A stretch of DNA of 64,000 nucleotides, taken from the NCBI GenBank assembly GCA_030390025.1, contig CM059434.1, forward strand, positions 112,406,001 to 112,470,000, written 5' to 3'. Source of the DNA: Squalus acanthias (Eukaryota). Numbering within the stretch: position 1 is the first letter of the stretch; the number at the start of each line of letters is the position of its first letter. This document shows positions 1-64,000 of this stretch, piece after piece. Both the position numbers and the translations under genes were made by a program. The notes below the pieces were generated by a model. It saw only the letters and a list, made by a program, of their open reading frames with translations, was not told where the DNA came from and made no database searches.

Positions 1-194
1 AACATTCCACAGCAAAGGCACCGCAAGAAGCCCACCTTAGTTTTGCTTCTCTTGGCCATTTCCCTTTCTTTTTGTATTTCTCCAATTTGGTTTCACTTTT
101 TAACAAAAATCCCTGGTACTTCCTTTTAATTTTGACTTCCCTCAGGTATTGTTTAATTGGGTTTATTTCAGGTCATCTGCTTCACACAGGTGGT

Positions 195-563
195 AACATA
201 AGATTTTGAGGGGGATTGACAGGGTAGATGCGGAGAGGCTGTTTCCCCTGGCTGGAGAGTCCAGAACCAGGGTCACCGTCTCAGGATAAGGGGTCGGCCA
301 TTTAGGACTATGATGAGAAATTTCTTCACTCAGAGAGTTGTGAATCTTTGGAATTCTCTACCCCCAGAGGGCTGTGGATGCTCAGTCTTTGAGTATATTC
401 AAGACGGACATCGATAGATTTTTGGACTCAAGGGGAATCAAGGGCTATGGGGATAGGGCGGGAAAGTGGAGTTGAGGTCAAAGATCTGCTGTGACCTTAT
501 TGAATGGCGGAGCAGGCTTGATGGGGCCGTACGGTCTACTCCTACTTCTTAAGTTATGTGTTC
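195..563 (+). mobile_element. CR1 (HER1-like) LINE, 5'-truncated 3' fragment
   Basis: Encodes the CR1 ORF2 C-terminus (..KILRGIDRVDAERLFPLAGESRTRGHRLRIRG..) followed by the CR1 3' tail (..ctactcctacttcttaagttatgtgttc). Near-identical to the copies at 5206 and 29026. Confidence 0.9.
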
Positions 564-987
564 TCTTACATCTTAGTTCCTCTGCACTGCACCCTTAACT
601 TCTCAGTTGCTCTCCTTGTATGCCTGTGCTCCCTTTAAGATAGTTGGAGTTACTGATCTGTCTGTCCTTCCTGCTTCCCTGTTACTTTACCTGATTTGCT
701 GAAAATTCACATTTTTGGAAGCTTTGGAGAGTCGAACTCTCCCAATGCTGAAATATTTTCCGATTTAAGTTTACCTTGTTACAGATTTAGTTAGCTTGTG
801 GTCCTTTTGCTTTACTTCTGCCTGTATTGGAGATCTTCAGCAGCCCTGTGGCCTGATGTTATCAATTTTTTTTTAAAACTTCACAGATGCCTTCTGAAGT
901 AGCTGCCGTGGACTGGAAGAGACGGGGGAGGGAGGCTGCTACCACTACCCAATCTAATCTGCAGGTGAATCCAGTCCCACACTACAT

Positions 988-2012
988 GGTGACATCATCC
1001 GAAAACACAGCGTCAGTTTCCACATGTACGCTGACGACACCCAGCTCTACCTCACTACCACTTCTCTCGACCCCTCCACGGTCTCTAAATTGTCAGACTG
1101 CTTGTCCGACATACAGTTCTGGATGAGCAAAAATTTTCTCCAATTAAATATTGGGAAGACCGAAGCCATTGTTTTCGGTCCCCGCCACAAACTCCGTTCC
1201 CTAGCCACTGACTCCATCCCTCTCCCTAACATCTGTCTGAGGCTGAACCGCACTATTCGCAACCTTGGTGTCATATTTAACCCTGAAATGAGCTTCCGAC
1301 CACATATCCGCAGCATAACAAAGACCGCCTACTTCCACCTCTGTAACATCGCCCGTCTCCGCCCTTGCCTCAGTTCATCCGCTGCTGAAACCCTCATCCA
1401 TGCCTTTGTTACCTTTAAACTTGACTATTCCAATGCACTCCTGGCTGGCCTCCCACATTCCACCCTACTTGAGGTCATCCAAAACTCGGCTGCCCGTGTC
1501 CTAATTCGCACCAAGTTCTGTTCGCCCATCACCCCCTGTGCTCGCTGAGCTACATTGGCTCCCGGTTAAGCAGCGCCTCGATTTCAAAATTCTCATCCTT
1601 GTTTTCAAATCCCTCCATGGCCTCGCCCCCTCCCTATCTCTGGAATCTCCTTCAGCCCCACAACCTCCCCCCCCCACCCCCCCGCCGCCCCCCGAGATAT
1701 CTGTACTCCTCTAATTCTGCCCTCTTGAGCATCCCTGATTATAAATCGCTCAACCATTGTTGGCCGTGCCTTCTGTTGCCCAGGCCCTAAGCTCTGGAAT
1801 TCCCTGCCTAAACCTCTCCACCTCGCTACCTCTCTTTCCTCCTTTAAGACGCTCCTTAAACTCTACCTCTTTGACCAAGCTTTTGGTCACCTGCCCTAAT
1901 TTATCATTGTGGGTTGGTGTCAAATTTGTTGTCTTAAAATACTCCTGTGCAGCAACTTGGGACGTTTTACTACGTTAAAGGTGCTATATAAATACAAGTT
2001 GTTGTTGTTGTT
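988..2012 (+). mobile_element. L2 LINE 3' portion (RT remnant plus 3' UTR)
   Basis: ORF 1024-1548 has YADDTQLY, LQLNIGKTE, NLGVIF and LDYSNALLAGLP, typical of L2 RT. It ends ..aaggtgctatataaatacaag followed by a (GTT)n tail. Confidence 0.92.
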
Positions 2013-4204
2013 GACTCTTGATGCCCTCTGTTTTTACAACTGAATTGCCAGGTCAGTCGCTTATAGAAGGTGGCCCATCAGCCACCACCTTCTCAGGGCA
2101 ATTGGAGAGAGTCAATAAATATGGACTTCACTAAACCTGCCCGCAAAAAGCTCACCCCCAAAGCTGTTGTGATCAGTTGCGCTCATATGGAGGTCTAATC
2201 AACTAGATGACAATGTTCAAAGTAAATTATTTTTATTTTACTAATGTTATGAAAAAGTAAAAACACTGCACAATGTTTAGTACAAGTTCCTTACATTTTA
2301 TCCGAAGCTAGTGTTATGACATTAGCAAGCCTATTATTTGGTTGTGACCGCGTACAGACCTGCGGAGTCTACACTCGGGGAATGTGAAATCTGTATTGGT
2401 AAACTGTTTTAGCATGCAAATAAGGAATAGGAGCACTTTATGTAGTTTTGGTGGATCCCATCCGGAAGCCATCCCAGCTGCGATATATTTCCTAAAAAAT
2501 TATAGTAAAAATTCATGATGATTTTTAAAAAAAAACTAATTGTACTGTTGGAATTTGAAAACAGAAGGCATCCACTTACCCACACTCCACACATGGAACA
2601 ACCAAACCAAATGATTCAAATGGGTTAAGAGTGTTCCTTGGATTTATGCCGAGCAACAACGGTTATACTGATGTTCTCCAGACACTGACCTGCACACTCT
2701 CCTCTCCATATTCTTCCAGATCTAAAAGTGGTGTTTATTGATATTACAGAACCTAGTAATTTGACCACAGAATATGATTCTTTCATATAAACTAAACTGT
2801 GTTTTTGTACATATTGCACTCTATTTAATTTATACTCCAGTAAGTAAAGTGACTGCGTTGTAAGGTCTAATCTTGTTTTTTTTAATGACTCAGAACTTTT
2901 ATATTTAAATAATACATTACTCAGTTTATATATAAAAGTAAGAATTTTCAAACCATCCATTAGGTACAATCAGTTTCCATATTTGACAGCCTTTGTGAAA
3001 CTCCTTGGAACACCAATGGTCAGGGCCAACACACACACGATTGATGTATTCCCATCAATGGAGATAACAAGGTAGAACATCTACAGTTTGTGCACTTCAT
3101 CTATATCCTCACAATGTTTTCTCTTTGTTTTTGGAGGTGCAACAAAACTGCGACTCACTCCACAGATACAATGTACCACTAAAGATTACTCACTGATTGG
3201 ACTCAAAATAAGCACATTTCTGAACATTTTCTGCAGCTTCAGTAAATCTGTGGTAGAAGTGGGACACAACAGCACTTGGTTGCTTACGGAAGAGAAATTA
3301 GACAATGAGTCAAGCCTACAGAATTCAGTTTTCAGATGAGTCATGCATATGATTTATTCCAGTAAACCAAGTCCAGTTTCCAACATTTATACACTCTTAA
3401 ATCTTGGTTGCAGAGGTTGTTGGTTTATGTGCCTCATATGTAGCAACAAGAAAGCAAAACAAAAATCTAACACCTTTTAAAAAACACGATTTAAAGAAAT
3501 CTTAAATATTATCTAGTAAACCAAAAATAAGTTTCCTAAAAAGATTCCCACAACTATACCTTACACATGAAAAAGAAAAGGAACATTATAAACACAAGAT
3601 ATATTTCTAGCATCTAAACATTAGCGGGTTCAGCTATCTGCTTAACGGTTGACTTAAGTCCAAGTCGGCCAACAATAAAGGTGTATTACTTCAGTGAATG
3701 TTCTTAATATATGAAACTCAGGAATACTTCAAAAAATTACATTGCAGGATGGGGGTTGGGGTTGGGGTTGGCGGGGGTGATAAAAATCGGCAGATTAGTG
3801 AGCGTCTGTATCGAGATGCATAAGGTATCACAACTCTCTGGGACAGGTGCGATGGACCAGTGGGTCTTTCCTGTCCATCATTTTCCCATGTTCATCAGTG
3901 CATTTCAGTTAAGCGTGTTGACTTTTGTGAACTTCAATAAAGTATGAATGAGCTCAGATGTTAATCACAAAGGAAACTAGAATAAAAGATCCTGATGATC
4001 CACAGCCAAAATCAGTTTGCTTTCTTTCACCTTGGAAATTTGTTCCTGTGCACCCTATCCCGAGGAATTTGATTCCATTTTTAAAGCAACCGCTATTAAC
4101 TCTTAAAATTATCCATATAGTTTTAAACATTCTGGTGTAATCTTTGATTCCCAGTAAGGCTTGAGGTAAGGCCATTTTAATTGCAATCTTGTTGCCCACA
4201 ACGG

Positions 4205-4318
4205 TCACACACTGTGGACATCTGCCGTCAAACACTTGAAAGAATCAACCATCACGGACATCTTCAAAGTCTTCGACAAGGTCTGGCATTGTGTATTTCT
4301 GAACAGGTTATCATGTGA
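4205..4318 (-). CDS. Candidate terminal exon of an unrecognised gene (SHDNLFRNTQCQTLSKTLKMSVMVDSFKCLTADVHSV*)
   Basis: Minus-strand acceptor tctctctctctatcgcag; phase-0 frame open to TGA; 70-nt intron to the next candidate exon. No homology recognised. Confidence 0.2.
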   Translation of the reverse strand, partial: SHDNLFRNTQCQTLSKTLKMSVMVDSFKCLTADVHSV

Positions 4319-4388
4319 CTGCGATAGAGAGAGAGATTTTTTATCTTTATTTTATGAGATTTCAAATAGTTAGGGCAAATCCAGTTAC

Positions 4389-4484
4389 CTTGTTAATAAG
4401 GTTGATTTCACCCATTTCATCTCCTCTTTCAGCTATTTTCATAAGTGTCCCTATATTTATTGTTTCGGCTGATGATACTCTGAC
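4389..4484 (-). CDS. Candidate internal exon (VRVSSAETINIGTLMKIAERGDEMGEINLINK)
   Basis: ttaaatag acceptor (weak pyrimidine tract), AAG|gtaact donor, 96 nt, phase 0/0, no stop. No homology recognised. Confidence 0.25.
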
Positions 4485-4702
4485 CTATTTAAGCGCGCTT
4501 TCCTCAACTACTATGGGGGTAGCACTATTGGACTATTAGTGGTCAGTGAGGAATCATAAGTAATTTTAAGGCATGTCAAGCTCCACATTGGGCACCAAAT
4601 GTCCTCCGTCTGCGAGAAGATTGTTATGTTACTTTGAGGTCTTGTGACAGACTGGGCTGTGGGCCATTGCTTGGGTGCAATGTTGTGACTGTTAACTAAA
4701 TA

Positions 4703-5066
4703 CAGGAAACTCTTTATTAACCGGCACCGACGGGACTGGCGTGGTGCTGGTTAATCAAAAAGTCCGGATAATGGAGAGTTATATCTCCCAACGTACGAGA
4801 GCCCCGTACACACTGGCATGCGCCTGCATTCGGAGCTCCATCTCCCCGGGGACCGCCAGCTGACTATCTGTCGTGTCCGCTGCCTACCCGGGCTGAACAT
4901 TCCCCTCCCAATCTACACGCTCCGATACAAGGCAAACGCCTCGGGGTTTTTTTCAAAGTTATTTTTAAAGGAGAGATGAAGGAAAACCCCGGTTACCTAC
5001 TCAAGAATTTTGCCGGTTAAGAGAGATTTCCGGTTATTTGGGTGCCGGTTAAAAGAGAGTTTCCTG
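4703..5066. mobile_element. Tc1/mariner (Tigger/pogo-like) MITE
   Basis: 26-bp TIRs caggaaactctttattaaccggcacc / ggtgccggttaaaagagagtttcctg (2 mismatches), flanked by TA on both sides. Confidence 0.88.
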
Positions 5067-5205
5067 TACTAAGACCCAGGTATCTGTGACATACGTATAT
5101 TTAATAAGGTTTATTAAGCACAAGCCAGCAAGGTGCAGAAGAGATTTTATAAATTTCAAATTACTTCAATATTAAAAGGCAGAAAACCTAGTTTCATAGA
5201 ATCTT

Positions 5206-5764
5206 ATTATATCGGGCCCTGGTGAGACCACACCTGGAGTATTGTGTACAGTTTTGGTCTCCTTATCTAAGGAAGGATACACTTGCCACAGAGGGAGTGC
5301 AACGAAGGTTCACTAGACTGGTTCCTGGAATGGGGGGATTGAGGAGACTAGGCCTATATTCTCTAGAGTTTAGAAGAATGAAAGGTGATCTCATTGAAAC
5401 ATACAAAATTCTTACAGGGCTCGACAAGGTAGATGCAGGGAGGATGTTTCCCTTGGCTGGGGAGTCCAGAACCAGGGGTCACAGTCTCAGAATAAGGGGT
5501 TGGCCATTTAGGACTGAGATGAGGAGAAATTTCTTCACAGAGGGTGGTGAATCTTTGGAATTCTCTACCCCGGAGGGCTGTGGAGGCTCAGTCGTTGAGT
5601 ATATTCAAGACAGGAGTCGATAGATTTTTGAATATTAAGGGAATCAAGGGATATGGGGATAGTGCAGCAAAGTGGAGATGAAGTAGATCAGCCATGATCT
5701 TATTGAATGGCGGAGCAAGTTCGAAGGGTCAAATGGCCGACTCCTGCTCCTATTTCTTATGTTC
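5206..5764 (+). mobile_element. CR1 (HER1-like) LINE 3' fragment, inserted into the tail of an antisense CR1
   Basis: ORF 5222-5623 VRPHLEYCVQFWSPYLRKD..RTRGHSLRI; tail ..cctgctcctatttcttatgttc. Confidence 0.93.
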
Positions 5765-5769
5765 GATGT

Positions 5770-5890
5770 CCTTACGGCACAGAAGGCGGCCATTCGGTCC
5801 CTCGTACCTGTGCCGGCTCTTTGAAAGAGCTGTCCAATTTAGTCCCACATCCCAGCTTTTTCCCCGATAACCCTACAAATGAGTCCTCTT
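5770..5890 (-). mobile_element. CR1 3' tail fragment (its extreme end catagaatctta lies at ~5196, before the inserted copy)
   Basis: cttacggcacagaaggcggccattcggtccc..gagctgtccaatttagtcccac matches the antisense CR1 tail at 42560. Confidence 0.7.
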
Positions 5891-6983
5891 CAGTTTGGAC
5901 TTAAGATGACAATAGTATACTTTGTGCTGTGATCTAGATTTCTGCTCTTAAAACAATATAGTAACCCGTTTACAATTGCCATTATCTAGAACTGTAGCAA
6001 TGATTAAAAAAGTTTTTGTAAACATCGGAGGTTTAGCAATTTCATGTCCTTGTGGTTTGATGAACAAAGATACAATTTCCACACCATTTGCATCCATGTG
6101 CAATTATTGGTTTCAATACTTCCTAAACAGGAAGAAACATTACAAAAGACAGGCTTGGAAAAAAGACCCACACAGTAGAAAGGTTACTATTGTATTGAGT
6201 GCTCTGAATGATTAATGCAATAGATGGATTCAAGCAGCGTACTAAAGAATTAACAGCTGTTCAGAGTGAAATTATGTAGGAAAGCATTCACAGTGAAGCG
6301 CTTTTAAAGCCAGCCAAGAAGCAATGGAGTTTTCTGCATCGTTAGTCCAAAGTGAAAATAACAATTACTTACACATTAATGCAGCACTGACACCAGACCT
6401 ATTGAACATACTGGTACCAAAACCCAACAGGGAAAAAAATCAAATTAAAGCCAATATGCTAGATCTGAGACTCTCTTATGACCCCTTTATATCACAGGAT
6501 TGCCTCAGATAACCAGAACAGTGTCGGAGCAACTCTGTGATATAAATAACCTTTCAGAAATAACCTCGCAGTCAAAAGCGGTGAAACTCTACTGGAATAG
6601 TTTTCACTTGGTGCTGCTGACTGACGCTACCAGCGACAGCAAATAAACAGTTTCTGCTGATGACATTGCGGTAGGGTCAATATTTTGGGCCTGACCATGG
6701 GTCAGTTGACTTCCTAGCCCAACGGACTCTGAGCACTGCAGACCTGTATGGGCCTCCCCCAACAATGGGCAGTGTCTGCTGCCAGATTCTGCCTAAAGCT
6801 ATTTTGCACTAAATGCAGAATCACAAGATTCACTTGAGCATCAAGTTAAAGTTGTGGAGTTGACCGAGGTGGCAGAGGACTAGAATGATCTGCAAAGGGG
6901 TCATTTCTGATAACTGCACCCCACAATCACAGCATGATCTCCAGCCCATCATGGACCACTAGTCATCAGCAGTTAGAACTTAC

Positions 6984-7169
6984 CTTGATTAATGGAAGTG
7001 ATGTTTCAGCCTGCTCCCGGGAATCAGCACAGGAACTTTGGCATAAGGGACAAGCAACACAGGTGAAGATATCCCAACAGTTCACCTCCTCCAGAGTATC
7101 ATGTCCGAGGGCACCTTCAACAAGAAGCTTGCATGCCAAACAGGAAATGTATTTATTGCATTTGTAAGT
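6984..7169 (-). CDS. Candidate internal exon, Cys-rich (TYKCNKYISCLACKLLVEGALGHDTLEEVNCWDIFTCVACPLCQSSCADSREQAETSLPLIK)
   Basis: ccattttcag acceptor, consensus AAG|gtaagt donor, 186 nt, phase 0/0, open for 62 codons. No homology recognised. Confidence 0.3.
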
Positions 7170-8028
7170 CTGAAAATGGAGTATTTGATGAAGTTGGGGA
7201 CTAAGAATGTACGAAGCTCTAATACTTACTGCTCTTCTGTAAGGTGGAGACCAAAAGATATTACCTGAAAGGACCTAAAAAGGCTTAAGTTACACCATTT
7301 TAAATCAGCACTGCAAGTCTCATCCAAGATCAAAATACATGACAATGAAGGGCTCAGATAAACTAGCAATGGATAGTGAAGAAGTGATGACTTCACTGGT
7401 CAGGGCACGTCATCTCATTGTATGACAAAGTTCCCCAAACTGAACTGGCCAATAACATGTACGACTATAACGTTTAATAAAAACACTCCAAAACTGTTCT
7501 TGAGGCAACGATGAAGCTCCGTTAAATGCGAAGAAACGTTGGACAGCAGTAACAAATCCTCGATATTACAGAACAGTCACAGTTGGAATTGTTAACTTCT
7601 AGAGGCAGGTGAAGTGGCTGGAGAAATTGTGTCTCACATACCACATCAATTCAAGACAATAAATTTGTCAATACAGTCCAGTGACATTCACACTTAACAT
7701 TTTGGAATACCTTCATTTATTCGAGCAGTGTGGGTCTTAACTGAACAGGTCATGTGGGAGATTTTTGAGTCGAGGTGACCAGATTGATTGGATGCTGAAC
7801 CAGCCAATCCCCGACATATCTGGGGAAGGTCAGAGGCCAAGTCTTTGGTTTCCTGTCCAGCTAAAAGAGAAAGTCTGGGGTGGAAGAGAGATAGTGGGAT
7901 AGAAATTCCTTCCTGAGGTTAGCGCTGACTAGTTTCAGAGATCTTCCTGTCAGTAAAGCGAGTTTAGCCCATTAACGGGAATAATTTGGTGTGCTTTGTT
8001 GTTTTCTATGTTATAAGGAGTGTTATAC

Positions 8029-9830
8029 TCTCTCTTCTCTTAGGCAGTCCCTCGGAACCGAGGATGACTTGCTTCCACATTAAAAATGAGTTCTCAGGTG
8101 ACTGATGAGTCCAATGCGGGACCTACAGTCTCTGTCACAGGTGGGGCAGACAGTGGTTGAAGGGGCGGGCGGGCGGGTGGGGTGCTTGGGTTGATGGCGC
8201 TCCTTGCGCCGCTTGCGCTTGGTTTCCGCTTGCTCCCGGCGAAGAGACTCGAGGTATTCGGCGCCTTCCCGGATGCTTCTCCTGCACTTTGTACGGTCTT
8301 GGGCCAGGGATTCCCAGGTGTCGGTGGGGATGTTGCACTTTTTCCAAGGAGGCTTTGAGGGTGTCCTTGAAGCGTTTCCTCTGCCCACCTGGGGCTCTCT
8401 TGCCGTGTCGGAGCTCCGAGTAGAGCGCTTGTTTTGGGAGTCTCGTTTCGGGCATGCGGACGATGTGACCCGTCCATCGAAGCTGATCGAGCGTGGTCAA
8501 AGCTTCGATGCTGGCCTGAGCGAGAACACGGACGTTGGTGCGCCTATCCTGCCAATGGATTTGCAGGATCTTGCGGAGGCAGCGTTGGTGGTACCTCTCC
8601 AGTGCTTTGAGGTGCCTGCTGTACATGGTCCATGTCTCTGAGGCATACAAGAGGGCGGGTATTACTACTGCTCTATAGACCATGAGCTTGGTGCTGGGTT
8701 TGAGGTCCTGGTCTTCAAACACTCTCTTCCTCAGGGGACGAAGGCTGCACTGGCACACTGAAGGCGGTGTTGGACTTAGTCGTCGACGTCTGCCCTTGTT
8801 GACAGTAGGCTCCCGAGGTATGGAAAGTGGTCCACCTTGTCCAAGGCCTTATTGTGGATTTTGATAATCGGGGGGCAGTACTGTGTGGCGGGGGCAGGTT
8901 GGTAGAGGACCTTTGTCTTACGGATGTTTCGTGTAAGGCCCATGCTCTCGTACGCTTCGGTGAAGGTGTTAACGATGGTTTGGAGTTTGACCTGCGAGTG
9001 TGCGCAGACGCAAGCGTCGTCTGCATACTGTAATTCGACGACAGAGGATGGGACGACCTTGGATCTGGACTGAAGGCGACAGAGATTGAACAGTTTCCCA
9101 TTTGTTCTGTAAATTAGCTCCACTCCAGCGGGGAGCTTACTGAGGGCGAGATGGAGCATTGCCGCAAGGAAGATCGAGAAGAGCGTTGGTGCGATGACAG
9201 CCTTGCTTGACCCCAGTCCGTACATGAATTGGGTCTGTGGTGGAACCGTTGGTCAGGATCACGGCTTGCATGTCGTCGTGAAGCAGGCGGAGGATGGTGA
9301 CAAACTTTTGAGGGCAGCCGAATTTGAGGAGGACACTCCATAATCCCTCATGGTTGACAGTGTCAAAGGCCTTTGTGAGGTCAAAGAAGGCCATGTACAG
9401 CGGTTGGTGCTGTTCCCTGCATTTCTCTTGTAATTGGCGCGCGATGAAGATCATGTCCATTGTGCCCCTTCGTGGGCGGAATCCGCATTGCGACTCTGGG
9501 AGGAGCTCTTCAGCCATTGGAAGGCGGCGATTGAGGAGGATTCTTGCGATGACTTTCCCTGTGGCACACAGCAGGGAAACTCCTCTGTAATTACCGCAAT
9601 CGGACTTGTCACCTTTCCTGAAGATGGTCACAATTACGGCGTCTCAGATCCCCTGGCATGCTCTCCTCCTTCCAGATAAGAGAAATGAGTTCATGAATTT
9701 GCGCCAGTAGTGCTTCTCCGCCATGCTTTAGCGCCTCGGCAGGGATTCCATCTGCTCCTGAGGCCTTGTTGTTCTTCAGTTGTCGGATGGCCTTGTCAAC
9801 CTCAAGCCGGGCTGGGGTTGTGCTGAGATG
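8029..9830 (-). mobile_element. RTE (BovB-like) LINE, 5'-truncated and frameshifted
   Basis: Overlapping minus ORFs give NYRGVSLL, ESQCGFRPRRGT, FFDLTKAFDTV, GVKQGC, LQYADD, FPYLGS, RLPKQALYSEL and the C-terminal CPTCDRDCRSRIGLISHLRTH. Possible TSD gttatac at 8022-8028 and 9831-9837. Confidence 0.95.
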
Positions 9831-9840
9831 GTTATACAAT

Positions 9841-11293
9841 AGACTGGCAGCTACCAGACAATGTGGAAAACTGCCCAGGTATGTCTTGTGCACAAAAAGC
9901 GGGACAAATCCAATCCAGCCAATTACCATTCCATCCGTCTATTCTTAATCATGAGCAAAGTGATGGAAGGTGTCGTCAACAGTGCTATCAAGCAGCACTT
10001 ACTAATAACCTGCTCACCGATGCTCAGTTTGGGTTCCGCCAAGACCACTCGACTCCCGACCTCATTACAGCCTTGGTCCAAACATAAACAAAAGGAGCTG
10101 AATTCCAGAGATGAGTTGAGAGTGACTGCCCTTGACATCAAGGCAGCATTTGACCGAGTCTGGCATCAAGGAGCCCTATTAAAGTGGAAGTCAATGGGAA
10201 TCAGGGGGAAAACTCTCCACTGGCTGGAGTCATACCTAGCACAAAGGAAGATGGTAGTGGTCGTTAGAGGCCAATCATCTCAGCCCCAGGACATTGCTGC
10301 AGAAGTTCCTCAGGGCAGTCTCCAAGGCCCAACCATCTTCAGTTGCTTCATCAATGACCTTCCCTTCATCATAAGGTCAGAAGTGGGGTTGTTCACTGAT
10401 GACTGCACAGTGTTCATTTCCATTCGCAACTCCTCAGATAATGAAGCAGTCCATTCACGCATGCAGTAAGATCTGGACAACAGTCAGGCTTGTGTTGATA
10501 AGTGACAAGTAACATTCGCGCCGCACAAGTGCCAGGTAATGACTGTCTCCAACAAGAGAGAGTCTAACCACCACCCTTTGACATTCAACAACATTACCAT
10601 CACCGAATCCCCCACCATCAACATCTTGGGTGTCACCATTGACCAGAAACTTAACTGGACCAGCCACATAAATACTGTAGCAACAAGAGCAGGTCAGAGG
10701 TTGGGTATTCTGCAGAGAGTGTCTCACCTTTGACTCCCCAAAGCTTTCCCACCATCTACAAGGTACAAGTCAGGAGTGTGATGGAATACGCTCCACTTGC
10801 CTGGATGAGTGCAGCTCCAACAACATTCAAGAAGCTCGACACCATCCAGGACAAAGCAGCCCGCTTGATTGGCACCCCCTCCACCACCTTAAACATTCAC
10901 TTCCTCCACCACCGGCGTACCATGGCTGCAGTATGTAGCATCTACAAGATGCACTGCAGCAACTCGCCAAGGCTTCTTCGGCAGCACCTCCCAAACCCAC
11001 AACCTCTTCCACCTAGAAGGACAAGGGCAGCAGGCGCGTGGGAACACCATCACCTCCAACTTCCCCTCCAAGTCACATGCCATCCTGACTCGGAAATATA
11101 TCGCTGTTCCTTCATCATCGCTGGGTCAAAAATCAGGGAACTCCCTCCCTAACAGCACTGTGGGAGTACCTTCACCATGCAGACTGCAGCGGTTCAAGGC
11201 GGCAGCTCACCACCACCTTCTCAGGGGCAATTAGGGATGGGCAATAAATGCTGGCCTTGCCAGCGACGCCCACATCCCAGGAACGAATAAAAA
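9841..11293 (+). mobile_element. CR1-group LINE (Zenon-like), 5'-truncated
   Basis: RT motifs QFGFRQDHS, ALDIKAAFDRVWHQG, VPQGSLQGP, FTDDCTVF and YKVQVRSVMEY. The 3' end ..gggcaataaatgctggccttgccagcgacgcccacatccc is shared with the copy at 55521. Confidence 0.9.
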
Positions 11294-11480
11294 AGACTGA
11301 AATTCAGTTAACAACTTTATTGTTTGTTCATATATTGTGTATATAATAAAGCAGCTTATTGGTTTACAATTAACCTCACTTTACTACAGTGTTCATCAGT
11401 CTGCCTTCTGGAAGAAGGGAGAAATGTACTTGAGGACAAATGCGAGTTTATGCTATCCAGTACACATAACAAGGGATATC

Positions 11481-12515
11481 TGTTATGACCCCTGGGCTAT
11501 GCTATTATATGATTCAATATGGGGCAGCAAAGGTAAACTGATTGTAGTGAAAACGAGGACTACTTAGAGGGAGACCATCGATGGTGAGCTCGGGAATATC
11601 TAGTGTAGACCCAAAATTTGTAATGCACCTTTATTACTCTTCCACCACCTATGAGGGTGATTTCAACAACAAAGCCAAGATTAGCCAGGTTAACAATGAA
11701 TCCACCTTGCACAGTGTCACTGACTAAGTTATGGTCAAGGATCCCAATTAATGTCTTAAGTTGCTGCTGAATGCTGCGTCAGAGTGATAGGATGCAGGTC
11801 TACAATCTTAATTCCCCACTAGGACAATTCCTCATTTCAGTTACGGCACTATCGATAGCTGCCAAATGGAAACCAGGTGAGCGCCCTGCAGAAAGAGATT
11901 GTATGTAAGCTGGGGGTAGAATTATCTATAATTCAATAAGTTAACTGCTTCGTATAACAATAAGGAGCACCGTGGGTTTTGAGAGAGAGAATTGGGTTTA
12001 GACAGTAGACGCACAGATGAAAGCTAATTTTAAGAGTGTACAAGTTTAAAATAGTTAAGTAGGGGTGGTTTATCATGGATACAGAAATATAGTGGAAAAG
12101 TATTGAGAAAAACAAGATGGTGATCCTTAATTAAGAGATGGGGCTTCCTTTCTTAATGGTTTTGTGCCAGAGTAGCCAGGTATTATACTGAAGAGCTGGA
12201 CAAATCTGGTTTGGGTCACTTTACAGACAAAGGAATAGGGTTCCATCATATATTATGACCAAAGTAGGCGTTATAGACAATAAATATAGAATGCAATGTA
12301 CTTCTTTGAGATACTTCTGATCAGGAACGACTAGGATTGCTAACTCTCCTGGTTCCCGGTGTATATTCTACTTGTGAGTATAATAGATGTGTTTGCTAGT
12401 TTGTAATCTCATACATGTTGAATAAATCTTAAAAGTTAACTGTTTCTAGAGGACTGGAGTGGAAGTCTTCTATGGTCCCAGTCCAACACTGGGATAACTC
12501 TTCCTCCCAGTCGTA
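11481..12515. mobile_element. Possible degenerate solo LTR
   Basis: Starts tgttatgacc and ends near ..cccagtcgta (partial inverted terminus), with a TATA-like gagtataata at ~12377 and AATAAA at 12421. No clean CA end or TSD. Confidence 0.3.
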
Positions 12516-12849
12516 TTCCTTTGACTTTTCTGGAGAGCAAAAGACAACGGAGCATGGAATTCCAGGTAGGTCAACATTCTAAAGCTGGAGGCAGCTGGAA
12601 CTGCAAAGATGTTAAAGGCCAAAGTCAAAGAGCAGACAAGCAGTAAACAGCTGCTTGAGTATCACCGACTAACAATTCAGCTGACAATTGGAAAATAAAT
12701 TTAATTATAGTTGAGGCAGGTGGAGCTTAGTGACTGTTTATGTTGGAAAACCAGTATTCAAACCACAATGCAACTGTATTACAAGTTCTGAAATGATTCC
12801 TGCAGGATTCATCCTTGGCTGAACTATTACAAGTGTGTGTCAGCACAGT

Positions 12850-13092
12850 TCCACTGGCAGGCCGTGCTTTCAGCTGCCAAGGCCCCAAGTTCATGGATTT
12901 TCCCTCCCTAAACCTCTCCACCTCTCTCTCTCCTCCTTTAAGTTGCTCCTTAAAACCTACCTCTTTCACCAAGCTTTTGTCACAGGTCCTAATAGCTCCT
13001 TACATGGCTCTGTCAAATTTTTTCCGATAACGCTCGTGAAGTGCTTTGGGACGCTTTACAATGTTAAAGGTGCTATATAAATGCAAGTTGTG
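12850..13092 (+). mobile_element. L2 LINE 3' UTR fragment
   Basis: Aligns by eye with 1755-2000 (ggccgtgctttcagctgcc..aaaggtgctatataaatgcaagttg). Confidence 0.85.
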
Positions 13093-13117
13093 GTTCCATT
13101 CAAAATAGTTCCTGGTA

Positions 13118-13678
13118 CAGTAAACTCTTTCGTATCCGGCACCTACGGGTCCGGGATGGTGCCGGTTGATTAAAAATTCCAGATAACGGAGAGGTATACC
13201 TACCGAGGCAATTTATATAATCGGCCGAGCTCAGACCAGAAGGGACATGGAGTGACAATGGCCCAAGGTACGAGAGCCCCGTTACACAGCCACAGGTGCA
13301 GGAACCCCGGTTGCACGGCCACAGATCCAGAAGTCCCTGTTACACGGCCACAGGTACAGGGGACCCGGTTACACAACCAGAGGTGCAGGAGCCATGGTTA
13401 CACGGCAAAAGGTACGAGAACCCCGGTTACACAGCCACAAGTATACAGTAAAACTTCCCTTTGGGTTCCTCTTTGGCTGGACGGCCAGCTGATACTGTGC
13501 GGGGAAGATTGCTGCGCCCACAGCGACGGCGGGAACAAGTGGTAAGTCATTCCCCACCATTTTCGGGACACTACTGCCCCGTTCCTTCTGGGGCGGAAGC
13601 CTCAAAATCTACTCCTGAATTTTGCCGGTTATTAAAGAATTCTGGATGATTAAGTGCCGTTTAAACAAGAGTTTACTG
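13118..13678. mobile_element. Tc1/mariner (Tigger/pogo-like) MITE related to 4703-5066
   Basis: TIRs cagtaaactcttt..ccggcac / gtgccg..aagagtttactg, TA flanks, and subterminal gccggtt..ataacggagag shared with the 4703 element. Confidence 0.85.
13252..13447. repeat. 29-bp minisatellite, about 6.7 degenerate units, inside the MITE
   Basis: Unit gttacacagccacaggtgcaggaaccccg, with unit starts at 13281, 13310, 13339, 13368, 13397 and 13426 and a diverged unit before them. Confidence 0.9.
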
Positions 13679-14376
13679 TAGATATGCCAGATGAAGAAAC
13701 AGTAACATGTTGTATTTTTGCATTATGTAACACTATTTTTATTTGGAACGGGAATGAAATTAGTTAGCAGGACTATTATTTACAGAGATAACAAGGCTTA
13801 TTTTTCTGCAGTAAGAAAAATAAGTTAGTAAAATGACAATGGGATATATATTTGATCATCAAAGTCCAACTTGTTTAAAAAAAAACAGCTGTATTTTATA
13901 AAAATTCAGTCCTGAGCAACGTTCATTATGGAACCACTACAGAGCAACTGCACACAGGCAGACATTCCTTGTGTACAGATAAAAGTGGATAATCTATTTT
14001 AAATATGAACTGTCTCCAGATTAGTGTGTGGGGGTGGACAGCAGTCATTTTTGGTTTTAAAATACTGCTTAATGCCATGCAGCTGAAACTGCAACATCTG
14101 CAGCACGGGGCGTCTTACTCTTGCAGAGTTCCCTGTAGCACCGAGATAATAATTAGCTGTTGGCTCCTTCTGTGTTAATTGGTTGATTGTAATTGCGTAC
14201 ACGATCTGGGCCCAATTAACTTCTCACAGCGTGTACAAACCCCATATGAATGTTGTATATAAAGTGGGTATGTTGAGAAATTAAAGCAGTGATAGTTGGG
14301 AAGATTTCATTTTTTGATAAATGAGTAATTAGAAAGAGACAGAAAAGGGAGGACATAGACTCATTTAGAACACATT

Positions 14377-15044
14377 GGCCCAGAAATTCCGTTCGCAGCC
14401 CTCCCGCGGGCGGAGGGCTGCGATCCGGAAAGATCTGCGCCTGGACCAGAGGGCTCCCGGGAGGCGCAGAATTCCGTTGCTGTGCCTCTTCAAACTGCCG
14501 GTGTGCAGGGCACGCGTATCCCAGGGGCGCAGGCGGATCGCAGCATCCCTGGGATCACGTGGGCCATGGGGAGCCAATCAGAGCAGGGAATCTCCATTCA
14601 TAGATTTGACAGGAAGACCTGTCAAATCTATGAATAGAGATCAGCCCCAAAACATAAGTAAAACATCAAATAAATTTTTTTAAAATCACATTTTTAAAAT
14701 GACTATAAATTACATAAATTAACTATTTTAAACAAAAATTTTAATTTTTGAAAAAAATTAAAGTTTTTAACGGGGCTAAACTTTCTCAAACTATTAGCCT
14801 GCTAAAAGCAGGCCTTGCGCCTGCTTTTCTAGGCGCAGCTGTTCCCGACTTACCTGGACTCAAGCCAGTGTGGAAAAAACTGAAGTTTCTAACGTATGCG
14901 CTGCCTATCCGGCGCAGGCGTTTGTCCAGTGAAGCCCTTTCTGCAGAGAACGGAAGTGCCAGTTTCCAGCGCATGCGCAGTGCATGCGTAAAACTGGCAC
15001 TTCCATTGGCCCTACACACCCGTAGGGAACGGAATTTCTAGGCC
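14377..15044. mobile_element. PIF/Harbinger-type non-autonomous element (MITE)
   Basis: TIRs ggcccagaaattccgttc / gaacggaatttctaggcc, 3-bp TSD ATT (14374-76 and 15045-47). A second family member lies at 61401-62142. Confidence 0.88.
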
Positions 15045-16470
15045 ATTGTGAAGTATCTGTATACTACAGCATCTCAGTAACAGTAGAGAGTGAATATCCA
15101 GGTCAAAAAGTGGTGAAATATAGGAATTAAATCACACAAGAACAAGAAAAGATTAAGAGTGAAGGACGTCGAGTTCACAGTCACTTAAATCCATATTCAG
15201 GATTGTCAACTTTCTCCTATTGGGAAATCTCAAGCTGACCAGATTGATTCTACACTCATATCATAATCGCAGAATATAGTTCATTTACACTGTATATCAA
15301 GCTATTTTTTTTTTTAAAAAGTTCAATTCTATCGTGTTTGTAGCATTCTTTGCTACATGGAAACAGGATGATTGGGCAGTTGACTATATAAATGATGCAG
15401 ATGGTTATAGACCAGTGGAACAACATTCCTCAGTCTGGGATTTGTGGGGTTCACTATTTTCATCAGGAACCTTTAAAAGGCAGAGGCAGAAAAACACCAA
15501 ATGTGAGATAGGGCCGGTAGAGAGAGTGAGAAAGACGAATGCAAAGACGGAACAAACCAGCCAGGAAGCGACAGTGCCACGAAGGAGAGAGACAAGTTGG
15601 GTGTTAGGCAAATGGTGACAGGAATAGAGTGTAGGAAGTACAGGGCCAAAGGAGATTAAACTGTTCCAGAAATAGTGCACAAGACTAATAAAACATCACA
15701 TCCTTTGTGCTGATCACATAATGTCAATGTGAATTTCTAAGGGAATGATCTGTTAAATTGTTTTAAAATCATTTCCCAGCTTCGCAAAGAGATGTAGACA
15801 ATAGAACAATCAAATCCAGTTCTCTTCAGTTGATTTTTTTTATATATGAAAAGCCAAAGTTGGAGCAATTGAAAACATCTGGTGATTGGCCAACATTTTT
15901 GAGCCTCCAGGAACCAAGCCTGACTGAAAAATTTCCCAAATAGGCGACAACTTTGAAAGTTGGTTGGTGCAAGCCAATAAAATAAGGGTTCTTTTAAACT
16001 GCAGTGCAAAATAAGACACCTGGAAATTATTAGAAAAGGGATGTATTAAAAAAATGCCAAGGAGGAATGTTAAAAGTAAACCTTTGAGCCATAGTATAAA
16101 CGGCAGTTATGTGACATTGGCCTGATCAGGTCTCCAGTCTGTTCAACATTCTGTGCTAAAATCTGTAACAGTCGTGAATATGAAGTCAAATCTATAGAAA
16201 ATCACCCAACTACATATTTTGGAAAAAGTTAAACCCCCATTGCAGTAAGATACATAATTTGAAGGTTGCAATAAATTGTATTACGAGTGCAGGTAGACAA
16301 GGCCATAATAAAAGCCAATAGAATTTAGTGTTTTATAAATAGAAGCACAGAGTACAAGGGGAAAGTAGTAATGATGAATTTAAGCAAAACATTGGTTAGG
16401 CCCCATTTGGGCACCCTATTATAGAAAGGATACTAAAGCAATAGGCACACGATGATGCCAGGGAAACCAT

Positions 16471-18095
16471 GTGGGGAATTTTTCAGGGGGGGGGGGGGGG
16501 GGGGCACATTTGATGGCGGGTTGGGTGGGGAAAAAAATGTTTTAACAGCGGGTAGGTAACCCGGGGGAGACAATTTAGATTATTAAGAGATGAAGAGGCA
16601 CTTAAATACTATTTTAAGCTTACCTTTCAATTTTACCAGTTCCCCCACGGCTACCCGCTGCTCGGGGATCAAGTCAGGTAAGGAGGTCGGGAGTTGTGTC
16701 AGCATGGGATGATTTCTTAACTTGACAGCTGCAAATGGTGTATAAAAGCTCCCATTTCATAGCTGTTCACTTTCCAAGGTTAGAAGCTGTTGCTTACTGC
16801 ATTTGGAAGACAGATTGAGCTTTCTGCAGCTTGCACGTGTTTGGAGTAAACTCCCTATCCAGTGTCACCTCACTGGAACAACCTCTCTCACCATTCACAG
16901 ATTGCTTCCGTCATCTCAAGTTCACCTGCCATCTATTCCATCAGCATCAGTACCCTTGGTCCTCAGAATCCCACCACGATCAGCCCCAACACCAGCAGCA
17001 CCAACCTTCTCCACAATCAACTGATGTTGCACAGGACATCAGCAACCAACCACATTGATGTCAGGGATGACCTCACCATAGCCAGATTTACTTCACTTGA
17101 CGCTGTACACCCTGGCTGCCACATGATGCACCAGGTTGGCACCACCCCACACCAACACCATAAAGAATCACGACAATGCCCAAGCCATTCCTTTCACACT
17201 CATGACCATTGTGGGGGGTACCGTTATGTCTCACCATTCACTGCAACTCACTAAGCCACTTCCAAAGGTGCACACAAATCTGTCCAAGAACGCAAAGTGT
17301 TGAAAATGAAGGTTTCAATGTTTGACACCACATTAACAGAAACTTCACATGAACATTGGCTAAAACACCCAAGTGCCTACCCTTGTGTGTTGTTAGTTGG
17401 TATGATTGCACTAGGATGAGGGTGAGTGTGAGGGGTGGCTAGTGAGATGGGGAAGGTGATAATGTAGATAGAGAGGGATGAGTGGAGGTGCAAGGTAAGT
17501 TGGTGTGAATAAGGGAAGGCAGAGTGATGGGGATGTGATGAGTGGCAGAGCAGGATGAGGTTGAGTGTGGCTTTGCAGTAACGTTTTGTGATCTACTGAG
17601 ATCATTGAAAGGTTTGTGCCACTGCAGCCAGGTCCTCCTAACAACATCCCTGCTGTGGTCCTCCTGTGCAATGTGCAACCAGGCTGCGTTGGTGTCCTGG
17701 GGAGGTCTCTTCCACCCATTGGAAGGGAAGAGGACCTCCCGGCGTGCTGTGACTCTCTCCATAAGCATATGGAGGGAGTCATGGGAGAGTTTGGGTGCAG
17801 CCGTGCACCTCTGTGCAGTGCTCGTCAGTGTTTGTAGCACCTCAATGCTGTAGAACACAGACAGCACAACTGTCAAAAATCAATTTGCGCACGGTCCCTT
17901 TAAGGAAACCGGCTGATGACGTGTCACCAAATGACATCATCAGACTGGCTTCCTTCAATTGGCTGGGAAACACGTTGGGCGGGCTGAACAAGCCCAATCA
18001 ACGTAAAATCATTCCACAGAGCGGGCTGGAGCCAGCAGCGGGGTCGCACTCTGCCACCGACCCCGACCACGCCGAGGTAGGCGAAATCGCGGCCC
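16471..18095. mobile_element. Internally deleted PIF/Harbinger DNA transposon
   Basis: Interrupts a CR1; right end ..cgaaatcgcggccc, left end degenerate; contains an antisense Myb/SANT-like ORF remnant typical of Harbinger ORF2. Confidence 0.72.
17589..17801 (-). pseudogene. Harbinger Myb/SANT-like DNA-binding protein remnant (NAIF1/MSANTD-like domain)
   Basis: AAPKLSHDSLHMLMERVTARREVLFPSNGWKRPPQDTNAAWLHIAQEDHSRDVVRRTWLQWHKPFNDLSRS fits the F(S)..L..L...V..R..VLF..AW..IA..RT..Q..K.FNDL pattern. Confidence 0.8.
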
Positions 18096-19236
18096 ATAGT
18101 TATGAAGGGAGTCTTGAGATACTGGGACTATTTGTACTGGAGCAGAGACAGTCAAGAGGAGATTTAATAGAAATATTTTAAAATCATGAAGGGTTTCAAT
18201 TATTTTAAAATACAGATCGAATAGGGAAAAACTATTTCCTCTAGTTGGCGAGACAGTGATGAAAGATCATCCATTTAAAATCATGATGGAACTGAGGAGA
18301 CGGTTTAGGAGGAATTTCTTCACACAGAGGGTCATATTAATGTAGAATGTTTACTGGGAGTGGTTGAGGCAGAGACCACTGCATCTTTTAAGAGAAAATT
18401 GGATACGTATCTGAAGCAGAAAGAGGCAAGAGGCTTTGGGGAGCGAGCAGGGCAGTGCAATTAGTTTTGGATTGCTCTCGCAAAAGGGCCAGTATAGACA
18501 CAATGGGCCGAATGACCACCTGCTGTGCTGTAAATAAATTTCTCTGTCCCAGATTTGTTTCATGCTGGTTAAAGGATGTGCATATTCCAGATACTGATTA
18601 CACACAAGCCTGTCTCAAATGTTTTCCAGAAAAGTAAGTACAACGGAAGATGACACCAGTTCCTGCCGAGAACAGTTGTGATTAAATGAAGAACAGAGAG
18701 ATCTACGCCAACTCTGCTAAACATTTCACAATCACTTGGCTCACAATATTCCTAATTTATGGCCAAAATGTTTGAGCATACTCTTTACCCCACTTGTCTT
18801 CGAATCAAAGACTTTGGATACAGAAAATATCTTGCCCCTCATCACGACCACACGTGTCTGTCTGTACCTGCATTATCTTTTCTAATGTTTGATTCAGGAT
18901 CTTTTCTTCCAACTCACAATTACTGCCCAGAAACACTGCAAATTTTGTAAGATTGGAGTATTTTTTTTTTCCCCTGACGACAGAAACCTGCAGTCAAGCA
19001 GGGGAAATGAGAAATAGCTAAAAGGAAAACATATCACAAGATTGGAAGAAAATGCAAGAGCAAGTGAGATTGATTGATTTTGGAGACAGGAAGAGAAGCT
19101 GCTTTACTTTTGGGGTCAGGACTCATTAACTGGGCTCCAGGCATTTGCATGGCTAAATTTGCTTCCTTAATCCTGGTAGCAGAGTCACAGACCCATGAAA
19201 AAACACATTTAGTGTAAACACTGATTGCAGTTCATG

Positions 19237-19300
19237 TGGGGGGGGGGGGGGGGGGGGAAGAAAGGGAGCAAGAATGGAGGAGGAAGGAAGGTAAATTGGA

Positions 19301-19346
<46 letters not shown>
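19237..19346. repeat. Poly-G run and (GA)n microsatellite
   Basis: G-run at ~19238-19257 and (GA)n at ~19309-19345, seen directly. Confidence 0.95.
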
Positions 19347-19350
<4 letters not shown>

Positions 19351-19572
19351 ATACACAACCACCAATTTTACGTTAACTGTGCACAAAGCAGTTATTCATC
19401 AAATTGGAAAATATGAATAGGATTCCTTAAACTTATGTGCTCTGTAAAGCTAGTTTGTTATCTAATCCAAATAAATGTGTGCTCTTACAAATGGAGAGCT
19501 CACAAATCAATGTCTCACATCCACGCTGACTTTCATTACCTATGAGCTATGCATGTTTGACACCAGCAAGAG

Positions 19573-19680
19573 ATCGGGCGGGAAAGTGGAGTTGAGGTAG
19601 AAGATCAGCCATGATCTTATTGAATGGTGGAGCAGGCACGAGAAGCCGTATGGCCTACTCCTGCTCCTAATTCTTATGTA
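19573..19680 (+). mobile_element. CR1/HER1 3' tail fragment
   Basis: gggcgggaaagtggagttgagg..gatcagccatgatcttattgaatgg..cctactcctgctcctaattcttatgta matches 455-560. Confidence 0.85.
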
Positions 19681-20589
19681 CGGGAACTTCACCAAGAATA
19701 GCATTAAAAAACAATTAGCACTGGTTACTTACGTTGCAAAATGGACTGGACCTTGTGAGCTCCTGGACATTGGAAACATCTTATTCAGGCAGCAAGCGTT
19801 ATCCAAGCAAAATATCTCAATTTCAACTAAATTGACTTTTAAAGGGAAGTGTTGCTCAGGGCATTCAATTCAACCCTATAATGACTTACTTCAATTTACA
19901 GTTTTAATTTTAGTTTAATATTTTTGCGTTGTTAATTGAGATCAAAATTTGGTTTGGATGTTGCAAACGACAAATTGTTGCTAAATTGCCTGAAATTCAA
20001 AATTCTCAAAGTCGAGAATTTCATGGTTCTCCGTTTACCAGGTCAGTGTGATTATCCCAGTTGATTATCCAACATGTCTAAATCTGTGACCAGACAAAAT
20101 ACTGGTTTCTTGTGCTTACTAACTTTCTCCATTTATTTATTAATTCTTGTCTTAATAAGACAGATTGGAGAATGTGCCATCTCCTAGCTCATGTGAAATG
20201 ATTTAATGCCTTCTGGTGATCTACACAGATAGTTGTACGTACAATTATAATTTACAGGCTAATTGAGAGTTACATCTATAGGGCCTGACTATCCTTCACT
20301 GCAGTGCAATGGGTGATCAATTTTCGGAAGTTTAATCAACATCTTCAAATATTTGAAAACTACTATTGCATAATATCGACAATTTATTTAAAACAGCAAC
20401 AACAATTTTAATGTTCACACCATATTACATTTGTCACCAATAGCAGACAATATATTAAGTAAACCAGGAATCCAAGGTTGTAAGGATGTGGAGAAAACCC
20501 AGCACCAAAAGTACTGGATACATTTTTTTTGGGGGGGGGGGGGGGGGGGGGGGGGAGAGAAGAGAGAAACTTGAGCAAGATAACTTGCA

Positions 20590-20826
20590 ACATTTTTCCC
20601 TCTGCTGTCCTGAAGGTGGTCCCCATTATGGGATACAGTTCGACAGGTGCCAGCAGCCCTCTAGCACCTCACCCAAGTGGCCTTTCTCCATATGAAAGCC
20701 TGGACAGCACATACTACAAGCAATTTGACTCCAGGGAGGGATAATGGCCGTACTCAATCGACCTCACTCCTCACCATAGTGGAGACCAGCAAGGGCAACT
20801 GGAACACCTCTACTGCCACCCTGCCA
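20590..20826 (-). mobile_element. Degenerate SINE fragment, same family as 42070-42392
   Basis: Shares the core acctcacccaagtggcctttctccatatgaaagcctggacag with accttaaccgattgccattcttcatgtacgagcccaggcag at ~42108. Confidence 0.5.
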
Positions 20827-21469
20827 TATTTTCAATGGTTCTATACTTTAAGATAGGAACATGTTGTAGATAATTGAATCAGATTTGGGGGCAAATATTC
20901 CTCCTGCTGCTCAAATAATTAGTTGGGAAAGATATTCTTAATCATCGAGAAATCCAAGGTCCACAAAAACAATTTTCTTCATGAAGCCTCGAGTCTGATA
21001 AGTCAGTTATAATAACTAGTAAATTGCTTTTCCCCCAAACAGATTCAGCACCATCTCTCGTGGGATTTAAAAAAACTTCCTGGGACTGCTTGGTATTGGG
21101 CATGCTATTACTTGAAGTACCCTTCTCCCCGCGACTTCAATGCTTCCATAAATCAGTCTGGTTTTTCCTTCATTAGTTTACTCCCTTGGTTTGCACTGCA
21201 TCATTATGAATGTAACTAAATCTGAAATGGATGACCAGGAGGAAGACAGATGTCATACCCTGTTGTGCAACAGCAGCATCTGTAAATACGCCCATTTTCA
21301 TAAACTTCTTCAGACTCTTCTCACACCCTGCAGTACAAGGGTCTTACATTTGGAAATATAAGCACAATGACAAGGCCACAATACAATCATACAGCAAAAT
21401 ATCTCCAATCATAATTTTCTTACTAGCTCCCTTCCCTCCACTTGCTAGGATCAGAGCAAAACATAAACA

Positions 21470-21672
21470 CAAGAACATAACGAACAGAAGAAACTGGAGC
21501 AGGAGTAAGCCATTTGGCTCCGCCATTCAATAAGATCACCTTCCCTCACTATCCCCATATCCCTTGGTTCCCTTAGTATCCAAAAATCTATCGATCTCTT
21601 GTCTTGAATACACTCAGTAACTGAGCATCCACAGCCTTCTGAGGTAGAGAATTCCAAAGATTCACAACCCTT
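21470..21672 (-). mobile_element. CR1/HER1 3' fragment
   Basis: aagaacataa..ggagcaggagtaagccatt..agaattccaaagattcacaaccct is the reverse complement of the CR1 3' end. Confidence 0.88.
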
Positions 21673-21998
21673 AGGCGCCCGCCCATGGAAATTTGTTTTT
21701 TTTTTAAATGGGAAGACATTATTCCACATTGTGAATATTTTAGTCTATGCTGATTAAACATTGCAACATCAAAATAATAAGTTTATTTCCAACTTGTTTT
21801 CCTTTTCCCAGAACACACTGAATTATAAGTTTATTCACTGATCTTCAGTTCTGTTGAATATTCAATCACTGAAAATGACAATTTTGGTGAAAACACCCTG
21901 GTCAGTGCAGCATACTGATAATTCAGTCATTTCTTCTGCTTAAAAAAATTGAGAAGTCGCACAACACCAGGTTATAGTCCAACAGTTTTAGATAATTA

Positions 21999-22036
21999 TT
22001 ACGAGCTTTCGGAGCTGCTGCCCCTTCGTCAGGTAA
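21999..22036 (-). ncRNA. Minimal hammerhead ribozyme motif (inverted arm)
   Basis: Reverse complement reads TTAC-CTGACGA-A-GGGGC-agca-GCTCC-GAAA-GCT-C-GTAA. Confidence 0.75.
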
Positions 22037-22464
22037 AGGTACAGTGAGGGAATCTATTACACAGTATATATACACAGAGCAATTTGTCTGCAGAGATACA
22101 GTCTGTTAGGGAGGCATTACATCAAAGACACATCAGAGTACAGCTAAGACAATGAGGTGGGTCACAGGGGGTCCAACGTGTCAAATGCTGCCGTCTGCAG
22201 TTGAGCTTTTAACTTTTTTTTTGTTGGTTTTTTTTTGGTGTTTTTTTTTTAAACTGGAAAGACAGACAACGATGTCGAGTCACGTTCTGTAGCGTGACAT
22301 GAACCCGAGATCCCTATTGAGGCCGTCCTCATGGGTGCAGAACTTGGCTATCAGTTTCTGCTCGATGATTTTGCGTTGTCGTGTGTCTCGAAGGCCGCCT
22401 TGGAGAACGCTAACCCGCAGATCCGAGGCTGAATGTCCTTGACTGCTGAAGTGTTCCCCGACGG

Positions 22465-23153
22465 GCCACAGCGAAAAACCGCATAGACCTCCTCAGAAGG
22501 CGAACACGGGACACAACCAACAGAGTACCCTACGTCGTCCAGTACTTCCCCGGAGCGGAGAAACTACGCCATGTTCTTCGCAGCCTTCAACATGTCATCG
22601 ATGACGACGAACACCTTGCTAAGGCCATCCCCACGCCTCCACTACTCGCCTTCAAGCAGCCGCCTAACCTCAAAAGTACCATCGTTCGCAGCAAATTACC
22701 CAGCTGTCAGGAGAACAGCGACCACGACACCACACAACCCTGCCACGGCAACCTCGGCAAGACATGTCAGATCATCAACACAGATACCATCACCACATGT
22801 GAGGACACTACCCACCAGGTACATGGTACATACTCATGTGACTCGGCCAACGTTGTCTACCTCATACTTTGCAGGAAAGGATGCCCCGGAGCATGGTACA
22901 TCGGCGAGACCATGCAGACACTGAGACAACGTATGAACGGACACCGCGCAACAATCGCCAGGCAGGATTGTTACCTCCCAGTCGGGGAACACTTCAGCAG
23001 TCAAGGACATTCAGCCTCGGATCTGCGGGTTAGCGTTCTCCAAGGCGGCCTTCGAGACACAAAATCATCGAGCAGAAACTGATAGCCAAGTTCCGCACCC
23101 ATGAGGACGGCCTCAATAGGGATCTCGGGTTCATGTCACGCTACAGAACGTGA
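22465..23153 (+). pseudogene. Penelope ORF C-terminus: RT thumb end, Cys linker and GIY-YIG endonuclease
   Basis: Translates ..PPLLAFKQPPNLKSTIVRSKL..QPCHGNLGKTC..SCDSANVVYLILCRKGCPGAWYIGETMQTLRQRMNGH..PVGEHFS..EQKLIAKFRTHEDGLNRD..SRYRT*. A 10-bp deletion at ~23060, visible against the inverted arm, shifts the frame. Confidence 0.92.
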
Positions 23154-23395
23154 CTCGACATCGTTGTCTGTCTTTCCAGTTTAAAAAAAAACACCAAAAA
23201 AAACAACAACAAAAAAGTTAAAAGCTCAACTGCGGACGGCAGCATTTGACACGTTGGACCCCCTGTGACCCACCTCATTGTTTTAGCTGTACTCTGATGT
23301 GTCTTTGATGTAATGCCTCCCTAACAGACTGTATCTCTGCAGACAAATTGCTCTCTGTGTATATATACTGTGTAATAGATTCCCTCACTGTACCT

Positions 23396-23433
23396 TTACC
23401 TGACGAAGGGGCAGCAGCTCCGAAAGCTCGTAA
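23396..23433 (+). ncRNA. Minimal type I hammerhead ribozyme motif
   Basis: Stem I TTAC/GTAA, core CTGACGA, stem II GGGGC/GCTCC, GAAA, palindromic AGCT stem III, cleavage triplet CUC. Confidence 0.78.
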
Positions 23434-24689
23434 TTTTAAATAAAACTGTTGGACTATAACCTGGTGTTGTGCGACTTCTCATTTTTGTCCACCCCAGTCC
23501 AACACCGGCATCTCCGCATCATAAAAAAATTGAGTTATTCAATAGACTGTGTTGGAAGACAAATGTACCTCAGTATGATGCAGTAAAATGGTCAAGGAAA
23601 TTTATAGAATATCCAGAATGTCAGGACTGGACAATCCATTTTAGGTAACTGACCAGCGCATACAATTTTTCAACAAGACTTCTCAGTGCTGATCGCTGTG
23701 GTTCTGAAATCAATAGTTAATGCAGTAGGCTAGTTACAAGGTGTGAAAATTAAGGTCACTAAGTAGAACGGATTCATTACTCAGCTACCGTGTAAACTCA
23801 AAGTAAGCAGTTACTGGAGTGCAAAATCTTCCTGCCTCTATACAACTTGGATTTCTTTTTCCCCATTTGTGTGATGCATTTTCTCTGCAGCTATCCTAAT
23901 GTCATGAAGTAAAACTAGATGCACCCAATCGAGAGAGTGAAGACATCCCTCTTCCTCAAAACAGGCATTTCTATTTTTCAGGACTAAAATAAATTTGTAG
24001 CAGTTTGCTGGAGTCCACATAAAGCACTCTCGGGTCAGGCCCTGGAAAACCAGTTAGAAAAAGGAATAAAACAAAACGTCCTATGCAAATTTCCCCAACA
24101 CATGAAAAACCAACCTCTTGTCGGTAAACAGTCAAAATCAACTTCGCTCTTCATTTGTTTTTCTACTCGGTCAAAAACATCAAATATTAAAAGTCCTAAA
24201 ATTTGTGCTCAAGCAAAACAGCACCCCCAACTTCCAGCAGCAGGAAATTTCAAAAATTGATTTTAACTCAACAAAAGTACACACTTTCAATTCATGAAAA
24301 GTACTGAGAAAATATTTATTCAATGTGCAATAGGAGCAGTTTTTCCACACACAATGCAACATTTCAGCACGATAATGGAGACGTTCAAAAACGTAAGTGA
24401 CACCATGAAGTAAGAATAATCAAATCTAATCCGGAAAAGCAAATAGCCACATCCACCATGTAGGTCAAAGGAAAATTCTTAATGGGCAGGAAATCACTGC
24501 AATTCGTATCATCTGCTATTAATCACTACAAAAAAATGTGTTGCTACTCTGAAATGCTCATCTGTATTATGCAACACTACACACAAATTAAACTGGACAG
24601 CTGAATGTCTTTTTAAAAGGAGCAGGTAAACATTTTCCATTGTGTGTTTTGGAGACCAAATACTTTGTTCTTGAAAATAAACAGGAATT

Positions 24690-24965
24690 TTTTAAGAGGC
24701 TGGATGTGTTCTTTTTGGAAAAAGAGATGACTTCTAGGTGACCAAGCTAGTGGTTCAAAGATTTTGAAGGAGATTGACAAAGTTGATCAGAGGAAATTTT
24801 TGTTTACCATGGAAAAGGGTCAAATACCAGAAAGAAAAATGTAAAAGTTTGAAGTCAGGAGTAAGAAGGGAAATCGGATGAGGAACTGAAGGATTTGGCC
24901 ATTAGGTAAGGTTCAGATCAATGAAAAAGGGATTGACTTATTGGTCCTAATGGCCTCTTCCTGTT
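24690..24965 (+). mobile_element. Highly degenerate CR1 3' fragment
   Basis: aggctggatgtgttctttttggaaaaagagatgacttctaggtgacc..gttcaaagattttgaaggagattgacaaagt..ggtcctaatggcctcttcctg. Confidence 0.55.
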
Positions 24966-27805
24966 GCTTAAAATCCACGTCACTTTTTCCAGCTTTCGTT
25001 GGGACAACTGTACAATATATTTAAAAATTAAGATACAGTACCAAGATTGCTTTCTGCTTAAACAGCTAATTTATTAAACATGGATAAAGACAGCAAAACA
25101 AGGACATAAAGATTTTATATTTCAAGATGCCCCTGTGTATGTGGGGCAAGAGAGCGAGAATGTGAAGACAATTAATTTTAAGATACAGTTGTCACATTTA
25201 CTTCTTTAGTTATTTTGATTATATTTTCACACTGAAGATTGATGTCTGGTTGGTCTGACAGTCAAGAAAGGGTCATTGCATGAATAATATGGATAGCTTA
25301 GGGGAGGATTCTATTAATTCAGGATGTTATCTAGAAATTAGTGGTTTACCCAATATAGGGTTGAAAGCTTGCAAGTAAAGCATGTTTAAGCATTTGGTTT
25401 TGTTCCCTCCCCTTTATTTTCGAAACAATTAAAGAATGGAATCTATGCAGTACCAAGTCAGCAACATTTTAGTTAATAAATCATAATTCCAATCGATTTG
25501 TTCAGTACGGATTCAGTGAGGATCTAAAGGGTTTAAGTTCTAAACCTTTGAAAAATTCCGAGCATAAAAGTTTTTGTTCCTTGATAATATGGATACAGTG
25601 TTCTCAGCTGATAATCAACTTCCCTTGTATTCTGTCGACGCCTTCACTGTATACCTTGGACTGGGGACACTTCGAACATATTGCAATTTTCCATTACTCC
25701 TCCCGCCAACTACTGTATCACATTGAAGTTTTTAATCTGGAACTACTTACAACTTGGACTTCGCAGGCAGGATGGAAACTGCTCTGGCTTATCCAGTGAG
25801 TCAACAGGAAACCACTTGTCCAGTTCTGTCTCTGTTGTCCACTAAATACTAAAAGCTTGACAGATATTGGGGTATGGGACTAATAAGCATTTAATACAAG
25901 TACTACTACATTTACTTCAATATATGATGAGAAATCACTGGAGGGTTGAAAGTAGGGCCAGTTCTTGTACACAAACCATTGAGGTGGATGATACCATGGC
26001 TCACGTGCGGGAGTGCAATCACCCTCCTCCTGTCCAGATAGTGTTCTCTCTGTTCTGGAACTTCTGATTTCTACACTTCAGCTATTAAGAAGCTATAAAA
26101 CTTTATGTATAATGTATTTGGAAAAAAGGTCCTTATTGGATCCTCCATTCCATTGAAAGCTTCAACTGATCCAGCTGTCCTTGATGCCTTCGGCACTATT
26201 CTGTACGGATTCTCCGATTCTATAATGGGACCATTTTTAGTGCAGTAGTATTTTTTTCTGTTAGGTGTTGCCAATTCTCAAACTACAAAAAAAAAGTTGA
26301 CCCTCAGTTTCTTTCACCGTGCGTTTTTTGAGCCAGAGCCAACTAACAAGACACAAGAGCACTCCTATCTCTGTAGAATTGTATTGACAGCAATCCAGTT
26401 TTACAGATCCAAGATAATAAGGAATTAATCTTAGTTCTGGTCATTTAAAGTGTGCCCCAAGGAACTAGAGTGCTGGATATTTCACAAATCACCATCTACA
26501 ACATCCCCACCTTACTGCCTTAAGTGACTGACTGAAGAGCTACAAACGATCCTGCCACTGAACGCAGCAACCAGCACATTAAAAGGCACGCCAACTTTAT
26601 CACTAGTGTTTGGTAAAATTAAGTTTGTTTCCAAATGCACACGATTATGTAAATCATGTTGAATTGCACTATTGCATCTACTTCAGTTGTAATCTGATGA
26701 CCAAAAAATGACACGGCTCTTCTGCCTCATCTCACTCAAGAAAAAAATTCTAAACACTTTCTCCCCATGAAGAAAACGCCTCTATCACAAGTCCACGACA
26801 CACTCAGAATTACAACTGCAACATACTATATGCTGAACACACTCATCTTCTGAAGCCCCAGGTAGAACACAGTATAAAAGCCAAGATTATCACACTTATG
26901 ACTAGGTCATTCCCTCTACATAAATCCAAGAATAACATACAGAGATAAAACTGTGACAGACATAAAAGTACTGTGCACAAGATATTTTTACATTTTTGTG
27001 GCAACCAATTTTTCCAACTGAAACTCTTGGTTTTATTCTCTCTTCATTTTTGTGAAGAATTTCTACACAGAAATGATCATCAGCATTATAGCCTACCCTC
27101 TGTCAAACAATGAAGACCAAGCTTCAATAGCCTAGTAACTAGTAGTGCCGCACACTGGACTTGAACTATAAAACTGTACGGTTGCACTACAGCCTTCACG
27201 ATAAAATTTGCCCAAGTTTCAATGTCATACTTGTACCACTTGGCACTATTGATACTAGTATTGCAGTGTGGCCAGAACAATTTGCAATACTAGTACGACT
27301 GTGACATTGACATGGCTCCATTTATAGTTGCCCGGACAAGGTGATTGCGGCCGCCTCTCACTGTGGCAATTGTTTTTACAACTGAATTGCTTGCTAGACT
27401 AAAATAAGGAGGTATGTCAGCGCAAGAGGATATGTATGGGATACTATAAAAAGTTAGAAATAGAGAAGGATCATTAAAGTTAGTTTTTGCTGCAAATTTA
27501 TTTTGCTTTCCTGGTGCTTTTCAAGCTTGAGCATCAAAAACCGGGAGAAAATGGAGTGGAAAAAATGGAGTTTAAAATAAACCCAGGTAAATTTGGAGAA
27601 CAATCCTTTTTTTATTAGAAACATCACTAAAACTCAAGACGACAAGAGCTAAATGACATCCCAGTTACTTAAACAGTTCACAGTGCCCACTTCTATGGGC
27701 CTCAATAGCAGTTCCAAAAATTCTTGACAAGTGTGAGCTTGCAGCAATTGTGTTAACCAAATGGGATAAGAAGTTTAAAAGTAAATGGGGCAAGAATTCC
27801 GAACG

Positions 27806-27984
27806 CTCCCTGGTCTTTGCAGGTCCCAAGATGTGAGGGCATTGCGTTAATGACATCATCATGCACGTCGCATATTGGCATATGTTAAGTGATGTTTATC
27901 ACGTGCAAGGCATACATCATACAAACGTTCACAATATCACTCATGCGATGCCCACACATCTTGGGACCACAGAAGACCAGGGAG
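27806..27984. repeat. Imperfect palindrome (~51-bp arms, ~76-bp spacer), probable old MITE
   Basis: ctccctggtctttgcaggtcccaagatgtgagggcattgcg.. versus the reverse complement of ..tgcgatgcccacacatcttgggaccacagaagaccagggag. Confidence 0.8.
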
Positions 27985-28867
27985 AATGTGTCATTTTCCA
28001 GGTCAGAATCAGGAAGGAACTTCTTTTTACTAATCTACCAACCTGAAAAAAATCTGGGTATTGAATATTGGAGGAAGAAAAGGTAATGGAAGAAATGGTA
28101 AAAACTGATTTTAATGATTCCCTACAAATAGGCCGCACTACCTATGTGATATTACTATCAAATGTCATCCAACTAGTTTATAGGTTCCAAACGCATCACA
28201 TTTTCCAGCCCAGTGATTGTGTCTATTTACTTAATATATGCAAAAATATCACCTGGATGCAAAACCTATTGAAAATAACACGCCTCCTTTACAGCTTTCA
28301 TTAGATCAAATATGGAAATTGTTACAGTGAAAAGCAGAATTATGCAGTTGGGAAGTTTCCACAATTGTCCTACAAACCCTCATGTATCCACTTGTGAAAG
28401 GTGGTGTGTGCATGAGTTGTCATGAGTCACGCAATCACAATCTGAACTGAAAGGCAATCAGTTTGTGTGTCATTTGGGGCCAAATTTATAGCAGTTCATC
28501 TTTGCAAAACATTATTGTTACATTCATGATGCAAGAATGGAAATGCATACTTAAATCACTACACTGTATATTCAACTGAACATTTCTAAAATAATGTATG
28601 AACACAATTGAGGTTTGTAACCAAGTTTGCCAATTTTGTGACTTTGTAAAATGACTTGCACCAACTGGATCATTTCACACCAGAGCAACTTGCACTACAA
28701 TCAAAGTTCATAGAATCATCGAAATTTACGGAACAGAAGGAGGCCATTCGGCACATCTTGTCCGTGCTTATATTCTATGCCTTGGCTAATAAAGGCAAGT
28801 ATCCCGTATGCCTTCTTAACCACTTTATCTACCTGTCCTGCTACCTTCAGGGATCTGTGGACATGCA

Positions 28868-28993
28868 GAGAGTCATACAGCACAGAAAGAGGCCCTTCAG
28901 CCCATCGTGTCTGTGCCGGCCATCAAGCCCTGTCTATTCTAATCCCATTTTCCAGCACTTGGTCCGTAGCCTTGTATGCCATGGCGTTTCAAG
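28868..28993 (-). mobile_element. CR1 3' tail nested in CR1
   Basis: agagtcatacagcacagaaagaggcccttcagcccatcgtg..cacttggtccgtagcc. The host resumes gacatgca|cgccaaggtccctc. Confidence 0.75.
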
Positions 28994-29025
28994 CACGCCA
29001 AGGTCCCTCTGATCTTCTGCACTTC

Positions 29026-29665
29026 AGCAAGCAATTAGGAGAGCAAATGGTATGTTGGCCTTTATTACAAGAGGATTTGAGTATAAGAGTAAAGACGTCT
29101 TACTGCAATTATATAAGGCCCTGGTGAGACCACACCTGGAGTATTGTGTACAGTTTTGGTCTCCTTACCTAAGAAAGGATATACTTGCCATAGAGGGAGT
29201 GCAACGAAGGTTCCTGGGATGGGGGGATTATCCTATGAGGAGAGATTGAGTAGACTCAGCCTATATTCTCTGGAGTTTAGAAGAATGAGAGGTGATCTCA
29301 TTGAAACATACAAAATTCTTATAGGGCTTGACAGGGTAGATGCAGGGAGGATGTTTCCCCTGGCTGGGTGTCTAGAACCAGGGGTCACAGTCTCAGAATA
29401 AGGGGTCGGCCATTTAGGACTGAGATGAGGAGAAATTTCTTCACTCAGAGGGTGGTGAATCTTTGGAATTCTCTACCCCAGAGGGCTGTGGAGGCTCAGT
29501 CGTTGAGTATATTCAAGACAGAGATCGATAGATTTTTGAATATTAAGGGAATCAAGGGATACGGGGATAGTGGAGATGAGGTAGAAGATAAGCCACAATC
29601 TTATTGAATGGCAGAGCAGGCTCGAAGGGCCAAATGGCCTACTCCTGCTCTTATTTCTTATGTTC
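29026..29665 (+). mobile_element. CR1 (HER1-like) 3' fragment nested in CR1
   Basis: MLAFITRGFEYKSKDVLLQLYKALVRPHLEYCVQFWSP..RNFFTQRVVNLWNSLP; tail cttatttcttatgttc. Confidence 0.93.
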
Positions 29666-32534
29666 TCAGTGTCTTAGCATTTAATGTGTATTCCCTTGCC
29701 TTGTTAGCCTGCCCCAAATGCATTACCTCACACTTCTCCAGATTGAATTCCATTTGCCACTGTTCTGCCCACCTGACCAGTCATTAATATCTTCCTGCAG
29801 TCTGCAGCTTTCTTCTTCATTATCAACCACACAGCCAATTTTTGTATCATCTGCAAACTTTTTAATCATAATTCCTACATTCAAGTCCAAATCATTGATA
29901 TATACCACAAAAAGCAAAGGACCCAGTACTGAGCCCTGCAGAACCCCACTGGAAACAGCCTTCCAGTCACAAAAGCACCCTTCGACCATTACCCTTTGTT
30001 TCCTGCCTCTCAGTTAATTTTGTATCCAACTTGACATTTTGCCTTGGATCCCATGGGCTTTTACTTTCGTGACCAGTCTGCCATGCAGGACCTCATCAAA
30101 AGCCTTGCTAAAATCCATATAGACTACAATCCATATAGACTACATTAAACGTACTACTCTCATCGACCCTCCTTGTTACCGCCTCAAAAAATTCAATCAA
30201 GTTAGTCAGACACGACCTTCCCTTAACTAATCCATGCTGACTGTCCCTGATTAATCAGTGTCTTTCTAAATGAAGATTTATCCTGTCCCTCAGAATTTTT
30301 TCCAATAATTTTCCCACCACCGAGGTTAGGCTGACTGGCCTGTAATTACTCGGTCTATCCTTTTGAGTTCAGATTGTTACACTAGACTTGTTCTTTTAGG
30401 GAGATCTGAATTCACCAAACATAACTTCAGGCCAGTTTTACTGGCTCCATTAAATTTTTTTTTAAAGTATTTAGAGCAGGATTACCCAAGTATGTGTTAT
30501 GTATGCAGTGACATTGTGCCAGTTAGAACTAGAATCAGTTTGGAGATGAATAGCTTGATGCTGACCACACCAGAGCTGGTTTTGTTGCTTCTGACCATGG
30601 CCAGTTTGGTTACAAACCATTGTGTTATTTGCTGCACCTCAGTGACTGAATTTTAGCCAATTTCAGAATTGTCTGTTTTCCAAAGTTCACTGTAACCTGG
30701 ACAAAATCTGCAGCCAGTATTTTGTGGGCCACTTTTAAAAAAAATTAAGCACTACTTGCTAACAGAAAAATTTATGGGATGTAACTGGAATCTATACACA
30801 AAGAAAAGTACATGGAACCAATTCATTATGAAATACCTTAGGAATGCGACCACATCACTTGGAAGCAGAGCAACTCCACTGAAAAATTAAACACCGATGA
30901 GGATTCATCCCTAATTTAAGCAGCCTAATTAAATGAACTGTAAAATAATATATACATGCAGTACAACAGCAGATCAGCAGGGGAAAACAAAAATAAAACT
31001 TTACTTCTACATCTAACAAAAGCACATTAACCATGACATTGCCCCAGCAAACCGGCCAATGATCAAGACAGCATACATGCTTCACATCAACCTCTACATA
31101 CCTTACAAAACACCAACCTTCGCAATAAGAGAATATGCTTTAAATCAAACACCGAACAGCAGACATGTTTTCCATGGGATTTATTATGAAGCACTGAAAT
31201 GTTACTGGAGCATATTTTACCCTCTTCAGTTCAGGGAGTTTCAAGTTACACACTGACTTCTACCATAGGAAACAGATGTGTTACAAGTGGAGATTGCAGC
31301 TTGTGTCATTTTAAATTGATCAGGGGAAATTAAAGGGACATACAGCTGTGCTTTATGGGGGGAGGGTGCGATACATCTCAAAGCAGGAACTTCAGTTACA
31401 TCAGATGTATCTAGAATTTAACAGCAGAACGGCAGCTCTAGCTGCTCAGCAACTAATCCCCAATTGGAAAGTAAGGAGTTCAAGTTCCATGGTTACTCAT
31501 CACTTCAGCACAATTCGGTTACTGTGAATTGCCCAATTCTCAGCTGTTTTGCAAGATGCAGCGCTACATAGAAATGAGGTACTGCTCTTTGCATGTGTAG
31601 AGACAGGAGCAATTATTCACTGATGTCACAGCACATACCCCTTACATGTGGTAACTAAAGTGGGTGAAAACATTTCCTTCTGGCATTAACTTCTGGATTT
31701 CAGTTCCGTAACCCTCAATCTAACATTTCTTCAATTCACAGCAGAAATATCAGATGTGTCTCCTAAAGGTAAAGCACATCACTTTGGAAAAGAACCTTAA
31801 TTCCTCTGTCTCACTACAAAAAGCATTTGTTTCATCAGCTGAGAGTAGCCCAGCACTGGTATTCAGTGGTTTTTGGAGCATGGTTTACATAATCCACTCA
31901 GCCAACTTTCCATCTAAAAGACAAGAGAAAAACATTCAACAGGAGATATTATGAAGAATGATCAATAGCATTAATAATGCTTTGCTGTGTCAAGGGATAA
32001 GTATGCAACATCAATGAGTTGTTCTTGTATGGGGTTAGAAAAAGATTAGTATAAAGTGGAATCTTCCTATCATTACGAGGACTGTCTTTTGAGTGTAAAT
32101 AGAATGAAATGTATACATCAGACCGATGTAACTGTTACACTCCCAACTCTTACAGCATTTGGCAAAACATCATGCATGCTGGTGTGTACATTACATCCCA
32201 AGTTCACTGATCATATGTTACCTGTGTTGAGGCTTATGCATTGGATTTTATGGGTAAAATGGTTATAAGGTTGCAATTTTTTTTATATATAGTGCTTGCA
32301 ATGTGTCTGGCAAATGGAACAAAGAAAAATTATTGACACTGTCTTAACTCAGCACTTATTGAAGCATTTTGATTGCTTATTCCCAATATAGAAACACTAG
32401 CAAATTAACTTCAGGAACTGCAATCTTAATAAAAGAGGTTTCTGGGGTACCACAGAGACTTATTTAAGTTACAGGAATTTGTCAGCATATTTCGCTAGAG
32501 CAATTTGCAGAAGTATTTAACACTGTTACACAAC

Positions 32535-32830
32535 TCAACTTATAACACCATTAACTAAATAAAATGTCCCAAAATGCACTTCACAAGCATGGACAATCAT
32601 TGGAGACTAGAAATGGGGAGTGGACTGAAAGAGATAGGGTTTTGAGGGGGATTTTGAAGAAAGAAAGAAAGATATAGCAAGGCAGAAGGGCCCGAGTAGG
32701 ATGATCTAAACTCAGACAAGTGTGGGGCCAAAAACGGCTGATGGCCCTACAGCTGAAAATGGAACAAAATCAAGGGATGCAAAGGAGGCCAGAATCAGAA
32801 GAATGGAGGACGGGTACAGGGGCACAGGGC
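32535..32830 (-). mobile_element. Old L2 3' fragment
   Basis: Weak match to 57060-57360 (caacttataacaccattaac..aaaatgtcccaaaatgcacttcaca..gggttttgagggggattttgaag). Confidence 0.45.
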
Positions 32831-33311
32831 TGAAATGAGGAATAGCAGCTCCATTTCAACAGCAGCATCGGCAGGAAATTTCTTCATCATCATCACCTGC
32901 TCCCATTGCTGTGAAGTTGGGGAAGTCAGAGCTTAGCACAAGCATACTCGCTGCACATGCATGAACTGCTTCTTCCCACCCGCAAGGCCAATGGCTAACC
33001 AGGGTTGTATGTGATCATGGAATCCTTGAATAAGCAAGCGCATTGCTCAGCCCCTCACTCGCCCGTCACCATTCCGGTCAGATGCTGCTTGGGTGATCAA
33101 ATGCTGCTGCATTGGGCCGGAAATCGTGATCTCAATATTTTTGAGTGACTAAGAGTTGCCATCCAAAGAAAGAAAGACTTGCATTTATATAGCGCTCGTC
33201 ACGACCACCGGACATCCCAAAGCACTTTACAGCCAACAAAGTACTTTTGAAATAACAGAAAATGCTGGAAACACTCAGCAGGCCAGGCAGCATCCGTGGA
33301 GAGAGAAACAG

Positions 33312-33348
33312 AGTTAACGTTTCAGGACTGGGACCCTTCATCAGAACT
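33312..33348 (-). ncRNA. Minimal hammerhead ribozyme motif (inverted arm)
   Basis: Reverse complement reads AGTT-CTGATGA-A-GGGTC-cca-GTCCT-GAAA-CGT-T-AACT, with one stem II mismatch. Confidence 0.65.
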
Positions 33349-33575
33349 GGAAAAAGCTGGAGATGTAACAGATATTAAGCAGGTGCAGCGACAGGGGGCA
33401 GGGGGCGGGGCACGGAGGAAGGAATTGAAGGAACATACTGTACTTATGTAACATTTTATCTTTCCTGCCTCTTACATGAGCACAGTATATTCCTTCAATT
33501 CCTTCCTCCCCTGCCCCTGCCCCCGCCCCCCGCCTCTGCACCTGCTTAATATCTGTTACATCTCCAGCTTTTTCC

Positions 33576-33612
33576 AGTTCTGACGAAGGGTCCCAGACCT
33601 GAAACGTTAACT
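33576..33612 (+). ncRNA. Minimal type I hammerhead ribozyme motif
   Basis: AGTT-CTGACGA-A-GGGTC-cca-GACCT-GAAA-CGT-T-AACT: stem I AGTT/AACT and palindromic ACGT stem III. Confidence 0.78.
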
Positions 33613-34924
33613 CTGTTTCTCTCTCCACGGATGCTGCCTGGCCTGCTGAGTGTTTCCAGCATTTTCTGTTGCTATTTCAGATTTCCAGCATCCGCAGCAT
33701 TTTGCTGAAGTACTTTTGAAGTGTAGTCACTGTTGTAATGTAGCACCATAGCATGCAGCAGCATTAGGCAAGAGTGGCAGTGATAGATGAATTTGGGAGG
33801 GGGTGGGGGGGGGCAGAAAAGAGAAAAAAAAGTGGGTAAACAGTGCCAGCCTGAGTGGAGGAAAAAAATACCAGTGTGAAATGGGGTGAAGGGAGGGAGG
33901 GAATTACAGTCACTCTGTAAACGAGGACGGAGGGGGAACAACAGACAATTTCAAAACTATTCAACATTCCAGAAAATAATTTAGCAGCCTTCAGGGAAGA
34001 GTGCCAAAACATATCCCACAATTCTTTTGCACTGAAGTGTCAACACTGCAGATTGGGCCACAGGAGCTCAGAGAGTCAAGATACTGGAGAATGCTAATCT
34101 AAGTCTTCTATAACTACATATGGGGCTGGAAAAGCACAATTTTAAAGAGTCTGTATAAAAAGGCTGATAAAACTGCCGTGAGAAGGGACACAGATTAATG
34201 GGACATATTCACAGACTTGGAACTGGTTTCGCTTTAAATGGATTGTTATTTGCATAACATTACAGCATCAAAAGTAAACGGGACAACTAATTTGAATATC
34301 TTGCCCAATACTGCATCAGAAATGGAAAGAATGCAAACTGATGAAATTTTTGATTAATCACTTATCTGCAGACATTAAACAGCTACGGGTTCAACCTTGT
34401 AACTGAAACAGGGGCCAGTCGCATATTTACACAAACAAATTTAAAACTGGAAGATTTCTCAAAGCTTTTGATAAAATAAAATCATCAGTTAGAACTTTTG
34501 TTTCACCACATCCCCCCACCCCACCTCAAATCACAACCATTTACCAAAACACTTCCTCAAAGTGCATGAACAAGAGAACTAGACTTCCCACAACCTCTAC
34601 AGGTAATTTATTACTGAAATAATTATTTATCACGGAGGCAAGAGCTTAGTTTAACCACAGATCCCACAAATATTTTACCAGTGGGGGCCTGAAATTGTTA
34701 AATGAGCAGAAGGGGAAAAACCTTCAAAAACCTTCCTGCCTCCTTTCATTCACCCCTTTATCATTGGGTTGGGTAGAAGTAGACACACACGAACTTCAGG
34801 ATAGTTAAAACTTTGTAGGAGTATGTACGCACCACATTAGAGGAGTGCAGACTTCTAGTCTCCCACACACAAATAGAAAATATTCAAGTAAGCTACTTCT
34901 CCCAGTACACAAAACAGGAAGTTA

Positions 34925-35260
34925 AATAGAATTTACAGCCCAAAACAGGCCAGTCAGCCCAATTGGCCTAGTCCGGTGTTTTATGCTCCACACGGACCTC
35001 CTCCCACCCTCCTTAATCTAACCCTATCAGCAGATCCTTCTATTCTTTTCTCCCTCATGTACTTATTTAGTTTCCCCTTAAATGTATCTGTGCTATTCAC
35101 CTCAACGACTCCTTGTGTTAGCGAGTTCCACATTCTAACCACTCTCTGGGGTAAAGAGGTTTCTCCTGAATTCCTTATTGGATTTATTCATGAATATCTT
35201 ATATTTATGGCCCCTACTTTTGGACCACCTCACAAGTGGAAATATCTTCTCTACATCTAT
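34925..35260 (-). mobile_element. CR1 3' fragment
   Basis: atagaatttacagcc..aacaggcc..tttatgctccacac..gagttccacattctaaccactctctgggg; same subfamily as 51412-51920. Confidence 0.85.
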
Positions 35261-35284
35261 GGCCTTCTAAAATCTTTTTTTAAT

Positions 35285-35852
35285 ATGCCAGGAAGCACTT
35301 CTTTTTGCAGAGGTTCATCAATCGCTGGGGAAAATTGCCAGAATGTGCAGAGTATGGATTTGCTTCAGACGTTCAAAAGGGAGTTGGACAAGTTCCTGTG
35401 AGGAGAAGACACTGAATTACAGAAGGTAGGTGGGGCTGGCTGTGTATCAAATGCTGGAGTCGCTTGGAGCTTGCTTGATTGCCCTCAGGAGTCAGAGAGG
35501 AATTTCACCAGAGCTTTTTTTTTTCCCTGAATTGTCCCAAGGAATTTTCCTGTTTTTTTGTCTCTTCCAGGAGATTGTGTGCCTGGGGGAGTTGGTTAAT
35601 GGTGTTAATACGCAAGCTGCACCAAAACCAGATAGGACAGGCTGGGTGACCAGCAATGTTCCCTTTAAGCTGTGCGGCCGCGCAGCTCTCAGGACCTCGC
35701 GCGCAGCAGGCTCGCCGGCTTTGCAATGAAAAAAAACTGCGCATGTGCGGTATTTTGAATGGGCCACGCAGCTCCTTAAAGGGGCCGCACACCCAAAAAA
35801 GAGGGAACATTGGTGACCAGTTCATTCTTTCTCATCCTTGTTCTTATGTTTC
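35285..35852 (+). mobile_element. Old CR1 3' end with long 3' UTR, interrupted by a hAT MITE
   Basis: ..ttctttttgcagagg..ttcaaaagggagttggacaagttcctg (FKRELDKFL)..tail ttcttatgtt. Confidence 0.6.
35654..35812. mobile_element. hAT-type MITE, 159 bp
   Basis: 11-bp TIRs caatgttccct / agggaacattg and a perfect 8-bp TSD gtgaccag (35646-53 and 35813-20). Confidence 0.92.
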
Positions 35853-35914
35853 GTAACTTGGGTTAGTGAGAGGTTTGAGCTCTTTAACACCAGGGTGATG
35901 ATCAACACCACCAA

Positions 35915-37080
35915 CTTTAACACAAAAACATAAGGTGCTTCAACAAGGTGCACAAAAAATGAATACTGAGCCAAAAGAGAGATTAGGATGGGTGAGTAAA
36001 AGCTTAATCCAAGAGCTGAGTTTTTAACGAAGATCTTAAAAGGAGGAAAGGTTGAAAGGTAGAGGAGTTTAGAGAGGGAATTCCAGAGCTTTGAGCCTTG
36101 ATGGCTGAAGGCATAGTGTCCTTTGTGGCTCAGTGGTAACACTCTCATCTATGAGTCAGAAGGTTGTGGGATCAAGTCCCACTCCAGAAACTTGAGCACA
36201 ATAATCCAGCCCGACACTTCAGTGCAGTACAAAGGAAGCTGTCGGAGATGCAGTCATTTTTGGATGAGACGTTAAACTGAGGCCCCATCAAGTAGACATA
36301 AAAGATCCCATGGCACCATTTTGAAGAGGAGCAGGGGAGTTCTCCCCAGTGTCCTGGCCAATATTTATCCCTCAATCAACATCACAAAAAAAAATTATCT
36401 GGTCATTTATTTCACTGTCATTTGAGGCAGCTTGCTGTGCGCAAAGTGGCTGCCATGTTTCCTACATTCCAACAGTGACTACACTTCAAAAGTACTTAAT
36501 TGGCTTTGGGAATTCCGGAGGTCATGAAAGGTGCTATATAAATGCAAGATTTTTTTTTCTATGGCTGCCAATGGTTGGGTGAAGTGAGAGTGCATGCTCA
36601 AGAAGCTGGGATCAGAGGAGTAGAGTTGGGTGGGGGGGAGGGGGCCGTAGAGGGGAAAGGTTAGGTCTCGAGAAGGTTACAGAGATAGAGAAGGGTGAAG
36701 CCATGGGGGGATTTAAACACAATGATGAAAATTTAATGTTTGAGGCTTCTTCAGCACTGACAGAGGTAATAAGCAAGCAGGACTTGGTGCATAATGCAAT
36801 ATGGGCAGCAAGATTTTGGGAGAGCTGAAGTTTATGGAGTTGGGAGGCCAGACAGAACAGCACTGGAGGTGACAAAAGACACATATGAGGGTTTCAATGA
36901 CAGATGGACAGAGGTAGGAGCAGAGGTAGCCCATGTTAGAGGTGGAAGTAAGTGGTCTTTACAGTGGAGTTGATAAGGGAAGCTCCGCTCAAAGTCAAAC
37001 AAAATGCTGAGATTGCAAACAGTCTGGGTCAATGGCTGAGGAGCGGGATGGAGTCAGTGGTGAGGGTATGGAGTTTGTAG
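35915..37080 (-). mobile_element. L2 LINE 3' portion split by a SINE
   Basis: Colinear with 57060-57856. Minus ORFs give LHKLQLSQNLAAH and TTDSIPLLSH, L2 ORF2 remnants. Confidence 0.8.
36117..36560 (+). mobile_element. Near full-length SacSINE1-like DeuSINE (tRNA head, Deu domain, L2-like tail)
   Basis: A box tggctcagtgg (36126), B box ggatcaagtcc (36169), Deu-domain ggatgagacgttaaactgaggcccc..aaagatcccatggcac..gtgtcctggccaa, and tail aaggtgctatataaatgcaag shared with L2. Confidence 0.88.
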
Positions 37081-39159
37081 CATTTACTAAAGGAGATTAC
37101 TGGTACGGAATTTACGAAGTAGCCCTTCCCGATCGCACTAAAATCAACTACATTCCACTTGCATACTTCATACCACATCATGTTAAAAAATAAATGTACT
37201 TTGCAAAAGTTAATTGTCCCAATTTGCACACTGATTTTTTTCCCCCTGAATTCTTAGGTTGCCTATGCCATGCAATTGTGCACTATGTTCAGTCCTTAGC
37301 TTCCCTCTGCCATGCACTGCTCCCAAACCAAAAGAGTGTGCAGCTAATCTACTCCCAGGCTTCGACTACTGTTCAACAAGCTTCCAAGAGGCGCACAACA
37401 GCAGTAACAAATCGACTTCCATCCCGACTTTCCTTCCCTCCAAAAATTGGCTGAGTTTGGGATTAAGCATATGAGGAACTGTGAAGGAGAAATTATATTC
37501 TTCAGCGGCCCCAGTTCCTGTTTGCTTTAACCTTCCAAACAGATCAGCTGCAATTAAAAAACTGCACCAAACTTTGAAGTTTAAAATCTGCAGCAAGAGT
37601 TGGCTTCTTTCCAGTAACTTTCTTTTAAGAAATATGAAGAAATGTTCAAATTGGCAGGCAGAATTTAAGTAAATTAATCAGCCCAAGTTTTTCTTAGTTG
37701 TTCTAAAGAGTACTACAGATAATTCTTTAGACATTTTAATCAACTTGACATTACAGGACTTTTCCTTGAGGCCTTTAAGGGGAGTGGAGCACATTCATTT
37801 GACAATTCCAGTAGTGCAATTTGGACCCAAAATAACTGCAAGCTTGTTTTTATGAGCTACACAGCAGGAATCATTTGGTAATTCCAGTGCTGTGCCTGAT
37901 GGAAGCAAGTTTGCAGCCATTGTTTGAATGTACAAACTGTTGAAACTGGACCCACAACTCTGTATTCTGGGTACGAAAAGAGAAAGTGCTTAAAATACAC
38001 AATTCTCTGTGCATTTGTAAAGCGTAAAAGATGGGTAATGTTTCCGGTATTGACCCTTTGTCTGAACCGTACTGATAGTACTGCAGAGTTCAGCTATCAG
38101 CACATTCTTTGAGCAGGTTACAGGATGGGCGTAAGAAGGCCCTCTTTATAACTTCTGCATACATACCAACCTCAACATGCAACCCCCTTTCCCCAATTCA
38201 CAGATTACTCTAACCCTTCCAGACCTAGCCCAGAGAAAACACTGAACCATATCCAACTCCTCCCTTTCATTGCTGTCCATTTCCTATTCAAGGAAATCTA
38301 TTTCCACACTTACGACCATTAATTTCCTTCCCAGTTGACATCCACTGCTGGCACTTGCTCCTACTTGAGCTAATGGACCAGTCCAAGGTCCCCACTGTTT
38401 CCACTGGCAATAATCCCAGTCTCTGTATGCTGAAGGCAGGAACTCTTACAGAAATTCCCACCTGCAGCTGAGATCACTGCCATTAGTAACAGAGAAGAGA
38501 CAGGTGCCCTAGATCTGTCCATTAGCAGCAAGGAGTGGAGGGGGGGGGGGGAGGGGGGTGGGGGGGGAGAAGTGGAGCAGGGACTTGAGTAGTAGTGGGA
38601 GAGCAGGAGGAAAAATTATTCATCAGTGCATGAACTCTGGAAACAAAAGTAAGAAAGCACCTCAATTTCAGATGGTTTTATTCTAAAAAGTAATGTCAAG
38701 AGACTCTGAGAAATGGGTTCAGTCCAAATGGAAATGGGCCAGGACTAGGGTTAATAACCTAGGTTCTAGTTTAACAAATCCCTGCTTTCTAAAATAGTTA
38801 TGGAACGCTTCATTAAAACCAGGAGATACATTGCACAGTAAGCATAGTCTTCAACACCTCATCACATTGGAGAAAACTGTGGATCCTTGTGTGCTTGTAG
38901 CAGTTGGTGCACTGCAAATGCCAGGCCGAGAATGGAACACCAGAAAGTAGAAAGGAACCAAAAAATATAATCCTGCTTCTAGGGAGGATAATAAAAAAAG
39001 TTACTTACTGTATCATGCATCATCGCTCAAGAATTTTTATATTTAAATATAAAAACTAGAATTTTCTTCAGTGATAGAGAAGGGATAATTCCAATAAGGA
39101 AGCACAGTACAGTAATACAGACAGAAGGTTCATTGGCATTCGAAAGATAAAGGTCTTAC

Positions 39160-39455
39160 AGAAGTGAAGAGAGTCAACCCTGTTCCTAGCAGGCATGATC
39201 GATCTCACAGCACAAAACTGCCTAATGCAGCATCTCATTCAGAGAGGCCACAGAGTCGTGGTGTCAGAAAAAGAAAACGGTCACTATAGTACAGCAGGTA
39301 GGTGGCTCTTCGGAGGTTGGGTCTCAGGGCACTTTGTTGAGCAGAGCATAGGGAGATTTACTGTACAGTTCTAGGAGCGCTCAATATTGACAATGGGTGC
39401 TCAACATGAGAAAAAAAATGTTCCATTCCCCTTCATAAAATTCACTAAACTCGAC
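39160..39455 (+). mobile_element. LF-SINE-related fragment
   Basis: Three colinear blocks resemble the recalled LF-SINE consensus: ctgttcctagcaggc..cacagcacaaaac, atctcattcagagaggcca, and aggtggctcttcggaggttgggtctcagggcactttg. Confidence 0.6.
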
Positions 39456-42069
39456 ATTGAGGACATTGAAGCTGAAGAACTCTCTTGCCTTATGTTAAAA
39501 ATAATTTTAGAAAACGTTTGAACAGAAAAACTGGTTGTAATGATCTGATTCTGACACTCTTGAGCCCCTAAAATTACAGTGAGAGAATTACATAGAATTT
39601 ACAGCACAGAAACTATACCAGTGTTTATGCTCCACACGAGCCTCAATACTCAACATGCTTATCTGAAAATACTCTCTCCGCTACTTTAATGGAGCCAATA
39701 ACCCATTTATTTTACATGGGTAAATGATGTGGCTAAAGTGGCTGTGAGGAATTCAGAGGAGCATGTTAAGCCTCCATACACTGATATCCCACAGCACACT
39801 GTCAAGACCCAAGTGTTTCACTGCATGTTAAAAATGTATTTCTATATCTTGAAGCTTTATACTCATGCACATAAGCAGCCAAAAAGAACCTTCCTGTTAA
39901 CATTGAAAAGGACCCAAACCACCATGGAAAGACTTAAAATAAGTTGCTGGTTGGTCAATACTTGGCTGGTAACTTCAGACAAGACAGACAGGAAGGGATT
40001 GCGATAGTTCTGTTTATCCAAGGGCTCAGATGGTTGGTTGGCAGAAGTCCATCCAAATAAAAATGAAACAATTCTTTCAACAAAAAAAAAAGGGTCAAGT
40101 TCACTGTACAAATAGTGTTTACACATGCACGATCAACTTCTTTTAAAAAAAAATGAAATTCAGATGCAGATTGTTTTTTTAAAAAGGAAGTTTCATAAGT
40201 ATCCAAAAATTTATTTTTAAAGAAGTGACAGTTTAGACTTTTTAGATGCATTAATGAGATGAAGAGACGATCAATAGGGCCATCTTGGATAGTGTACGGT
40301 GAGAAGTTACTTGTCAGTTATTAAATATCTTCCCCCCTCCAGCCTGGCTTTGCATCTGTTACCAAAACAGGCGTTTATATTTAAAACAGCAGAGCACAAC
40401 ATTTTGTTCTGGAGAATGGGATGGCATCTGAATTAATCCCTTCCTCCTCAATCAATTATTGTTAGACTTTTGTTGGTTGTATGGTTATTTTCTACATAAA
40501 ATTGTTCCTTAAACACCAGCTTGAATTCATTGTAGTTAGGACACAAGGCCATTTTGGACTATTGGTCCTGCAGCAATTTCAGGATTTACCAGTTGCAGGT
40601 GAATGGTTAATCAGCATCTCCAAATGCTGATCTGTGAAGCCTCACTCAATTTGAGGGAGATTTTGCTTACGATACTGGGTGTTGATGCAAACTGTACGCT
40701 CCAACTAGCTTCCAGAAAACAGGTTCCTCTTTTATGAATGACGTTTAGTTTCGACACACTAAAGCAACGAGTATGCATGAGCAGTGCTCTCTTCTCCTCT
40801 CCACCATCCCCCATCTTTCAACCTCATGAGATAATAGCCAAATAAAGCAGGTCAAGACCAATGGAGGCATTACAGATGTGTTAGAAAGCTCTCACACCAG
40901 CTAGAAATTATAAAAGGAATATAAACATCAGGAGGGTCACTTCACTTCCACCTCTCCCTCGAGTTTCTGCTGGCAGCAGGGAACCTCATCATTTTCCGAT
41001 ATGTGCTGCTGGTGGGCAAGTTCCAATGCACAAAATTAAATATTTAAATCAAATATTTATCTTCTCATTACTCCATTCCAAATCGACACCAGAAACCCAT
41101 AGAAAGGAAGCGATGAGCAAGCTTGGGCAACAAAGCGGAGTGTCCCATTATACTTCTGCAGTACCATTTTTCTTAAATGGTACAGGCATGATCTTTCTTA
41201 ATGTAACATGCCACTTGATGAGACGGGTCAATTTGGACAGCCAATCAGTTCGGGTTTTAGTTCTGACCTACTGCAAAGTTCAAAGCCGATCTGTAACAAG
41301 TGGAAAAGCTGATCAGAGATTTCCAGTTGTTCAGTGTGATCAGCTCTTGAAAAGTTAATATTCATAATCTGTCTTGAATGTCTGCCCAAACACATACTAG
41401 AATTGCCACAGGCTCCAAAACCCATTCCTGGAACACATGCTCCAATGAAACACAACTTTGTACAAACTTCTGTTCCCCGCCCCCCTCCACAAACCATCAG
41501 ATCTAGAGAAAAAGAGCAAGTAGCTCATAGGTTTCTATTAAACATACTAAAAATACAATGTTTCATAATGGTCATTTACATACTTGAACACACTGACCCT
41601 ACTATTTCTATTTTCTTGTTGACAGAAATTGTTTGCCTGCTCCTGTGCATTGGGAGATTAATGGATCTCCTCTTATACATGGCCATGAGGTACAGTGTCT
41701 GTCCATGTGTAAAGAGAATCAGGAGTTGCTCAGTTTCAACTGCCAGGTATTTGATCAGATCTGGCAAAGAAGTGGGTACCAAAAAAAACAATGATTCTTA
41801 ATGGTCATCATATAATGAAACTCTGACCCTGCCTTAGAGATAGACTAACAAATAGATATGATCGATCAACAAGCCACGCAATATGGACATAGTTCGATAC
41901 CTATATATTGTATGTGCTTACACTTATATTTGCCTTTCCTGTTCTCCCATATGTCAAACCATTTTGAGATCTCAGAGATACATTCTTAGACGCCCCAGAG
42001 ACAAAACTATGCATTTCAAATAATTAGACAATTTAGTTATAGGGCTACTTTATCCAATACTGTATTTTT

Positions 42070-42392
42070 ATTACTCCATCTCCAGCAGGCATTAGCAACA
42101 AAATGGTACCTTAACCGATTGCCATTCTTCATGTACGAGCCCAGGCAGCTTTGGACAGTTGAGCCCAATCTGGAGCAGACCCAACATCCAGACACATTTA
42201 TACCACAAGAGTCAATAGATAGTGACCAAGAACAGGAGTCCTGTCCAAATCTCCTCCCGCTGACCTGGGGGCACCAAAGCCAAATTTAGCACCTCAACTA
42301 CTGCTTCAGCTGAATCAACTAACTCAGAGTGGAGCAGGAATCAACCCTGGGACCTTTCCAGAGAGTGCATTGCCCTCTCGGCCATCAAAGAG
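42070..42392 (-). mobile_element. tRNA-headed SINE, family unassigned
   Basis: Minus-strand A-box-like tggccgagaggg (~42384-73) and B-box-like gggttgattcc (42347-37). The body is shared with 20590-20826. Confidence 0.6.
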
Positions 42393-43208
42393 TTACAGCT
42401 AGGTGCTTGATCAAACTTTTAATCATTCTTCTTTTTCTCAAAAAAGAGACAAATGAAGATATATGCACATGGACTGGTTTAGGATGATTTGGAAACTGAC
42501 AGCAGGTTGGAATATGGAACAAAGAAGATGTTCAATGGTGTTCATAGAATAGAATCATAGAAAGTTACAGCACGGAAGGAGGCCATTTCGGCCCATCGTG
42601 TCCGCGCCAGCCAAAGAGCTATCCAGCCTAATCCCACTTCCCAGCTCTTGGTCCGTAGCCCTGCAGGTTAGAGCATCCCAAGTGCACATCCAAGTACTTT
42701 TTAAATATGGTTAGGGTTCCTGCCTCTACCACCCTTTCAGGCAGTGAGTTCCAGACCCCCACAACCCTCTGGGTGAAGAAATTTCCCCTCAAATCCCCTC
42801 TAAACCTTCCACCAATTACTTTAAATCTGTGCCCCCTGGTTTTTGACCCCTCTGCTAAGGGAAATAGGTCCTTTCTATCCACTTTATCTATGCCCCTCAT
42901 AATTTTATACACCTCGATAAGGTCCCAACTCAGCCTCCTCGGTTCCAAGAAAAACAGACCCAGCCTATCCAGTCTTTCCTCATAGCCAAGATTCTCTACT
43001 CCCGGCAACATCCTTGTAAATCTCCTCTGTACCCTCTCTAGTGCAATCACATCTTTCCTGTAATGTGATGACCAGAACTGCACGCAGTACTCTAGCTGAG
43101 GCCTAACTAGTGTTTTATACAGTTGAAGCATAACCCCCCCCCTGCTCTTGTATTCTATTGTGAGAAGTCGCACAACACCAGGTTATAGTCCAACAGTTTT
43201 ATTTGAAA

Positions 43209-43245
43209 TCACAAGCTTTCGGAGCGCTGCTCCTTCGTCAGGTGA
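43209..43245 (-). ncRNA. Minimal hammerhead ribozyme motif (inverted arm)
   Basis: Reverse complement reads TCAC-CTGACGA-A-GGAGC-agc-GCTCC-GAAA-GCT-T-GTGA. Confidence 0.75.
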
Positions 43246-43655
43246 AGTGAAGAAATGTATATCGGCACAGCATATATAGTCAGAGAACACTGCCAGACGA
43301 GTACAGTTAATCTTTCTAACTGCCCTTTATCACACCTCGGCAGAGATAATCACGGCAATCAAAGGTGTGGATGGTGTCCAAACAGGTCAGTCAGGAAAAC
43401 ATTACATCAAAGACAATGAGGTGGGGTCACAAGGGGTCAAATGTGGCAGATGCTGGGGTCTGTATGGAAAACAAAAAACTTTTTTTGCTGGATATCACAG
43501 CTGGTCCGGCCGCATCGGTGTAGAGAGAACAAGCCAACGACGACTCGAGTCTGGATGACTCTACGTCAGGTGAGGTTACATGTAGCGTGATTAACTGTAA
43601 TCGTCTGGCAGTGTTCTCTGACTATATATGCTGTGCCGATATACATCTCTTCACT

Positions 43656-43692
43656 TCACCTGACGAAGGAGCAGCGCTCCGAAAGCTTGTGA
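43656..43692 (+). ncRNA. Minimal type I hammerhead ribozyme motif
   Basis: TCAC-CTGACGA-A-GGAGC-agc-GCTCC-GAAA-GCT-T-GTGA; stem I TCAC/GTGA covaries with TTAC/GTAA at 23396. Confidence 0.78.
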
Positions 43693-46600
43693 TTTCAAAT
43701 AAAGCTGTTGGACTATAACCTGGTGTTGTGCGATTTCTCACATTTGTTCACCCCAGTCCAACACCGGCATCTCCACATCATGGCTTGTATTCTATGCCAC
43801 GGCTAATAAAGGCAAGCATTCCGTATACCTTCTTAACCACCTTATCTACTTGGCCTGCTACCTTCAGGGATCTGTGGACATGCACTCCAAGGTCCCTTTG
43901 TTCCTCTACACTACTCAGTGTCCTACCATTTAATGTATATTCCCTTTCCTTGTTAGCCCTCCCCAAATGCATTACCTCACACTTCTACGGATTGAATTCC
44001 ATTTGCCACTGTTCTGCCCACCTGACCAATTTATTGATATCTTCCTGCAGTCTACAGCTTCCTTCTTCACTATCAACCACACAGCCGATTTTAGTATCAT
44101 CTGCAAACTTCTTCATCATACCCCCTATATTCAAGTCAAGATCAGTGATATATACCACAAAAAGCAAGGGACCTAGTACTGAGCCCTGCGGAACCCCACT
44201 GGAAACAACCTTCCAGTCACAAAAACACCCATTAACCATTACCCTCTGCTTCCTGTCTCCGAGCCAGTTTTGAATCCAACTTGACACTTTGCCCTGGATC
44301 CCATGGGCTTTTAACTTCGTGACCAGTCTGCCATGTGGGACCTTATCAAAAGTCCATATACACTACATCAAATGCACTACCCTCATCTACCCTCCTCCTT
44401 GTTACCTCCTCAAAAAATTCAATCAAGTTTGTCAGACACAACCTTACCTTAACAAATCTGTGCTGACTATCCTTGATTAATCCGTGTCTTTCTAAAATGA
44501 AGATTTATCCTGTCCTTCAGAATTCTTTCCAATAATTTTCCCCCCACCGAGGTTAGGCTGACTGGCCTATAATTACTCGGTCTATCCTTTTCTCCCTTTT
44601 TAAACAAGGGTACCACATTAGCAGTCCTCCGGCACCACACCTGAAGCCAGAGAGGATTGAAAAATGGTCAGGGCCTCTGCTATTTCCTCTTTTGCTTCGC
44701 TTAACAGCCTGGGATACATTTCATCCGGGCCTGGGGATTTATCCACTTTTAAAGCTGCTAAACCCCTTAATACTTCCTCTCTCACTATGTTTATTTCATC
44801 TAATATTTCACACTCCTCCCCTCTGATAGCAATGTCTGCTTCGCCCCTCTCCTGTGTGAAAACAGATGCAAAGTATTCATTAAGAACCCTACCAACGTTC
44901 ATTGGATACAATACAAACATCCACTTTTACAAAGATATTTAATGGAGTTTTTTTTAAACAATCACTTTTCTTCTTTGAGCAGACAGTGCTTTTGAGTAGC
45001 TCTTCTTGCGCCTGCACGGCCGTGAGCTCAGGACTAGAATAAGTCTGCAATCACTGAACATGTACATCATGCATAGCAAATGTGCAAAGGTCTGTTACTT
45101 TCAATAGGTTTACAACATTACTGCCAGTGCAAAAAATTATGTGGCCAAAGTTTTCTTTTCTCATTCTGAGGGATTCGATCCAAACAAAATGAGGTAAATT
45201 GTTATCACAAAATTAAATGTATGGTCTAGCGCAAATGTTCCATTCTGGAATAATGATGCCCATGAGAAGCATATATAATACAAAAAGAAATGCAACCCTT
45301 GACTTCAGCATGCAGCCACTGGAACATGTTTGGAAAATTATTATAATTTAGTGATTTCCTTCCTTTTTAATGGTTATCGCTCTTTCAGTACAGTTGTGCA
45401 AAATCTAGCTGGCTGACTACAGCCAACGTGCTTGTTCCTTTCACCAACTAGATCTCTAGCAGCAAGCATTTTAAACGTGAGTGACCACTATTACTTTAAA
45501 AAAAATCCTCCCAATAAATGGTGATCTAATATACAAAGCAAAATAATTGACACAATCTGAATAAAGCAGAATGAATCTTTCACTTTTACCAGTGTACAAT
45601 TAGTCTTTGAAAATACTGCCTGTATAAAAATCTAATTCTATTTTTTTCAGTTCCGAGTAGTTTGTAAGAATAGGATTATATACTAGAGAGACCCAGTGCT
45701 TGCTCTCTACAGCTTTGAATGACATAAACATATGCTCATTTTTGTCAGTCACACACACTTCCAAAGTATCTCTCACACACATAGAAAGTATCTGTGAACC
45801 AAATAATCCCAAGTTCTGAAATAAATAAACAGTAGCGTTACTTGAATAATGCAGATTGCCTGCAATACAGATAACAAAACTCAGGCAATGCATTTTTGTA
45901 CTTTGCTCCCCGTTCCTTCCACTCCCGGGTTCAATGTCTGCCACTGCATCCCATACCAAATATGAGCTTCCATTCACTCCACCTTCCGCTTCCAGACCTG
46001 GACTTTCCCTTTTCTGCACTGAGCTGAATTTCAAATAATAACAGCAGTCAACTGAGTGGATGCACTGCAAAATTTGCCAGGTCACAACTCAAGAACGCAA
46101 TACAAGGGTGAAATGTTTTCACGTTGCATCTTCTTTCTTATCTAATGTGAACATATTCATGAAATGTAATTCAAAAGCAAGAGTTCAGAGAAAATGTTGC
46201 AGCTGTCAAATTATACTGTACTGAATCTGTTGGAGCATTCCTCCCCCTACATATTACATTTCGACCACTGCTCTAGAATTGAATTGCAGAGTTTGGCACA
46301 AAATGTAATTTTTTGTTAAATCTTGTAAAATAAAGACCCCGCATCTCAACTCTTCTCGGTGCTCCCATGAACTTCTCACGACCTCAACAAACCCCATCCT
46401 CCCACACTGCACAGCCTCCACTTCGACAACCTATCGCCTCCAAATTCTCCAATACCCCAGCTCTTCAAAGTGTTCTTGCGCCCTTCCCCTCCACTGCAGG
46501 GATGGAACCTCCTATGCGCCACGGGCAGTGCCATAGTTGTATTATTTTTTTTAAAAAGCCACCTCAAAATATAGGACAAGGCATCTTAAAGGATAGTAAA

Positions 46601-49600
46601 ATGGAAGCCTGTACAATAAGTAGTACACTCCAGTATTATCCCAGGACTGGAGACAAAACAAATGGTGCAATTTACCTCCCTCCCAAAGAGTCAGATTTCG
46701 TGTGATGTTTTGTGTTAAAATCTCTTGCGGTAATGTAGATCACTACCTGCAGATGCCTTAAATGCAATAGTGACAGTTGGACAGAAAACACCCACAAGGC
46801 ATTTTTTCTATTCGCCCAACTGAATTCACTAAGTTTCGTCAAACTTGTAAAGAATCTGATACTTTGAGAAAAAACATATGGCTCTACTCAAGAATTCCTA
46901 CATTCCAATCTAGGCTGCTTCATATTATCAAGTCAGTTTTCCAACAAACATAAGCCTGCTCTTCTGAGTATTTCATCACAGTCCTGGACTGTCAAAAATC
47001 TCATTAGAAAGCTGGTTCGCTGCTGTTTGGTTTCAATAGGGATGGGGCATGTTCTCAGAGGTTAGCATTATGAATTGGGTTTCGCTCAGGGCCGTTTTAC
47101 TGCAGCTAATGATCTCCGATCAGTAACTACAGTATCAATTTGTAGCCGCAGTACCTTATTTATACGGCAACTGGGATGGTCAAATCCAAGAGAGAACACT
47201 CTGCATACCTATGCTCCTGGCATTTAAACATAAATCGCGAGTATGGGCTGGACTTTCCGCAATCCCAACACTATTAAATAAAAGTTTTGAAAGTTATCCA
47301 ACTGGCCCAATGAGCCACTTAATATTTTATAAACCAGTTATGACACCACACTGGAGTTATACACCCAACCCAAGTGGTACACAACTGCCTATTCCAGTGG
47401 GCCACGTTGAGAACCAAATTCAGAGCCATACTGCTTTGCAGCAATGCTCAAGTTGCAGTATAAATGCACACTGAGATAGTCAGTCAATCACTTCTGCAGA
47501 ATTTTTAGGCCCGTTATCACTTTTAAATAAAAGTCCAGCAAGATTATTTTGTAAATGAAAGCTACAACTGACCAATTTACTTGGTTCTAACCCAGATTGT
47601 TAAACAGATCAGTATCCCCATGAAGAAAGTATAGAATGTGAAAAGGTCGAATCATTCCATCAAGCCTGCTCCTTCCACAGATCACAAAGAGTCTGCTCTA
47701 CCATGGACCCTTCTCAATCTAGTTCATCTCCTGAAGAAAAAGAGTCTGCAAAGCTACTTGCTCTTCCCCCTCCCTGTAATTTTTAAAGGAGGACTATCAA
47801 GTTAAACTACCTTTCTAATCAGATATTCTACATTATAAATCCTTGGCGGGACAATTCCATGGTCACAGCAGCTCAGGAACATAATGTTCCATCTCTATTT
47901 GTACTTGTACTCCTAATCCTTTGCTTCACCAATCAGCACATTATTAACTGCTTTAGCTGGGTCTATTCATGTAAACCGTACTCAGCAATTTTTTTTTCAG
48001 ATCTTGCTTTAGCTTTGTTAATGTTGTTTAGCTCTGTATTTACTAGCCAAGGTTAATAACCTGTTTACATCTACATTATCCATTTCTCAGTATTTAAGAC
48101 TGGATCATGCCCTCTCTCAATCTTGAGTCTCTCAGTCAGCGTAGTGCGGTGGGACCTTTTATTTAATCGGCCTCTATTTGTGCAACACATACATTCCTAT
48201 AAAAGAGATTCATATTGCTGTTATTTGGAAATACAGCTGACCTCAATTTTGTTAAAAATACAAAGCAATCGCAACATATGCTTACAGTCACTCACATCCA
48301 GTTACTGACTCAGAACTGGAAACTTTGTGACCACAGAAGACTATAAAACTGAGTAGAGACGAGAAGATAACAGAAGGCACTTTCAAGTGCAAAATCAAGT
48401 CTACTGTTCAGCTTACTGCCATTGCACAGTATCATGCAAGTTACTTCAATGTGGTAGAACTATGTAATGATGTTGAACCATTACCACAACTTCACCTCAC
48501 GAAACATAAAAGACTAGTTTGAGCAGAGGATAAAGGTTGGGAAAAATTTCCTCCAGCTTGTGCAGGTTTTGTACTTAATGTGGAGGTCAGTGCGGAGGCC
48601 TGTTAAAACAAAAGGACCGTAAAATGGCAAACCAAGTTCAAGATCCACGACAGAGTGGCATTGACAGGGGTAAGGTAGAGCATCATGAATAAGCAGAGGT
48701 CTGGAAATGTATCGGAGGTTACGGGGACGAGGGACAGGGGGCAGGAGAGATCGAGGAAGATGGCGGAAGGCAGCAACCCAGCAGGTGAGGCTGGGGCCAA
48801 AGTTCGGAAAGAAGAAACCTATTCCCCTCGTACCGGATTTATTCTTTGGTGGTGTGATTTGAACCAAAAGAAGATAAACATAGCATTTTTGGTATTACTG
48901 AGAAACACAGATCCAATCAAAAAGGCCAGATGTCACTTTACAATTCTGCTACCAAGCCATTAACAAAACTCTGCCCTCAGCACCTGATATTGAGATGCAA
49001 AAGCTAGATCATCTCTACAATGATTCAACCACTACAAGAGATGATGTTCACACCAGAGAATGTCAGCCCAACAAATGGATATGCAAAGCACAAGTCACTT
49101 TGACGTCCATCTGCACCAGTAGTACCCTTTAATATTTTCCACATCCCAATAAACCCTCAAAAGTGTAAGGAAACATAATACTGAATAATACACAGGCTGT
49201 TTACTCATTAAATGTTTTTCCTACCCACCGTCAAAACATAAATACAGTTTCCGCTACATTTCAACTTCTTCCATTGTAGTCTATTATGGAGAAGCTCCTC
49301 TTGCACCAGTACATGGCAGAAAAAGCTCCAATCAACAAGAACAGTTTAAGCACACCATACCCAAAGTAGCAGTAGTGCTGATCCTAAAATGCAGACAAAC
49401 TGTGGCAGGATTTCATTTACTTATATAAAAGGAGAGAGAATCCAACACATTTAGCTTTCTGTTGTTCACTATAGTAAGCACGCAACTTACAAATCTGAAG
49501 CAGAAGATTGGACATGAGCAGCAACAGTCGTGGATTTTTCAATCAGAAATGCTAATTATTAAATATTGCTTTGATGTGAGTAGCTTCTACTGTGCCTCGT

Positions 49601-51411
49601 GTGTGGCAGGGGAAAGTGATATTCTTGGGCAGAAGCTTTTGAAGAGGTCATTTAACTATCCTCTTATAAAAATAGTTGAAAACCTGAATAAATGAACAAA
49701 CATGAATAATGTGGTACTGCGCATTATTTTAAACAAGACACAGAATAGCATTCAAGCAACTACTAATTAATACAAAGGCACTTCATTCTCCAGGATATGG
49801 CTGTCTGCTTCTAACTCCATGCTACATGGAGAATGCAGTCACTCAACTTCTTGTGGCTCCTGAGCAGTACAGTGCATTAGCATGGCTCTGCAAGCTAAAT
49901 AACCTCAGTGACAATATATCCCCCATACCTCTAAAATAGCCTCAATGTCCTGATGTTGAGCTTGTTGTCTTGCCAGCCTGTTCTGTAGTTAGCGGAGATC
50001 AGTGCTGTTATATGACCACATTGGTCAAAGCCCTCCTAGAAACCAAAACAAAGAAAATGCACCTGTTAAAATCTGGAGTAAAATTTTGTGCCTCCCCCCA
50101 TAGTTAAAGAGTTTAACAAAACTGGAACTTATTCTCCGATTACTTTGTCGTATACAGTCCCGAGATGAAATTCTCACCTAAGTGGAGGTGCTGCAATGAT
50201 GTGTGTACAGAGGAGAATACAATAACACATGGTGCTATAAAATTTATCATTTCATCACTAAGAGAAAAGCATAAATATACACACAGTATGTACACACACC
50301 ATCTGCTGCAACAGACAGTAATGGTACCAGTGAATCAGAGTTTTTGGGGCATGATGTTCTAAAATTTAAGAACGGAACTGGGTTGGGCCTACCACCCCAT
50401 CCCCCAAAGAAATCCTTTCCTGAAGTGCCTTTTGCCTGGCAATTCTGGCCACAAGTGTGTTCAGTGTACTCTTTTCATCAAGCAATGCTATGTGTACATT
50501 GGAAATGCATGTTCAATAATCAGGAGTCAGCAATAACTGTTGACTTGTTTACTTTCCTAGGCCATCTCCAGGGGTCAGGCAAATGCTGTCAGTTTAATAG
50601 CGTTAAGGTCTCCCGATTGCAGAATTGGCAGTTCCCAGTGCGCTACTCAAAGAACAACAGTTGTTGAGGGCTTCTTTCAGCGGGTCTTGTGCTTTACATG
50701 ATTAAAACCAAGAGAGGACCACAATGAGAACCAACCACACAACTGCATCCTGTTAAAACTCAACTAGTCTGGTAAAATAATCCTATCCTTGGATAATGAT
50801 TTCTATAAACAAAGTCAATAAAAATAGCCCAAAATTCTACAATACATTAAATCAAGGAATATGAACAACACTAAACAGATGTCTAAAAAAGAGTTGCAGT
50901 CTTCAGGTGAAATTTAGCATAGGGCTGACTAAAACCAAGTGAGGAATAAGATTTATTAAAATACTGGTTCGACTTTATGCTGCAGTCAGGATTTTGATCA
51001 AATGGAAGTATTTGAGAAATTCCATACCTGGATCAGGTGACTTTATCTGGAGACAGATAGTAATGTTTGATAGCTGCACTCGCACCCATCACCTACCAAA
51101 AACTCAGGCCAGATATAAGATACATGCAACTTTCTATTTAAAATTTGTGATTCTCAAGTGTTGTAAGCTGTGGTTCCAATGTTGACGATTTTGTACTACC
51201 AGAGTACTAACAAGTACACTATTATAACTACATTAATTTTCATGCAGAAATACAGAAGGACAAGTATTTCTAGTTCTATAAATATCATTGATAAATTGAA
51301 CAGGACAGTGCAACACCATAACATTTTTAATACCAAAGCACTAAGTTTCAGAGGGAAAACAAAATAAATAGGGAGGAGTACAGGGAAACAAGGTGGTTTA
51401 ACCTGAGATAT

Positions 51412-51920
51412 TACACAGAATGTACAGCACAGAAACAGGCCATTCGGCCCAACTGGTCCATGCATAATTCCACGGCTTTTTATGCTCCACATGAGCCTCC
51501 TCCCACCCCTCTTCATCTAACCCCATCAGCATATCCTTCTATTCCTTTCTAGCTTCCCCTTAAATGCACCTGTGCCTCAACTACTCCTTGTGATGGCACG
51601 TTCCACATTCTTACCACTCTTTGGGGAAAGAAGTTTCTCCTGAATTCCCAAATGGATTTATTGGTGACTATCTTATATTTATGGCCCCTAGTTTTGGTCT
51701 CCCCACAAGTGGAAACATCTTCTCTACGCCTACCCAATCAAACCCTTTCATAATCTTAAAGACCTCTATCAGCTCACCCCTCAGCTTTCTCTTTCCTAGA
51801 CAAAAGAGCCCCAGCCTGTTCAGCCTTTCCTGATAAGTATAGCCTCTCCGTACTGGAATCATTTTTGCACCTTCTACAGTGCCTCTATATCCTTTTTATA
51901 ATATGAAGACCAGAACTGTA
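51412..51920 (-). mobile_element. CR1 3' fragment
   Basis: Minus ORFs give YQERLNRLGLF..LRGELIEVFKIMKG and TRGHKYKI..RRNFFPQRVVRMWN. Confidence 0.9.
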
Positions 51921-52939
51921 TAATTTTAAAATACAAATTCCACTGCGTTTTGTTCACAGGTTGATTGATCAGGCCTCTCCAGGCTGCAAACAAGCAAGCC
52001 CATCTAGCTACCGGTGTAGTGTTTGGAGAATTGATTGTGTTTGGACAAAGTGTTAATGCATGGAGTCAGAAACTGCCTTGCAATACAAGCACTTCCACTG
52101 CTCAATCAGCTTGCTTATCCATGCAAGAGTTACAGATCTTTTTTGTAGAGACACTGGGTAGCTCACTGGATCGGCAGTCTTTACATCTCTGGGGCCTGGG
52201 TTTCCTCCCAGAATGATGGTTTGAAAGTCTCCTCTCTGCCAAGGATCTTCTGTGAAATGAGTTTGTCCAGTCTCAATTTACTTCCTCAGCACAAAACTGC
52301 CAATATTTAGCACAAATTGGCAGTTCGAGAGAGGACAGAAGCTGGCATGGGAAGTGAAATCGAAAGAATAAAAAAATGTCCCACTGATGCAATACAGAAT
52401 GCTTTTTGGAAGGTGAAGTTAAGGTGCCTTGTTCTGGCAGAATAAAAGCAACGTTAGTCTGCATCTGGTGATGCTCTACCTGACTTAGGTGTGACTAATT
52501 TGGGCACCAGGTGCCCTAAACAGAAAGCACAGATATCCCTCCACCTTACCAGCACAAACAATACTGGAGTTGGGATGGGAAACGAACCTGGATTTTAAAA
52601 ACTTGAGTAAGCACTGTTTCCGTTTCACAGGTTCTCTCCCAACTACCCAGCAAACATTAGCCTACCTATAAGTAATCAGAACAGGCATGGACAACACTCT
52701 GATAACAGCACAATTAAGAGATCCTTGAAACTAAAATATCCCTCACCACAGAGCTGACATCATTGCCCGACTTCAAAACCAGATCAAGTAGGACTTAAGA
52801 GGAAGCCCTGGCATACTCTGAATTGCCAGTTCTGCTCTCAAACCCCACAAAAAAATCCTGCCATTCTTATTCCTTTGGAATGTTCCACATATCTGTAGAT
52901 TGTATCATATAAACTGCTATTGGATATTAATTTATATTA

Positions 52940-53400
52940 CGGACCGAGAATGTGACCGTCAGACACGAGGCGGGGTAGGGGATGCGCGTCCAATCCCTGA
53001 CCCCAGGGCTGAATCACAATCCCGGGGGGGGGGGGGGGGGGGGGGGCGGGGGGCCTGAACCCCGACCCCTGGAGGTGGGGGTGAAGTGTGAGATCCCAGG
53101 GGGCGCGGGGGTCGGGTCCAATCTCCGACCCCCAATCCCGGGGAGAGGCAGACTGCTGGTGGGGGAGCTTGGGGTCCGGGAGGAAGCACTTCTGCTCCTC
53201 CCGGCTCACAAGGATTGCTCCCGGGATTCCCGGCTGCCTGCAGTTAAACCTGCACAGCAGCTTAAAGCAGAGGCTTCAGGCCTCATAATATTTAAAATGC
53301 CAACCCGCCTCCTGGAAGCAGGTTGGCTGTCCGTCCCCCCATACCGCCTGAGTAAAAGGTGAAGGTGGGTGGGTTGGGGGCGGGTTTTAGATTTTTCCAA
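52940..53400. mobile_element. GC-rich non-autonomous DNA-transposon-like fragment (possibly Harbinger-related)
   Basis: Abrupt GC/CpG-rich block with G-runs, similar in style to the ends of 16471-18095. No convincing TIR pair or TSD found. Confidence 0.4.
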
Positions 53401-53403
53401 CTG

Positions 53404-53785
53404 TCACGATGAAGGAACGGTGATATATTTCCAAGTCAGGATGGTGTGTGATTTGGAGGGGAACTTGGAGGTGATGCTGTTCCCATGCGCCTGCTGCCCT
53501 TGTCCTTCTAGGTGGTAGCGGTCGCGGGTTTGGGAGGTGCTGTCGAAGCAGGCTTGGCGAGTTGCTGCAATGCATCTTGTAGATGGTACACACTGCAGCC
53601 ACGGTGCGCCGGTGGTGGAGGGAGTGGATGTTGAAGGTGGTGGATGGGATGCCAATCAAGTGGGTTGCTTTGTCCTGGATGGTGTCGAGCTTCAAGTGTT
53701 GCTGGAGCTGCACTCATCCAGGCAAGTGGGGAGTATGCCATCACAATCTTGAACTTGTGCCTTGTAGATGGTGGAAAGGCTTTGG
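53404..53785 (-). mobile_element. CR1-group (Zenon-like) LINE internal fragment
   Basis: KLDTIQDKATHLIG..HHRRTVAAVCTIYKMHCSNSP; reverse complement of ~10735-11120. Confidence 0.9.
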
Positions 53786-54911
53786 TTACAGTAAGTGCTT
53801 GGCAAACTTAAGTTTATATGGAAGTTTAACAGGTAGCAATCGTATACTTCTATTTTAAGTCCATGATGAATAAAGAAAATACAAGGTCTTTGATTTTATA
53901 ACTATCACATCAAGATAGTTCAGTCTTCCTCTGCAGGGCGTTGGCAGACTTGGTGTCGACAGCAAGCCATCTGTAATCGCCTTTCTTGGTTCATTGGCAG
54001 ACTCCTTCACTTGGCTTCATAGACAGTGGTTTACTGTTACATTTCTTATACTTTTACAAAATTATAGTTAACTGCATTCCACATTTCGCTATACATTCCT
54101 CACACTTGAGCTCCTGCCTAAACCCTTTTCCCTGACCTCGCCTTTAAAAGTTTTCAGGCATTCTGACCAATTCATTCTTCACTGAGGTTAGGATTCCAAT
54201 TAAAATTGCACAAAAAAATTTGTACATACTTGCAGAGTTACTAAAGATACACGTTACTCAATGTTGAGCCATGGACGTGGTTATTTCCACCGCAGATTGC
54301 AGGCAATGAAGGATCCTGTAAGGAATCCCTTACCTAATGTCTCTGTAGAGTCAACACTAAATTGTAAATTAAAATGTGCGATGTGTTCAGGCCCTTGGCA
54401 GCTGCAGTAATTAAAGTTAACAAGGTGTATGCTTTTGTTGAGAGAATAATGCGAGAAGAAGCGGTGTTGATTAATACCACTTAGGTCATCTCCGTACAGG
54501 TTCAAATTCAGCTCGAGTACCAAATTACCTTATTGTAATCAAAAGAATATACAGAAGTTAATCTCACGGGGTAGATTTGAGATAGCTTCCTACAATCAAG
54601 TATTTATGAAGTTACCAATTGGATTTAGAACTTCAAATGTTTTCTGATTTTTAACATAATTATACAAAATATTTTAGAAATCAAAATGATTCTATAATTG
54701 AAAAATTCCTGTTGCTCATTCTTCATCAAAAAAAGTAGAAAATTACCTTTATAATCCCTCCTTTCTCTTTCCATGCCCCGCATCATGTGCAGAGAAGAGG
54801 CTGGCTATGTACCCTGCTTCCAGGCTTCTTCTGCTGGCGCTCCAAACTAATCACCAGGAGACAGCCAACATTAAACTGCCCGTCCTCTTCTTGACAAGTA
54901 CCTGGCCTCTT

Positions 54912-55000
54912 CATAAAAAATTGAAACAGGAGTAGGCCATACAGCCCCTGGAGCCTGTGCACCATTCAATAAGATCATGGCTGAACTTCTACATCAACTC
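54912..55000 (-). mobile_element. CR1/HER1 3' tail
   Basis: aacaggagtaggccatacagcccctggagcctgtgcaccattcaataagatcatggctga. Confidence 0.8.
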
Positions 55001-55520
55001 CAACTCCTCCTCTGGACCTCCTCCACCAGGACCTCCAGTGCCGCATCCGAGAACCTGTGCGCCCTCTCCCTCGGTCCCTGAGCCTACAAGGTGTCGCTGT
55101 ATGCCAGTCAGAGCACTCCACACCTTCAGTGGAAGTGGGTGCGAGGAGCCCACACATACTGCTCCACGAAAATTGCGTCTAATCAGCACTTGAGTGCAAA
55201 ACCTGTAGGTGTCTGTTTAGCACCGCCAGGCAATTTAAAATTACAGTAATCAGCAATTAGGACCAACATTTGTATAATATATCCAGACTTTGAAACAGGT
55301 TAATCTTATTACTGCTGCACCCATTTAGCGCCTGTTTTCACCCTTTTGCCAAAATAACCCCCCCGCCACTTACTCGTATACGCCATCCCCCTTGTTTGCT
55401 GTACCTCTTTGCTTCATACCTCTTAAAAGCAGAAAAGCAGAGATCAGCAATTCATCAGCCGAAGGAATAGATCTCCCTCATGGCGCCACATGTTGGTGCT
55501 TCAGTATTCTATGAACGACG

Positions 55521-56329
55521 TTCAGGCTTGGGCTGATAAGTGGCAGGTAACATTCGCGCCACAGAAGTGCCAGGCAATGACTATCTCCAACAAGTGAGAG
55601 TCTGACCACCGCCCCTTGACATTCAACAGCATTACCATCACCGAATCCCCCACCATCAACATCCTGGGGGTCACCATTGACCAGAAACTTAACCAGACCA
55701 ACAACATAAATACTGTGGCAACAAGAGCAGGTCAGAGGCTAGGTATTCTGCGGCAAGTGTCTCACCTCCTGATTCCCCAAAGCCTTTCCACCATCTGCAA
55801 GGCACAAGTAAGGAGTGTGATGGAATACTCTCCACTTGCCTGGATGAGTGCAGCTCCAACAACACTCAAGAAGCTCGACACCATCCAGGACAAAGCAGCC
55901 CGCTTGATTGGCACCCCATCCACCACCTTAAACATTCACTCCCTCCACCACCGGCGTACCGTGGCTGCAGTGTGTACTATCTACAAGATGCACTGCAGCA
56001 ACTCGCCAAGGGTTCTTCGGCAGCACCTCCCAAACCCACGACCTCTTCCACCTAGAAGGACAAGGGCAGCAGGCGCATGGGAACACCACCACTTCCAAGT
56101 CACACACCATCCTGACTTAGAAGTATATCGCCGATCCATCATCGTCGCTGGGTCAAAATCCTGGAACTCCCTCCGTAACAGCACTGTGGGAGTACCTTCA
56201 CCACACGGACTGCAGCGGTTCAAGGCGGCGGCTCACCACCACCTACTCAAGGGCAACTAGGGATGGGCAATAAATGCTGGTCCTGCCAGTGACGCCCACA
56301 TCCCATAAAAATGAATTTTAAAAAAAAAA
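55521..56329 (+). mobile_element. CR1-group (Zenon-like) LINE 3' fragment
   Basis: ORF 55616-56260 is near-identical to 10540-11230, with the same 3' UTR and an A-rich end. Confidence 0.92.
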
Positions 56330-57050
56330 TGGTAGCTCTACTTTGCTCCATCGCTATCTTTTCTCTCATTAAATCCCGATGTACTTTTGGTCATGGATAT
56401 TTTATGGGCTGCAAAAATGTAAAGCTGCTTCAACAAAGAATAGCATGAGATAAAGGAGAAAGAAAGAGAGGGGCTGAGATGGAGTGATGGGATGGGGATT
56501 CAATGCTCTGATCAATGCTTCTCCTCAGATGGGACTTGAGCAAAGGCCAGCTGCCTCCCTGCAATGGGAAAGGGAGAAAGAAAGCTCTGATCGGGAGTTT
56601 TCAGTAGGCTGCTGTCAACGTGCTCATTACAATTTGCCAAACGTTGTGTTCATAGTGGCCTGGCAAATTGCACTGACCTCTTTGCCACAGAAGTTTGGTC
56701 CAAGATGGGCTAGGAACAGGAGAAAAGGTGGCATATCCTTTTTAAGGAAACAGGAAGATGAGTTGCCACAATGTGGGGGAAACTTGGCAGTGCAAGGTAG
56801 TTCTGCAGCCTGGTTGCCAAGTCAAAACAAAATCCAGAGATACATTTCAATATTAAAATACAAAGTAGTTATTGCATACCATTCAAATACTATTCATTTG
56901 AGTTGATATTGGAAATAGTAGAAAATACTTTTCATTAACATTACTTATTGAGCTTCTCTCCTTTGATTAATCCATTTTGAGACAAATAATTAAACCATCC
57001 CATATCTCGCTCAGTTTTTTGATGGGTATAAAGTTGAGCATTTTGTGGCA

Positions 57051-57856
57051 AACAAAAATAACAACTTGTATTTATATAGCACCTTTAACGTAGTAAAATG
57101 TCCCAAGGTGCTTCACAGGAGTGTTATAAAACAAAATTTGACACCAAGCCAAACAAGGAGATATTAGGGCAGATGACCAAAAGCTTGGTCAAAGAGGTAG
57201 GTTTTAAAGAGCGTCTTAAAGGAGGAAAGAGAGGTAGTGAGATGGAGCGGTTTAGGGAGGGAATTCCAGAGCTTAGGGCCTTGGCAGCTGAAGGCATGGC
57301 CACCAATGGTTGAGCGATTAAAATCAGTGATGCTCAAGAGGGCAGAATTAGAGGAGCGCAGATATCTCGGTTGGGGGGGTGGGGCGCGTGGTGGCTGGAG
57401 GAGATTACAGAGATAAGGAGGGGCAAGGCCATGGAGGGATTTGAAAACAAGGATGAGAATTTTAAAAATCGAGGCATTGCTTTACTGGGAGCCAATGTAG
57501 GTCAGCAAGCAGAGGTGATGGGTGAACGGGACTTGGTGCGAGTTAGGATACGGGCAGCCGAGTTTTGGATAACCTCAAGTTTACATAGGGTAGAATGTGG
57601 GAGGCCAGCCAGGAATGCGTTGGAATAATCAAGTCTAGAGGTAACAAAGGCATGGATGAGGGTTTCAGCAGCAGATGAGCTGATACGGGGGCAGAGACGG
57701 GCGATGTTACGGAGGTGGAAGTAGGCGGTCTTAGTTATGCTGCAGATATGCGGTCAGAAGTTAATTTCAGGGTCAAATATGACACCGAGGTTGTGAACAG
57801 TCTGGTTCAGCCTCAGACAGATGCTAGGGAGAGGGATGGAGTCCGTGGCTGGGGAA
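57051..57856 (-). mobile_element. L2 LINE 3' portion
   Basis: Reverse complement of ~1195-2005; starts with the aacaacttgtatttatatagcacc tail. Confidence 0.92.
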
Positions 57857-58737
57857 TGGGGTCATTAGAAATTCCCACACAAGCAATTTTTTGTTGTGCC
57901 AAAATTCTGCCCGATAAAATTATCTCACCTGGATTGACAGATGTCAATCCTCAGCTGTTCCTTTCCAAACTTGTATCTTCAGTTCCTTGGAATTCTCTTT
58001 CAGTATGTCTCAATTTCAATCTCCTACTCAACACGAAGATTAGCCTTACAAGTCACTCATGATTCACCGTCATGTTTCAACTTCATTGCTCACTCTTTTT
58101 GCTGTCAAATCACTTACATTTCTTCCGTCAGTCAGAGACAGGCTTGCAACTCTCATTCTGATGAGCTATTCTGCCCACTCATGTTCTTGTCCCCAATCTC
58201 CAAAATTTCCCTTTGCTTTTACTACACTTGAGTTTCAATAGCTGATAATTGGCCAGTCTACATCTGATTTACCGAGCACCTAAAACATGGATAAAATAGG
58301 CACTGGGGGCTGGGATTCTCCCAATTTGGCACCAAATAACCTTTCGAACCAATACACAAACTGGCAGGCCGGATTTAGCTGGACAAGCAGTGGGAAGTTT
58401 ACTGGTGCTCTGTACTAGTAAGCTGCACTCTTTCAGTTGGTTAAGCTCCAATAGCATCCCTGCATGCATTTCAGGTCCCGAAGCCTTGGGTCTGCTATGG
58501 GTATTTAGGTAAGCAGGGTATATCCTAATGGGGAGAGCAAACACACTAAATATCAGGCCAACAAAGTTTGCAAATGCAGATTTCTCAGTATTTAGCTTCA
58601 GAGACTAAACAAGGCTCTGGGTTTCCACACATGCCAAGACAAAAGAATGATAGAAAACTCCATGAGGTTCAGATTGCCCTTGGGGATCCATTGGTTATTT
58701 TACCCTAGGACAGTGTACACCTTTGAGGTACCACATT

Positions 58738-59007
58738 AAAGAAAGACGTGCATTTATATAGCGCCTTTCACAACCAACGGACGTCTCAAAGCGCTTTACA
58801 GCCAATGAAGTACTTTTTGAAGTGTAGTCACTGTTGTAATGTTGGAAATGCGGCAACCAATTTGCGCACAGCAAGCTCCCACAAACAGCAATGTGATTAT
58901 GACCAGATAATCTGTTTTTGTTATCTTGGTTGAGGGATAAATATTGGCCAGGACACCAGGGATAACTCCCCTGCTCTACTTCGAAATAGTGCCATGGGAT
59001 CTTTTAT
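58738..59007 (-). mobile_element. SacSINE1-like DeuSINE, 3' half
   Basis: Reverse complement of ~36297-36555 (ttggccaggacacc..agtgccatgggatctttta). Confidence 0.88.
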
Positions 59008-60095
59008 GTATTTATTTCGATTATTAAACTCTCCTAATGCTCTAAAGCCACCCTATGTTATACTTCTCCTCAATTTTAATGAATTAGAACACAGGTCTAA
59101 ACTGAACTAGTTACAGCTTATTTAATGTTTTGGAATATTAATTGTAGAAGTTTAAATGAGCAATATCTTCAATTAAAGTCTTTAGGAGCAAAATAAATTT
59201 GATAAACACAATGTGGCAACACAAGTAACAACAAAATCATTATCTTGCCGATGGATGGTTTAAACACAAAAGTGGTGAGTTTTGTTGTACTCCAAATTTT
59301 TTTTTTTAAATCGCCAATCTCTTTCTCTAGATAATACTGCCCGTTCAAAAGCATGAATGCATACATACACTCACGAATGCATGCAGTATTCAAGATAAAG
59401 CCTTCAAGCAGGACAGCCTCAATCTTAATCTATACGGATTTGATAATATAAACTGTTTCCACAGAGTATTGCTTCCTCACTTGCCTTGCCTCTGCTTAAA
59501 AGGGGCTCGTTCAATTTGGCTGCCCTCTTCCGCACCCTCCCCGTCACCCCCCCACCCCCCCACCCCCGAAAGTGGGCCCGAGAGAATCTCTCTCTCTCCA
59601 TCTCCCCCAAAACAGCATCTGTCACTGGTTTCCACCCCCGCACCCCCCCCCCACATTCCTCAGATTGCATGCTGCTGAAGAAGTCAGGAGTTCATTTATC
59701 AGAGACAGGCTCCTGTTTATCAGGGCTGTTGCTCATTAGATTAATAGTTCTCCCACTCCAATGGGCCTGGCCCTACCATTTCTAAACACTTTCAGGCCAG
59801 ATGTCACAAAAAAAGAAAATTCTCAAATTCGCACACCCCTCTAGCTATGGATAATGCGACTAACAAATCTGTAAAAATGTCTCTACTAATTTCCACCTAC
59901 CCCTCTCCCTGTTGAACTCTTATTTCTCAATATGCATTTAGTTTTACTTGGGTTTTCTGTATTTATTTCTAGCTCCATAAATGTTTACTCTCACCTTTCA
60001 CAGTACTTTAGTATTTCTCCCATTATTTTCTTCCCCTCAATATTTCTCTTTCCTGGTATTTAATTCTCTCTCAAGTGTACATTTGTCAGTATTAT

Positions 60096-60185
60096 GCTGA
60101 TGAAGGGTTCGACCCGAAATGTTGACTCTGTTTCTCCTCTCTTCGATGCTGCCTGACCTGCTGAGTGTTTCCAGCACTTTGTTGT
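60096..60185 (+). mobile_element. 90-bp Penelope-derived hammerhead mini-insertion
   Basis: gCTGATGA-A-GGGT-tcg-ACCC-GAAAtgttgactctg.. homologous to 33580-33670; 14-bp TSD tttgtcagtattat (60082-95 and 60186-99). Confidence 0.85.
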
Positions 60186-61097
60186 TTTGTCAGTATTATC
60201 TTCTCTCCCTGTATGTAGTTCTCCGATTAGTAGTTTCTTCTCACCATGGAGATGGTGCGGAGGACAGAGAACTGGTTCCCTCCCCTTTTGAAATATGATG
60301 CTGTTTCTCTTGGTGTTAGCTCAAACAATGGCAACTGATCAAAACAGTTGCAAAAAAAATTTAAATCAGAGGCTGCACCGAGAACCAAACTAGCACACCG
60401 ACAGTGATGTCATCATCTGCAACAGAGGCTTATAAATAACTCAGATCATTCAGACCCTGCCTCTACAAAGGATTCTCCTATCAGAACTGTTGATCCTCTG
60501 TTGATTGATTAGCATCTAATTAGGCAGTTACATGCTGTAGATTTGAGAGGGACCCTGAGCTTTGTAGATATTTACATTTGCAAAGAGCTCTGTGCAGGAT
60601 TCAACACGGGGAGTCAAATGGCTATCTGAATATGGGGGGGGGTGCCTCTATGTACCTGCGCACATACACAATGAGGGAGGGGGAGGAAGTTGTTAAAGCC
60701 AAGTTTAAGTGTAGGTTAGCAAATTTGTTTTGTACATTTTTGTTACGTGATCAATTTTATTTCAGGGGTATACAGTGGGGTGGGTTAGAAATAGTAACAT
60801 TGGTTATATTTCAGGAGTATGTGCTTTGCTGAAATGCAGTTAGATTTGTTTTGGTCACGAGGACATAGACAGGCTGGTGGAATGGGCGGACACGTGGCAG
60901 ATGAAATTAAACGCAGAAAAGTGTGAGGTGATCCATTTTGGAATGAAGAGACAATACATGCTAAATGGTACAATTTTAAACAGGGTGCAAGAAGAGAGAG
61001 ACCTGGGGATGCTTGCACACAAATCTTTGAAGGTAGCAGGACAGGTTAACAAAGCAGTTAGTAAAGCAAATGGGATCCTGGGCTTTATAAATAGAGG

Positions 61098-61315
61098 TCA
61101 TGATGTGGAGATGCCGGCGTTGGACTGGGGTGGACAAAAATGAGAAGTCGCACAACACCAGGTTATAGTCCAACAGATTTATTTAATTTTACAAGCTTTC
61201 GGAGCGGTTCGCTCCTTCCTCAGGTAGGGTAGCAGTGAGAGAATCTCCCAGAATTCACAATATAAACACAGAGAAAATCTATTCAAATCTTTCCCTACAT
61301 CAAAGACTTCTCATT
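61098..61315 (-). mobile_element. Short Penelope pLTR insertion with hammerhead and a ~14-bp vestigial inverted arm
   Basis: Same 3' tail as the 21951 and 43159 elements, in antisense; gacttctcattttt at ~61305 inverts aaaaatgagaagtc; 14-bp TSD tttataaatagagg (61084-97 and 61316-29). Confidence 0.9.
61190..61226 (-). ncRNA. Minimal hammerhead ribozyme motif
   Basis: Reverse complement reads TAC-CTGAGGA-A-GGAGCG-aac-CGCTCC-GAAA-GCT-T-GTA. Confidence 0.75.
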
Positions 61316-61400
61316 TTTATAAATAGAGGCATAGAGTACAAAAGCCAGGAAGTTATGCTAAACCTATATAAAACACTAGTTCAGCCTCAGCTGGAGTATT

Positions 61401-62142
61401 GGCCTAGAAATTCGATACGAAGGCTTGCCGCGGGGGTACGGATCGCGCGCAATATCACCTACCGCGTCTGCCGTTGTGTTTTGCCCCCGCAGGAACTTCG
61501 GGTCCTGGGCCTCTCCCTAGTGCGGGCGCGCAGTGCTTGCGTGTTCCAGGGGCGCAGTTAGTGCGATGCGACCCCTGGGATCACGTGGGCCATGGAGAGC
61601 CAATGGCAGCAGACCATCTTTCATTCATAGATTTGACACCTGTCAAATCTGTGAACTGAAATCGGCCCCAAAAGAACAGCTAAACCTCAAATAAATTTTT
61701 TAAAAAACCATCACATTAATAAAATAACTATAGTTAAATAAATTAACCACTTTAAACAAAAATTAACAATTTTGAAAAAATTAAAATACTTTAACTTACC
61801 TTTCTTTAAAGTCTCTAAAAAAGATAAAACTGTTGAAAATTTTTTTAAATTATACTTAATTAACTACTTACCTTGTTCAAAAGGGGTCTTATGCCTCCTT
61901 ATTACTAGCGTAGAATATTCAATACTTACCCTCGCGTTGAAACCTGAAAAAAAACCTAAGTGTGCTGCGTGCGCGCAGCCTCTAGTGCGCACGCTGTTCA
62001 CCTAGGAACCGCCCCCTTCGCCATACCGGAAGTGCCGGTTTCCCGCACATGCGCAGTGCATGCAGGAAACCGGCACTTCGGGAATGAATACGGGTGAGTA
62101 CGCACTGAGTACTCACCCGAGAACGGCCAAATTTTTTGGGCC
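61401..62142. mobile_element. PIF/Harbinger-type MITE (family of 14377-15044)
   Basis: Ends ggcctagaaatt / aattttttgggcc. Removing the element and one ATT restores the CR1 codons gagtATTgtg (EYCV), confirming a 3-bp TSD. Confidence 0.9.
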
Positions 62143-63449
62143 ATTGTGTTCCATTCTGGGCACCACACTTTAGGAAGGACGTGAAAGCTTTGGAGAGGGT
62201 ACAGAAGAGATTCACGAGAATGGTTCCAGGGATGAGGGATTACAGTTACATGGATAGACTGGAGAAGCTGGGGTTGTTCTCCTTGGAGCAGAGAAGGCTA
62301 AGAGGAGATTTGATAGAGCTGTTTAAAATCATGAAGAGTTTAGATAGAGTAAATAAAGAGAAACAGTTTCCAATGGCTGAAGGGTCGATAACCAAAGGGC
62401 ACAGATTTAAGGTGATTGGCAAAAGAACCAGAGGCGACAGGAGGAAAAACTTTTTTACGCAACGAGTGGTTAGGATTTGGAATGCACTGCCTGACAGGTT
62501 GGTGGATACAGATTCAATAGCAGCCTTCAAAAGGGAATTGGATAAATACTTGAAGGAGAAAAAATTGCAGGGATATGGGGGCGTGGGATTGTTCTTCGAA
62601 AGAGCTGCCGCAAACTCAATGGGTCAAATGGCCTCCTTCTGAGCTGTACTATTCCATGATTCTAATGTTGTGTCGAATTTTTGGTGGACTGGACAAATGT
62701 CGGGTATGGGAAACTTGTCCAAAGGGTCCATACATGAACACTTTCCTATCCTGGCTGATTAGCCCGGGATCACCGATACCGACTGTAATACTCCAAATTT
62801 GCTGGATGGATGCTCCTGGGTTAGGAAGTAAGTCAGCACAGACCAGGGACTAAACCAAGCAGGATGAAAGTATGGACCACTCATTCTACACCACGCGGTA
62901 CATCTAATCACTAAGCTATTAGCGTTTTTTTGATTAGCTTGGTTAATCTTTCTTTATATTTCCAAACCTATAGAACGTTTTTTTCTAAAAACAGTGAAGT
63001 AAATTACAAAGTAACCAAAATGTGACATTTTTCTAAAAATATGAAGAAAATTCATACTGCCATGTCCACATTTGACATTCAGTGTGCCTAGTAATGGAAT
63101 TATGTAATGGATTAATGCACTTGAAAATATTAATACTGCAATTATCCAATCACTATCATGTCAGCGTGAAGTGATTTTGGATTTCGAAGTGAGTCACGAA
63201 TACGGCGCAGCCAGTGGGTTAGAGGCTTGGCCTCTCCAGTCGGGTGCCTCACAATCTGTGGGCTTCACAGCAGGTGTAATGCAACTCCAACCTGGTGCAC
63301 AACTACATTTAACAGGGGAAAAAAAACACTGCACCATGGAGCTTTAATGTTGGAGAAGCAACCTGAACTCATCGATAAAACATTAAAAATTAACCACCTG
63401 GGACAGCAGCATAACTGTCACTGTATTGCACGATATAGATAGTGGTTTC

Positions 63450-64000
63450 ACATAGAAACATAGAAGATAGGAGCAGGAGTAGGCCATCCGGCCCCTCGAG
63501 CCTGCTCCGCCATTCAATGTGATCATGGCTGATCATCCAAATTCAGTACCCTGTCCCTGCTTTCTCCCCATATCCCTTGATCCCTTTAGCCTTAAGAAAT
63601 AGATCTAACTCCTTCTTGAATGTATTTAATGAACTGGACTCAACTGTCTTCTGTGGTAGAGAATTCCACAGGTTCACCACTCTCTGGGTGAAGAAATTCC
63701 TCATCTCGGTCCTAAATGGCTTACCCCTTATCCTTAGACTGACACCTGGTTCTGGACTTGCCCGCCATCAGGAACATCCTTCCTGCATCTAGTCTGTCTA
63801 GTCCTCTTAGAATTTTATAAGTTTCAATGAGATCCCCTCTCATTCTTCTAAACTCCAGCGAATACAAGCCCAATCGTCCCAATCTCTCTTCATACATCAT
63901 TCCTGCCATCCCAGGTATCAGTCTGGTGAATCTTCGCTGCACTCCCTCCATGGCAAGAACATCCTTCCTCAGATAAGGCAACCAAAACTGCACACAATAC
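63450..64000 (-). mobile_element. CR1 (HER1-like) LINE 3' end, running off the window
   Basis: VQFWLPYLRKDVLAMEGVQRRFTRLIPG..LIETYKIL; tail catagaaacatagaagataggagcaggagtaggcc. Confidence 0.93.

Follow-up and report, generated by a model that had tools for sequence, protein, structure and literature searches.

Minimal type I hammerhead motifs in truncated Penelope-like insertions of two diverged lineages in a shark genome

Hammerheads of Penelope-like elements and retrozymes

Minimal hammerhead ribozymes (min-HHRs) were described in the pLTRs of metazoan Penelope-like elements (PLEs) by Cervera and De la Pena (2014, PMC4209133), whose study is the source of both their weak activity as dimers and the palindrome rule. 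The motifs analyzed here, in a window of 64 kb (the whole stretch of DNA under analysis), resemble these min-HHRs in type I topology, in the CUGANGA and GAAA core with an extra nucleotide after A9, in a palindromic 15.2–16.2 without loop III and in a short helix I. The likeness extends to the presence of several families per genome, to the occurrence of solo motifs and opposite-strand pairs, and to a motif in both pLTRs around the PLE ORF, as in our elements L141 and L161. G10.1–U11.1 is found in the published cichlid, Xenopus and coelacanth motifs and A10.1–U11.1 in coelacanth 2; since both appear in Fig. S3 of that paper, we rejected either pair as a novelty. By contrast, the 56 motifs listed in 2014 include no cartilaginous fish, and helix II is 5–6 bp long here.

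Neptune/Nematis-type PLEs are endonuclease-positive and have a CX2-5CxxC linker between RT and EN (PMC8557442). The shark elements share with them a single ORF comprising RT, linker and C-terminal GIY-YIG-type endonuclease, as well as partial-tandem pLTRs, an inverted 5′ copy and a one-sided tail, but differ in the clear 12–14 bp TSDs of all five window insertions and in a tail of ~40–50 nt. In the Poseidon element PAc of Anolis (Frangieh et al. 2024, PMC11167929), cleavage is protein-assisted and dispensable for insertion in vitro. PAc likewise has a pLTR hammerhead and copies that end at two alternative 3′ sites defining a tail. However, it belongs to another clade, and its own tail ends 111–118 nt inside the ORF, whereas the tail of our AGCT lineage stops at the first in-frame ATG, ~90 nt past the cut. 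Finally, the non-LTR retrozymes of animals (PMC7229834; bioRxiv 10.64898/2026.07.22.740005) also have type I hammerheads, which require dimers in vertebrates, and axolotl has ~126,000 motifs in two groups; the supplements of the preprint cover one chondrichthyan. Retrozymes form short head-to-tail arrays of canonical hammerheads, which are not seen in the window, where the copies are scattered fragments of coding elements with TSDs on either side. A literature search falling short of most subscription journals found no paper on shark PLE hammerheads or on heterodimer specificity.

Five insertions and their parent elements

The original prediction placed eight CTGANGA...GAAA motifs in five TSD-flanked insertions. 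All eight are present where predicted, four on the + strand (23400, 33580, 43660 and 60097) and four on the − strand (22032, 33344, 43241 and 61223), and five TSDs were found (13, 13, 12, 14 and 14 bp). The features, in window coordinates, are:

21941-21953 / 23522-23534: TSD of insertion 1
21954..23521, + strand: insertion 1, 5′-truncated AGCT-lineage Penelope-like copy with inverted 5′ arm (fold-back)
21999..22036, − strand: minimal hammerhead in the inverted arm of insertion 1 (TTAC/GTAA, GGGGC/GCTCC, AGCT, CUC triplet)
22453..23079, + strand: broken ORF remnant in insertion 1 (RT end, Cys linker, GIY-YIG-type endonuclease region)
23396..23433, + strand: minimal hammerhead of the AGCT lineage in insertion 1, predicted cut after 23429
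33239-33251 / 33708-33720: TSD of insertion 2
33252..33707, + strand: insertion 2, ACGT-lineage fold-back pLTR copy with right-end tail only
33312..33348, − strand: minimal hammerhead in the inverted arm of insertion 2, T-T mismatch in stem II
33576..33612, + strand: minimal hammerhead of the ACGT lineage (AGTT/AACT, GGGTC/GACCT with G10.1-U11.1, GUU triplet)
43147-43158 / 43784-43795: TSD of insertion 3
43159..43783, + strand: insertion 3, AGCT-lineage fold-back copy
43209..43245, − strand: minimal hammerhead in the inverted arm of insertion 3
43656..43692, + strand: minimal hammerhead of the AGCT lineage (TCAC/GTGA, GGAGC/GCTCC, CUU triplet)
60082-60095 / 60186-60199: TSD of insertion 4
60096..60185, + strand: insertion 4, 90-bp ACGT-lineage pLTR fragment
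60097-60127: incomplete hammerhead in insertion 4, with ATGT and without the 5′ stem I strand
61084-61097 / 61316-61329: TSD of insertion 5
61098..61315, − strand: insertion 5, AGCT-lineage pLTR copy
61190..61226, − strand: minimal hammerhead of the AGCT lineage (TAC/GTA, GGAGCG/CGCTCC, CUU triplet)
61305-61318: inverted stub of ~14 nt at the 5′ end of insertion 5

The CUGANGA and GAAA core with a UH cleavage triplet is present in all eight motifs. Stems I and II both pair in seven, including 33344 with one mismatch, and seven have the palindromic 15.2–16.2 without loop III. A full motif with palindromic stem III had also been expected at 60097, but this copy has the non-palindrome ATGT and fails in stem I: its 5′ truncation lies one base before CTGA, and its 5′ stem I strand is thus target DNA. 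Stem II, likewise expected to stay paired, does so elsewhere but not entirely at 33344, whose arm reads GGGTC/GTCCT. Six of the eight motifs form three mirror-image arm pairs, each within a single insertion, so that the window holds five events and the motifs are not independent; for each of the three fold-backs, pairing of the sense motif with the antisense arm of the same insertion is predicted. No same-strand partner motif occurs within any of the five insertions, and no tandem array lies over any motif in the 64-kb window.

A minimal-hammerhead descriptor (core, stem II of at least 4 bp and stem I of at least 3 bp, palindrome not demanded) matched seven of the eight window motifs, against a mean of 0.02 matches (maximum 1) in 50 dinucleotide shuffles. 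Applied to 800 kb drawn from round coordinates, it gave 24 matches, 23 of them with AGCT or ACGT, and none in each of five shuffles. An Rfam search of the window (E ≤ 5) matched no hammerhead family, and when motifs are folded singly, the predicted minimum-energy structure retains stem II in five of seven, with stems I and II in hammerhead register in two of seven only. The Rfam matches were confined to miRNA models of the hairpin type, each below its cut-off, and lay on the fold-back at 33.3–33.6 kb.

That both families are Penelope-like pLTRs with minimal type I hammerheads, as predicted, is borne out by two near-full-length elements in which motif pairs flank RT-endonuclease ORFs. In L141, AGCT motifs at 4095 and 7231 flank an 877-aa frame (P0001; Pfam RVT_1, E=2e-9), whose endonuclease motif aligns to P0002 and is followed by a frameshift inside the endonuclease. 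In L161, ACGT motifs at 1487 and 4686 flank a 1004-aa frame (P0002; RVT_1 E=2.6e-5 and GIY-YIG E=4e-4, both below Pfam curated cut-offs). A C-x4-CxxC linker is present in both proteins, and the two families are probably Neptune/Nematis-type lineages, a clade assigned from this linker motif and not from a tree with named references. Homologues carry PF00078 and often PF01541. The ORF remnant of insertion 1 is 91% identical to P0001 residues 688–854; alone, it has no match in Pfam. P0001 and P0002 share 31% identity over 825 aa, and the flanks of the two palindrome lineages do not align to each other. Moreover, for a region of the ACGT-lineage protein the matches include a Chiloscyllium protein (72%) and named proteins from sea urchin, gastropod and coral (51–54%), implying that the lineage split is much older than this genome. 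Insertion 1 is young, as 100%-identical copies of its pLTR occur at other places in the genome.

Genome-wide, exact patterns, on which all whole-genome counts rest, find at least 132,000 motifs, namely 76,583 AGCT motifs (reversed-pattern control 0), 22,061 ACGT motifs with G10.1 (control 3) and 33,768 with A10.1 (control 0). The corresponding figures in PMC4209133, obtained with different descriptors, are ~4,000 for coelacanth and ~9,000 for Xenopus. When the palindrome was left free, 98,644 of 105,412 motifs with one stem II start (93.6%) had AGCT or ACGT.

Covariation, conservation and copy ends

Compensatory changes had been proposed to keep the fold, and in 37 hand-picked variants, chosen for intact core and stem II and thus subject to descriptor bias, 97.8% of 407 cells pair (75.3% in shuffles, 25–45% in slid controls). 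Two-sided changes are seen in 8 of 11 pairs, a count not above shuffles (195 of 500 reach it), and most compensatory changes mark the single between-lineage split. The only pair switching on both sides within a lineage is 2.3–1.3 (C-G or U-A). At 10.1–11.1 the variants are G-C, G-U and A-U: G10.1–C11.1 is found in the AGCT lineage, while in the ACGT lineage 11.1 is T in 32/37 and C in 0/37 and 10.1 is G or A. The ribozymes of the two lineages were aligned by structure, not sequence, their identity being 0.52 versus 0.47 when shuffled. Loop II ranges from ~2 to 9 nt and N7 is free; the core is invariant in the 37 rows, which were selected for it, and the extra nucleotide between A9 and 10.1 is A in all 256 motifs listed.

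A comparison of 21 AGCT representatives gives identities of 0.89 for the ribozyme (loop II excluded), 0.58–0.62 upstream of it and 0.95 downstream (+6..+50). The claim that the rest of the pLTR diverged therefore applies upstream only; downstream, pLTR conservation equals or exceeds that of the ribozyme. Similarly, selection for the fold can be upheld for the source lineages but not for inserted copies, which decay at the flank rate: in the 800-kb sample, 16/366 cells (4.4%) differ at ACGT core positions versus 76/1,496 (5.1%) in the flank.

The predicted cut is the starting point of only about 1% of AGCT copies; most copies extend across it. In genome counts, 233 AGCT copies start at the cut itself, 98 start one base 3′ of it and 120, with a wider detection window, two bases 5′ of it; the excess at the cut is 2–3-fold, weak and confounded. 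A by-eye tally of 100 listed AGCT truncations showed no peak (~9 at the cut versus ~7 per position), and 1 of 30 scripted loci begins there. The 25 cut-site loci include 16 inversion junctions, 5 cases of GTGAA/GTGA microhomology and 3 direct TSD joins. ACGT truncations are mostly 2-nt deletions and MITE insertions. About 1,000 DNA-transposon (MITE) insertions lie at the ACGT cut site; an RNA-level event was rejected as the cause of this hotspot, since the insertions have terminal inverted repeats and a 3-bp duplication, features that point to DNA transposition. No paper on shark MITEs was found, again in a search short of most subscription journals.

Palindromes, dimers and the role of the motif

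The eight motifs are very probably minimal type I hammerheads, situated in the pLTRs of five truncated insertions that belong to two deeply separated Penelope-like lineages, and are predicted to cut likely only in full-length or tandem transcripts. This reading builds on the observed anatomy, TSDs, link to RT-plus-endonuclease ORFs, copy numbers and covariation across subfamilies. In a full-length element, same-strand pLTR motifs 3.1–3.2 kb apart would pair via stems III and I into a double hammerhead; alternatively, folding may be helped by the element's protein, and cleavage may be weak or late in the cycle. Active source elements would be under purifying selection that preserves the fold, with neutral decay in the dispersed copies, and the AGCU/ACGU difference would be an inherited lineage divergence, the 4-nt stem being constrained to stay self-complementary.

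The palindromes had been proposed to define two non-cross-pairing dimerization classes coexisting in one genome. AGCU and ACGU are indeed predicted not to pair, stem III base-pair counting giving 4/4 pairs within and 2/4 between palindromes, but stem I alone, with 0–1 of 4 pairs across lineages, would already block pairing; even between AGCT subfamilies, compatibility is incomplete (TCAC with GTAA, 2/4). The palindromes mark the two lineages, with their 31% protein identity and unalignable flanks, and are not the cause of the separation. Nor is their coexistence new, as S. mansoni, N. vectensis and A. aegypti each have differing palindromes in one genome (PMC4209133), with CG and GC both in S. 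mansoni (Fig. S3). It is accordingly very unlikely that the two were selected as orthogonal codes preventing cross-pairing or cross-cleavage of coexisting families: pair counting and the dominance of two palindromes among motifs with a shared stem II start favor such codes, but stem I would already keep the lineages apart, the lineage split far predates this genome, ANNU allows only four 4-nt palindromes, of which CG is the commonest in the 2014 table, other genomes already mix them, and published dimers are two copies in one RNA, so that inter-family cross-talk need not arise. The predicted AGCU/ACGU incompatibility is probably a by-product, not separately selected.

It is doubtful, though a real possibility, that dimerization plays no part and that the motif persists as an RNA with a structural or protein-binding role or as a monomeric, protein-assisted ribozyme. 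The anole ribozyme cut only with protein, was dispensable for insertion and left no read ends at the site (PMC11167929), and the rarity of AGCT copies starting at the cut and the conserved downstream pLTR point the same way. However, the G-C to C-G switch at 15.2/16.2 keeps self-complementarity in 37/37 rows and in 23/24 unbiased matches, and a loopless 4-nt palindrome cannot pair within one motif, which points to pairing between two copies. That the window copies themselves are working, host-selected ribozymes is extremely improbable: seven of eight look intact, but insertion 1 is young, core and flank show similar decay among the sampled copies, the motif is predicted to be tied up by fold-back arms, same-strand partners are lacking within the insertions, and no host-gene exon was recognized in 132 of 137 open frames of at least 85 codons, a length at which short exons are missed. 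To judge by sequence, the window motifs are ordinary, genuine copies of a known, likely self-cutting class.

The question at stake, the role of hammerheads in PLEs (PMC8557442, PMC11167929), is not settled by this locus. It is conceivable but unlikely that lineage-specific double hammerheads cut in vivo, that the excess of AGCT copies starting at the cut is a relic of template RNA that had been cleaved, and that stems I and III prevent cross-lineage cleavage; if so, the >130,000 copies would make up the most extensive natural archive of the timing and mode of Penelope ribozyme action. The genome offers young, very abundant families with near-full-length L141 and L161 and natural compensatory variants, making these shark families handy material for the question of dimer versus protein-assisted cleavage and for a genome-wide map of copy ends.

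Hammerhead motifs and their insertions in the window

A scan of both strands of the window recovered all eight predicted hammerhead motifs, and the five insertions that carry them (1, 21954..23521; 2, 33252..33707; 3, 43159..43783; 4, 60096..60185; 5, 61098..61315) are flanked, as claimed, by TSDs (13, 13, 12, 14 and 14 bp). Seven of the eight motifs pass a descriptor that specifies the core, at least four pairs in stem II and at least three in stem I while leaving the palindrome free; the mean in 50 shuffles of the window was 0.02. The stems pair as described, with two exceptions. Motif 60097 (insertion 4) begins one base ahead of CTGA, lacks a 5′ strand for stem I and reads ATGT in place of an AGCT or ACGT palindrome in stem III; in arm 33344 (insertion 2), stem II contains a T-T mismatch. 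In a genome sample (80 stretches of 10 kb at round coordinates), 23 of 24 descriptor hits are palindromic, and the shuffled sample yields no hits at all. No Rfam model matches the window motifs.

Insertions 1–3 are fold-backs in which both motifs lie in opposite orientation, and therefore six of the eight motifs represent three duplications. In none of the five window insertions do two motifs share a strand, and folding of each whole insertion predicts that the sense motif pairs with its own antisense arm. In insertion 1, an A-rich tract 3′ of the ORF is of unequal length between the arms (22200–22250 versus 23183–23216), and arm 22032 differs from arm 23400 just beyond stem I. The window also contains the following features:

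8083–10466, both strands: RT fragments (RVT_1, E down to 4e-22), with a weak C2H2 zinc-finger match in the same region
958–1545, 29726–30013 and 43988–44362: further retroelement remnants
13274–13443: tandem repeat, 29-bp unit, ~5.8 copies

Genome-wide abundance, covariation and selection

Counts and covariation, like the motif anatomy, were observed directly. Exact patterns run over the 3.71-Gb genome, with reversed patterns as controls, matched 76,583 AGCT motifs (control 0), 22,061 ACGT motifs with G10.1 (control 3) and 33,768 with A10.1 (control 0). With positions 15.2/16.2 left free, 98,644 of 105,412 matches carry one of the two palindromes; two other stem III sequences, ACAT and AGTT, occur among the 100 matches listed. 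Same-strand ACGT hammerhead arrays with a spacing of ~1.6–1.7 kb are present at two loci (L162:1094–7643 and L163:1221–4604). They contain no open frame of at least 180 codons and could be retrozyme-like or segmental tandem arrays, in which dimers could form.

Covariation was assessed on 37 variants hand-picked from 256 motifs; only rows with core and stem II intact were chosen, which counts against the pairing figures. In this set, 97.8% of 407 cells are paired, versus 75.3% after shuffling and 25–45% with slid partners. Two-sided changes affect 8 of 11 pairs, a number that does not exceed the shuffles (195 of 500 reach it). Most compensatory changes amount to a single split between the lineages, whose flanks do not align. 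Within a lineage, the only two-sided switch is at pair 2.3–1.3 (C-G to U-A), and pair 10.1–11.1 runs through the series G-C, G-U, A-U; G-U and A-U at this pair are recorded for several vertebrates in the supplement of PMC4209133.

The claim that the pLTR diverged outside the motif holds only upstream. Among 21 AGCT representatives, identity is 0.89 for the motif minus loop II, 0.95 for the 45 nt downstream and 0.58–0.62 upstream, the last lowered by truncation of some upstream flanks. In unselected ACGT copies (49 hits), differences occupy 16 of 366 core cells and 76 of 1,496 cells of the downstream flank. Selection therefore appears to have acted on the source elements and not on inserted copies.

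Parent lineages and proposed dimerisation classes

Insertion 1 retains a broken frame comprising the RT end, a Cys linker and an endonuclease. Genome searches recovered young copies of both pLTR types and two near-full-length elements:

L141: AGCT motifs spaced 3,136 bp apart, enclosing an 877-aa frame disrupted by a frameshift within the endonuclease
L161: ACGT motifs spaced 3,199 bp apart, enclosing a 1,004-aa frame

Both proteins have an RT and a C-x4-CxxC linker, a type that PMC8557442 gives as the mark of Neptune and Nematis elements; the linker suggests an affinity to these elements. Endonuclease-like sequence (28–44% identity) occurs at 13 of 30 ACGT loci. The L141 and L161 proteins are 31% identical, and the ACGT protein region shares 72% identity with a Chiloscyllium protein and 51–54% with named sea-urchin, gastropod and coral proteins (best 120 of 1,469 hits). 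Thus, the two 'families' are old, separate lineages, and the host is probably a cartilaginous fish.

The AGCT insertions of the window have two fixed end sites, the inverted-arm start and the ORF start codon. The inverted arm has the same pLTR start in all of them (21950, 43161, 61305–61318); the direct arm ends at the start codon, ~50 nt further (23522, 43783, 61098). The first in-frame ATG marks the end of the tail in this lineage, which agrees with the internal priming reported in PMC11167929, and inverted 5′ copies and a one-end-only tail are among the features that PMC8557442 reports for such elements.

The palindromes had been proposed to define two non-cross-pairing dimerisation classes. 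By pair counting, AGCU × ACGU matches at 2 of 4 positions, which makes it reasonable to predict that the two do not pair. Strand order suggests that, in a double hammerhead, stem I would also form between the two copies; stem I gives 0–1 of 4 pairs across lineages and, within the AGCT lineage, 2 of 4 for TCAC × GTAA. Hence the palindrome is neither the sole nor a necessary barrier. Coexistence is not new as an observation: the supplement of PMC4209133 places GC and CG palindrome families together in S. mansoni, and UA and CG families in N. vectensis. Its main text sets out the palindrome rule and also describes solo copies, pairs on opposite strands and the low activity of dimers. The supplement's motif table contains no cartilaginous fish; one chondrichthyan is covered for retrozymes in a 2026 preprint (bioRxiv 10.64898/2026.07.22.740005).

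Copy ends and MITE insertions at the predicted cut

If cleaved RNA were copied, copies would be expected to begin at the cut. In a by-eye tally of the 100 AGCT truncations listed, 5′ truncations are flat, with no peak there. Genome-wide counts of AGCT copies by starting point are 233 for the cut itself, 98 for the position one base 3′ of it and 120 for that two bases 5′. Corrected with nominal detection values (0.28, 0.28 and 0.44, respectively), which assume ~43% G+C and random junctions, they become roughly 830, 350 and 270. Starts at the cut make up about 1% of AGCT copies, a 2–3-fold excess over the two neighbouring positions that is confounded by inversion microhomology. Among 25 cut-site loci, 16 are inversion junctions, 5 follow microhomology and 3 join the TSD directly; the control set has 17/25 inversion and 1/25 direct TSD junctions.

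At least 968 ACGT motifs bear a MITE-like element with GGGNNNNATTTT ends placed right after the GUU cleavage triplet; the literature searched contains no earlier description of this.

Example interrupted loci: L237, L238, L241–L243, L245, L248, L250–L252
17442–17879 of the window, minus strand: open frame encoding a Myb/SANT-like domain (PF13873, E=7e-5)

Both halves lie within 1.5 kb at 10 of 20 loci, with a 3-bp duplication and a length of 646–866 bp. This duplication would point to a PIF/Harbinger affinity, backed only loosely by the Myb/SANT-like frame, which is of a kind known from Harbinger-type transposons. The 27 GGGNNNNATTTT ends in the genome sample favour A at −7 (23 ends) and at −5 (17 ends); at −4 they favour C (15 ends). 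Since the ACGT cut site fits this target preference, the hotspot is probably in large part a DNA-level preference.

The window motifs are real, well-formed and abundant, in a new host for a class already described, and the window copies are most likely dead, truncated products of target-primed insertion. As the literature on the motif's pairing, cleavage and role suggests, it would act only where one transcript holds two same-strand pLTRs, weakly or with protein help, and the palindrome would be retained because pairing with a second copy is required.
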